A stretch of 64,000 nt of DNA from an uncultured Lachnospiraceae bacterium (GTDB lineage Bacteria; Bacillota; Clostridia; TANB77; CAG-508). Shown piece by piece: positions 1 through 64,000 of this stretch. Made by a program: the position numbers and the translations under genes. The notes below the pieces were generated by a model. The model worked only from the letters and a program-made list of their open reading frames with translations. It had not been told where the DNA came from and ran no database searches. The stretch spans positions 24,531 to 88,530 of the forward strand of contig CAZAZX010000002.1 in the NCBI GenBank assembly GCA_964489885.1, given 5' to 3'. Numbering within the stretch: the first letter of the stretch is position 1; every line of letters begins with the position of its first letter.

Positions 1-9067: not shown

Positions 9068-10342
9068 TTGAAAAATCAAGTTACTCAAATAAAAAATGGT
9101 ATTAGTTTGCACTGTATTGAAACACCAATTTTTAAAACTAATTTAGTTTCTGTTTTTATTACTTCTAAATTAAACCGAGATAATATAACAAAAGATGCTT
9201 TAATACCTGCTGTTTTAAGAAGAGGAACAAAAAACCTTAAGACACAAGAAGAAATTAGTAAATTGTTAGAAAATATGTATGGTGCTTCTTTTGATTGTGG
9301 AATTGAGAAAAGTGGAGATAATCATGTTTTAAAATTTTATTTAGAATCTTTAAATGATTCATATATAAAGAAATCAGAAAACTTAATGAAAAATAGTATT
9401 AGTACTTTATTAGAAATTGTTTTTAATCCATATATCGAAGATGGCAAATTTAAAAACGATTATGTAGAAAGTGAAAAAAATAATTTAAAACAAATTATTG
9501 AAGCAAAAATTGATAATAAAGATGCTTATGCTTATACACGAGCTGTCGAAGAAATGTTTAAAGATATGCCATATAGTTTATATAAATATGGTTATATTGA
9601 AGATTTAGAAAGTATTAATTCTGAAAACTTATACAAATATTATGAAGATTTATTGAAAAGAAGTAAAATAGATATTTTCGTATCTGGAAATGTACAAAAT
9701 GATAAAATTATTAATATTATTAAAGAAAATGAAAATATTTTGAATTTACAAGATAGAACACCTGATTTTTATATTAATAATGAAACTTCAGAAAAAAATG
9801 TAAAAAAAGATGAAGAATACTTTGAAGAAAAAATGAATATTGCACAAGGTAAACTTGTAATTGGTTTAAATATTCTTACTAATGAAAAAGAATCTCGTTT
9901 TCCTGCATTATTATACAATACAATTTTGGGTGATAGTGCAAATTCGAAATTATTTCAAAATGTTAGAGAAAAGGCACATTTAGCTTATACTGCAAGATCT
10001 GGATATGTTAGAACAAAGCAATGTATTTTTATTAGGGCTGGAATTGAAATTGAAAATTATGAAAAGGCCCTTGAAATAATCAAAGAACAAATTGATGATA
10101 TGAAAAATGGAAAATTTAATAATGAAGATATTGAAAATGCAAAAAAATATCTTATTTCTTCAATCGATTCTATTGAAGAAGAGCAAGATACAGAAATAAC
10201 ATACTATTTTGGTCAAGAACTTTCAAACGAATTTTATACACCAGAAGAGTATAAACAAAAAATAAAATCAATTTCAAAGGAAGATATAGAGGAAATTGCC
10301 AATAAAATTCAAATCAATACTATATTTTTCTTAAGAAATTAA
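9068..10342 (+). CDS. M16 family peptidase-like protein lacking the HxxEH motif (probable non-catalytic partner subunit)
   Basis: M16 fold-like sequence. TTG start with a good RBS. Paired with the downstream active M16 gene. Confidence 0.7.
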   Translation: MKNQVTQIKNGISLHCIETPIFKTNLVSVFITSKLNRDNITKDALIPAVLRRGTKNLKTQEEISKLLENMYGASFDCGIEKSGDNHVLKFYLESLNDSYIKKSENLMKNSISTLLEIVFNPYIEDGKFKNDYVESEKNNLKQIIEAKIDNKDAYAYTRAVEEMFKDMPYSLYKYGYIEDLESINSENLYKYYEDLLKRSKIDIFVSGNVQNDKIINIIKENENILNLQDRTPDFYINNETSEKNVKKDEEYFEEKMNIAQGKLVIGLNILTNEKESRFPALLYNTILGDSANSKLFQNVREKAHLAYTARSGYVRTKQCIFIRAGIEIENYEKALEIIKEQIDDMKNGKFNNEDIENAKKYLISSIDSIEEEQDTEITYYFGQELSNEFYTPEEYKQKIKSISKEDIEEIANKIQINTIFFLRN

Positions 10343-10379
10343 GATTTGCTTAATTTTGTTTAAATTTGGGGGAATGAAA

Positions 10380-11654
10380 ATGCAAATAATTGAAAATACA
10401 AAAGTTAAAGAAAAAGCTTATATAGAAAAATTAGAAAATGGTTTAACTGTTATTATTATTCCTAAAAAGGGAATAAAGAAAAAGTATGCAATTTGGGGAA
10501 CTAGATATGGTTCTAATAATAATAAATTTATTGTACCCGGAGAAACTGAAATTACACAAGTTCCTGATGGGGTAGCACATTTTTTAGAACATAAAATGTT
10601 TGAACAAGAAAATGGAAGAAATAGTTTAGACGTATTAACAAGTCTAGGTGTTAATGCAAATGCTTATACAACAAATGATCATACAGCATATTTGTTTGAA
10701 TGTACTGATAATTTTGAACCTGCCTTTTCAGAACTTGCAGATTATATTCAACATCCTTATTTTACAGATGAAAATGTTGAAAAGGAAAAAGGAATTATTG
10801 GGCAAGAAATCAGTATGTATGATGATGACCCAGGATGGTCAGTCTATCTAAATGCAATGAAAGCAATGTATGTTAATAATCCAGTTAGAATAGATATAGC
10901 AGGAACGCAAGAAACAATTTCTAAGATTGACAAAGATATTTTATATAAATGCTATAAAACGTTTTATCATCCAAGCAATATGGCCCTAGTTTTATGTGGA
11001 GATTTTGAACCAGAAAAAATGATAGAAATAATAAGACAAAAACAAGTACTAACACAAAGACAGGGTGAAATTAAAAAGATATTCGAAGATGAACCTGATG
11101 GAATAAATGAGAAAGAAATAAAAGTTCAAATGGAAGTAAGTATTCCTAACTTTATAATTGCATATAAAGACAAGCTTGAAAAAGAAAATATAGTTAAAAG
11201 AAGTTTAACTATATATATGTTATTAAACATTATTTTTGGAAAAAGTTCTAATTTATATAAGCAACTATATTCAGAAGGATTATTAATCCAAGAGCCAGAT
11301 ACTGCGTATGAATACTCATACGATTATGCACATATTGCAATTGGTGGACAATCTACAGAACCACACAAAATTTTAGATTCTTTAAATAACGAAATTAAAA
11401 ATTTGATTCAAAATGGAATTAATGAAGATGATTTCAACAGAGTTAAAAAAATGGTTTATGGAGATTATGTAAAAGAATATAATGACGTAGGAAATATAGC
11501 AAGAATGTTTTTAACAGATTATTTAAAAGGAATTAATAGTTTTGACTATTTAGAAACAATAGATATTATTACAAAAGAATATGCAGAACAATTGCTAAAA
11601 GAGGTTTTTAATGAAGATAAACAGATTATATCAATTGTAGAGCCAAAACAATAA
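10380..11654 (+). CDS. M16 family zinc peptidase (insulinase-like) with an HxxEH active-site motif
   Basis: The HFLEH zinc-binding motif (within VAHFLEHKMFEQENG) is in the N-domain. The track ORF starts at 10356, but the ATG at 10380 has the better RBS. Confidence 0.8.
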   Translation: MQIIENTKVKEKAYIEKLENGLTVIIIPKKGIKKKYAIWGTRYGSNNNKFIVPGETEITQVPDGVAHFLEHKMFEQENGRNSLDVLTSLGVNANAYTTNDHTAYLFECTDNFEPAFSELADYIQHPYFTDENVEKEKGIIGQEISMYDDDPGWSVYLNAMKAMYVNNPVRIDIAGTQETISKIDKDILYKCYKTFYHPSNMALVLCGDFEPEKMIEIIRQKQVLTQRQGEIKKIFEDEPDGINEKEIKVQMEVSIPNFIIAYKDKLEKENIVKRSLTIYMLLNIIFGKSSNLYKQLYSEGLLIQEPDTAYEYSYDYAHIAIGGQSTEPHKILDSLNNEIKNLIQNGINEDDFNRVKKMVYGDYVKEYNDVGNIARMFLTDYLKGINSFDYLETIDIITKEYAEQLLKEVFNEDKQIISIVEPKQ

Positions 11655-11836
11655 AAAATAATAGATTCTTTTACTCTTTACTGTCATATTTAGTCATATA
11701 TTTTAGGAAAAACAAAAAAATTTAAGAAATTTGAATTATGATTTTCTTGAAAAATACTGTATTATTATTGAAAGCATTGTAAAAATATGGTATTATATGT
11801 ATAGAGTTTTATTTGACCATTAGGAGAGTGGTGAAT

Positions 11837-11989
11837 ATGATAAATGACGAAATATGTAGGCTGAGAGAAAAATTGAATGATAGCATAATTAATGGAGAAA
11901 ATTACGAAAAAATATATCAAATAAGTGTTGAACTAGATGAATTAATTGCAAATTATTATAAAGAAGAATATAAAAAACAAAAAACGTAG
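11837..11989 (+). CDS. Spo0E-like sporulation regulatory protein (aspartyl-phosphate phosphatase family), 50 aa, not in the ORF track
   Basis: MINDEICRLREKLNDSIINGENYEKIYQISVELDELIANYYKEEYKKQKT is a Spo0E-family helix-loop-helix pattern. RBS GGAGAG lies upstream. The gene ends at the terminator at 12031. Confidence 0.55.
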   Translation: MINDEICRLREKLNDSIINGENYEKIYQISVELDELIANYYKEEYKKQKT

Positions 11990-12030
11990 GAGAATAAAGA
12001 AATATTAAAGTTAATGAACTTGAGCTAAAA

Positions 12031-12066
12031 TAGAGAGGCGGTCAATAAATGACCGCCTCTTTTTGA
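12031..12066. terminator. Bidirectional GC-rich hairpin terminator between the Spo0E-like gene (+) and the 12078 gene (-)
   Basis: agaggcggtca-ataaat-tgaccgcctct with T runs on both sides. Confidence 0.6.
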
Positions 12067-12077
12067 GGTTGCTGACT

Positions 12078-12596
12078 TTAGCGCGAAAAATAAAGATAAA
12101 CTCTATTTTCCGTAATAACGTTAAGACCCATTTCGCTTGCGAGCCTACGGTAGAGCGCCCTGTCAACGGTTTTTGGAAGGTATATTGGTTCACCAGAAGA
12201 AATCGCATTTGCAATGTTCTGAAGAGCCGTTTCCTCCCGGACATCCAATGGCTTTGAAGTAGACATTGAGCCGAGTTCAATGTTCTGCCCCATTTGACCA
12301 TGAGCAGCAATTACGTAAACGTAATTGGGCTGCTCATACCGCCCGCCATTGCGACGAGCAATTTCTCGCCGCTGGCGTTCCCAGCGATTACGATCCTTAA
12401 TGGACCGCAAAAACTGATCTGAATATTCACGCAGAGTTTGCCGGTATAGCCTTACGGCTTCATAGCGGGTCTCTCGCTTGATATCGTCCCAAAAGGAACG
12501 ATGGCTGCTGGCTTCAGCCTCAGATGGCGCAAAATTTGCACCCATCATGAAGGCGAAAAGCACAGCTAAAAAGCAATTAACAACTTTCCGCAACAT
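12078..12596 (-). CDS. Small secreted protein (signal peptide ...APSEAEA|SS) in a second GC-rich foreign island
   Basis: The G+C is far above the flanks. Strong RBS GGAGGAGG. Several in-frame CGG codons. The product is an Arg/Glu-rich secreted protein. Confidence 0.6.
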   Translation of the reverse strand: MLRKVVNCFLAVLFAFMMGANFAPSEAEASSHRSFWDDIKRETRYEAVRLYRQTLREYSDQFLRSIKDRNRWERQRREIARRNGGRYEQPNYVYVIAAHGQMGQNIELGSMSTSKPLDVREETALQNIANAISSGEPIYLPKTVDRALYRRLASEMGLNVITENRVYLYFSR

Positions 12597-12731
12597 AAGT
12601 CATTCCTCCTCCTTTTAAGTAGAACACATTGCGATTAATAAAATTATACTATAATTTTCAATAAAAATCAAGAATTTATATGCTTTTTAAGGTGTTATAG
12701 CGCAAAAAACTAACATTTTTTATTAAAATTA

Positions 12732-12760
12732 TTGCATTTTATAAAAACATAGTTTATAAT
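12732..12760 (+). promoter_or_regulatory. Putative promoter of the pilin-like gene cluster (TTGCAT-17-TATAAT)
   Basis: -35 at 12732-12737 and -10 at 12755-12760. Confidence 0.35.
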
Positions 12761-12810
12761 TAAATTATAAGTATGGAAAAAAATGAGTAAAATAAAAAGG
12801 AGGCAATAAT

Positions 12811-13176
12811 ATGTCAAAAAAATTATTAATGGGAGTAGTAGCAGTCTTAACAGCTTTATTATTATTTACAATGGTTGTTCCAGCTTTTGCAGTAGACAAT
12901 CCGGATGAATTTTTTGATCCTGAAACATCTGGAGGGGTGGCTGATAATTTTAGAACAGCATCTAATACAATAATAGGTGTAGTTCAAGTTGTAGGAACAG
13001 CAGTTGCAATTGTTATGTTAATATGGTTAGGTATAAAATATGTTATAGCAGCACCAGATGAAAAGGCAAATATTAAGCAATCTGCCTTTATATATATAAT
13101 AGCTGCAGTATTTATTTTCGCAGCATCAAATATATTGGCAATTCTTCAAAGATTTTCACAAGACATTACTAAATAA
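12811..13176 (+). CDS. VirB2/TrbC-like T4SS pilin family protein (signal peptide plus two hydrophobic helices), paralog 1
   Basis: Signal peptide ending PAFA, then IIGVVQVVGTAVAIVMLIWLGIKYV and FIYIIAAVFIFAASNILAIL. The topology is that of TrbC/VirB2. Confidence 0.5.
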   Translation: MSKKLLMGVVAVLTALLLFTMVVPAFAVDNPDEFFDPETSGGVADNFRTASNTIIGVVQVVGTAVAIVMLIWLGIKYVIAAPDEKANIKQSAFIYIIAAVFIFAASNILAILQRFSQDITK

Positions 13177-13205
13177 TCTTAATTTAATATACAATAAAAG
13201 TTTGG

Positions 13206-13240
13206 TAGGTACGGCATTTGATACCGTACCTAATTTTATT
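13206..13240 (+). terminator. Hairpin or attenuator after pilin paralog 1
   Basis: ggtacggcat-ttg-ataccgtacc followed by an A/T-rich run. Confidence 0.4.
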
Positions 13241-13293
13241 AAAAAGGAAAATTTAATTTATTAATTAATTTTTTAGAAAGGAATACAATTATT

Positions 13294-13656
13294 ATGAAAA
13301 AGAATGTATTAAAAGTTGTTGCTTTATTGTTAATTATATTTGGGGCCTATTTTTTAGTTGCACAGCCTGCATTTGCAGGAGATCCACTTTCAGGAGTTCA
13401 AGCTGAAGATACAGAGGCTTCTGGAAAAGTTAAAACAGCTGGAAATAAAATAATAGGTATAGTTCAAGTAGTAGGAACAGCAGTAGCTGTTGTTATGCTA
13501 CTTTGGTTAGGAATTAAATATATAGTAGCAGCACCAGATGAAAAAGCAAACATTAAACAATCTTCATTTATATATGTTATTGGAGCTATATTCTTATTTG
13601 CAGCAGTAAATATACTAGGAATTATAAATACTTTTGCAAATGACATAACAAAATAA
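13294..13656 (+). CDS. VirB2/TrbC-like pilin family protein, paralog 2
   Basis: Highly similar to paralog 1 (IIGIVQVVGTAVAVVMLLWLGIKYIVAAPDEKANIKQ). Confidence 0.5.
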   Translation: MKKNVLKVVALLLIIFGAYFLVAQPAFAGDPLSGVQAEDTEASGKVKTAGNKIIGIVQVVGTAVAVVMLLWLGIKYIVAAPDEKANIKQSSFIYVIGAIFLFAAVNILGIINTFANDITK

Positions 13657-13678
13657 AATAATAAAAGAGTGATGTAAA

Positions 13679-14041
13679 ATGAAAAAAAAGATAATTACAA
13701 CTTTATTAACTCTATTGCTAATTACATTTGCCTTATCAATACCTGTATTTGCAGATCCTCCAGGTTCAAGTTCGCTATCTGGAATTAATAACCCATGGGG
13801 AACAAACAGTCAGCTAAGGAGTGCAGGAAATAAGGTAATAGGAATTGTATGGGCAGTTGGAGGAGTTGCATCTGTAATATTTTTAATGATGCTTGGAATT
13901 AGATATATGATTGCTAGCCCAGACGAAAAGGCACAAGTTAAGCAACAATTGATTCCATTTGTGTTTGGTGCTATTTTGACTTTTGGCGCAATAAATATAA
14001 TTGGAATAGTAGGAACTTTTGCCTCAAACATATTTAAATAA
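13679..14041 (+). CDS. VirB2/TrbC-like pilin family protein, paralog 3
   Basis: Same architecture (VIGIVWAVGGVASVIFLMMLGIRYMIASPDEKAQVKQ). Confidence 0.5.
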   Translation: MKKKIITTLLTLLLITFALSIPVFADPPGSSSLSGINNPWGTNSQLRSAGNKVIGIVWAVGGVASVIFLMMLGIRYMIASPDEKAQVKQQLIPFVFGAILTFGAINIIGIVGTFASNIFK

Positions 14042-14073
14042 AATAATACTAATGAAATTTAATATGGTTGCAT

Positions 14074-14112
14074 AAGATAAATAATTTAAAGATTATTTAT
14101 CTTTTTTTTTAC
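14074..14112 (+). terminator. Rho-independent terminator after pilin paralog 3
   Basis: agataaataat-ttaaag-attatttatct plus a T9 run. Confidence 0.6.
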
Positions 14113-14344
14113 TTTTTTTTTACAAAAAAATTTCAAAAACTTAAAAAAACTCTTTCCGTAAGGAATTTTTAATTAATAAATTTTTGCTTTATTACGAATA
14201 TGTTACATTTTGCAATAATAAGTTTTAATTGTACTATTTTTGTTGAAATATAGATGAATATAAGGTATAATTAATATATCTGTAAACTAGTTATATGTTG
14301 TTAAAAACATAATATTTTGTATAAATAAGAAAGGGAGAAATATA

Positions 14345-14752
14345 ATGAATAAAATTATTAGAATAATTTCATTAATTTTTTTAATTTTAATGTTTTTTTA
14401 TCCAATGACTTCTGAGGTAAGAGCAGATACATTTACAGGCTCAGACTCAATAATATCTCAAGGAAATGATTGGATAAGAAAAGGAAAAGATGCTGGAATA
14501 GTTAAAGAAGAGGATGTATCTAAAATTGTTTTGCCAATAGGTCAGTTTTTAGTTGGACTTGGAGCAATAATATTAGTTATAGTAACAATAGTGATGGGAA
14601 TTAAATATATGGCATCTTCAGATGCAAGAGCACAGGCAGATATAAAACAAAGATTAATATGGGTTGTTGTTGCTGCAGTTGTAATATTTGGAGCATATAC
14701 AATTTGGACAATTACATATAACTTTATGGCTGATGTCACTAATCTTAATTAA
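14345..14752 (+). CDS. VirB2/TrbC-like pilin family protein, divergent paralog 4
   Basis: Signal peptide plus two hydrophobic helices. The ...GIKYMASSDARAQADIKQ... motif is shared with paralogs 1-3. Confidence 0.45.
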   Translation: MNKIIRIISLIFLILMFFYPMTSEVRADTFTGSDSIISQGNDWIRKGKDAGIVKEEDVSKIVLPIGQFLVGLGAIILVIVTIVMGIKYMASSDARAQADIKQRLIWVVVAAVVIFGAYTIWTITYNFMADVTNLN

Positions 14753-14775
14753 TAAAATACAAAGGAGGAGAAAAT

Positions 14776-15141
14776 ATGGGAACTTATTATATTCCGCGTA
14801 ATCTTAGAGGTGAAACAAGAATTCTATATATTTTTACTGTAAAATCTCTAATATCAACTGCAATTGGGGGAGTAATTGGACTTGTGTTCTATTTTTTATT
14901 TGCAGCAATGGGAATTAAAGTGGCAGGAATTATTACAATGGCAGTGTTTGCCTTAATTGGATTTGGAATTGGTACAATTAAAATACCAACAGTTGCCGGA
15001 TTACCATTTACAAAAAAAATTGGTGGAGAACCACTAAGTGAAATAATTAGAAGATATATTAAGTTTAGAATGAATAGAAAGATTTATACATATTATACAA
15101 AAGATTCAGTACGTACAAAGGAGGAAAATAAAAATGGATAA
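14776..15141 (+). CDS. PrgI/TcpE-like (VirB3-like) small T4SS membrane protein
   Basis: 121 aa with two TM helices, lying immediately upstream of the VirB4-like gene. Confidence 0.5.
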   Translation: MGTYYIPRNLRGETRILYIFTVKSLISTAIGGVIGLVFYFLFAAMGIKVAGIITMAVFALIGFGIGTIKIPTVAGLPFTKKIGGEPLSEIIRRYIKFRMNRKIYTYYTKDSVRTKEENKNG

Positions 15142-16372
15142 TGCTGTTAACTTATTAAATATTGTATTAGTGGTTTTAGTCTTTATAATTATGTTTTTAG
15201 GGTTGCTATACTTTTTTGTTTGGTATAGAAATAAAAACAAAACTAAGGAAGAAATTAAAGCAACAGAAAAAGGAAAAAATTCTTCAGAATATGTATCACC
15301 AATTGATGGAAGATTAACAAAAGATTCTATATATAAGTTTATGGAATTTGATGAAATTAAGGATAATATGATAATAAGAAAAAATAGAACACAATATGTT
15401 ATGGTAATCCAATGTCAAGGTGTTAATTATGACTTATTGTCAGAGGCTGAAAAGGTTGCAGTTGAAGAAGGTTTTGTTCAATTTTTGAACACACTTCGCT
15501 TTCAAGTTCAATTATATGTTCAAACAAGAAGTTTAAATTTAAGAGATATTATTGAAGAATATAATAAAAAAGTTGGAACTATACAAAAAGAAGTTGAACA
15601 ATTAAGAGCAAAAATTCAAATAGCTGCAAATAGTGGAAATACAGCTCAATTTGATAGATTAAAATTTGAAGAGAGAAGAAAAATAAATATCCTTGAATAT
15701 GGAAGGGATATTTCAGAATACATAGGAAGAATGAGTCTAAATAGAAATGTACTACAACAAAAAACATACATTGTAGTTTCTTATTTTGTAAGTGAATTAG
15801 GTGGAGTTGCAAATTATTCTAAGGAAGAAATAGATAATATGTGTTTCTCAGAATTATATACAAGAGCACAAGCTATTATTAGATCACTTGCTTCATGTGA
15901 AGTATCAGGAAGAATATTAAATTCAGAAGAATTGGCAGAACTTTTATATATTGCATATAACAGGGATGATGCAGAATTATTACAATTATCAAAAGCTTTA
16001 GATGCAGAGTATGATGCCTTATATTCAACTTCAAAAGACGTTTTAGAAAAGAGAGAAAAATTATTAGATAAAAAATTAGAAGAAGAAGCTGTAGAATTGG
16101 CAACAAAGAGCATTATAAGTGCTGATGAAAAACTTGAAAAAGAAAAAGAAGAAAAGGCAAAACATGATAAAAAATTAAGACAAAAAGCAACTAGAATTGT
16201 AAATGAATATAAAAGCCAAATGGAGCCAGAGCTATATAATAAAACATTAGAAGAGATTAAGAATGAGACAAGCGAAACAAAAGAAGATGAAGAATTAGAG
16301 GAAATAGATGAAGAGGTAGAAGAGGCTAGTACACCAAAGAAGAGAAAAGGAAGACCAAAGAAAGCTGAATAA
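15134..16372 (+). CDS. T4SS-associated membrane protein (N-terminal TM, VirB4-N-domain-like motif, Lys/Glu-rich coiled-coil C-terminus)
   Basis: YVMVIQCQGVNYDLLSEAEKV...FLNTLRFQVQLYVQTR resembles VirB4/TrbE N-domain pattern. No ATPase motifs are present. Confidence 0.4.
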   Translation: MDNAVNLLNIVLVVLVFIIMFLGLLYFFVWYRNKNKTKEEIKATEKGKNSSEYVSPIDGRLTKDSIYKFMEFDEIKDNMIIRKNRTQYVMVIQCQGVNYDLLSEAEKVAVEEGFVQFLNTLRFQVQLYVQTRSLNLRDIIEEYNKKVGTIQKEVEQLRAKIQIAANSGNTAQFDRLKFEERRKINILEYGRDISEYIGRMSLNRNVLQQKTYIVVSYFVSELGGVANYSKEEIDNMCFSELYTRAQAIIRSLASCEVSGRILNSEELAELLYIAYNRDDAELLQLSKALDAEYDALYSTSKDVLEKREKLLDKKLEEEAVELATKSIISADEKLEKEKEEKAKHDKKLRQKATRIVNEYKSQMEPELYNKTLEEIKNETSETKEDEELEEIDEEVEEASTPKKRKGRPKKAE

Positions 16373-16410
16373 TAGACAGTAAAATTAAAGACCAAAGAGG
16401 AGGAAGTTTA

Positions 16411-18381
16411 ATGTTTGGAAGTAAAAAGAAAAAAGAAAGTGTTGAACCAATTGTAAAAACTGAATATAAAAAACAAGATTTTATAAGTGGCAATGTAAAA
16501 AATATAAAAGATTTAATTGCACCTGCTGGAATTAATGCAGGAAATGTTAATCATTTGGAAATCATATCAAATACTACAAGATATGCTAGAACTATGCTTG
16601 TAAGTACTATTCCTAGAATGTGTACATTTCCAGAGTTTTTAAGAGGAATGTACACTTTTGGAGATGTAAATGTTTCTGTATTTATTAATCCTGTAAGTGA
16701 AAGTTCATCACAAACAGATTTGAATAGAACAATTAATGAACTTGAATCTGAAAGAATTGTTGCTATGGACAGAGGAGATATAAACAGAGAAAGAATATTG
16801 GCTCAAAAAAGAGCTGAAGCAGAAGCTCTAAGAGATGAAATAGCAAGTGGATTTAACAAATTATTTGAATCATCAATTATGTGCACATTGTTTGCATATA
16901 GTCTTGAAGAACTTGATAAATACACAGAAATGCTTTCTGCAGAAATGTCAAAAACATTAATAGGTGTAAAGCCTGCTTGGGCATTACAAGATGAAGCTTT
17001 CCGTAGTAATATACCATTTGGTGAAGATAAAATAAATAAAAAACACAACTTTGACAGAAGATCAATGTCAACAGTATTTCCATTTTTCCAATCTGAGGTA
17101 GGTCACGACAAAGGTATACCTTTGGCATTTAATAGACAAACAGGGTTACCAATTTTATTTGATAATTTTAGCCCAACACTTGCGAATTATAATATGGTTA
17201 TATTTGGAAAGTCTGGTGCAGGTAAGGGTGTTACAATTAAAACATTAACAGCACGTTCTTCTGTTTTAGAAGGTATTGAAAGCTTAGCACTTGATGCTGA
17301 AGGTGAGTATGGAATTGTTGCAGATGCTTTAGGTGGAATTAATGTTACAATAAGTCCTAACTCAAAAACAGTTATTAATCTATTTGATGTTGAACCAGAA
17401 ACTGTTAGAGATGAAATTACAGGAAAAGAAAGAGTTATTTTAAATATAGAAAATAAAGTAGAAGATGTAACTCAAGCATTATTAACAATGGCAAGAGGAA
17501 GCACAAGAAGTCAAGAAGTTAACGAATTAACTAAACAAATTATAGCTGAAGCTGTTGCAGAAGAATATGCTTCAAGAGGTATAACTGATAATATAGAAAG
17601 TTTATATGAAAATGATGGACCAATTGTAAATAAAAACTTTTTAGGTAGACAAAAGAAAGAAATGCCAACTATAGGTTCTTGGTATAAGAGGATTTCAAAG
17701 TTAGCACAAACAAATACAAACCCAGATTATCGTTTTCACTATAGTTATTTAATAAAGGTTATGAAACAATATGTAAGAGAATATGACGGCCAAATGGCAT
17801 ATTTTGATGGACAATCAACATTTGAATTGCTTGATGGTGTTCCATTTATTAATCTTGATATTTCAAATTTGGAAGAGCGTTTTGCAAGACCTCTTGCACA
17901 ACAAATATTGCTTTCTTGGATTTGGGAGAAATATGTAAAGAAAAATAGTGAGGATAGATCAAAGGCTGCTAAAAAAAGAGTACTTGTTGATGAAGCATGG
18001 ATGTTACTTCCATACCCTGAGGCTGTTGATTTCTTAAATACAATGGCTAGACGTGCAAGAAAGAGAAATGTTTCACTAGCAGTTATTTCACAAAAATTCC
18101 AAGATTTTTATGAAAAACCTGAAGTACAAGCAGTTTTAACATCATCAGATACTAAACTATTTTTAGCACAGGATAAATCTGAAATTGATTATATAAAAGA
18201 AGTGTTTAAACTAAGTGAAGGTGAAGCATATTTTCTAACAACATGTAGCCGTGGTGAAGGGCTATTAAAAGTTGGAGAAGATACTGCAATTATTGCAATT
18301 AAACCAACTAAAAAAGAATTTGAATTTGTAGAAACAAACTTAAATGTTTTAAGAAAAGAAGACAAGAAAAAAATAAGATAA
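16411..18381 (+). CDS. VirB4/TrbE/TcpF-like T4SS ATPase
   Basis: P-loop-like IFGKSGAGKGVT, Walker B/DEAW box VLVDEAWMLL, and a VirB4-type N-domain (APAGINAG...RYARTMLVSTIP). Confidence 0.65.
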   Translation: MFGSKKKKESVEPIVKTEYKKQDFISGNVKNIKDLIAPAGINAGNVNHLEIISNTTRYARTMLVSTIPRMCTFPEFLRGMYTFGDVNVSVFINPVSESSSQTDLNRTINELESERIVAMDRGDINRERILAQKRAEAEALRDEIASGFNKLFESSIMCTLFAYSLEELDKYTEMLSAEMSKTLIGVKPAWALQDEAFRSNIPFGEDKINKKHNFDRRSMSTVFPFFQSEVGHDKGIPLAFNRQTGLPILFDNFSPTLANYNMVIFGKSGAGKGVTIKTLTARSSVLEGIESLALDAEGEYGIVADALGGINVTISPNSKTVINLFDVEPETVRDEITGKERVILNIENKVEDVTQALLTMARGSTRSQEVNELTKQIIAEAVAEEYASRGITDNIESLYENDGPIVNKNFLGRQKKEMPTIGSWYKRISKLAQTNTNPDYRFHYSYLIKVMKQYVREYDGQMAYFDGQSTFELLDGVPFINLDISNLEERFARPLAQQILLSWIWEKYVKKNSEDRSKAAKKRVLVDEAWMLLPYPEAVDFLNTMARRARKRNVSLAVISQKFQDFYEKPEVQAVLTSSDTKLFLAQDKSEIDYIKEVFKLSEGEAYFLTTCSRGEGLLKVGEDTAIIAIKPTKKEFEFVETNLNVLRKEDKKKIR

Positions 18382-18448
18382 TGTCTAAAAATTAAAGAAT
18401 ATAGCATTTATTTTAAAAGTAGAAGATAATTTTATGGAAGGTGTGTAT

Positions 18449-38338: not shown

Positions 38339-39575
38339 ATGAAAAAGGTATTATTTGCTGTAATTTTTGTTTTATGCTTTACAAGCTTTGTTTATGCAGA
38401 TGACGAAGATTTTGAACAGTTAAGTGAATTTGAAATTTGGGAAGATATTAGACAAACATCTGCAAAAGAAAGTAATTTGCCAAACGTAAATTCTAGAGCA
38501 GCAGTAGTAATAGATAGAAATTCTAAGGCAATTTTATTTGGGAAAAATGAGAATGATAAAAGACCAATGGCATCAACAACCAAAATTATGACTGCTATTG
38601 TTTGCTTAGAAAATGGAAATTTGAATAAAGAAATAGAAGTATCTCCTAAAGCTGCCGGAATAGGTGGATCATGCTTAGGCCTAAAAAAAGGTGATAAATT
38701 AACTTTAAACGATTTACTTTATGGCCTTTTATTGCGTTCACGGAAATGATGCTGCAGTACAAATTGCAATAACAATAAGTGGAAGTGTTGAGAATTTTGC
38801 AGAATTAATGAATAAAAAAGCAAAAGACATAGGATTAAATAATACGCACTTTATTACACCACATGGATTGGATAATGAAGAACACTATACTACTGCTTAT
38901 GAATTAGCTTTATTAACAGACTATGCATTAAATAATAAAAAATTTGCCGAAATAGTAAATACTAAGTATTATACAATACATATTAATAACCAAGAAAAAA
39001 ATTTAAAAAATACAAATGAACTACTTGGTGTGTTAGATGGTGTAAATGGTGTAAAAACAGGTTTTACAAATAAGGCAGGTAGATGTCTTGTTACTTCTAC
39101 ATCAAGGAATAATTGGCAAACTATTTGTGTCGTTTTAGGTGCAGATACTAAGAAGATTAGAACAAATGACAGTATAAAACTAATAGAATATGCGTATAAA
39201 GATTTTGAACTAATAGATGTTGGTAAAATTATAGAGAAAAAATATAATTTATGGAAAAGTGAGGAAGAGCCTCAAATTTATATTAATAAAGGCGAGAAAG
39301 AAAAGATACAAACATATATAGAAAAAATTCCTTATGAAAAATATCCAATATTAAAGAGTAATAAGAAAAATATTGATTGCTCAATAGAAAGTTTTAAATT
39401 TTTAGAAGCCCCTATATACCAAAATACTGAAGTCGGAATAATTAAATTGGAAGTTGATGGTAAAGAAATTTGTAATATCAATATAAGATGTGGAAAAACC
39501 ATAGAAAAAAAGTCAATTGGTGATTATTTTAGAATTTTATTCTGTGGATTGGGTACTTACTTAACAAATTTTTAA
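38339..39575 (+). pseudogene. D-alanyl-D-alanine carboxypeptidase (DacF/PBP5-like), split by a +1 frameshift at the in-frame CGG at 38741-38743 inside the SGN motif
   Basis: SxxK = ASTTK and KTG = VKTGFT. ...LLLRS|GNDAAV is broken as tca[c]ggaaat. Confidence 0.7.
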
Positions 39576-39878
39576 AGAAATATACGAAGACCTAAGTGAT
39601 TTTTTATGAGTTTTAAAATGGGCTTTGCGTAAGCTTTTGTTTTGTTTTATGCTTGTAATGTTACAAAAAGTTGCTAAAAATGTAACATTAATTTAAAAAA
39701 TGTCAAAAAAGCTAGTTCCGTAAAGGGATAGAGGTCATTTTGAAAAAATGGAAAAAAGCTCTATTGTATTTCAAATTTTAAAATGCTATATTATGACTAA
39801 ATTAATCACATAGGAGGATAAATATATGGACAACTCAGCAAAAAAATCGAATATATATTTATTAGAAAGGAGGAAAAA

Positions 39879-42800
39879 ATGAAAAAAATAAAATTAAAAG
39901 CAGTTGTGAGTATGCTATTAATAATAACTATATTATTTAGTAATTTTAGTTGGTTAAGTATATATGCATATTCAGCAACTTCAAGCTTAACATCAGATTC
40001 CACTGTATTAGAAACAGGAAAAACGTATACATTGACATTGAAAATTAACCCAACTGATGTTGGAACAACAGAAGGAATAGATTCAATGCAGGGATCGATA
40101 AAATTTGAAACAGATGTATTTAATGTGTCAAAAGATGATATAGATGATTATTTTAATGATACAAAAAAATGGCAGACTCCTTCTATACAAACTATAACTT
40201 ATGAGAATGGATTTACTATAATTTCATTTATTTCAGATACTAAGTCTAATAAAAAATATAATACTGAAACTGAAGTATTTACTATAACATTAACAACAAA
40301 AGATAGTGTAGATGTAAATAGTACGACAATATCAATAGATTCTTCAGGAATATTTGACTATTCTGTATCTGGAGGAAAAACTCAAGCTGGAGGCACTGGT
40401 GATATTTATCTTGACCCTGTATCAGTTACATTAAAGAAGGCAACTCAAGATCCTGAACCAACACCTGCAACATCAGCTATTGTTAGCAAATTTAAAAAAG
40501 ATACTACAACACTTTTAGATGGAGCAACAATTGCTTTATATAAAACAGCAGAGAATGCTCAAGCAGGAGAAAGTGCACTTGCAGAATTAACAACAGGAAC
40601 AGATGGACAAGATACTGGTAAAGTTGATTTTGCGAAGGCAACAAGTTTAACGACAGGAACATATTTTTATAAAGAAACAAAAGCACCAGATGGTTATGTA
40701 ACAAATGATACTATATATTCATTTAGTGTAGATTCAGAAGGAAATGTAACATATAATAGCCCAAATACAAAGGGAATAATTGAAGATGAAGAAGAAACAG
40801 TTGCACCAACACCTGCAACATCAGCAATTATAGTAAAACAAGATAAAGAATCAAAGGCAGTTTTAAATGGAGCAACAATTGCCTTATATGATACAAAAAC
40901 AAAAGCGGAAACAGGCTCAGAAGAAAATGCACTTGCAGTATTAACAACAGGAGAAAATGGACAAGTTGATTTTGCAAAATCAACAAGTTTAACGACAGGA
41001 ACATATTTTTATAAAGAAACAAAAGCACCAGATGGATATGATGTAAATAACACAGTATATTCATTTAGTGTTAATTCAGAAGGAAAGGTAACATATAATA
41101 GCCCAAACACAGAAGGAATTATATATGATACAGAAACAGCACCAACACCTGCAACATCAGTAATTGTTACAAAACGTATAAAAGATACAACTACACCATT
41201 AGCTGGAGCAAAAATTGCTTTAGTAGATGAATTTGGAAATATATTAAAAACAGAATCAAAAAAAAGTGCAGTATTAACAACAGGAGAAAATGGACAAGTT
41301 AATTTAGCAACATTATTAGATTTAACAAAAGGAACACATTTTTATAAAGAAGTTGCTGCACCAACAGGATATAAAGCAGATACAGAAGTATATTCTTTTG
41401 ATGTTGACAAGGCTGGAAATGTAACATTTAATGCACCAAACACAAAGGGTATAATTGAAGATGAGGCAATTACAGCTAATAGCGTAATTATTACAAAATA
41501 TAAAACAGATACATATGATGTTGTAGAGGGTGCAACAATTGCTTTATATAAAACAGCAGAGAATGCTAAAGCAGGAGAAAATGCACTTGCAAAATTAACA
41601 ACAGATGAAAATGGACAAGTTGATTTTGCTAGTAGAGCTACTTTAGAGACAGGAAAGACATATTATTATAAGGAAACAGCAGCACCATTAGGATATGTAA
41701 AAAATGATAAAGTTTATTCATTTACAATAAATGCAGATTCAACAGTAACATTTGATGAAGCAAATGGAATTTTATACAATGATAGAATTTCTGCTGGAGA
41801 TGAAACTGTTGTAATCCAAAAAGTAAAATCATCAGATGCAACACCACTTCAAGGTGCAAAAATTGCCTTATATAGCAGTAGAGATGATGCAACAAATAAA
41901 GATACAACAAATGAAGACAAAGCAATAATCGAATTAACAACTGATGAAAATGGAAAAGCATATTTTTCAAGGGAAACTACATTAGAACCAGGAACATATT
42001 TTTATAAAGAAACAGTAGCACCAACTGGTTACAGTTTAAATACAAATATTTATAGCTTTAAAGTAAATGAAGATGGAACAGTAACTTTTGAAGATAAGGC
42101 TAATAATGGAACAATATATGATGATAGAATAACAGCTCAAGAAGGAACAGCAGTAATTACAAAATATAAAACAGACACAGAAACTCCAGTTCAAGGAGCA
42201 GAAATAGCCTTATATGATTCAGAGCATAGTGCAATACAAAAAGATGGCAAAGATGTGGTATTAACAACAGATGAAAATGGACAAATAGATTTTTCAAAAG
42301 CAGTAGGATTAGAACCAGGAACATATTATTATAAAGAAACAAAAGCTCCATTAGGATATAAACTAAACGAAACAGAATACTCATTCACAGTAAGTGAAGA
42401 GGGAACAGTAACATTTGATAGTGCAGAAGGTAAGCTATACGATGAAAGAGTAATAGCAGGAGAAGATTCTGTAATAGTTACAAAATTAAGAAGAAGTTTA
42501 GAAACACCGCTTCAAGGAGCAGAAATAACCTTATATGATTCAGAACACAAAATAATGAAAGACAAAGATGGAAATGATGCAGTATTAACAACAGATGAAA
42601 ATGGAAACGCTATTTTTTCAAAAGTAGTAAAATTAGAACCAGGTACTTACTATTTTAAAGAAACAAAAGCACCAACTGGATATAGTCTAAATGAAACAGA
42701 ATATACATTTACAGTAAATAATGATGCAAGTGTAGATTTTGATAATGCAAATGGAATAATATATGATGACAGAATAACAGCTCAAGAAGGAACAGCAGTA

Positions 42801-44630
42801 ATAACAAAATATAAAACAAATACAGAAACACCACTTCAAGGAGCAAAAATCGCCTTATATGATTCAGAGCATAATGCAATGAAAGATAAAGACGAAAAAG
42901 AAATAGTATTAACAACAGATGAAAAAGGACAAGTAGATTTTTCAAAAGTAGTAGGATTAGAACCAGGAACATATTACTATAAAGAAGTACAAGCACCAAA
43001 AACATATGTTTTAAATGAAACAGAATATTCATTCACAGTAAGTGAAGAAGGAACAGTAACATTTGATAGTGCAGAAGGTAAATTATACAACGATAGGGCG
43101 ACAGCAGAAGAAGGAACAGCAATTGTAACAAAATTAAGAAAAAATACAGAAACACCACTTCAAGGAGCAGAAATAACACTATATGATTCAGAACGTGAAA
43201 TAATGAAAGACAAAGATGGAAATGATGTAGTATTAACAACAGATGAAAAAGGACAAGTAGATTTTTCAAAGGCATTAGGATTAGAGCCAGGAACATATTA
43301 CTACAAAGAAACAAAGGCTCCATTGGGATATAAGCTAAATGAAACAGAATATTCATTCACAGTAAGTGAAGATTGTGTAGTTGAATTTGGAGCTTCAAAT
43401 GGAAAAATATATGATGATAGAATAACAGCTCAAGAAGGAACAGCAGTAATTACAAAATACAAAAAGGGCACAACAATTGCTGTACCAGGAGCAGAAATTA
43501 CCTTATATAATTCAGAAAACAAAGTAATGAAGTATGCAAATGGAGAGGATATTGTATTAAAAACAGATGCAAAAGGAAAGGCAGATTTTTCAAAAGCAAC
43601 TGCTTTAGAGCCAGGAACATATTTCTATAAAGAAACAAAAGCACCAGAAACATATATTAAAAATGATACAAAATATTCATTCACAGTAAGTGAAGAAGGA
43701 AAAGTAACATTTGATAGTGCAAATAGTATTTTATACAATGATAGAATAACAGCAAAAGAAGGAACAGTAGTAATTACAAAATACAAAAAAGGAACAGAAA
43801 CAGTATTAAAGGGTGCGGAAATAACACTATATGATTCAGAACATAAAGTTATGAAAGATAAAAATGGCAAAGATGTAATATTAACAACAGACGAAAAGGG
43901 ACAAGCAGATTTTTCAAAAGCAGTAGGATTAGAGCCAGGAACATATTATTATAAAGAAACAAAGGCTCCATTTGGATATAAAGTAAACGAAACAGAGTTT
44001 TCATTTACAATTCAAAATGATGTAACAGTTAAATTTGATGAAAATAATGGAAAAATTTATGATTCAAGAATGACAGCAAAACCTGGAACAGTTACAATTA
44101 CAAAATATGTTACAGGAACTACAACTCCAATTGCTGGTGCACAAATTGTTCTATGTGATTCAAAGGGAACTATTTTAAAAGCTGATGACAAAGAATTAAA
44201 ATTAACAACAGATTCAAAAGGAAAGGTTGATTTTACAACAATAGTTAACTTAGAACCAGGAACATATTATTACAAAGAAACAAAAACACCAACTGGATAT
44301 AAATTAGATACAAAATTATATTCATTTAATGTTAATGAGGATGGAACAGTAACATTTGATAGTGCAAACAGTATTTTATACAACTCAAAAGATGAAACAA
44401 AACCACCGAAAGAAGCAGGAGCAGGAGAAGAAACAAAAGATAATACAAAAGAAGAGACAAAAACAGAAGGAAGAACAGAAACAAAGGATGAAACGAATAC
44501 AATACCTACTAAGGAAACAAAACCAGATAAATTACCTTATGCTGGAATTGAACCTATACATGTAGGAATTGGAGCAGCAATAATACAATTAATCGGAAGT
44601 GCTGTATTACTATTTAAAAGATTTATTTAA
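39879..44630 (+). CDS. Pilin-like surface protein: N-terminal cohesin-like domain, about 14 SpaA/CnaB-type repeats, C-terminal LPYAG + TM + basic tail
   Basis: Repeated GTYFYKETKAP.GY...YSF.V motif. N-domain is paralogous to those of 58808 and 59799. C-terminus KLPYAGIEP...LLFKRFI. Confidence 0.7.
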   Translation: MKKIKLKAVVSMLLIITILFSNFSWLSIYAYSATSSLTSDSTVLETGKTYTLTLKINPTDVGTTEGIDSMQGSIKFETDVFNVSKDDIDDYFNDTKKWQTPSIQTITYENGFTIISFISDTKSNKKYNTETEVFTITLTTKDSVDVNSTTISIDSSGIFDYSVSGGKTQAGGTGDIYLDPVSVTLKKATQDPEPTPATSAIVSKFKKDTTTLLDGATIALYKTAENAQAGESALAELTTGTDGQDTGKVDFAKATSLTTGTYFYKETKAPDGYVTNDTIYSFSVDSEGNVTYNSPNTKGIIEDEEETVAPTPATSAIIVKQDKESKAVLNGATIALYDTKTKAETGSEENALAVLTTGENGQVDFAKSTSLTTGTYFYKETKAPDGYDVNNTVYSFSVNSEGKVTYNSPNTEGIIYDTETAPTPATSVIVTKRIKDTTTPLAGAKIALVDEFGNILKTESKKSAVLTTGENGQVNLATLLDLTKGTHFYKEVAAPTGYKADTEVYSFDVDKAGNVTFNAPNTKGIIEDEAITANSVIITKYKTDTYDVVEGATIALYKTAENAKAGENALAKLTTDENGQVDFASRATLETGKTYYYKETAAPLGYVKNDKVYSFTINADSTVTFDEANGILYNDRISAGDETVVIQKVKSSDATPLQGAKIALYSSRDDATNKDTTNEDKAIIELTTDENGKAYFSRETTLEPGTYFYKETVAPTGYSLNTNIYSFKVNEDGTVTFEDKANNGTIYDDRITAQEGTAVITKYKTDTETPVQGAEIALYDSEHSAIQKDGKDVVLTTDENGQIDFSKAVGLEPGTYYYKETKAPLGYKLNETEYSFTVSEEGTVTFDSAEGKLYDERVIAGEDSVIVTKLRRSLETPLQGAEITLYDSEHKIMKDKDGNDAVLTTDENGNAIFSKVVKLEPGTYYFKETKAPTGYSLNETEYTFTVNNDASVDFDNANGIIYDDRITAQEGTAVITKYKTNTETPLQGAKIALYDSEHNAMKDKDEKEIVLTTDEKGQVDFSKVVGLEPGTYYYKEVQAPKTYVLNETEYSFTVSEEGTVTFDSAEGKLYNDRATAEEGTAIVTKLRKNTETPLQGAEITLYDSEREIMKDKDGNDVVLTTDEKGQVDFSKALGLEPGTYYYKETKAPLGYKLNETEYSFTVSEDCVVEFGASNGKIYDDRITAQEGTAVITKYKKGTTIAVPGAEITLYNSENKVMKYANGEDIVLKTDAKGKADFSKATALEPGTYFYKETKAPETYIKNDTKYSFTVSEEGKVTFDSANSILYNDRITAKEGTVVITKYKKGTETVLKGAEITLYDSEHKVMKDKNGKDVILTTDEKGQADFSKAVGLEPGTYYYKETKAPFGYKVNETEFSFTIQNDVTVKFDENNGKIYDSRMTAKPGTVTITKYVTGTTTPIAGAQIVLCDSKGTILKADDKELKLTTDSKGKVDFTTIVNLEPGTYYYKETKTPTGYKLDTKLYSFNVNEDGTVTFDSANSILYNSKDETKPPKEAGAGEETKDNTKEETKTEGRTETKDETNTIPTKETKPDKLPYAGIEPIHVGIGAAIIQLIGSAVLLFKRFI
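40440..44340 (+). repeat. Array of about 270-290-bp intragenic tandem repeats (near-identical DNA blocks) encoding the CnaB-like modules
   Basis: Recurring blocks such as aataacagctcaagaaggaacagcagtaat...ccaggaacatattattataaagaaacaaa. Confidence 0.6.
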
Positions 44631-44641
44631 TGAATAAGATT

Positions 44642-44681
44642 AAAGAATGATTATCAAAAAAAGATAATCATTCTTTTTTAT
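44642..44681 (+). terminator. Rho-independent terminator
   Basis: aagaatgattatc-aaaaaaa-gataatcattctt plus a T run. Confidence 0.65.
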
Positions 44682-44967
44682 CTCATTTACCTAGAAATAT
44701 AAACTAATATTTAAAGTTAACCATGTGGAAAAATAGAAGAATGTGAAAAAAGCAAAAAATCTATAACTCAGGTATGCGTAGGAATACAACAGATTTACAA
44801 AAATTCATGACAAATATTAATAAAAATGTAACATAATTTTAAAAAAAGACGAAAAATGTAGTCCCGTAGCGTGTTAGAGAATGCTTTTAAAAACTGGTAA
44901 AAACAGCTATTGTATTGAAAAAAAGAAAATGCTATAGTTTTATTAATATTAAAAAAGGAGTACAGTT

Positions 44968-47900
44968 ATGAAGAGTAAGAAGATTTTAAAAATAGTTTTA
45001 ATTTTGAGTATTGCAATAATTGCAGCTGTTGCATTAGTCTCAAAAGTATTTTCTGATAGTAGTAGATATTATGTTTTAGATGTCGAACATGCTACTGCTG
45101 ACAGTGAAGGTAATACTAAAAAAGATGACAATTTAAGAATTACAGAAAAAATTAAAGATGATGGTAAAGGAAATTTTGACACTGAAACATTAAATTATGA
45201 GGTAACAGTTTCAAATAAGAATGGAGAAAACAGCATAACACAAATTGCTATGGTTGTTGATACATCATATAGTATGCAAACTAATGATTCAGAAAGTAAA
45301 GCAAAAAGTGAAGCTAAAACATTAGCTCAAGGAATTTTTGATAATCTTTCAAAGTCAGCAAATTTGCAGATGAGTGTATTTAGTAATAACGGGCAAAAAT
45401 GTGCATTAACAAATAATGTAACATTAATTACTAATGCTATAAATGGATTAACAACAGGGGAATCTGAAGACTGTAATAATGGGCTTCAATTAGCTTATGA
45501 TTCTCTAAGTGGAGCTGCACCTGCTGGAAAAACATTAAATAAAATGATTATTTATTTTACAGATTCAACAGATAATGTTTCTCAGAAAATGAAAGATATA
45601 GTTAAGGCAGATCCTAGTTTAAAATTAATAAGTGTTTTAGTTGATTTAACAAGTTCTTCATATTTAGATTTGGATACTGCAAAACCAGTTGAAGGAGAAG
45701 TATATGTTTTACCAGCTTCTGTTAATGAAAGCGATATTTTACCAAAAGACGTTATAATATACGATCCAAATAAAATATATGATGAAGTAAATTTAGCTGC
45801 AAATAGCGTAAAGGTGGAAAACTTCTTTGACCAAGGTATAATAGAAAACTTTGATATTTCTTCTTCTGATTTTTCAGCAACAGAGGGAACAACTGTAACA
45901 CCTAAAGAAGAGAATGGAAAAATAATAGGATATGATTGGAATGTTGGTAATTTAAAATTACAAGAATCTAAAACATTGACATTTTCTATAAAACTAAAAT
46001 CTGATTCTGAATTAAACAAAATGCCTATTAATTCAAAATATATATTTGAGGACATATATACAAATGAGAAACAAAGTATTACATATAAAAAATATAATAC
46101 AGATATTGAAGTAACAATGGATGGACTAGATAAAAGAGAAGGAACAGAGGCAACAGTTGTTAAAATTTGTGAAGGATATAAATTAAAAATTAAAGCTGTA
46201 AGTGATGCAAATAGTGACTTGTCAGTAGAAGGAGTTAAAGTAAATATTACGGGAGTAGACACAAATGGAAAAGAAATATGTAATGTTGAAAAAACTACAG
46301 ATTCAAATGGCTATGTTTTAATTACACCAGATGATTCCTCAGCCTTAAGAAGAGATGGAAAAATAAAATATACTATAACTCCAATGGATACAAATAATCT
46401 TGTGGGATATACATCTTCTGATTCAATGAGTTTTGAAATTGATAATAATAAAGCAAGCAAAAAATTAATTTTTGATGATTTATATTCTGGAATAAAGAAT
46501 GCAATAATTGAATCAACAAGAACAGTCGAAGTTGAAATACCTATAAAAAGTTTAACATTAGATTTAGAAATTCATTCACAAGAACTAAATAATTCTAATA
46601 TAAACATTCCACAATGCAAATTTGAGTTAATTCAACCAAAGCTAAATAGTAAATATGAGATGTCAGTATTATATGGTACTACAGATGATAATGGTGTTTT
46701 ACACTTTAATCCAACAGTCATGACAAAAGACGGTACATATAATTATATTTTAAGACAGGTTTCTGCACCTAATGGATATGAAGTAACAGATTTGGCAATG
46801 ATAAAAATTGAATTTAAAAATGGAAGAATTGTAACACCAAGCTCAAACTCAGACTCATTAAAAGTTTTATATAATGATGCTGTATCTGCAGTCCTTGATG
46901 CTTCTTCTAAAACATCAAATACAGATCTTGTTAAAGTTTTTGTAGGAGATGAAAGCTTAAAAAAAGATCCATTTAAAATACAAATCAATGTAGCTGATGC
47001 AGATGACAACACTATAAAACTAGATGGAGTAACATATAATATTACAGTAACTGATTCACAAGGATTCCCAATAACACAACCTGCCGTAACAGATGAAAAT
47101 GGCCAAATTAATATAGAAGGATATGGAACAGGTTATTTAACACTTGAAATTGAAGAAAAATCAACAAAAGTAGGTTATGAAGAAACTAAGGATAAAAAAG
47201 AAATTATATTGCAACATGTAAATGGTAAAGTTACAATTCTAAGTTGTACACCAACAAGCATCTATAATACAAACGCATATAAAACAGGATATGTACTTGA
47301 TGGAGGAAATCAAATAGGTGTAAAAGTAAACTTAACAAGTAAGAAAAAGACAGAACAAAACATTATAAAATTAAAAATTGTGGATTCAGACCAAACGTAT
47401 TTACCTGCAGGTGAAGAAATAGTATATGAATTATTTGATGAAAATAATGTAAGTTGTGGTATGAAGGGAACTGATTCAAATGGAGAATTAAAATTTACTA
47501 TAGGCAATAGGGAGCCAAGAACATATAAATATACTTTAGTTCCTGAAACTATGACTGCACCAGCAGAATATGATACATCAAAAATTGAAACACCAATTAA
47601 TTTGGATGTAACTTTTGATAATAATGGCATAATTACAAATGCTACTAAAACTTCAACAACATATTCATCAGTAATTTCACAAAATTTCGAAATTGTAAAT
47701 AGCAATAAATTAATTGAGAATACTTATGAATTGACAATTGGATATTATGTAAGAGAAGATGCTACAATAAAATTCACAGTATTACTTAGAGATGAGAAAA
47801 ACATGACAACACCACTTGATAACGCAAAATATAATATTGATATAGAATATGAAACAACAAAGGGTGGAGAAACTGTAACAAGAACAAAAAAATTAGTAAA

Positions 47901-50900
47901 TAGAGCAACAAATAGCTTTGGTAAATTATCAACAATAATACCTAAATCTGGAAATATAACTGTCAAAGTTAAGGAAGTAACTGCAAAACCTGGATATGCA
48001 TTAGATTATACAGAACAAGAATTTAATATTTCATGTTTATCTAATGGAAAAATTGTTATTAATAATCAAACACCAACATCTCCAAAAGGAGCAGTTGTTG
48101 ATTCAAATCAAAAAGAAGTAATATATTACGACTACAATAGAGGAAGAAATTCATCTGATACCTATATAAACTTAACATTAACAAAACAAGATACGCAAAA
48201 AGCTTATGTTGATGGATTAATGCTAGAGGTAGAAAGTGAAAAATTATTAGATGGAAGTGGAGCTAAACTAGATTCAATAATTGCAACAGGTTCGCAAACA
48301 GCTGGAGGAAAAGAAGTAACAGGTTCAATTGTTTATGATTATGATGACTATATGAAAAAAATACCAGATTCATTTACAATTAAAATACCAGAAGAAATTA
48401 AAATAAATGAAGAAGGAGTATATGAATTTAAAGTTAATGAACTTACTACTAATGATGGCGGAAATACATATGTAAAGAAAAAAAATACAGAAGTTAAGTT
48501 TAGATTAATTTTTAGAAATAAAGATGGTGATGTTAAATTAACAAATGTTGAAACTATTTATGGCAATAGATTAGTTATAGATAAAAATTTTTCAAGTGCA
48601 TCAGATTCTAATGAAGGAATTCAAAAACAAAATGAGCTAGGTGTTTTCTTATCAAATATACAAATCGATTTATATACAAACTATGATGATGTTGGAAACC
48701 TTTCATTAGACCTAAAAAAATTTACTAAAATTAAAAATAGTGCTACAGGTAAAGAAGATATAAAGTTAGATGGTGCAGAATATGATCTTAAAATACTAAA
48801 CCCAGATAATAGTATTGTTAGAAAGAAAATAAAAATAGACAATGGAGATAATAGCGATTCAATAGAACTTACAGGACTTAATGTATATAAGGGAAGTATT
48901 ATACAACTAACAGAAATAAAAGCACCAACAGGCTATGCACTAAATGAAGCTACAGAAAGTTTTGAAGTTAAATCTGTTGATGTTTTCGATTCAGATCCAT
49001 CAAAATGTGAAACATTTGAAATGGAACATATTGACAATTCTTATAATCCTTCAAGAGCTACTTTAAAACAATTAGCTGCAGGAGTTAATGCTGCTGGAAA
49101 TATAAAAGAAAATTATGAAATTGATTTATATGATAATTTATTACAAACATTTAATATGCAAATTCAGACTGTAGATGCAGAAAAAAATAATGTAAATGGA
49201 TTTACTTTTGATGTATCAACAGATCAAGGTGTAGAAGAAAAGGATGTTCCAGTATTTGAGAATAGAACTATAGGAGCAAGTCCTGCAAATACTGTTGTTA
49301 AATATACGATTAAGTCAAATAAAACAGCTCAATATTATAAAAAAATTAAAGATGATATTATACTTAATGTGGTTTTTGATGCGAATGGCAATGTAGATGT
49401 TTCATCAACGAAAGATCCTACAAATCAATCAGATAGTAATTACAATAAAACATGGAGAATTAAAAATTTAACACAGACAATTGAGGGAAATCTTGAACTA
49501 GAAATTACAGTTGAACATCAACCACCTTTAGATGTAAGAGTATTAGAAAAAGATAAAATAACTGATGAAGTAATAAAGGATGCCTCATACAAAATTACTC
49601 CATCTAATGAATTAGATGGAACTGGTAGTGCTAAAAATGATTTGCAAAATTATATTGCTAAAATGTTAGTAGGATACAAAATTGAAGATGGAACTGTAGA
49701 TTATACATTAACTCAGACTGACATAGATGCTAGACATGAAAAAATTGATGATACTAAATTTGAGATAGAATATAAAGATGGGGAAATAAATAAGGCTTCT
49801 TTAGTTGGAACAACTCCAACTGATAAGAAAGCTCCGAAAATTGAGATTAAAACAGATACTAATAATAATTCAAAATATGTAGAAATAGATGTATATGCGG
49901 AGCCTAAAGTTTTATTTAAAGTAACTAATTTAGGATATTTTGATAACCTACAACTACAGGGGGCAAAATTTAAAATTACTGAACAACAAAAACAAGAGTC
50001 TTCTGAAGGAACAACTGATGCTAATGGATTCACAAACATGTTAAATTCAACGTATGGAGAAGATAATAGCAAAATATTCAAAGTTGAACAAATTACTGCA
50101 TCAAAGGCGAATACAGGTTATGCAACTGTAGAAGATTTTTATATAAAAGTTGATTTTGATAGCAATAGAGAAATAACAAAAGTGGTTGTTTCAGACGAAA
50201 CAGGAACTGAAATTACGCCAAATAGATTTCTTAAAGTAGGTTTTATAGACAATCCAGATGCGGATGATCCAAATACACCAGCGTATGAGTTTCAACCTGA
50301 TGATGTAACAATTGAAGTAAAAAACTATCCAGAATTTAAAATTAATATTTTTGATTATGACAGAAGAGATGAAACTACACCAATTGAAGGAACTAAATAT
50401 AAAGTTACATCGAAATATGAATATAATAATAAAGATGTAGATTTTATGAAAACAGATGGCGTTGTAACAGATAGTACAGGTTTGGGAGTAGCACATTTAG
50501 ATAGAACAAAATTTGATACTATTGTGACTTATACAATTATAGAAAACACACCAGGAAATGGATACCAAACAATTGGAACTGAAAAAGATTCTAACAATCC
50601 ACCTGCTAATAACGTTGGATACCCAACTATAAAGTCAAGTATAAATGTAGTAGTTGAATTTGATTCAGATGGATATGTAAAAAATGCATATCTTGAAGAC
50701 AAGGATAATGTAGAAGTTACCAATATTGCTAAGGTAAGTACAATTAGTGGAGATACAGGAAAATTTCAAATTAATTTACAATTGTTAAATAATCCTCTAT
50801 TGAAGATAAATATTACATCAGTAGATAGATTGAATACTTCAACTAAAATACCACATAATGCGTATACAGTAGAGGGATATACAGACAAAGAGGTATCTGG

Positions 50901-53900
50901 AACTAAATATTCTACAAAATATACTAATGCATCTTCATTAAATAAAGTAAATACAAATGGTAAATCAGATAGTCTTTATACTGATATAAATGGACAGGTA
51001 ACAGCTTATATGGACAGAACACTAGAAAATCAAGAAATGAAATATGTTATTACACATATTAAAAAAGCTGTTGGGTACGAATGGTTAAAAACAAATCCTG
51101 TTGAATTAAAAGTTTTGTATGATGCAAAAGGAAAAATTGATGGTACACCAAGTGTATCAGTTGGAGATAAAGATGTTGTAGTAGAATCATTTGATAAAGA
51201 TAATTTTGAAATTAATTTAACAATTTATAATGATGAAATCCAAGAATTTGGAATACATTTAACAACACAAGATACCTATGATTCAGATAAAAAAATAAAT
51301 CAGATGAAAGTCGAAGCATTTTTAACTGACGGAAGTACAAGCTATGTTTCAGATGGATATCATCAATTTGTAGGAAATGATGCTTTATTAACAGGTGCAG
51401 ATAGAGATAATGATGGAACTCCAGATTTAGCTTATGGAGAAGATTATAAAACAATGGGTGAGTATATAGTTGAAGGTGTTCCAGGTAATGAAGGCACAAC
51501 AGGTGGATATAATAGAATCTTAAGACTTGTTGTAAAAAATGATTCATCACCAAAAGGATATTATCTAGATAGTGCAGATGGAAGTAAAACAGGTAAAAAT
51601 GTGGGTCATTATAGAGGCTCAGAATATTTTGGGGATTCAAGATATCAAACAGTAAAATATCAATGGTTAATAAGTGTTAGCTTTAGTGATGAAGGAAAAA
51701 TTACAGGTGCAAATATAATAAGCGGATTGAATCAATATATTGGTTGGTTAACAGATGATAGATATCTTGAAGTATCACACACGAATTATACTTTAAATGT
51801 AAAAATGAAATTCTTCCCAATGTTAGAACTAAATGTAGATGCAATAGATAACTATGTGAAGGGTGCAAATGGAAATAATTTAAAGATTGGTGGAGGAAGT
51901 TATACAATTAGTACACAAAGACATTCTATAGGAGGAAGTTATTTAGATGAATTTGTTACAGCGGGATATATTGGTTATCCAGAATCTTGTTCGTTCGCAA
52001 GTGATGCCTGGGTAGCACAATATACAGATACAGATGGTACAGTTGTAAGAGGTCACTGGAAAAATGATAAATGGATTCCAGAACATAGCGGAAAGAATGG
52101 CATAATTACAGGACATTGGAGTAGTGAATATTGGAGTGGTGACAAGTGGAATTCAACTGCGCACTTATCCCCAGGTAGTATTGCAGTATCAGGACATAGA
52201 TATGAAGATAATAATACCTTGTGTGTACCAATAGAAAATAATTATACTAGATTGTTCTATGTTTATGAAGACAAAGAACCAACAAATTATCAAAAATATG
52301 ATGATAGATATAGTATTTATTATGATCAAAAAATGGTAGCTATAATAAGCATTGTGTTTGATGAATATGGTGAAATTGATTATGACCATTCAATTACAAG
52401 ATATTTAACAGATAATTCTGGAAATTATACTGGTGCAACGATACCAATTTATTTTGATGAAAGTGGAACAGGATATTTATCAAGCAATAATTTAAAGGAA
52501 TATAATTATACCTATACACAACATCCTGCAAAAACTACAACAACAGTTTCAATTGGATATGCCTTAACAACAAAAATTCATGTTACAGCTGTTGATAATA
52601 TTTCTGGTAAACCATTATCAAATATTAAAATGTATCCATTTGTAAACAATACATATAAAACAAATACAAGTTATGAATATGGTACAACAGGGGATAGAAA
52701 TACAAATGGCTCAGGTAATGTATACCAAGTATATTGGGGTGCTGCAGATCCAAATACACAAGATAGATATATTTGGGGTTCTAGCAGATTAGGATCTGAT
52801 TATAATGGATATTTCTTACCAGATGATATGACAAAAGCTGACATAGGTGGTAAAGGAACAGCATTTGATTATTATTCAAAACTAGATGTAACTTATGACC
52901 AGGATGGTAGAATTTCTGCTGTAACATCAGCTGCAAAAGATTTATGGGGAGATGATACAACCTCAGATATTAAATGGAATTCTCAAACAGGTGAAATTTG
53001 GGTTAATATATTATATTGTAGACAATTCATAACACAGTTAGAAAAATTTGACTTCTATGATCCAACAATTAATTTATCAGCTGTATTTAATGTGATTTCC
53101 AATAAGGGAGTAAAAACAACTATGTCACCTAATATAAATTCACCTGCAATAAAAGCATTAGGAAAAGTATATAAAAATGAGACAGTAAAATATACCTTAT
53201 CTGAAACAGAAGAACCAGAAGGATATTATCCAATTGAAAATTCATTGGATTATCTAGTAAGCTTTGACGAAAATGGCAATATTACAACGAACAGTATTTC
53301 AATCCCTGAAGGTGATTCAAAAAATTATTTAGAAACAATAAGAACATCTGCTACAACAGAAAATAATAATAAAACAAATTCACCTGATTTAGCATTAAAG
53401 GTTAAAAATAAGGCGGCATTTGAATTAAACTTAAGATTAATTGATAAATTCTATAAAGATGATGGAATAGGAGATGTAAAAATAAATGTTACAAATAGTA
53501 AGGGTGACCAGGCAATTGGAAATCCACAAACAACTGGTAAACAGGGTTATGTAGATGTTCTTGCAAGTCCAGTATATCCAGATGAAACAGTAATTTACTA
53601 TATTGAACAAATTAGTAAGGCTAATGGATATTACCAAATGGATGGAAGAATCGAGTTAGAAGTAACCTTTAATAAGGAAGGAAAAATTAATGGATATCAA
53701 ATTGTAAAAGATGCATCAACAGTAAAAGGTGGATTTAATGCATTTTGGAAGACGAATCCTAGCGATGGAAAAATATATAAAGATGCAGCTGCAGTTAATT
53801 TAATTAATGGTGGCCGTAATATAGGTTTAGAGTTAACTAATATGCCAGAAGATGTTAAAATGGGTCTATATAAGTTTGATGAAATAACAAATAAGCCAAT

Positions 53901-56900
53901 GGATTCTGTTAAGTTTAAAGTTACAAAAACTAATATGAATTCAGGTGAAAAAACCGAAATTAAATTTGACGATAATTTAATAACAGACAAAAATGGTAAT
54001 ATTTTATTCACCATAGATAAGTTTGAAGAAAGAAGTAATGTCCAAACATATAAATATACTATAGAAGAAATAGAAACACCAAAATCATATAGAACAATGG
54101 AAAATATTGAATTTATAGTAATATATAATACTGATGGAAGTATACAGTATTCAAGTGCGATTTTGTCAAATGGTGGAATACAGAATACTAAAGCAAGTAT
54201 AAATGTTTCAAAGGTAAATACAAAACTAGGCTTTAATGGTGAAAAAGTTCATATGATATTAAATGTACCTAATGATAATGCTTTTGATTTAATAATAAAA
54301 GATGAAGATGCTAATTATGCAGGATTTGGAATAACTGGAACAAAATATGATGTAAGTATAGATGGAATAGCATATACACCAAGTGAAACAAATTCTAATG
54401 GCGAAACTTATTTAAGCAAAATAACAGATACAGGTAAATTAACAATTAATATTTCTGAAAAGGAAGCTGGAGATGGATATGCAACAAACTTAACAAATAA
54501 GGCAACAGTAGTATTAAATAAAGGTCAAGAAGTATATTCTTTAGATCTTGATGATACACAAGAAGGTAAAGTAGATAACAAGAATGCAACTATAACTAAA
54601 GAAGTAATTTTAAATGATACTAAGACAACCATAACTAAAGCAATAATAAAAATAGATGAAGAACATGGTAAAGTTTATGTAACATTTAAAAATGAGTCAA
54701 AATTAGAAATCACTGTATTTAAAAAGGATTTCCAAACACTTGAACCATTAAAAGGAGCTCAATTTGAAATAACAGCGCAACAGGTAAATTCAATATCTGG
54801 AGATAATATCGGTGAACCAATTACAATAACAACAACAGGTGTTGATGATACAACAGATGCAAATGGCAATTTACACTTTGATTTAGGAATAGCACCACAA
54901 TCACAAAAATGGGTATACACATTTAAAGAAATAACAGCACCAGAAGGATATAACAACCTTATTCCAGAGACAAAAATTGTTGCAACATTTGATCAATACG
55001 GAAGAGTAACACTAGATAAATCAACATCCTTAAGAATGGACTCATCAATAATTCATACTGATTCAAAAGTTAACCATAACAGCAAAAATTGTAGAAGTAT
55101 AGTTGCTACTATATATAATGGTGAAGTACCACCAGGATATAAGGTTAAAGTTTATAAAAAAGATGCTCAAACAGGTAAAACTGTAAACGGAGCTGGAATT
55201 CAAATGAAGATTACTGATCAGAATGGAATTATGATTCCAATTACACCAAAGACGCAAGCATCAGGAAAAAATGGCCAAGTAATTGAAACTTCAAATATAG
55301 GCTTAGATGGACAGATTCATACAGATAAAGAAGTGAAAGAAGGAGGGATTATATTAGCTGACTCAGGTGTTGCGTATATTGATAATATTGATTATGAAGG
55401 CACTGTAAATATTCAAGTTAGTGAAGCAAAAGCACCACTTGGATATATAATTGGAGGTAATAAGACAAGTGGAAATGTTCAAATAGAAGCTAAATATACA
55501 CTAGATCCAGCAAATTTTGATGCAAATGTAGATTTAAAACTAATAAATAATGATGGTTTAGATGTTTCTATTGATAGTGTAAAACGTGAAATAATAATCA
55601 ACTTATATGATGATCCACAAGTAGCCTTCCATATAACAGACTTAGATTACAATACTGGAGGTCCAGTAAAAGATGTATATTATGTTGTTACTTCAGTAAA
55701 AACAACAGCAGCTAGTATTGTTCCAACAGATTTGAAGGTAACATCACCAACAACAGATGAAAATGGAAAAGTAGATTTTAATGCAGGAGTACCTTATGCA
55801 GGACAAACATTAATTTATACCTTACATCAAAATACACCTGCTGAATATCAGCCACTGGTAAATGATATTGAATTACAAGTTCAATTTGATGCAAATGGAA
55901 ACGTAATAAGTTGTATGTTGTTGAACAATAATGATATGGCAACAGTTGTAAATCCAATAGAACTATCACTAAAAGATCCAAATTTAATACTTGGAAAGGT
56001 TATTTACCTAACAGTTAAAAATAGAAGAACAATTCCTGATTATAAAGTTCAAGTAGAAAAACACATTATTGATTATGGAGTTGAAAAGACAGACTTTAGT
56101 AGAATTCTACCTGGAGCAACATATAAAGTAATTGTGCATCAAGAAGATGGAGGAAAAGAATATACTAAATTCACTTCAACAACGGATGATTATGGCTTAA
56201 TTGATGTTCCTTCTCAATATTTTACAGCAACTGGAAACATAACTGTAACTATACAAGAAATAATTGCACCAGATGGATATGAACTAAATGGAACACCACA
56301 AGTATTAAAATTCTATAGAGATCCTGTAACAGGTAATATGACAGAAATAAGTACAACTGAAAACTTTAGCTATAAATTTATAAATACAGATAGTCCATTG
56401 TATTCAACTGGACAACCAGTAAAAGTTGTATTGCAACCATTTGATAAACAAGACGGAGATAAATTTACATTAAAGTTAAATAAATATTCAACTTTAACAG
56501 GTAAAAATATTGAAAATAACCATGCTAAATTTACAGCTGCTATAATACAGGAAGATGAAGCAACTGGAGATTTAAAATATGAATATAACTTTGAACAGGA
56601 ACTTGAAACAGATGATATGGGTAACCTAATGCAAGAAAACTTACAATTACCAACAGAACCAGGAGAATATAAATTAGTTTTAACAGAAACAGAAGCACCA
56701 AGTGGATATGTAATTGAAAAGGATCCAATAGAATTTAAGATAACAATTGATAAAGACCCTGAAGGCTTCCCAATCATTACAAAGGCAATAGCTCTTGGAA
56801 AAGATAAAGAAGGAAAAATTATAGAATTAAAAGGACCTACTGATGAAAATCCATTTGCTATTGAATCTAGATATCAGTTCTTATCAGTAAGTATTGGTAA

Positions 56901-58671
56901 TACTCCTATACCAGGTTATAAAGTTATGATTGAAAAACATACACTAGATACGGACATTGACTTAAATGCTTATGAAAGAACTCTTCCTGGAGCTACATAT
57001 GAAGTATTAGTACATGAGGAAGATGCTGGAACAGAAGATGTAAAATTTGTTGAAACATCAGATGCAAATGGAATAATAGATATACCAGATTTAGTATTCC
57101 ATGGATTTGGATATATTACTGTTAAAATTAAAGAGCTTAAAGCACCTTATGGGTATGTAATAGATGATACAGAAAGAATTACAAGATTGTATAGAGATCC
57201 TGAAACAGGTAACTTACAAGAAATAAGTTCAAATGTTAACTATACATTAACTAATACTACTGATAAGGATTATGTAAAAGGTGAACCTGTTAAAGCAATA
57301 TTAAAACCTGTTGATAGACAGGAAGCTGGAATGTATACAATTCAAGTTAATAAATTTGCAAATAAAACTAAAGAATTAATTACAGATAGTAGTGCAAGGT
57401 TTAGATTTGAATTTATAAAAGAGGCAACAGAGTCAGACCCAGGATACCAATCAATAATAGGAACTTATGATACAAAAGATGGTAAGTTTTTACAATCCGG
57501 CTTGAAATTACCTGATGAAAGTGGAGATTATATACTTAAAGTAACAGAAACAAATGCGCCAGCTGGATATGCTGTATTAAATTCACCAATTATTATAAAA
57601 TTAAAAGTTGGCGAAGACAGTGAACATAATAAAATAATTGAAAAAGCAGAAACAGATAATAAAAATGTAAATTTAATAGCAAGAAACCAATATATATTAT
57701 TACAAGTATTTGATTATGCGGTAGACGAATTACAAGATGATGAATATTCACTAGATATTACAAAAGTTGATGCTGAAACAAATCAACCAATAGCAAATAT
57801 GGCTTTATTTAAGGTTTGGTTACCAGATAAATTGAATACAGCAGTTTATACTGAAACATCACAAACTGTATTAGGACCAGGTAAATTAGATTACTGCTTC
57901 GTTGAACAAGATAAAGATTACTCTGTAAGATTAACACATATGAACCAACCAGCAGGACCAGGAAAAGTACAATACATATTTAGAGAGGTTGTGGCACCAG
58001 AAGGATACGATTTAATAAAGAAGGACTTAATATTAACAATTGATTTTGAATATGATGAAAATGGTAAATTAAGGTTTGAAAGTGCAACATCAAGTGATCC
58101 TAATTATTTAAGAATTAATACACCAACACCAAGTCCAATTGACAAGAGCTTTAGTGTAGATATTTTAAATTATCTATCTAAAGAAGATGACTTATACTTG
58201 AAATCAAAAGAATATGTAATTGGAGATAAGCCAGATGGCTGGACAAGATCTATAACAGAAACAGAATATAAAGATGGAGACAGAATTATTTCAAAAGTAG
58301 AACCAAGAACAACACTTGCAGATTTCTTAAGTAACTTAGATACAAATGGCACTCCAACTGTAACAAAATCAGATGGAACAGCAGTAGGTTTAGGAGATTA
58401 TGTTGGAACAAATATGAAATTAACAGTAACAAAGGGAGATAAGAAAATTGAATTAACTATATCAGTAAGAGGAGATGTATCTGAAGATGGTGAGGTAACA
58501 CTTCAAGATTATTCAGATTTAAAACATTTTATGGCTAAGAAGATTAAATTTACTGAAGCTGAAATAATAGCCGTAGACTCAAACGAAGATGGAAAAATAA
58601 CACTTCAAGATTATTCAGAAGAGAAACATCTGTTAGTAGAACAAGCCAGAATAAAGAAAAAAAATAAGTAA
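44968..58671 (+). CDS. Giant (4567 aa) secreted adhesin-like protein: signal peptide, N-terminal vWA domain (DTSYSM MIDAS), dozens of Ig/prealbumin-like domains, C-terminal type-I-like dockerin
   Basis: Single uninterrupted 13.7-kb ORF with RBS AAAGGAG. The last ~70 aa match duplicated dockerin Ca-binding repeats (GDVSEDGEVTLQDY / DSNEDGKITLQDY). Confidence 0.75.
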   Translation: MKSKKILKIVLILSIAIIAAVALVSKVFSDSSRYYVLDVEHATADSEGNTKKDDNLRITEKIKDDGKGNFDTETLNYEVTVSNKNGENSITQIAMVVDTSYSMQTNDSESKAKSEAKTLAQGIFDNLSKSANLQMSVFSNNGQKCALTNNVTLITNAINGLTTGESEDCNNGLQLAYDSLSGAAPAGKTLNKMIIYFTDSTDNVSQKMKDIVKADPSLKLISVLVDLTSSSYLDLDTAKPVEGEVYVLPASVNESDILPKDVIIYDPNKIYDEVNLAANSVKVENFFDQGIIENFDISSSDFSATEGTTVTPKEENGKIIGYDWNVGNLKLQESKTLTFSIKLKSDSELNKMPINSKYIFEDIYTNEKQSITYKKYNTDIEVTMDGLDKREGTEATVVKICEGYKLKIKAVSDANSDLSVEGVKVNITGVDTNGKEICNVEKTTDSNGYVLITPDDSSALRRDGKIKYTITPMDTNNLVGYTSSDSMSFEIDNNKASKKLIFDDLYSGIKNAIIESTRTVEVEIPIKSLTLDLEIHSQELNNSNINIPQCKFELIQPKLNSKYEMSVLYGTTDDNGVLHFNPTVMTKDGTYNYILRQVSAPNGYEVTDLAMIKIEFKNGRIVTPSSNSDSLKVLYNDAVSAVLDASSKTSNTDLVKVFVGDESLKKDPFKIQINVADADDNTIKLDGVTYNITVTDSQGFPITQPAVTDENGQINIEGYGTGYLTLEIEEKSTKVGYEETKDKKEIILQHVNGKVTILSCTPTSIYNTNAYKTGYVLDGGNQIGVKVNLTSKKKTEQNIIKLKIVDSDQTYLPAGEEIVYELFDENNVSCGMKGTDSNGELKFTIGNREPRTYKYTLVPETMTAPAEYDTSKIETPINLDVTFDNNGIITNATKTSTTYSSVISQNFEIVNSNKLIENTYELTIGYYVREDATIKFTVLLRDEKNMTTPLDNAKYNIDIEYETTKGGETVTRTKKLVNRATNSFGKLSTIIPKSGNITVKVKEVTAKPGYALDYTEQEFNISCLSNGKIVINNQTPTSPKGAVVDSNQKEVIYYDYNRGRNSSDTYINLTLTKQDTQKAYVDGLMLEVESEKLLDGSGAKLDSIIATGSQTAGGKEVTGSIVYDYDDYMKKIPDSFTIKIPEEIKINEEGVYEFKVNELTTNDGGNTYVKKKNTEVKFRLIFRNKDGDVKLTNVETIYGNRLVIDKNFSSASDSNEGIQKQNELGVFLSNIQIDLYTNYDDVGNLSLDLKKFTKIKNSATGKEDIKLDGAEYDLKILNPDNSIVRKKIKIDNGDNSDSIELTGLNVYKGSIIQLTEIKAPTGYALNEATESFEVKSVDVFDSDPSKCETFEMEHIDNSYNPSRATLKQLAAGVNAAGNIKENYEIDLYDNLLQTFNMQIQTVDAEKNNVNGFTFDVSTDQGVEEKDVPVFENRTIGASPANTVVKYTIKSNKTAQYYKKIKDDIILNVVFDANGNVDVSSTKDPTNQSDSNYNKTWRIKNLTQTIEGNLELEITVEHQPPLDVRVLEKDKITDEVIKDASYKITPSNELDGTGSAKNDLQNYIAKMLVGYKIEDGTVDYTLTQTDIDARHEKIDDTKFEIEYKDGEINKASLVGTTPTDKKAPKIEIKTDTNNNSKYVEIDVYAEPKVLFKVTNLGYFDNLQLQGAKFKITEQQKQESSEGTTDANGFTNMLNSTYGEDNSKIFKVEQITASKANTGYATVEDFYIKVDFDSNREITKVVVSDETGTEITPNRFLKVGFIDNPDADDPNTPAYEFQPDDVTIEVKNYPEFKINIFDYDRRDETTPIEGTKYKVTSKYEYNNKDVDFMKTDGVVTDSTGLGVAHLDRTKFDTIVTYTIIENTPGNGYQTIGTEKDSNNPPANNVGYPTIKSSINVVVEFDSDGYVKNAYLEDKDNVEVTNIAKVSTISGDTGKFQINLQLLNNPLLKINITSVDRLNTSTKIPHNAYTVEGYTDKEVSGTKYSTKYTNASSLNKVNTNGKSDSLYTDINGQVTAYMDRTLENQEMKYVITHIKKAVGYEWLKTNPVELKVLYDAKGKIDGTPSVSVGDKDVVVESFDKDNFEINLTIYNDEIQEFGIHLTTQDTYDSDKKINQMKVEAFLTDGSTSYVSDGYHQFVGNDALLTGADRDNDGTPDLAYGEDYKTMGEYIVEGVPGNEGTTGGYNRILRLVVKNDSSPKGYYLDSADGSKTGKNVGHYRGSEYFGDSRYQTVKYQWLISVSFSDEGKITGANIISGLNQYIGWLTDDRYLEVSHTNYTLNVKMKFFPMLELNVDAIDNYVKGANGNNLKIGGGSYTISTQRHSIGGSYLDEFVTAGYIGYPESCSFASDAWVAQYTDTDGTVVRGHWKNDKWIPEHSGKNGIITGHWSSEYWSGDKWNSTAHLSPGSIAVSGHRYEDNNTLCVPIENNYTRLFYVYEDKEPTNYQKYDDRYSIYYDQKMVAIISIVFDEYGEIDYDHSITRYLTDNSGNYTGATIPIYFDESGTGYLSSNNLKEYNYTYTQHPAKTTTTVSIGYALTTKIHVTAVDNISGKPLSNIKMYPFVNNTYKTNTSYEYGTTGDRNTNGSGNVYQVYWGAADPNTQDRYIWGSSRLGSDYNGYFLPDDMTKADIGGKGTAFDYYSKLDVTYDQDGRISAVTSAAKDLWGDDTTSDIKWNSQTGEIWVNILYCRQFITQLEKFDFYDPTINLSAVFNVISNKGVKTTMSPNINSPAIKALGKVYKNETVKYTLSETEEPEGYYPIENSLDYLVSFDENGNITTNSISIPEGDSKNYLETIRTSATTENNNKTNSPDLALKVKNKAAFELNLRLIDKFYKDDGIGDVKINVTNSKGDQAIGNPQTTGKQGYVDVLASPVYPDETVIYYIEQISKANGYYQMDGRIELEVTFNKEGKINGYQIVKDASTVKGGFNAFWKTNPSDGKIYKDAAAVNLINGGRNIGLELTNMPEDVKMGLYKFDEITNKPMDSVKFKVTKTNMNSGEKTEIKFDDNLITDKNGNILFTIDKFEERSNVQTYKYTIEEIETPKSYRTMENIEFIVIYNTDGSIQYSSAILSNGGIQNTKASINVSKVNTKLGFNGEKVHMILNVPNDNAFDLIIKDEDANYAGFGITGTKYDVSIDGIAYTPSETNSNGETYLSKITDTGKLTINISEKEAGDGYATNLTNKATVVLNKGQEVYSLDLDDTQEGKVDNKNATITKEVILNDTKTTITKAIIKIDEEHGKVYVTFKNESKLEITVFKKDFQTLEPLKGAQFEITAQQVNSISGDNIGEPITITTTGVDDTTDANGNLHFDLGIAPQSQKWVYTFKEITAPEGYNNLIPETKIVATFDQYGRVTLDKSTSLRMDSSIIHTDSKVNHNSKNCRSIVATIYNGEVPPGYKVKVYKKDAQTGKTVNGAGIQMKITDQNGIMIPITPKTQASGKNGQVIETSNIGLDGQIHTDKEVKEGGIILADSGVAYIDNIDYEGTVNIQVSEAKAPLGYIIGGNKTSGNVQIEAKYTLDPANFDANVDLKLINNDGLDVSIDSVKREIIINLYDDPQVAFHITDLDYNTGGPVKDVYYVVTSVKTTAASIVPTDLKVTSPTTDENGKVDFNAGVPYAGQTLIYTLHQNTPAEYQPLVNDIELQVQFDANGNVISCMLLNNNDMATVVNPIELSLKDPNLILGKVIYLTVKNRRTIPDYKVQVEKHIIDYGVEKTDFSRILPGATYKVIVHQEDGGKEYTKFTSTTDDYGLIDVPSQYFTATGNITVTIQEIIAPDGYELNGTPQVLKFYRDPVTGNMTEISTTENFSYKFINTDSPLYSTGQPVKVVLQPFDKQDGDKFTLKLNKYSTLTGKNIENNHAKFTAAIIQEDEATGDLKYEYNFEQELETDDMGNLMQENLQLPTEPGEYKLVLTETEAPSGYVIEKDPIEFKITIDKDPEGFPIITKAIALGKDKEGKIIELKGPTDENPFAIESRYQFLSVSIGNTPIPGYKVMIEKHTLDTDIDLNAYERTLPGATYEVLVHEEDAGTEDVKFVETSDANGIIDIPDLVFHGFGYITVKIKELKAPYGYVIDDTERITRLYRDPETGNLQEISSNVNYTLTNTTDKDYVKGEPVKAILKPVDRQEAGMYTIQVNKFANKTKELITDSSARFRFEFIKEATESDPGYQSIIGTYDTKDGKFLQSGLKLPDESGDYILKVTETNAPAGYAVLNSPIIIKLKVGEDSEHNKIIEKAETDNKNVNLIARNQYILLQVFDYAVDELQDDEYSLDITKVDAETNQPIANMALFKVWLPDKLNTAVYTETSQTVLGPGKLDYCFVEQDKDYSVRLTHMNQPAGPGKVQYIFREVVAPEGYDLIKKDLILTIDFEYDENGKLRFESATSSDPNYLRINTPTPSPIDKSFSVDILNYLSKEDDLYLKSKEYVIGDKPDGWTRSITETEYKDGDRIISKVEPRTTLADFLSNLDTNGTPTVTKSDGTAVGLGDYVGTNMKLTVTKGDKKIELTISVRGDVSEDGEVTLQDYSDLKHFMAKKIKFTEAEIIAVDSNEDGKITLQDYSEEKHLLVEQARIKKKNK

Positions 58672-58807
58672 AAATAAAAAACAGCATAATCTAAGAGTGA
58701 ATTTTCTGCAAAATGATTTATAAAGATTTGCTTGCAGAAAATTTACCCTAATTAAATTTAGTGAAAGGGGAATACAATATAATTTTTATATTGTATAAAA
58801 TAAAAAA

Positions 58808-59779
58808 ATGAAAGAAGTATATTTAAAACCAATAGTATCATTAATCTTAATATTATGTATAATACTTGCAAGTATTAATGTATATGCATATTCTATTTCT
58901 GTTAAATTATCATCTGATTCAAAAAAATTAGAACCCGGGAAAGTTTACACTATAACAGCAGAAATAACTAATATTGATGCTGGAGATGGAATAGATACTA
59001 TGATGGGAAAAATAAATTATGATACAGAGATATTTGAAAGAGCTGTAGAAGATTTTGATATTACAAATGGATGGAATCCAACATTTGATGAAGAATCTAA
59101 CATATTTGTTTTAGATAGAGGTCGTAAAGTAAGTAAGCCTTCAAAGTTTTTAACAATTAAGTTAAAGGCAAGAGATAATATTGAAAAAGATTCAACAGTT
59201 ATTAGCCTAGAAGATTTAGAAGCTTCAGGTGGAAGTGTGAAAAAAGGTGGAACTGGAGATATAGAAATAAATGGAACAAATTTATCAATGGTTAAACCAG
59301 CAGAAGAGCCAGAACCAACACCAGAACCAACACCAGAACCAACACCAGAACCAACACCAGAGCCAACACCAGAACCAACACCAGAGCCAACACCAGAACC
59401 AACACCAGAGCCAACACCAGAGCCAACAACAGAACCAACACCAGAGCCAACACCAGAACCAACACCAGAACCAACACCAGAGCCAACACCAGAGCCAACA
59501 CCAGAACCAACACCAGAACCAACACCAGAGCCAACAACAGAACCAACACCAGAGCCAACAACAGAACCAACACCAGAGCCAACACCAGAACCAACAACAG
59601 AACCAACTAAAAAAGAGACAAAGGAAGAGACGAAACAAGAAGTTAAAGAAGAAAAAAAGGACACAGCACAAGGAGTTTTACCTTATGCTGGTGAAAATGA
59701 AAATATTTATTTATTATTTGCAATGACATTTTTTGCAATTAGTGGTATAATAAGCTACATAAGATTTAGAAATTTGTAA
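58808..59779 (+). CDS. Cell-surface cohesin-like domain protein with a (TPEP)n linker and C-terminal LPYAG + TM + basic tail
   Basis: Signal peptide. N-domain is paralogous to those of 39879 and 59799. C-terminus VLPYAGENE...ISYIRFRNL. Confidence 0.6.
59309..59607 (+). repeat. Tandem 12-bp repeat (ccaacaccagaa/g, about 25 copies) encoding a (TPEP)n linker
   Basis: Directly visible. It accounts for the spurious antisense ORFs in the track. Confidence 0.9.
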
Positions 59780-59798
59780 AATGTAAAGGAGATTAACA

Positions 59799-60626
59799 AT
59801 GAAAACACAAAAGCTAAAAAGTATTATTTCAATAATAATATTTTGTATTATTATTCTATTAACTTCAAAAGTAAATGCCTACAATGTTTCAATGAATTTA
59901 TCAACAAATTCTACAATGCTAGAACCAAATAGAACTTATACCATTAATGCATCAATAGTAAACAATAATACAGGTGATGGAATAGACACAATTATGGCTA
60001 CACTAGAATATGATGAAAACATTTTCGATAAATCTGCAACAGTTGTAAATGCAACAAACGGTTGGAGCCCACTATATGATGATGAAACAGGAAGTATTAT
60101 TTTACAAAAAATGAAAAAATCAAATTCAAATGACATATTCCTAACTTTTATTTTAAAGACAAAGAATAATTTAAGTGCAAATGAAACTTTGGTAAAATTA
60201 AAGGATGTAACAATGTCTGGTGGAAGTGTTGCAGATGGTGGAACAGCAGATATTTATATTCCAGAAGTAAATTTGAAATTTTCAACAAATGTAAATGAAA
60301 CATCAAATACTGGTGAAACAGTAACTAGTGAAGATAATGGTGCTGTAAAACAAGGTAGTAGCAATAATGGAGCAAGTAATAATAATAATAATAATAGCAA
60401 TAACGTTTCTCCAACAGTTAACAATAAAGAAGAAACTTCAGATTCATCAGATGAGGCACAACAAGAACAAACTATGCCAGCAGATACAAATAATAAGGCA
60501 ACTGCTGAAAAAACAAAAGGAAATGTTGGAGTATTTATAGCTATATTGATTGCTGTTGTAATATTACTTACCGTGTCTGTTATAGTATTCTTTAAAAAGA
60601 TTAAAAATAAAAAATTAATAAAATAA
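59799..60626 (+). CDS. Membrane-anchored cohesin-like domain protein (Asn/Ser-rich linker, C-terminal TM anchor)
   Basis: N-domain is paralogous to that of 58808 (MLEPNRTYTINASIVNNNTGDGIDTIMATLEYDENIFD). C-terminal TM plus KKIKNKKLIK. Confidence 0.55.
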   Translation: MKTQKLKSIISIIIFCIIILLTSKVNAYNVSMNLSTNSTMLEPNRTYTINASIVNNNTGDGIDTIMATLEYDENIFDKSATVVNATNGWSPLYDDETGSIILQKMKKSNSNDIFLTFILKTKNNLSANETLVKLKDVTMSGGSVADGGTADIYIPEVNLKFSTNVNETSNTGETVTSEDNGAVKQGSSNNGASNNNNNNSNNVSPTVNNKEETSDSSDEAQQEQTMPADTNNKATAEKTKGNVGVFIAILIAVVILLTVSVIVFFKKIKNKKLIK

Positions 60627-60635
60627 ATAATAACT

Positions 60636-60668
60636 AGTGGATGTTTAAGGCATCCACTTATTTTTTTG
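60636..60668 (+). terminator. Rho-independent terminator
   Basis: agtggatg...catccact plus a T8 run. Confidence 0.7.
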
Positions 60669-60768
60669 CTTATTGTGAAACAACAAGTTATTGCCATATA
60701 TGTTGTATTATTTAGTAAAATGTGTTATATTTAAAAGAGCTATTTTAAAAGAAAGGATAATATTTTAA

Positions 60769-64000: not shown

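Follow-up and report, generated by a model that had tools for sequence, protein, structure and literature searches.

Genes whose base composition departs from that of their genome are routinely taken to have arrived by horizontal transfer, and the described cases close to the gene studied here include the compositionally atypical ORFan islets. The likeness is broad: in both cases the genes are short, lineage-restricted, fast-evolving, at odds with the codon usage of the host, and without an annotated family. The orphan gene nevertheless differs from such islets in being GC-rich instead of AT-rich, syntenic in deeply diverged relatives, stationary in composition, and free of a mobility signature. 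Several other systems invite comparison. First, selection on synonymous sites for mRNA secondary structure or stability is a general phenomenon, and our gene resembles its known targets in that the native coding sequence is more stable than synonymous shuffles of it, with a bias towards the sense strand. It departs from them in the size of the effect, which is unusually large (z to -6.5 over the whole coding sequence), in the tie of this effect to a three-fold excess of GC at third codon positions (GC3), and in its restriction, within the available sequence, to one gene family of one slot. Second, a rare codon controls developmental genes in Streptomyces (bldA and TTA). The orphan gene is likewise rich in codons nearly absent from the genome of its host, which belongs to a sporulating lineage, but its composition is the mirror image and many different rare codons are involved instead of one. 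Third, Firmicutes have dual-function structured RNAs, such as RNAIII/hld of S. aureus and VR-RNA of C. perfringens, which are also highly folded transcripts of some 0.5-0.6 kb carrying an ORF; in our case the ORF takes up almost all of the transcript and is under strong constraint, and no conserved fold was detected. Fourth, the VirB5-type minor pilins and other T4SS accessories combine a signal peptide with a long helix and are encoded beside VirB2/VirB3/VirB4-like genes, as is the orphan protein with its predicted signal peptide. The latter differs by its alpha/beta C-terminal domain and has no sequence or fold similarity to them, and its gene is missing from some relatives having the pilin cluster.

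The orphan locus is not a new kind of system. It is apparently an ordinary lineage-specific gene for a secreted protein, with an unusual property at the nucleotide level that appears to be adaptive, and the function of the protein is one that we infer. We lean, with no great confidence, towards the reading that it is a resident, fast-evolving envelope-protein gene selected for a GC-rich, highly structured transcript.

The orphan gene, its signals and its product

The window, i.e. the whole 64-kb stretch of DNA that was analysed, carries the orphan gene on its minus strand between a Spo0E-like gene and a cluster of pilin genes (Table 1). The first-pass annotation had described it as a GC-rich single-gene island, and much of this description was borne out: the gene model and its strand, the strikingly high G+C (47.2%, against 29.0% for the window), the in-frame CGG codons, of which there are six, the GC-rich bidirectional terminator, and the richness in Arg and Glu of the product, which has 22 Arg. 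A strong Shine-Dalgarno sequence (AGGAGG) is present in all orthologues, and the candidate promoter region shows no difference among four strain variants. The terminator is a perfect 11-bp stem (7 GC) closed by a 5-nt loop (dG -21.8 kcal/mol, z -5.9); it is bordered by an A-run and, opposite to it, a T-run, and stands between two convergent genes. Comparable GC-rich hairpins stand in the same place in five relatives (L089, L090, L092, L098 and L009).

Table 1. Position of the orphan gene, of its predicted domains and signals, and of the neighbouring features in the window
Feature	Position	Strand	Basis or remark
Coding sequence of the 172-aa orphan protein	12078..12596	-	ATG start; stop codon 12078-12080
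Predicted signal peptide, codons 1-29 (MLRK, hydrophobic core, AEA/SS)	12510..12596	-	Conserved layout and AlphaFold2 helix 2-20
Long Arg/Glu-rich alpha-helix (predicted), aa 35-82	12351..12494	-	Alignment and AlphaFold2
Compact C-terminal alpha/beta domain (predicted), aa 92-171	12084..12323	-	AlphaFold2, pLDDT ~90
Shine-Dalgarno sequence AGGAGGAGGA, 7 nt 5' of the ATG	12604..12613	-	Sequence
Candidate sigma-70-type promoter (TTGATT, 17 nt, TATAAT)	12643..12671	-	Consensus match only
Bidirectional intrinsic terminator hairpin, common to the orphan gene and the convergent Spo0E-like gene	12034..12060		Fold
AT-rich divergent intergenic region, from the orphan gene to the first pilin gene	12597..12810		
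Spo0E-like gene, convergent neighbour	11837..11989	+	Pfam PF09388, E 7e-10
First of four tandem TrbC/VirB2-type pilin genes, opening a chromosomal T4SS-like block	12811..13176	+	
Island #1, 121-aa Arg/Tyr-rich orphan, predicted to be secreted	7699..8064	+	

The N-terminus of the protein consists of MLRK, 18 hydrophobic residues, and APSEAEA/SS (the slash marks the putative cleavage site, placed by the AXA rule). This is the n-h-c/AXA layout of Sec-type signal peptides; it had been proposed from the sequence and, as a layout, it is kept in all 8 of the 8 aligned family members. The AlphaFold2 model, built from 8 sequences only, has a signal helix at residues 2-20, then a disordered linker, the long helix, and a C-terminal domain in the order beta-beta-alpha-alpha-beta-beta. 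Four residues of the Arg/Glu helix are invariant (R49, R56, R71 and R74), and the region of this helix is the part of the gene that differs most between strains. The mature protein would be basic (pI ~9.9) and of ~17 kDa. No residues of catalytic type are conserved in it.

The family counts about 10 known sequences, with 27-98% identity, all of them metagenomic, and the orthologues have 167-195 aa and occupy the same slot. A word-indexed search of 5.8 billion proteins gave only four variants at >=90% identity, and an exhaustive HMMER search of 1.84 billion protein representatives gave five further true relatives (P0006-P0010, 29-40% identity), along with three matches to eukaryotic repeat proteins that are spurious. 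A profile search brought in one more relative (P0014). Neither the exhaustive nor the profile searches returned a homologue outside the clade, the scan of GTDB species representatives with the orphan protein gave nothing, and that of the JGI metagenomes gave a single local match, a spurious one inside a giant ORF. The suggestion that the protein might be DUF3889-like, or belong to another known family of small secreted proteins, found no counterpart in the databases: neither Pfam nor NCBIfam has a family matching it at E<=0.1. Nothing was significant in PHROG (best E 0.037), the family profile matched none of the PDB sequences, and Foldseek gave no match with E<0.2 in the PDB and none at E<=0.001 in BFVD. 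At the nucleotide level, Rfam had no match on the gene at the gathering score or at E<=5. In the literature, we found no description of the family or of the phenomenon. The family is thus tiny and new, with a fold that is predicted confidently and is unmatched.

GC-rich DNA within an AT-rich genome contains few stop codons, so that long ORFs can arise in it by chance. Hence, one might suspect an artefact, either a chimera or a GC-rich non-coding segment with a chance ORF. An assembly chimera is ruled out, since the identical gene with identical junctions is found on at least nine contigs from several independent samples. A chance ORF would not be expected to keep its length, its frame and the signal peptide at 27-40% identity, to evolve with a dN/dS of 0.10, or to be modelled with such confidence in its C-terminal domain. 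We regard the artefact as so improbable that it can be set aside.

Composition, neighbourhood and descent

The composition of the gene stands out sharply from that of its surroundings. The mean GC of the window is 0.290 (sd 0.048 in 200-bp windows), that of 300-bp windows over the orphan gene peaks at 0.49-0.51, and on both sides it is down to 0.20-0.28 within ~150 bp of the gene. GC at the three codon positions is 0.55/0.42/0.45, whereas the 27 long ORFs of the window have 0.415/0.335/0.127. Because the excess is so marked at third positions (0.45 against 0.127), amino-acid composition alone is insufficient to explain it, and the 22 Arg of the protein account for only a part. These are encoded by 6 CGG, 5 CGC, 5 CGT, 2 CGA, 3 AGG and 1 AGA, in a host where AGA makes up 79% of the Arg codons, and CGG and CGC 0.5% each. 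Such genes are rare: among ~1100 non-overlapping ORFs from the window and related loci, only 15 have GC>=0.38 and GC3>=0.36, and most of these belong to the orphan family or to its slot, are island #1, or are tRNA artefacts. Reassignment of CGG is known in some AT-rich lineages. Here it is ruled out, since the columns with CGG, CGC, CGA and AGG align mainly with Arg, and therefore the standard code holds. The codon bias of highly expressed genes is ruled out as well: rpsU uses AGA for 7 of its 8 Arg codons.

Upstream of the orphan gene, the window carries topA, trmFO, rplM, rpsI, yabG, veg, sipL, a LysM gene, yunB, island #1, and then rpsU, yqeY, two M16 peptidase genes and the Spo0E-like gene. 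The latter is convergent with the orphan gene in every relative with a readable neighbour, a count that leaves out the contig of L094 (on which no neighbour is shown); the contig of P0010 is too short for reading neighbours, and P0006-P0009 and P0014 adjoin the Spo0E-like gene. On the other side, pilin genes are found in L089, L090/L091, L092, L098/L099 and the species of the window, i.e. in relatives with a longer flank the orphan gene is divergent from a TrbC/VirB2-type pilin cluster. Beyond the four pilin genes, the T4SS-like block encodes PrgI, TraC-like and VirB4-like proteins, a C39-like peptidase, CAP-domain proteins and membrane proteins of large size. The proteins scanned included no relaxase or integrase.

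The first-pass annotation took this composition to be that of a foreign gene, inserted independently of island #1. The recent arrival of a cassette with this one gene, from a donor richer in GC and into the space separating the Spo0E-like gene from the pilin cluster, would indeed leave the sharp-edged contrast in composition and codon usage that we observe, and the absence of the gene from the GTDB species representatives is in its favour. Yet, homologues with 27-40% identity and the same GC are found at the same locus in related Clostridia, in which the flanking genes have diverged to ~75% protein identity, and this is precisely what the annotation itself had named as evidence against an insertion. 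The M16 peptidases of the window are 69-76% identical to those of L090 or L092. Relatives rank alike in their identity to the window whether the Spo0E-like protein is compared (81, 71, 67 and 67%) or the orphan protein (38, 35, 32 and 30%), a pattern that fits co-divergence of the two genes along with fast evolution of the orphan gene. The orthologues have a GC of 0.42-0.47 and a GC3 of 0.31-0.47, with flanks at 0.24-0.30 and a host GC3 of ~0.13-0.17. CGN codons are the dominant Arg codons in every one of them. In the conserved Arg columns the CGN codon differs between orthologues and AGA is rare; the synonymous sites have therefore turned over within the GC-rich set. Nor was a donor found, with no match to the orphan protein in plasmid and phage collections searched by tblastn. 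No repeats bracket the gene, and no integrase or tRNA flanks it, the nearest tRNAs being 29.5 kb away. A recent acquisition is thus very improbable.

The closest GTDB genomes are those of uncultured gut Clostridia (L009-L013), whose M16b is 67-74% identical to that of the window. In the corresponding place and orientation, they have a gene for a protein of 162-191 aa that combines a signal peptide with a helix rich in Arg, Lys and Glu; the GC of this gene is 0.36-0.41, in loci of 0.28-0.32. The similarity of these positional counterparts to the family is only weak, with hmmsearch E values from 5e-4 to 7 and an hhalign probability of 90% over 50 columns of the helix.

The variation between strains also bears on how the composition evolves. 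Between the window and L007, which has a 90%-identical allele, dN is 0.054, dS 0.57 and dN/dS 0.10, indicating purifying selection. The proportion of synonymous differences (pS) is 0.40 overall and 0.72 in the helix region, where dS reaches ~2.5 and omega is 0.04 (codons 30-90), against a dS of 0.27 for the signal peptide and the C-terminal domain alike. The variable region thus differs mainly at synonymous sites. Third-position differences between the two alleles are balanced (21 GC-to-AT and 23 AT-to-GC), which implies that the composition is stationary and maintained, not decaying; this lack of a net decay of GC3 is a further argument against recent arrival. Together with the synteny, it makes the orphan gene very probably native, with a composition that is maintained, and hence a counter-example to the use of GC content and codon usage as criteria for foreign genes. 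Variation generated by a diversity-generating retroelement (DGR) or by cassettes is ruled out, as the alleles differ mostly at synonymous sites and the window contains no template or archival copy, no part of the gene being present in it twice.

The flanks of the two alleles tell another part of the history. Over ~1440 bp comprising the terminator, the Spo0E-like gene and most of M16b, the window and L007 have 3 differences (99.8% identity), whereas ~14% of the positions differ in the orphan gene itself. L095 and L097 are window-like apart from a patch that matches the L007 allele. It looks as if recombination had exchanged old alleles here, at a locus where purifying selection acts. Another patch of divergence between the window and L007 lies at the 5' end of M16b, suggesting that allele imports may be common in the population.

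The mosaic alleles and the position of the gene are in favour of an older scenario, in which it was acquired by the ancestor of the clade with, or at the edge of, the ~26-kb T4SS-like block, and has kept its GC for reasons unrelated to RNA, such as GC-biased gene conversion driven by recombination at a diversifying locus for a surface protein. Ten more distant relatives have a D-Ala-D-Ala carboxypeptidase gene within 0.4-4 kb of the Spo0E-like gene, whereas 26 kb separate the two in the window; the orphan gene therefore borders on an old T4SS-like block that is specific to the clade. The remainder of this block has, however, a host-like GC, which argues against the scenario. As to gene conversion, it is credited in Bacteria with a GC3 excess that is small beside the difference seen here (0.45 against 0.13), and conversion would not order synonymous sites into sense-biased pairing. 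We consider this scenario unlikely, if still worth weighing.

Folding of the transcript

The synonymous sites of the gene are not only GC-rich, they are also arranged. When the computed minimum free energy (MFE) is compared with that of synonymous-codon shuffles, the coding sequence folds at -199 kcal/mol, against -157 +/- 6.6 for the shuffles (z -6.45). The z scores of the orthologues are -5.35, -3.74, -3.67, -2.95, -2.34, -2.20 and -1.36, and those of the positional counterparts are -3.95, -3.17, -2.48, -2.05 and -0.41. The genes of the slot (n=13) have a mean z of -3.1, against -0.2 for 12 neighbouring genes (range -1.9 to +2.1); the difference has a Mann-Whitney p of 1e-4, which overstates the independence of the tests because the slot genes are related. 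GC content alone is ruled out as the cause of this overfolding, since two other GC-elevated ORFs, one in L073 and the one upstream of rpsU in L009, have z ~0. Regional clustering of GC is ruled out by shuffles within blocks of 25 codons, in which the excess persists (z -4.3, -4.3, -2.9, -2.9 and -1.9, the window being one of those at -4.3). The 563-nt transcript is computed to fold at -207 kcal/mol, with a z of -6.0 against dinucleotide shuffles and of -3.5 for its antisense, and the excess of folding energy is larger in the sense than in the antisense orientation in 9 of 10 genes. This points to the RNA, not to the DNA. The locus would be a concrete case of synonymous sites strongly selected for the structure of the mRNA, in a bacterium extremely rich in AT, and we give the existence of a mechanism of selection at the level of the transcript about even chances.

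What is conserved appears to be the strength of folding and not a particular structure. No specific RNA fold was found to be conserved across the orthologues, and the structure conservation index is ~0, as computed by RNAalifold on a codon alignment of few, divergent sequences with 40-50% nucleotide identity. Among four close alleles, there is one compensatory pair, along with many wobble changes and many broken pairs. A specific conserved fold is probably not the purpose of the GC richness. Sequestration of the Shine-Dalgarno sequence and the AUG was rejected as a conserved feature: it is strong in the allele of the window only (-14.3 kcal/mol), the other orthologues having values of -5 to -11, which the controls also reach or come close to.

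These results weigh on two further explanations. If the ~0.6-kb transcript were a regulatory RNA as well as an mRNA, acting on the Spo0E-like gene or on the pilin operon, its very stable and sense-biased fold would be expected, and so would the fixed convergent arrangement with the Spo0E-like gene. Against this, we found no conserved consensus fold or covariation in the few, divergent sequences compared, nothing in Rfam even at a permissive threshold, a strong terminator between the two convergent genes, and strong purifying selection on the protein. Such a dual function seems improbable to us. The other explanation sees folding as a side effect of codon choice: the host-rare CGG, CGC, CTC and GCG would require a scarce tRNA and gate the translation of the gene, for instance to a stage of development, in a mirror image of bldA/TTA. 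It draws on the fact that CGG and CGC amount to 11 of the 22 Arg codons, on the maintenance of the bias in all orthologues, and on the sporulation genes nearby (Spo0E-like, YunB, SipL and YabG). It leaves unexplained, however, that the arrangement of the codons favours pairing beyond what their content requires, and the candidate promoter is sigma-70-like. The tRNAs in the 64-kb window are tRNA-Gly and tRNA-Cys only. Rare-codon gating by itself is, in our view, quite unlikely.

The reading that we prefer, a resident gene selected for a structured transcript, can be spelled out as follows: 1) the gene has very probably been inherited vertically within a small clade of uncultured gut Clostridia of ~29% GC, to which it is restricted; 2) its synonymous positions are held at ~45% GC through codons that the host nearly does not use; 3) these positions are so arranged that the computed fold of the sense transcript is much more stable than the protein sequence and the codon content require; and 4) the outcome might be a post-transcriptional tuning of expression, with an mRNA that is nuclease-resistant, long-lived and slowly translated.

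A possible role beside the pilin locus, and island #1

The protein itself would be exported by the Sec pathway and would expose a long Arg/Glu-rich helix followed by the compact C-terminal domain. From its charge and from linkage, we infer that it may serve the neighbouring VirB2-type pilin or T4SS-like locus as an accessory protein, either extracellular or bound to the envelope, with the arginine helix possibly docking onto anionic wall polymers or onto the pilus. Neither Pfam nor Foldseek searches of the PDB (at the threshold given above) identify it as a T4SS component, and the connection with this machinery is the linkage to VirB2-like pilins only. This linkage may be mere inherited synteny: three relatives (L039, L040 and L061) have the pilin cluster without the orphan gene.

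In a bolder version of the preferred reading, the orphan family and, independently, island #1 would have been subject to long-term selection on synonymous sites for a GC-rich, heavily base-paired sense transcript, in a genome whose GC3 is otherwise ~0.13. This transcript would be conserved as a means of post-transcriptional control over a secreted factor linked to the pilus locus, whether as an mRNA of extreme stability or slow translation, as a gate made of rare codons, or as an RNA with a dual function. The locus would then show, as a clean natural example, that a composition with a foreign look can be adaptive in a native gene. We regard this version as possible, though doubtful. The relatedness of the two proteins, which the annotation had proposed as a check, was rejected: the BLASTP match between them (E 0.005) does not extend beyond the signal peptide and the first part of the helix, and the hhalign match, with a probability of 7%, is confined to the signal peptide. 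No relative of island #1 was found but itself. Of the proposed likeness of the two islands, only the design stands: both encode Arg-rich products that are predicted to be secreted, and both are GC3-rich with an over-folded mRNA. In island #1, GC3 is 0.48, CGT makes up 9 of the 13 Arg codons, and the folding z is -3.7 (-2.5 in block shuffles).

Strain divergence at island #2

Compared with its strain-level alleles in three related contigs (L007, L095 and L097), the GC-rich gene at 12078-12596 (island #2), which encodes a putative secreted orphan protein, is a hot spot of divergence: about 1440 bp of flank are 99.8% identical, yet the gene itself has diverged by about 14%. Synonymous sites are saturated in its codons 30-90 (pS 0.72, omega 0.04), and L095 and L097 are mosaics combining both alleles. 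Directly 3' of the Shine-Dalgarno sequence is an extra AUG, which precedes the true start by 7 nt and opens a short out-of-frame ORF that overlaps the start codon of island #2. The 5' end of the M16 peptidase gene M16b is a second patch that diverges between strains.

Coordinates and products of the features discussed (window positions unless a related locus is named)
Feature	Position	Strand	Description
Island #1	7699-8064	+	121-aa putative secreted orphan, rich in Arg/Tyr/Gly
Out-of-frame AUG ORF	12594-12603	-	8 codons, MTYVAESC
Chromosomal T4SS-like block	12811-~29400
D-Ala-D-Ala carboxypeptidase (Peptidase_S11)	38339-39575	+	two overlapping ORFs: 38339-38749, 38721-39575
Third GC-rich patch	59181-59700	+	inside ORF 58808-59779, putative surface protein
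GC-elevated ORF of L024	11715-12065	-
GC-elevated ORF of L071	+138..728 after Spo0E-like gene	-
GC-elevated ORF of L073	9065-9550	+

Island #1 and its genetic context

Island #1, the other GC-rich gene, has a GC3 of 0.48 and uses CGT for 9 of its 13 Arg codons; its mRNA is over-folded relative to synonymous-codon shuffles (z = -3.7), including those made within 25-codon blocks (z = -2.5). Among 5.8 billion proteins its product matched only itself, with zero other homologues, and the products of the two islands are not homologous. The genes trmFO and rpsU are immediate neighbours in relatives, with trmFO on the upstream side (L090 12802-14391, L009 6062-8146), whereas in the window (about 2600-8200) they are separated by a block of about 5.6 kb that contains rplM, rpsI, yabG, veg, sipL, a LysM gene, yunB and island #1. 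This split places island #1 at a rearrangement junction. The ORF that closely precedes rpsU in L009 (7415-7783, GC 0.41) is a different one, and its product combines a signal peptide with an Arg/Pro/His-rich sequence.

Gene content around the Spo0E-like gene

Relatives carry lgt (prolipoprotein diacylglyceryl transferase) between M16b and the Spo0E-like gene (L090 8877-9677, L010 2615-3475); it is split over three ORFs in L009, truncated in L092 and absent from this interval in the window (11654-11837), where about 180 bp are left. The T4SS-like block, which in the window sits between the Spo0E-like and D-Ala-D-Ala carboxypeptidase genes, encodes four VirB2-type pilin paralogues in tandem, together with PrgI, TraC-like and VirB4-like proteins, a C39-like peptidase, two CAP-domain proteins and large membrane proteins; the proteins scanned included neither a relaxase nor an integrase. 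The order of its first genes is kept in L009-L012, L090, L039, L040 and L061. In ten more distant relatives the carboxypeptidase gene adjoins the Spo0E-like gene. The split of the carboxypeptidase gene into two ORFs in the window could be a sequencing error, or the gene may be frameshifted or a pseudogene.

Other GC-elevated ORFs

Distant relatives lacking the pilin block have unrelated GC-elevated ORFs just downstream of the Spo0E-like gene (L024, L071 and L073; GC 0.35-0.40, GC3 0.33-0.43). The L024 ORF, which lacks a signal peptide, is over-folded (z = -4.95), in contrast to that of L073 (z = +0.65). The third GC-rich patch of the window reaches a GC of 0.535 because of its amino-acid composition, a long (TPEP)n repeat, and the ORF that carries it adjoins the gene of a 4567-aa giant surface protein (44968-58671).

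Follow-up and report, generated by a model that had tools for sequence, protein, structure and literature searches.

Four tandem VirB2/TrbC-like pilin genes of a chromosomal type IV secretion locus in uncultured gut Clostridia

Four tandem genes of the uncultured TANB77/CAG-508 lineage probably encode VirB2/TrbC pilins of a chromosomally fixed, MPF_FATA-related monoderm type IV secretion system (T4SS), which was most likely exapted and non-conjugative. We put the probability of this reading at roughly 60%. The genes were studied in a 64-kb stretch of DNA, called the window below, and all coordinates refer to it.

Results

Four pilin-like genes

The earlier note had placed tandem VirB2/TrbC-like pilin genes of a Gram-positive T4SS at 12811, 13294, 13679 and 14345, and open reading frames were confirmed at exactly these starts on the + strand. 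P1 (12811..13176, +, 121 aa), P2 (13294..13656, +, 120 aa) and P3 (13679..14041, +, 120 aa) were of class B, P1 being type 1. P4 (14345..14752, +, 135 aa) was of class A, type 4. In a profile search, all four proteins were above the Pfam gathering cutoffs (GA) for TrbC/VirB2 (PF04956, 27.9 bits) and T4SS_pilin (PF18895, 26.6 bits). The PF04956 scores were 35.8, 35.5, 31.2 and 30.2 bits for P1 to P4. The PF18895 scores were 32.7, 29.9, 26.7 and 41.2 bits, and that of P3 was only marginally over the cutoff. P4 also matched the NCBIfam pilin-like family Mbov_0395 with 32.4 bits, under the cutoff of 40. Holin and immunity families had been named as the identities that would speak against pilins. 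Pfam gave no such match and PHROGs gave two weak, unrelated ones, and a holin or small-membrane-protein identity was rejected on these grounds.

In all four precursors, a Sec-type signal peptide preceded a hydrophobic hairpin of two helices. Inspection of the N-termini showed a K-rich n-region, a hydrophobic h-region and an AxA site. Cleavage sites were placed by the -3/-1 rule and were predicted after AFA in P1 (residue 27), after AFA in P2 (residue 28) and after VFA in P3 (residue 25). The predicted architecture matched the family hallmark of a small precursor in which a cleavable signal peptide precedes a pair of hydrophobic helices linked through a short charged loop. In the AF2 model of P2 (pLDDT 73), a signal-peptide helix (3-22) and a disordered linker were followed by helices 41-78 and 81-119. 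The model of P4 (pLDDT 78) had helices 32-48, 55-90 and 94-133, and P4 had an additional N-terminal amphipathic helix. No TraF-type maturation peptidase was recognised within the T4SS block. PrgI, TrsD-like, VirB4 and VirB6-like genes, the neighbours expected of a VirB2 family, lay directly downstream, and this linkage was found in 78-80/80 related loci. The Pfam scores, the signal peptide with hairpin and the T4SS neighbours bore out the pilin claim. They supported P1-P4 as VirB2-family pilin-like subunits of a chromosomal T4SS, which may form a pilus.

The first three genes had been described as sharing a near-identical core. This was true of P1 and P2, which were 62% identical overall and 74% (amino acids) or 78% (nucleotides) identical across the C-terminal 70 codons. 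It did not apply to P3, which was 35% identical to P1 overall and whose core (VIGIVWAVGGVASVIFLMMLGIRYMIASPDEKAQVKQQ) was 41-53% identical to those of P1 and P2. The fourth gene was divergent as described, with 28% identity between P4 and P1.

The T4SS block

The pilin array was followed by a PrgI/VirB3-like small membrane protein (14776..15141, +), which matched PF12666 with 30.5 bits (GA 27) and was present in 79/80 related loci. Next was a TrsD-like protein of 412 aa (15134..16372, +; in 80/80 loci), which corresponds to the N-terminal VirB4-like module in detached form and carries a TM helix at its N-terminus. Its matches to NCBIfam TrsD (E 5e-4) and VirB4_plasma (positions 48-315) were both weak, and the assignment was backed by a precomputed PF26593 TraC-like match and by a VirB4 without its N-terminus. 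This VirB4-family ATPase (656 aa; 16411..18381, +; PF19044, AAA_10) lacked the usual N-terminal ~180-280 residues. It scored 199 bits against the CD1110 family and 195 bits against VirB4_plasma, and the alignments began at profile positions 178 and 281.

Two VirB6-like proteins followed, each in 78/80 loci. The polytopic membrane protein of 415 aa (18434..19681, +) matched NCBIfam MMCAP2_0566 and Mbov_0396 weakly. Besides a signal peptide, it had a low-complexity stretch rich in Asn and Thr and, internally, a pilin-like motif; its orthologs matched the pilin HMM weakly. The large VirB6/TrbL-like membrane protein of 800 aa (19727..22129, +) matched the pLS20_p028 and Mbov_0396 families and had a pilin-like hairpin at about residues 163-240 (PF18895 22.6 bits, under GA). 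Its ortholog in locus L009 matched TrbL_3.

A Peptidase_C39_2 protein of 1056 aa (22159..25329, +; PF13529, 49 bits) was probably a cell-wall hydrolase in the VirB1 role. In relatives, this slot was occupied by proteins with Hydrolase_2, NlpC/P60 plus lysozyme, or Lysozyme_like domains. The block ended with three small membrane-anchored proteins of 212, 188 and 315 aa (25323..27579, +), of which the 188-aa protein was found in 15/80 and the 315-aa protein in 20/80 loci. Pfam and NCBIfam profile searches gave no significant family for the three; they are possibly VirB8-like or accessory parts. No VirB5-like family was matched in the block in profile searches.

Upstream, a gene for a secreted Arg-rich protein of 172 aa (12078..12596, -) was divergent from the pilin array, with anomalous GC and strong RNA structure. 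It kept its place beside the array in close relatives, and its association with the T4SS was uncertain. The GC-rich upstream block gave no Rfam match and had a substitution pattern that looked coding, which spoke against a known ncRNA. The surroundings of the locus were rich in adhesins.

Distribution and genomic setting

Among uncultured gut Clostridia, at least 80 genomes at the species level, TANB77/CAG-508 genera among them, carried the locus, and their VirB4 had 74% identity or more. The locus was also found in five diverged metagenomic lineages, in four of them at the same chromosomal site. The core module was retained in 78-80/80 loci, and 3-8 tandem pilins were present in 56 of the 62 evaluable loci. 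Word-seeded homolog searches with single pilins gave 19 matches for P2 and 4 for P4, and the profile search gave 439. A check of synteny had been suggested; since the same tandem array recurred upstream of VirB4 in dozens of related genomes, the arrangement was not due to chance.

The locus could be the mating-pair-formation module of an ICE or integrated plasmid, in which the pilins serve DNA transfer and the coupling protein and relaxase are encoded elsewhere. The best matches of VirB4 were to conjugal-transfer families (CD1110, Mbov_0397), the other parts matched ICE and plasmid families, and a syntenic counterpart was found on large Clostridium plasmids. In addition, the T4CP genes of Patescibacteria are mostly far from virB4 (PMC12102498). 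However, no relaxase, T4CP or integrase domain was found among the ORFs >300 aa of the 64-kb window. None of the 80 loci had a second VirB4/VirD4-like ATPase within +-10 kb, and the Walker-A candidates near them turned out to be FtsH, ABC ATPases and similar proteins. The T4CP (VirD4/TcpA), a hallmark of conjugative T4SSs, was seen in neither region. The window also showed none of the hallmarks of a mobile element, namely a relaxase, an integrase, a variable site or atypical composition. The flanks were housekeeping and sporulation genes (topA, trmFO, rplM, rpsI, sporulation genes and M16 peptidases), and the same chromosomal site was occupied in diverged species (24/63 loci). GC content and strand bias were host-like, the VirB4 identity of 74-90% over a broad clade suggested vertical descent, and the plasmid relative was itself typed non-mobilizable. 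We consider a conjugative module unlikely. Relaxase, coupling protein and integrase were absent from the locus, and VirB4 was conserved beyond its housekeeping neighbours: its median identity was 79%, while that of YqeY was 72% and those of the adjacent M16 peptidases were 54-55%. These results suggested that the T4SS was most likely exapted and non-conjugative.

A T4SS for DNA uptake was also considered, in which a short VirB2-like pilus or channel would import DNA as in the competence-type ComB of H. pylori or the archaeal Ced/Ted systems. The component logic was the same, with VirB2-like, VirB3, VirB4 and VirB6 proteins and without relaxase or T4CP, and the ATPase domain showed weak similarity to CedB/CedD. 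However, the Ced matches were 18-21 bits, far under the cutoffs of 600-700, and genes for DNA binding or processing were absent from the block. In Patescibacteria, the essentiality of the T4SS is independent of ComEC-mediated uptake (PMC12857230). No feature of the locus specifically indicated DNA, and we give an uptake system a low probability.

Expression signals in the array

Each gene had been said to have its own RBS, and Shine-Dalgarno-like purine runs were seen 5' of all four starts. Their strength differed, being strong at P1 (AGGAGG) and P4 (AAGGGAG) and weaker at P2 and P3. Folding confirmed the two downstream hairpins of the earlier note, after P1 and after P3, each followed by a U-run. 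The hairpin after P1 (13206..13232, +) had a 9-bp stem and a 9-nt loop followed by AUUUUAUU (-13.1 kcal/mol, z -2.46) and was terminator- or attenuator-like. That after P3 (14075..14110, +; stem-loop 14075-14102) was AT-rich, with 12-13 bp and a 9-U run (-10.6 kcal/mol, z -3.81), and was intrinsic-terminator-like. A generic terminator scan missed both because of the long loop or the AT-rich stems.

The region's best sigma-70-like promoter match (14243..14271, +; TTGAAA-17-TATAAT, 11/12) was in the 303-nt gap 5' of P4. It was a consensus match only, and the total of promoter-like sites in the region was not above shuffles. P1 looked monocistronic, with its own strong RBS and downstream hairpin. 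P3 began 22 nt past P2, and the two are probably co-transcribed. P4 headed the machinery operon, and PrgI started 23 nt after it. The hairpins and the promoter-like site divided the array into P1, P2-P3 and P4 with the machinery.

Paralog classes and their history

The arrays contained two pilin classes, an invariant type beside PrgI (P4) and a set of variable number (P1-P3), which had 2 to 7 copies between species. In 49 of 52 arrays the pilin in last position was of type 4, by a median margin of 56 bits. Across arrays, the gap 5' of the last pilin was about 203 nt versus 30 nt elsewhere. The type-4 pilin as the ancestral single pilin was unsupported, as the pilin of plasmid p12/29 scored 13 bits against type 4 and 15-21 bits against types 1-3.

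Array copy number ranged from 1 to 8, with a mean within-array identity of 36%. Paralogs were positionally orthologous across species, with 67% identity between P1 and L005_1 and, for P3, 50% to L011_3 and 46% to L005_3. This meant that the paralogs were old and individually retained. In the core of P1 and P2, dS was 0.79 and dN 0.15. With the nucleotide identity of 78% there, these values ruled out recent duplication or gene conversion of the pair. The dN/dS of about 0.2 in this core, and of below 1 in the N-terminal part, indicated that the paralogs were under purifying selection.

The earlier note had proposed antigenic or functional diversification, or different expression regimes. In antigenic or host-range variation, the cell would exchange one subunit for another and thereby escape immunity or reach other binding partners, as with the tandem trwL (VirB2) genes in the Trw system of Bartonella or the virB2 families in Anaplasma and Ehrlichia. 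These systems are without coupling protein and are thought to act in adhesion or surface variation. They belong to the diderm MPF_T type, their VirB5-like genes are amplified as well, and they show evidence of diversifying or concerted evolution. The tandem amplification and the T4SS without coupling protein were similar here; the tandem VirB2 copies of those systems are cited in PMC12102498. Variation was suggested by the divergent arrays of differing copy number, by the mature N-terminal segment, which was the most variable pilin part, and by pilins that diverged faster than VirB4 across lineages (40-67% versus 76-90% identity). The adhesin-rich surroundings would also fit. However, the VirB5 homolog was absent here, and the paralogs were ancient, positionally orthologous and under purifying selection, with a dS of 0.8 and no sign of gene conversion. 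Invertible or recombination elements were not noticed either. The DNA of the four genes was 100% identical in four independent samples of the species while flanking genes carried SNPs, which ruled out antigenic hypervariation in this species. Age, positional orthology, purifying selection and identity across samples all argued against antigenic variation, which we regard as improbable. The proposal of antigenic diversification was not sustained. Functional diversification or different expression regimes gained support from the positional orthology, the two classes and the separate transcription signals.

Discussion

The results show to which family the pilins belong, how they are built, which genes they are linked to, how widely the locus is conserved and how the paralogs arose. 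We propose the following mechanism. Sec would insert each precursor, and cleavage after AxA would leave a helical hairpin of ~92-108 aa in the membrane. VirB4, with the detached TrsD-like N-terminal module and PrgI/VirB3, would pull the subunits out of the membrane and, with the VirB6-like proteins as platform, polymerise them to form a filament or conduit, for whose passage the large hydrolase would open the wall. The paralogs are probably specialised and not redundant. P4 is invariant, single-copy and co-transcribed with the machinery, so its role is probably that of an initiator, base or tip subunit of low abundance. P1, with its own strong RBS and terminator-like hairpin, is the best candidate for the major structural subunit. 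In the filament, the variable N-termini of the mature pilins would be exposed at the surface, with the conserved GIKY..AAPDEKA.IK turn on the lumen side. The system may serve cell-cell or host contact and exchange, like the T4SS of Patescibacteria. The VirB2-fold proteins might instead stay in the envelope, for example lining a channel or forming a short stalk across the thick wall, which differs from the main reading in filament length only. A monoderm T4SS pilus is not known to have been visualised, and the hairpin motif shared with the VirB6-like proteins suggests intramembrane packing. However, having several abundant-looking pilin genes with separate termination is more typical of a filament, and we regard this alternative as very improbable.

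The closest known system to these candidate T4SS pilins is the Patescibacteria T4SS (Ca. Southlakia epibionticum ML1, TM7x), and the TANB77 locus is its Bacillota counterpart. The Patescibacteria system is relaxase-less, has VirB2 arrays including an essential pilin array, and has been described as unique among monoderms (PMC12102498, PMC12857230). Both systems are monoderm and chromosomal, and the component set of tandem VirB2-like pilins, PrgI/VirB3, TrsD, VirB4 and VirB6 was found here too, with no relaxase nearby, as is usual there. The tandem pilins are divergent in both (2-11 there, 1-8 here), and PF04956 and PF18895 match those of either system. The hosts are alike in having reduced genomes and in being uncultured or host-associated. 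The differences are that the host here is a spore-forming Bacillota lineage and that the mean within-array identity is 36% here and 25% there. In addition, the pilins here fall clearly into two classes, one of them a single invariant pilin next to PrgI, and the locus has a large wall hydrolase, whereas VirB1 is absent from most Patescibacteria loci.

The best family matches of VirB4, PrgI, TrsD and the VirB6-like proteins were to MPF_FATA systems of Firmicutes and Tenericutes (C. difficile CTn2 CD1110, Mycoplasma ICE Mbov_0395-0397, pCF10 PrgI, pGO1 TrsD), and that of P4 was to the pilin-like protein of the Mycoplasma ICE. However, all NCBIfam matches here were under the curated cutoffs, and T4CP, relaxase and mobile-element hallmarks were absent. 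In the published MPF_FATA description, pilin homologs were not reported (PMC4027160).

Large plasmids of C. botulinum and C. beijerinckii (for example p12/29, NZ_KT897275.1) carried a syntenic module. It included a 127-aa pilin-like protein, a PrgI-sized protein, TrsD-like (28.5% identity), VirB4 (41%) and VirB6-like proteins, and, on p12/29, a C39 peptidase in the slot of the 1056-aa protein, followed by three genes similar in size to those for 212, 188 and 315 aa. The plasmid pilin-like gene was located via VirB4 synteny and the family HMM only, and tblastn of P4 against plasmids gave no match. In contrast to the array here, it is a single gene, the module is plasmid-borne, and all module genes are annotated as hypothetical or DUF87.

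The TANB77 clade has a published Tad (type IVc) pilus cluster with 'pilin 938', a conserved multi-pilin surface-appendage locus (PMC11680825). It is an unrelated machine of the same uncultured clade, with a CpaF/TadA ATPase, a TadB/C platform and single-TM type IV pilins of 143-236 aa. An identity of P1-P4 with this published conserved pilin was ruled out because that pilin belongs to the Tad pilus, and T4SS and VirB2 are unmentioned in that paper (PMC11680825).

The locus matters because in the textbook view Gram-positive type IV systems are without VirB2 pilins. Reviews describe monoderm T4SSs without VirB2, with Patescibacteria as the sole exception (PMC4027160, PMC12857230), so the remark that such pilins are rarely described for Gram-positive T4SSs was accurate. 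The same pilin architecture was found here in Bacillota, where a large clade of uncultured gut bacteria has kept it. It offers a concrete candidate for the origin of the Patescibacteria T4SS pilin arrays, which was left open (PMC12102498), and a second setting in which the role of relaxase-less monoderm T4SSs can be studied. A link between TANB77 and the response to checkpoint immunotherapy has been made via the different Tad pilin (PMC11680825), so a second conserved set of surface filament proteins would be of practical interest. We suggest tentatively, as a possibility with the odds still against it, that TANB77 and related gut Clostridia, as true Gram-positive spore-formers with reduced genomes, assemble a VirB2-type pilus of several subunits by means of a non-conjugative T4SS that is inherited vertically, linked in evolution to the essential T4SS of Patescibacteria and possibly its Bacillota source. 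Such a pilus might be a contact or exchange organelle on which these bacteria depend, and in a clade with ties to immunotherapy response it might add a second set of conserved surface antigens.

Pilin array and secretion machinery

All four ORFs claimed by the earlier note were confirmed on the + strand at the exact coordinates: P1 (12811-13176, 121 aa), P2 (13294-13656, 120 aa), P3 (13679-14041, 120 aa) and P4 (14345-14752, 135 aa). P2, P3 and P4 were 62%, 35% and 28% identical to P1. A near-identical core had been described for three genes. This held for P1 and P2 (74% amino acid and 78% nucleotide identity in the final 70 codons) but was an overstatement for P3, which was just 41-53% identical to P1 and P2 over this C-terminal region. 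With this one exception the observation was real, and the interpretation as VirB2/TrbC-like pilins was supported, with the array heading a T4SS block. The block comprised a PrgI/VirB3-like gene (14776; PF12666 above cutoff), a 412-aa TrsD-like protein (15134; matching TrsD and the VirB4 N-terminal part weakly, precomputed PF26593 TraC-like) and a 656-aa VirB4 ATPase (16411). Against the VirB4 families CD1110 and Mbov_0397, the alignment of this ATPase began no earlier than profile positions 178 and 281. This meant that it lacked the N-terminal module, the part that TrsD-like proteins resemble. VirB4 appeared split over 15134-18381, the TrsD-like gene weakly matching the missing part. The C. 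botulinum plasmid had the same split, as had all of the best 80 of 489 related loci.

Two VirB6-like polytopic proteins followed (18434-19681, 415 aa; 19727-22129). Each had an internal hairpin motif, G-V-R-M/L-A-A...AKYK, like the pilin turn (core GIKY..AAPDEKA.IK), and their orthologs gave weak pilin-HMM or PF18895 matches. The 415-aa protein carried an Asn/Thr-rich repeat tract in which indels distinguished the samples (7 gap openings relative to L001, a copy from another sample). The next gene (22159) encoded a 1056-aa Peptidase_C39_2 protein, and three genes for small membrane-anchored proteins lay 3' of it. Since its positional counterparts in relatives carried Hydrolase_2, NlpC/P60-lysozyme or Lysozyme_like domains, the C39 protein probably fills the VirB1 wall-hydrolase role.

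Purine-rich RBS-like sequence was found 5' of all four pilin starts, and the two hairpins that had been noted lay 3' of P1 (13206-13232, -13.1 kcal/mol, z -2.5) and P3 (14075-14102, -10.6 kcal/mol, z -3.8), with a U-run after each. RNA structure was absent from the 22 nt between P2 and P3 and from the 23 nt between P4 and the PrgI/VirB3-like gene. The best sigma-70-like site of the region (14243-14271, 11/12, a consensus match only) was in the 303-nt gap 5' of P4. These hairpins, spacings and the promoter-like match suggest three transcription units: P1, P2-P3, and P4 with the machinery.

Conservation in related genomes

The locus was present in several metagenomes as exact or nearly exact copies. 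Four further lineages had the same layout, with pilins 40-67% and VirB4 76-90% identical. Three of them shared the chromosomal site of the window, in the order yqeY, two M16 peptidases, (lgt), spo0E-like, minus-strand secreted protein, four pilins and PrgI. In the fourth (loci L007 and L008), the locus was origin-proximal, near gidA-gidB-parA-parB. Here a long type-4-like (P4-like) pilin of 209 aa came first in the array, not last, and an IS-like insertion with HTH_28/HTH_21 fragments (L007, 11333-12215) lay between the array and PrgI.

When one genome was scanned for each species, 489 VirB4 relatives were confirmed, and the best 80 (74-90% identity) were analysed. All 80 were from uncultured gut Clostridia MAGs of humans, rabbits, ruminants, chickens and mice, including Clostridium sp. 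CAG:354, CAG:793 and Ca. Scatovivens; CAG-354 and Scatovivens belong to GTDB order TANB77, family CAG-508. The synteny check proposed earlier showed that the linkage of array and machinery recurs: PrgI, TrsD-like, VirB4 and both VirB6-like genes occurred together in 78-80 of these best 80 loci. Median identity was higher for VirB4 (79%) than for YqeY (72%) and the adjacent M16 peptidases (54-55%). No second VirB4/VirD4-like ATPase was detectable within ±10 kb in the 80 loci; the Walker-A ORFs checked there were FtsH, ABC ATPases, hydrolases or unknowns.

Pilin classes and paralog history

A pilin HMM found tandem arrays 5' of VirB4 in nearly all of the best 80 loci. Where the upstream sequence was long enough (62 loci), arrays held 1 (5 loci), 2 (1), 3 (26), 4 (8), 5 (1), 6 (6), 7 (13) or 8 (2) pilins, and within-array identity averaged 36%. 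Judged by sequence, the paralogs are positionally orthologous across loci. P1 matched best the first pilin of locus L005 (67%), P3 the third of L011 (50%), and P4 the fourth of L011, L005 and L009 (47, 42 and 38%). Type-specific HMMs show two pilin classes. The PrgI-adjacent pilin was type 4 in 49/52 arrays (median margin 56 bits), and the gap 5' of it was 203 nt (median) compared to 30 nt between other pilins. Types 1-3 were weakly distinct from each other and were the source of copy-number variation.

With a dS of 0.79 and a dN of 0.15, the P1/P2 core points to a duplication that is old, is under purifying selection and has seen no recent conversion. Across four independent samples of this species, all four pilin genes and their spacers were 100% identical in DNA; M16b, TrsD-like and VirB4 carried SNPs.

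Genomic surroundings

The locus was preceded by topA, trmFO, rplM, rpsI, yabG, sipL, yunB, yqeY and two M16 peptidases, and the block was followed by CAP-domain proteins, two tRNAs and giant surface proteins. GC content (about 0.26-0.34) and GC skew were uniform over the window, and no relaxase, coupling-protein or integrase domain was found among its ORFs >300 aa.

A small Spo0E-like gene (11813-11989, PF09388) directly 5' of the locus was kept in every same-site relative and found by tblastn in 26/80 of the best 80 loci. A secreted Arg-rich protein of 172 aa (ORF 12078-12596, - strand) adjoined the array divergently. Its gene had a GC3 of 0.45 compared to 0.13-0.14 in neighbours and a coding-like substitution pattern. 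The RNA folded far more stably than shuffled sequence, with z -8.85 for the region (12030-12620), -6.95 when the ORF alone was folded and -4.7 in the L005 ortholog, and the region matched no Rfam family. Positional orthologs were present in L005, L009 and L011; no homolog was detectable in 80 more distant loci.

Three genes looked frameshifted or split, possibly through errors in assembly or through gene decay: the first CAP-domain gene (27723-28589; SH3-like N-terminus lost near 27880-27925), an HD-domain gene (37259-38183, - strand; 134-aa and 179-aa ORFs) and a D-Ala-D-Ala carboxypeptidase (38339-39575; 136-aa and 284-aa ORFs). A 4567-aa protein (44968-58671) had an N-terminal VWA, SpaA-type repeats and a C-terminal dockerin, and the next protein (58808-59779, 323 aa) matched cohesin weakly, which suggests that the giant protein is an adhesin anchored by cohesin-dockerin pairing. 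Giant surface proteins were also encoded at 30118-35229 (DUF11) and 39879-44630 (12 SpaA repeats). A response-regulator/GGDEF protein (36308-37246) sat with HD-domain genes amid the giant adhesin genes, a hint that surface structures may be controlled by c-di-GMP.

Comparison with known systems

MPF_FATA systems were described as having no pilin homologs, and monoderms as having no VirB2 (Guglielmini et al., PMC4027160). A 2025 FEMS review stated that Gram-positive T4SSs lack VirB2 and VirB5 with Patescibacteria as the sole exception, their pilus-building potential being unique among monoderms (PMC12857230). The Patescibacteria system of Quinonero-Coronel et al. consists of VirB4, TrsD, PrgI/VirB3, VirB6 and VirB2 arrays. 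They counted 441 such arrays, with 2-11 genes each and 25% mean identity, most of them lacking a relaxase, and left the origin of the pilins open (PMC12102498). The present locus has the same component set, but its host is a member of Bacillota. The nearest plasmid relatives were C. botulinum/C. beijerinckii megaplasmids, typed non-mobilizable, whose VirB4 was 41% identical. Their syntenic module had a single pilin-like gene instead of an array, and the TANB77 pilin HMM recognised this gene (E about 3e-8). Such modules lay on C. botulinum plasmids of about 134-143 kb and one C. beijerinckii plasmid, with all genes annotated hypothetical or DUF87; on p12/29 (NZ_KT897275.1, 9066-19725) the pilin-like gene was unannotated. 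Bartonella Trw and Anaplasma virB2 families resemble the array in their tandem amplification but differ in selection regime. The published 'conserved TANB77 pilin' is part of an unrelated Tad pilus, described in a paper that makes no mention of a T4SS (PMC11680825). For Clostridia, Firmicutes or TANB77, literature searches gave no other account of VirB2 arrays. Chromosomal monoderm T4SSs carrying arrays of VirB2 pilins are a class recognised only recently, and the present feature belongs to it as a member from Bacillota. It is kept across an uncultured gut clade of clinical note and is apparently undescribed.

Proposed mechanism and role

In solved conjugative pili, the N-terminal part of the pilin faces outward and the basic turn faces the lumen. 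By analogy, the mature N-terminus, which is variable here, would lie on the surface, with the conserved basic turn pointing toward the lumen. VirB4-dependent extraction of membrane pilin is established VirB2 biology (cited in PMC4027160). On this model, pilin precursors would be Sec-inserted, cleaved and pooled in the membrane, VirB4/TrsD/PrgI would polymerise them on the VirB6-like platform, and the filament would pass through wall that the hydrolase had opened. Judged by gene order and transcription signals, P1 is probably the abundant structural subunit; P2 and P3 would serve as further shaft subunits or as variants, and P4 would be a machinery-coupled minor subunit at the base, initiation point or tip. 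Filament formation, substrate and function of this T4SS are inferred. The absence of mobility genes from the window and the very high conservation of VirB4 point to a plausible exapted, non-conjugative role in contact or exchange.

Follow-up and report, generated by a model that had tools for sequence, protein, structure and literature searches.

A putative non-cellulosomal cohesin-dockerin module for surface display of a giant fibrillar adhesin in an uncultured Lachnospiraceae bacterium

The locus described here is, with a probability that we put at roughly 75%, a non-cellulosomal cohesin-dockerin module for the surface display of a fibrillar adhesin. It lies within a 64-kb window (the whole stretch of DNA analyzed) and encodes a giant protein of 4567 amino acids (aa) that ends in an X module and a dockerin, together with three proteins that each carry a cohesin and an anchoring signal. 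The docking of dockerin to cohesin, familiar from cellulosomes, seems to have been adopted here just to fix the adhesin to the cell. Display by docking onto anchored cohesins had been proposed in an earlier note on this DNA, and it is supported by the domain identities, the folds and a cargo-then-anchor synteny in 11 of 12 groups of relatives; we infer the binding of the dockerin to a cohesin, the choice of cohesin or cohesins, the Ca dependence and the ligand of the vWA head.

In the mechanism that we propose, a signal peptide would export the 4567-aa protein, and its C-terminal X-dockerin would plug, in a Ca-dependent manner, into a cohesin of the cell-bound proteins encoded alongside. Docking would set the C terminus of the adhesin near the cell, and the vWA/MIDAS head at its N terminus, the presumed ligand-binding part, would point outward from a long stalk of beta-sandwich repeats. 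The three sockets would stand at different heights: one embedded in the membrane (275 aa), one on a Pro/Thr linker that sortase would join to the wall (323 aa), and one, also sortase linked, atop a 12-domain SpaA/CnaB stalk (1583 aa).

Little is understood of how commensal, spore-forming Clostridia of the gut adhere to surfaces of the host or of food, and annotation often offers no explanation for giant surface proteins that lack a recognizable anchor. The locus suggests a rule, by which a C-terminal X-dockerin together with a gene for a short cohesin anchor immediately downstream would indicate the attachment mode of many giant proteins of human gut metagenomes. Cohesin-dockerin biology would thereby reach beyond enzyme assembly to fibrillar adhesin display, and engineers of surface display would gain plug-and-socket pairs that are matched by nature and come with three kinds of anchor. 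In mechanical strength, related X-dockerin:cohesin pairs rank with the highest of all known protein complexes (PMC7456326).

Gene order and genomic surroundings

The four ORFs listed in the earlier note were confirmed, all on the + strand (Table 1). A profile and motif scan of the 283 six-frame ORFs of the window returned one dockerin ORF and exactly three cohesin ORFs, within 21 kb and on one strand. We refer to the cohesin proteins as the stalk anchor (1583 aa, ORF 39879), the wall anchor (323 aa, ORF 58808) and the membrane anchor (275 aa, ORF 59799). Terminator-like hairpins occur at the locus only 3' of the stalk-anchor gene and 3' of the membrane-anchor gene; no terminator-like site was found between positions 58671 and 59799, where the intergenic gaps measure 136 and 19 nt. 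The genes of the adhesin, the wall anchor and the membrane anchor are thus probably co-transcribed, and the stalk-anchor cohesin is encoded in a transcription unit separate from that of the adhesin.

Table 1. Features of the locus (nucleotide positions in the window)
Feature	Position	Strand	Composition or evidence
Stalk anchor protein, 1583 aa	39879..44630	+	Signal peptide, distal N-terminal cohesin, 12 SpaA/CnaB-type repeats, Thr/Lys/Glu-rich spacer, LPYAG
Stalk-anchor cohesin, aa 31-188	39969..40442	+	BLASTP, family profile
Stalk-anchor cell-wall sorting signal	44532..44627	+	LPYAG, hydrophobic stretch, KRFI tail
Terminator-like hairpin 3' of stalk-anchor gene, 14-bp stem then T run	44642..44676	+	
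Giant adhesin, 4567 aa	44968..58671	+	Signal peptide, vWA/MIDAS head (predicted), very long repeat stalk, X module, dockerin
vWA domain (predicted), aa 94-200	45247..45567	+	PF13519 VWA_2; MIDAS DTSYS at nt 45259-45273
X module, aa 4409-4501	58192..58470	+	Alignment with related loci, AlphaFold model
Dockerin, aa 4502-4559	58471..58644	+	Ca-binding loops DVSEDGEVTLQD and DSNEDGKITLQD, helix after each
Short wall anchor, 323 aa	58808..59779	+	Signal peptide, cohesin nt 58889-59302, linker nt 59303-59626, LPYAG nt 59678-59692, hydrophobic tail
Short membrane anchor, 275 aa	59799..60626	+	Signal peptide, cohesin nt 59880-60290, Asn/Ser-rich linker, C-terminal transmembrane helix from nt 60525, Lys-rich tail
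Terminator-like hairpin 3' of 275-aa gene	60636..60658	+	End of probable operon

A T4SS-like gene cluster (about 13 to 26 kb) lies upstream. The idea of an adhesin for conjugative mating, tied to this cluster, found no support, and the listed flanks of two related loci (L008 and L009) are without such genes. Directly upstream of the locus are genes for a GGDEF response regulator and an HD-GYP-type protein, the latter broken into two ORFs. Control of the adhesin genes by a c-di-GMP riboswitch, suggested by these neighbors, was likewise unsupported, with no gathering-level Rfam match across the window and none at an E value of ≤1 in the interval 39400 to 45100.

A GGDEF and HD-GYP pair is typical of a switch to a sessile lifestyle and would suit a second role for the module, in which the adhesin is released and caught by the cohesins of neighbors as well as of the producer, and the pair would serve chiefly to glue cells together or to cross-link a matrix (aggregation, biofilm). 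The predicted full secretion of the adhesin and its non-covalent attachment would also agree with this, and the sockets on the long stalk of the 1583-aa protein would be reachable by an exogenous ligand. However, the HD-GYP-type gene is split, the riboswitch was not found, the observations fit capture in cis as well as capture in trans, and cross-linking would still require a separate ligand for the vWA head, so that we regard such a main function as very unlikely.

The C-terminal X module and dockerin

Returning to display by docking, the giant protein does end, as the earlier note had claimed, in two dockerin-type Ca-binding repeats. The two loop segments quoted there correspond to aa 4502 to 4522 and 4536 to 4556, with DVSEDGEVTLQD starting at aa 4503 and DSNEDGKITLQD at aa 4537; both match the pattern D-x-[NS]-x-D-G-x-[VI]-x-x-x-D, the sole such pair among the ORFs of the window. 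Dockerin_1 (PF00404) scored 32.1 bits against the isolated tail and 27.0 bits against the whole protein (cut-off, 22.9), and the tail has the duplicated EF-hand-like Ca loop of ca. 22 residues plus helix that characterizes type I dockerins.

The AlphaFold model of the X module and dockerin (pLDDT, 93.2; pTM, 0.87) places strands in residues 1 to 92, helices at 104 to 114 and 138 to 158, and a short linking helix at 122 to 128. Dockerin geometry, the absence of which had been named in the earlier note as an argument against its proposal, is present in the model: the predicted dockerin superposes on 2ccl_B at 1.3 Å over 60 of 62 residues and has the three-helix fold, with target-normalised Foldseek TM-scores of 0.75 to 0.82. 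Along similar lines, the best PDB matches of the dockerin profile were genuine dockerins (E values from 1e-13 to 1e-19). Profiles and model together establish the segment as a dockerin, with its fold as predicted.

The X-dockerin profile also weakly matches EF-hand proteins, and Peer et al. in 2009 (FEMS Microbiol Lett) reportedly described dockerin- and cohesin-like modules in organisms without a known partner. Both points would fit a C-terminal EF-hand pair that is a mere Ca-binding stabilizer, or a binder of some non-cohesin target such as a wall polymer, next to cohesin-fold neighbors with an unrelated role, e.g., in carbohydrate or host binding. We give this explanation almost no credence, since genuine dockerins head the matches in both E value and rmsd and the Pfam dockerin cut-off is passed.

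The X module is beta-rich and packs against the dockerin in the AlphaFold model, and the alignment shows it kept before the dockerins of related loci; it had no convincing fold match in the PDB. The X-dockerin alone drew no homologue in a word-indexed search, and a profile built from 11 X-dockerin sequences retrieved 41 dockerin proteins, nearly all of them with PF00404. At the usual recognition positions, the window dockerin has Leu-Gln and Lys-His whereas its relatives have Ala-Thr and Asn-Gln/Asn, and its specificity therefore cannot be transferred from them.

Three paralogous cohesin domains

The N-terminal domains of the three anchors had been described as paralogous, roughly 135 aa long and cohesin-like. 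Their relationship was evident by BLASTP (58808 versus 59799, E value of 9e-40; 58808 versus 39879, 4e-22; 39879 versus 59799, 5e-14); the size was near the mark, the actual domains being slightly longer (137 to 158 aa). A family profile matched just these three ORFs in the window (39879 domain, E value of 2.8e-29; 59799 domain, 1.1e-41). The three cohesins are only 28 to 42% identical to one another, so that a common specificity is not a given, and the stalk-anchor cohesin has two insertions relative to those of the short anchors.

The cohesin-like reading, for which an HMM search had been suggested, also stood. Taken alone, the wall-anchor domain scored 25.8 bits with Pfam Cohesin (PF00963; cut-off, 24.1), compared with 22.8 bits within the full-length protein, and homologues of this domain reached 31.9 and 40.6 bits. 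The stalk- and membrane-anchor domains gave no Pfam Cohesin match when scanned alone and are assigned as cohesins through their homology to the wall-anchor domain and its family only. Among the 71 members of this family, 66 match Pfam Cohesin at an E value of ≤1e-3. Searches of the PDB with a single sequence or a shallow profile of the cohesin-like domain gave no match; the 71-sequence profile retrieved cohesins only, the best being 1g1k (E value of 4e-6).

Modeling covered the wall-anchor domain only. AlphaFold predicted a nine-stranded beta-sandwich (jelly roll) with high confidence (pLDDT, 94.4; pTM, 0.86), and the top 32 Foldseek matches in the PDB were all cohesins, led by a non-cellulosomal cohesin of Clostridium perfringens (TM-score, 0.78). 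The domain as modeled has the cohesin fold, not the different fold that would have spoken against the proposal.

Head and stalk of the adhesin

The earlier note had the giant protein start with a vWA MIDAS motif, and Pfam agrees: VWA_2 scored 30.5 bits (cut-off, 27) over aa 94 to 200, with the DxSxS metal-site motif present as DTSYS at aa 98 to 102. The search of PDB sequences with the N-terminal 482 aa was empty, and the assignment is therefore that of Pfam only. By these criteria the 4567-aa protein carries a vWA/MIDAS adhesin head, with metal and ligand binding predicted. At least nine SpaA-type domains were recognized in the stalk, and a copy of the adhesin in one related locus (L001) is 98% identical.

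The adhesin has no anchor of its own, covalent or membrane. It contains neither an LPXTG motif nor a C-terminal membrane helix, its sequence stops (...VEQARIKKKNK) straight after the dockerin, and the LPxTG-like tails in the window are found only on two of the cohesin proteins. The YPK pilin motif is also absent.

Anchoring proteins

Two cohesin proteins, the stalk anchor and the wall anchor, carry an LPYAG sorting signal, and the membrane anchor ends in a membrane helix, with no LPXTG. Both short anchors of the earlier note were thus found, with different means of attachment (LPYAG plus hydrophobic tail in one, a C-terminal membrane helix only in the other). The wall anchor has the layout of ScaE, i.e., a signal peptide, a single cohesin, a linker, here a (P-E-P-T)n stretch of about 100 aa, and a sortase signal (LPYAG, hydrophobic stretch, basic tail); its Gram_pos_anchor score of 15.5 bits is below the Pfam cut-off of 20.

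The stalk anchor had been called a polymer-type SpaA/CnaB pilin-like protein. The SpaA part was borne out, with 12 repeats (PF17802; E value of 2e-184), but the pilin part was not. The YPK motif is missing from this protein as well, and the pilin model NF033902 (NCBIfam) covers only its C-terminal CnaB part (model positions ca. 384 to 485), repeated 11 times. No class C pilus sortase lies within the 64-kb window, none of its ORFs shows the sortase signature TLxTC in credible form, and the Pfam scans gave no Sortase family. A sortase-assembled pilus was rejected on these grounds, and the 1583-aa protein is, judging from its motifs, a single-chain stalk rather than a polymerizing pilin.

A more speculative proposal, which we consider doubtful but worth stating, is that the wall-linked 12-domain SpaA stalk and the 4567-aa adhesin, joined end to end through cohesin and X-dockerin, would form a composite, non-covalent pilus-like fiber without a pilus sortase. 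The sockets on the membrane, on the short wall anchor and on the long stalk might then work as a relay, catching the C terminus of the adhesin at the Sec channel and handing it outward, and adhesins could be swapped or shared between cells. If true, this would be a widespread and overlooked route of mounting adhesins in gut Clostridia.

Comparison with known systems

The closest precedent is the ScaE-CttA system of Ruminococcus flavefaciens, nearer than the C. perfringens toxin complexes cited in the earlier note. ScaE, a sortase-anchored single-cohesin protein, anchors ScaB and the adhesin CttA (type III X-dockerin:cohesin; PDB 4IU2/4IU3), and the two systems share a short secreted anchor, fixed by sortase and made of one cohesin and a linker, to hold a non-enzymatic adhesin by its X-dockerin (PMC4081043). 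In both, the anchor gene (scaE in R. flavefaciens) follows the cargo gene (cttA). However, the cargo here is a 4567-aa vWA/SpaA-repeat fiber whereas CttA is a cellulose binder with two CBMs, a choice of three anchors is available, one of them ending in a membrane helix and another bearing its cohesin on a 12-domain stalk, and the sorting motif is LPYAG. The dockerin is type I by Pfam and superposes best on type I dockerins, and no PDB structure clearly matches the X module. The window also lacks a cellulosome context: Pfam scans found no enzyme-binding or multi-cohesin scaffoldin, dockerin enzyme, carbohydrate-active enzyme, CBM or adaptor in it, so the system, ScaE-like in its proposed working, is not a cellulosome component.

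The NagJ/NagH and GH33 sialidase pairs of C. perfringens (PDB 2JH2, 2OZN and 2VO8) come from a low-GC Clostridium, likewise use cohesin and dockerin for something other than the degradation of plant cell walls, and provide the cohesins structurally closest to the wall-anchor model (TM-scores of 0.78 for 2vo8 and 0.71 to 0.74 for 2jh2). There, however, the modules belong to secreted glycoside hydrolases or toxins and link enzymes together, whereas the present locus has its cohesins on dedicated, cell-anchored proteins and its dockerin on an adhesin. OlpA and OlpC of Clostridium thermocellum (PDB 3UL4 and 4DH2), surface proteins with a single type I-like cohesin that directly binds type I dockerins, are among the top fold matches for both cohesin and dockerin. 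They differ in SLH anchoring to the S-layer or a wall polymer and in enzyme cargo, as opposed to the LPxAG sortase signal or membrane helix and the adhesin cargo here.

Fibrillar and pilus tip adhesins with LPXTG, vWA and CnaB domains (e.g., RrgA, GBS104 and SpaC) are attached covalently by sortase to the wall or to the pilus shaft. They resemble the adhesin described here in their distal N-terminal vWA/MIDAS head, projected on a CnaB/SpaA-type stalk with the C terminus near the cell. Here, in contrast, a sorting signal is missing from the adhesin, and the covalent link would be replaced by a non-covalent dockerin-cohesin joint; neither of the two long proteins has a pilin motif, and the window has no pilus sortase.

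Related loci and the cohesin family

Related loci were found with a 4-sequence alignment, and their anchor cohesins, clustered at ≥80% identity, formed 17 clusters, of which 12 with ≥4 kb of upstream sequence, mostly from human gut metagenomes, were informative for the upstream count. In 11 of these 12, an X-dockerin ORF lies upstream of the cohesin anchor on the same strand, at a distance of 25 nt to 4.6 kb; downstream, none was found in six informative clusters. The order X-dockerin cargo gene, then cohesin anchor gene, is therefore conserved and directional, a co-occurrence that is hard to account for without functional pairing. For instance, locus L006 encodes a giant VWA_2/SpaA homologue, 42% identical over more than 3000 aa and likewise ending in an X-dockerin, followed downstream by cohesin-bearing proteins, the last of them a 227-aa cohesin anchor.

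Some relatives are more complex. L003 and L006 contain adaptors with both cohesin and X-dockerin as well as several X-dockerin proteins, in L009 one anchor is preceded by three X-dockerin proteins, of which two are LRR proteins, and two natural members of the family (P0009 and P0017) combine several cohesins with a terminal dockerin. Such sets would be expected if the three cohesin proteins of the window were general anchoring scaffoldins for other dockerin proteins (enzymes, LRR proteins or adaptors) encoded elsewhere in the genome, with the adhesin docking elsewhere or being one cargo of many and the locus a corner of a larger cellulosome- or amylosome-like network. The divergence of the three cohesins from each other points the same way, the main or additional partners could be other dockerin proteins, the genome read here being the window, and a study of rumen dockerin proteins assigns many of them roles other than fiber degradation (PMC6487960). 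We nevertheless find a network of this kind unlikely: the window contains a single dockerin, neither adaptors nor carbohydrate-active enzymes were found in it, two anchor genes apparently share a transcript with the adhesin gene, and the cargo-then-anchor order is conserved. It would, in any case, extend display of the adhesin by docking rather than exclude it.

The cohesin family to which the anchors of the display module belong comprises 1134 cluster representatives at an E value of ≤1e-3 (>1000 clusters at 50% identity). The best 150 of the 1134 have a median length of 251 aa; a signal-peptide-like start is present in 143 of these 150, a sortase-type tail (LPxTG/LPxAG) in 83 and a membrane tail only in 31. 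The family is common in human gut metagenomes.

Genes of the locus

The four ORFs that an earlier note had delimited at 39879-60626 were recovered with exactly the same coordinates and all on one strand, and each of them (4/4) begins with a signal-peptide-like segment. They encode, in this order, a stalk anchor, a giant adhesin, a short wall anchor, and a short membrane anchor. Terminator-like hairpins follow the first and the last of these genes, and consensus matching found none in the 136- and 19-nt gaps that separate the giant gene and the short-anchor genes, which suggests two transcription units, one with the stalk anchor alone and the other with the adhesin and both short anchors. The G+C content of the window is ca. 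28 to 31% throughout, and its remaining genes are sporulation and housekeeping genes of the Clostridia type (topA, trmFO/gid, yabG, sipL, and yunB).

Coordinates of the adhesin cluster and of other features in the window
Feature	Position	Strand	Basis or setting
Type IV secretion-like gene set	~12800-26000		Otherwise chromosomal context
TrbC/VirB2-like pilin	14345-14752		Type IV secretion-like set
VirB4/TraG-type ATPase	16411-18381		Type IV secretion-like set
800-aa protein with T4SS_pilin domain	19727-22129		Type IV secretion-like set
1056-aa protein with C39-like peptidase domain	22159-25329		Type IV secretion-like set
CAP-domain pair and tRNA genes	27885-29726
tRNA genes	29532-29604 and 29655-29726		After CAP-domain pair
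1703-aa surface protein	30118-35229
GGDEF response regulator and split HD-GYP-type gene	36308-38183		Directly upstream of adhesin cluster
Split HD/HD-GYP-type phosphodiesterase gene	37259-38183	-	Two ORFs, 134 aa and 179 aa
Split D-Ala-D-Ala carboxypeptidase gene (Peptidase_S11)	38339-39575	+	136 aa and 284 aa, 29-nt overlap
Stalk anchor ORF, 1583 aa	39879-44630	+	ORF call, translation
Terminator-like hairpin	44642-44676		After stalk-anchor gene; consensus match only
Giant adhesin ORF, 4567 aa	44968-58671	+	ORF call, translation
Short wall anchor ORF, 323 aa	58808-59779	+	ORF call, translation
(P-E-P-T)n linker	59303-59626		Within short wall anchor
Short membrane anchor ORF, 275 aa	59799-60626	+	ORF call, translation
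Terminator-like hairpin	60636-60658		After 275-aa anchor gene; consensus match only

Head and tail of the giant adhesin

Near the start of the giant adhesin, where a vWA domain had been claimed, Pfam VWA_2 scored above its cut-off (30.5 versus 27 bits, aa 94-200), and nine SpaA stretches were also matched by Pfam. The dockerin repeats proposed for the C terminus were borne out by Dockerin_1 (27.0 bits versus a cut-off of 22.9, aa 4502-4550; 32.1 bits for the isolated tail), by the loops DVSEDGEVTLQD and DSNEDGKITLQD, which match the canonical Ca-loop pattern, and by matches to dockerins in the PDB. No second Ca-loop pair was found in any other six-frame ORF of the window. The ca. 90 residues preceding the dockerin (LYLKSKEYVIG...), here called the X module, align with the pre-dockerin segments of related loci. 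A profile of X module plus dockerin (X-dockerin) found 41 proteins, nearly all with PF00404, and retrieved genuine dockerins first in the PDB (8x39, 1.4e-19; 2ccl_B and 1ohz_B, ca. 1e-13). AlphaFold modeled the C-terminal 159 residues (pLDDT, 93.2; pTM, 0.87) as a beta-rich X module with helices after it, at residues 104-114, 122-128, and 138-158; no convincing solved structural counterpart was found for the X module. The protein ends immediately after the dockerin, and inspection of its sequence revealed neither an LPXTG motif nor a C-terminal membrane helix.

Type I dockerins have recognition positions through which they can bind in a dual mode. At these positions the two repeats of the adhesin are near-identical (each has Leu-Gln at positions 10/11 and Lys-His at 17/18), a pattern that would be compatible with dual binding. 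A giant cargo protein at another locus (L004, 3-8576) has the X module by itself in four additional tandem copies (aa 2402-2717) ahead of its final X-dockerin, and so the X module can serve as a repeatable stalk unit.

Three cohesins on three anchors

The N-terminal domains of the three anchors (aa 31-188 of the stalk anchor, aa 28-165 of the short wall anchor, and aa 28-164 of the short membrane anchor) are paralogues, as had been noticed from the sequence (pairwise BLASTP E values of 9e-40, 4e-22, and 5e-14). The domain of the short wall anchor (58808 domain) matched Pfam Cohesin with 25.8 bits when scanned alone (cut-off, 24.1) and 22.8 bits within the full-length protein, while those of 39879 and 59799, scanned alone, gave no match to this model; the closest database homologues scored 31.9 and 40.6 bits. 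An exhaustive profile search retrieved 1134 cluster representatives of the family at an E value of 1e-3 or better, and Pfam Cohesin was matched by 66 of 71 sampled sequences. The profile of these 71 sequences matched 18 PDB sequences, all of them cohesins (best, 1g1k, 4.2e-6) and among them the Clostridium perfringens NagJ cohesin. Along similar lines, when the 58808 domain was modeled with AlphaFold (pLDDT, 94.4; nine strands), the top 32 Foldseek matches were all cohesins, the closest folds being 2vo8 (TM, 0.78) and 2jh2, both non-cellulosomal cohesins of C. perfringens. The earlier label "cohesin-like" was thus correct, by direct Pfam match and fold for the 58808 domain and by homology for the other two, which we predict to be cohesins as well. 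Within the window, the family profile matches exactly three ORFs, the three anchors.

Also conserved in the broad family alignment (A3) is the signature S-G-G-x4-G-G-T-G-D-I, which lies after the last long strand and before the final ones, at aa 113-125 of the 58808 domain, and which the model shows as a short loop or helical turn. It might be a Ca site or belong to the interface with the dockerin. We know of no such motif in classical cellulosomal cohesins.

The two proteins described as short anchors are both cell bound, one of wall type and the other with a C-terminal membrane helix as its sole anchor. In the short wall anchor and the stalk anchor, a C-terminal LPYAG is followed by hydrophobic residues and a basic tail, and no other tail of this type occurs in the window; the Pfam LPXTG-anchor model stayed below threshold (15.5 versus 20 bits), and LPxAG variants are frequent in the cohesin family, beside LPQTG and LPKTG. 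Wall-type and membrane-type anchoring are both usual in the family: among the best 150 of the 1134 representatives (median length, 251 aa), 143 have a signal-peptide-like start, 83 a sortase-type tail, and 31 a membrane tail only. A cohesin at the tip of a stalk is rare, with one cluster (P0010) among the same 150.

In the stalk anchor, the N-terminal cohesin is followed by 12 SpaA/CnaB-type repeats (E value, 2e-184). The SpaA/CnaB repeats of its earlier description stand, while a polymerizing pilin was ruled out because the protein has no YPK pilin motif and no sortase gene was found nearby, within the window; we predict instead a monomeric stalk tipped by a socket. Judged by their sequence similarity to CnaB domains, the repeats keep a Lys...Glu...Asp/Asn pattern that might allow internal isopeptide bonds.

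The length of the (P-E-P-T)n linker of the short wall anchor differs between near-identical genomes, this anchor having 315 aa in the metagenome locus L001 (9034-9981), and the exact 323-aa sequence was absent from a collection of 15 billion proteins. Other length variants were 1580 aa for the stalk anchor and 4565 aa for the adhesin.

Conservation of gene order

A 109-kb ENA metagenome scaffold (L001) carries the locus at 98% identity. With the cohesin and X-dockerin profiles we scanned four genome loci, five loci reached via X-dockerin proteins, and 67 metagenome loci. Clustering of the short cohesin anchors at ≥80% identity gave 17 clusters, 12 of them with 4 kb or more of sequence upstream. 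A same-strand X-dockerin ORF lies upstream, 25 nt to 4.6 kb away, in 11 of these 12, and none was found downstream in the six clusters informative on that side. The cargos vary: a 2290-aa protein with both cohesin and X-dockerin (L002), LRR proteins (L009), adaptor proteins combining cohesin and X-dockerin (L003, L006, and L007), and, also in L006, a VWA_2/SpaA/Flg_new protein of 4132 aa that shares 42% identity with the adhesin over >3000 aa and likewise has the X-dockerin at its end. Of the arguments available for reading the adhesin and its neighboring anchors as probable partners, the strongest is that this diverged orthologue has kept its dockerin and that the gene order is directional. 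That the tail is a Ca module only, with another role for the beta-sandwiches, is contradicted by this synteny and by the fold matches, and we give it hardly any credence.

Two anchor lineages dominate the metagenome loci (L012-L018, L021, and L031-L075). In the larger one (39 loci), an 828-aa X-dockerin protein is encoded 2.7 to 4.6 kb upstream of a ca. 290-aa cohesin anchor; the second (15 loci) has the multicomponent cluster of L003 and L006. Since many of the 67 metagenome records come from samples labeled human gut, such systems appear to be common in people.

Proposed mode of display

The giant protein is secreted, with a distal vWA/MIDAS head and the C-terminal X-dockerin as its sole attachment device, and three cell-bound cohesin proteins adjoin it in conserved synteny. 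Domain identities, anchor signals, and synteny support the proposal of the earlier note that the adhesin is displayed via anchored cohesins, and we put the probability that its dockerin docks onto these neighbors, a step we infer, at about 75%. The X-dockerin would plug, in a Ca-dependent manner, into at least one of the three cohesins, so that the adhesin would have its C terminus next to the cell and point its head away from it, the orientation of LPXTG adhesins, achieved here by a noncovalent joint. Sockets would be offered at three heights, namely, at the membrane, at the wall on the (PEPT)n linker, and at the tip of the 12-domain stalk. That the cohesins serve a broader range of dockerin proteins, with genes elsewhere, is a rather unlikely alternative, one that is compatible with docking of the adhesin and would extend it. 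A pair acting mainly between cells, as glue, seems to us improbable.

Comparison with known systems

The closest known system is ScaE of Ruminococcus flavefaciens, a short protein with a single cohesin and a sortase anchor. It binds the X-dockerins of both ScaB and CttA, an adhesin, and thereby ties the cell to cellulose (gene order, cttA-scaE) (PMC4081043). The adhesin would be held in the same way, although apparently not as a cellulosome component, since no enzyme scaffoldin, carbohydrate-active enzyme, or CBM was found in the window. A related X-dockerin:cohesin pair of R. champanellensis forms a very high-force adhesion complex (PMC7456326). Non-cellulosomal use of cohesin and dockerin is documented for C. 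perfringens enzymes (PDB 2jh2, 2ozn, and 2vo8) and suspected broadly (PMC6487960); a 2026 study describes scaffoldins with putative adhesion domains in a human Ruminococcus (PMC13463774). Mounting an adhesin in this way would not astonish a cellulosome specialist. The differences from ScaE-CttA and the other known systems are the cargo, a giant vWA/SpaA fiber, the set of three anchors, among them a membrane version and the rare stalk-tip cohesin, and a type I-like dockerin with a structurally unmatched X module. This combination was not found described in the full-text literature searched, the coverage of which is incomplete. A general, directly testable rule follows from the locus: many giant "anchorless" surface proteins in gut Clostridia may be attached in this manner.

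Neighboring genes

The GGDEF response regulator and the HD-GYP-type gene upstream of the cluster hint that c-di-GMP regulates it; a search of the leaders of the adhesin cluster gave no c-di-GMP riboswitch and no other Rfam element. The splits in the HD-GYP-type and Peptidase_S11 genes are frameshifts, either pseudogenes or assembly errors. The type IV secretion-like set includes several ca. 120-aa ORFs, of which at least one is a TrbC/VirB2-like pilin. A tandem pair of secreted CAP-domain proteins, of which the second has an SH3_3 domain, and the two tRNA genes after it stand just before the large surface-protein block and may mark an island boundary. Profile and pattern scans of the window ORFs found neither cohesin nor dockerin in the 1703-aa surface protein, which has a signal peptide, ca. 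190-aa repeats, a DUF11 match near the C terminus, and a C-terminal membrane helix. Two of its consecutive repeats are identical at the protein level, which suggests a very recent duplication or assembly collapse/expansion.
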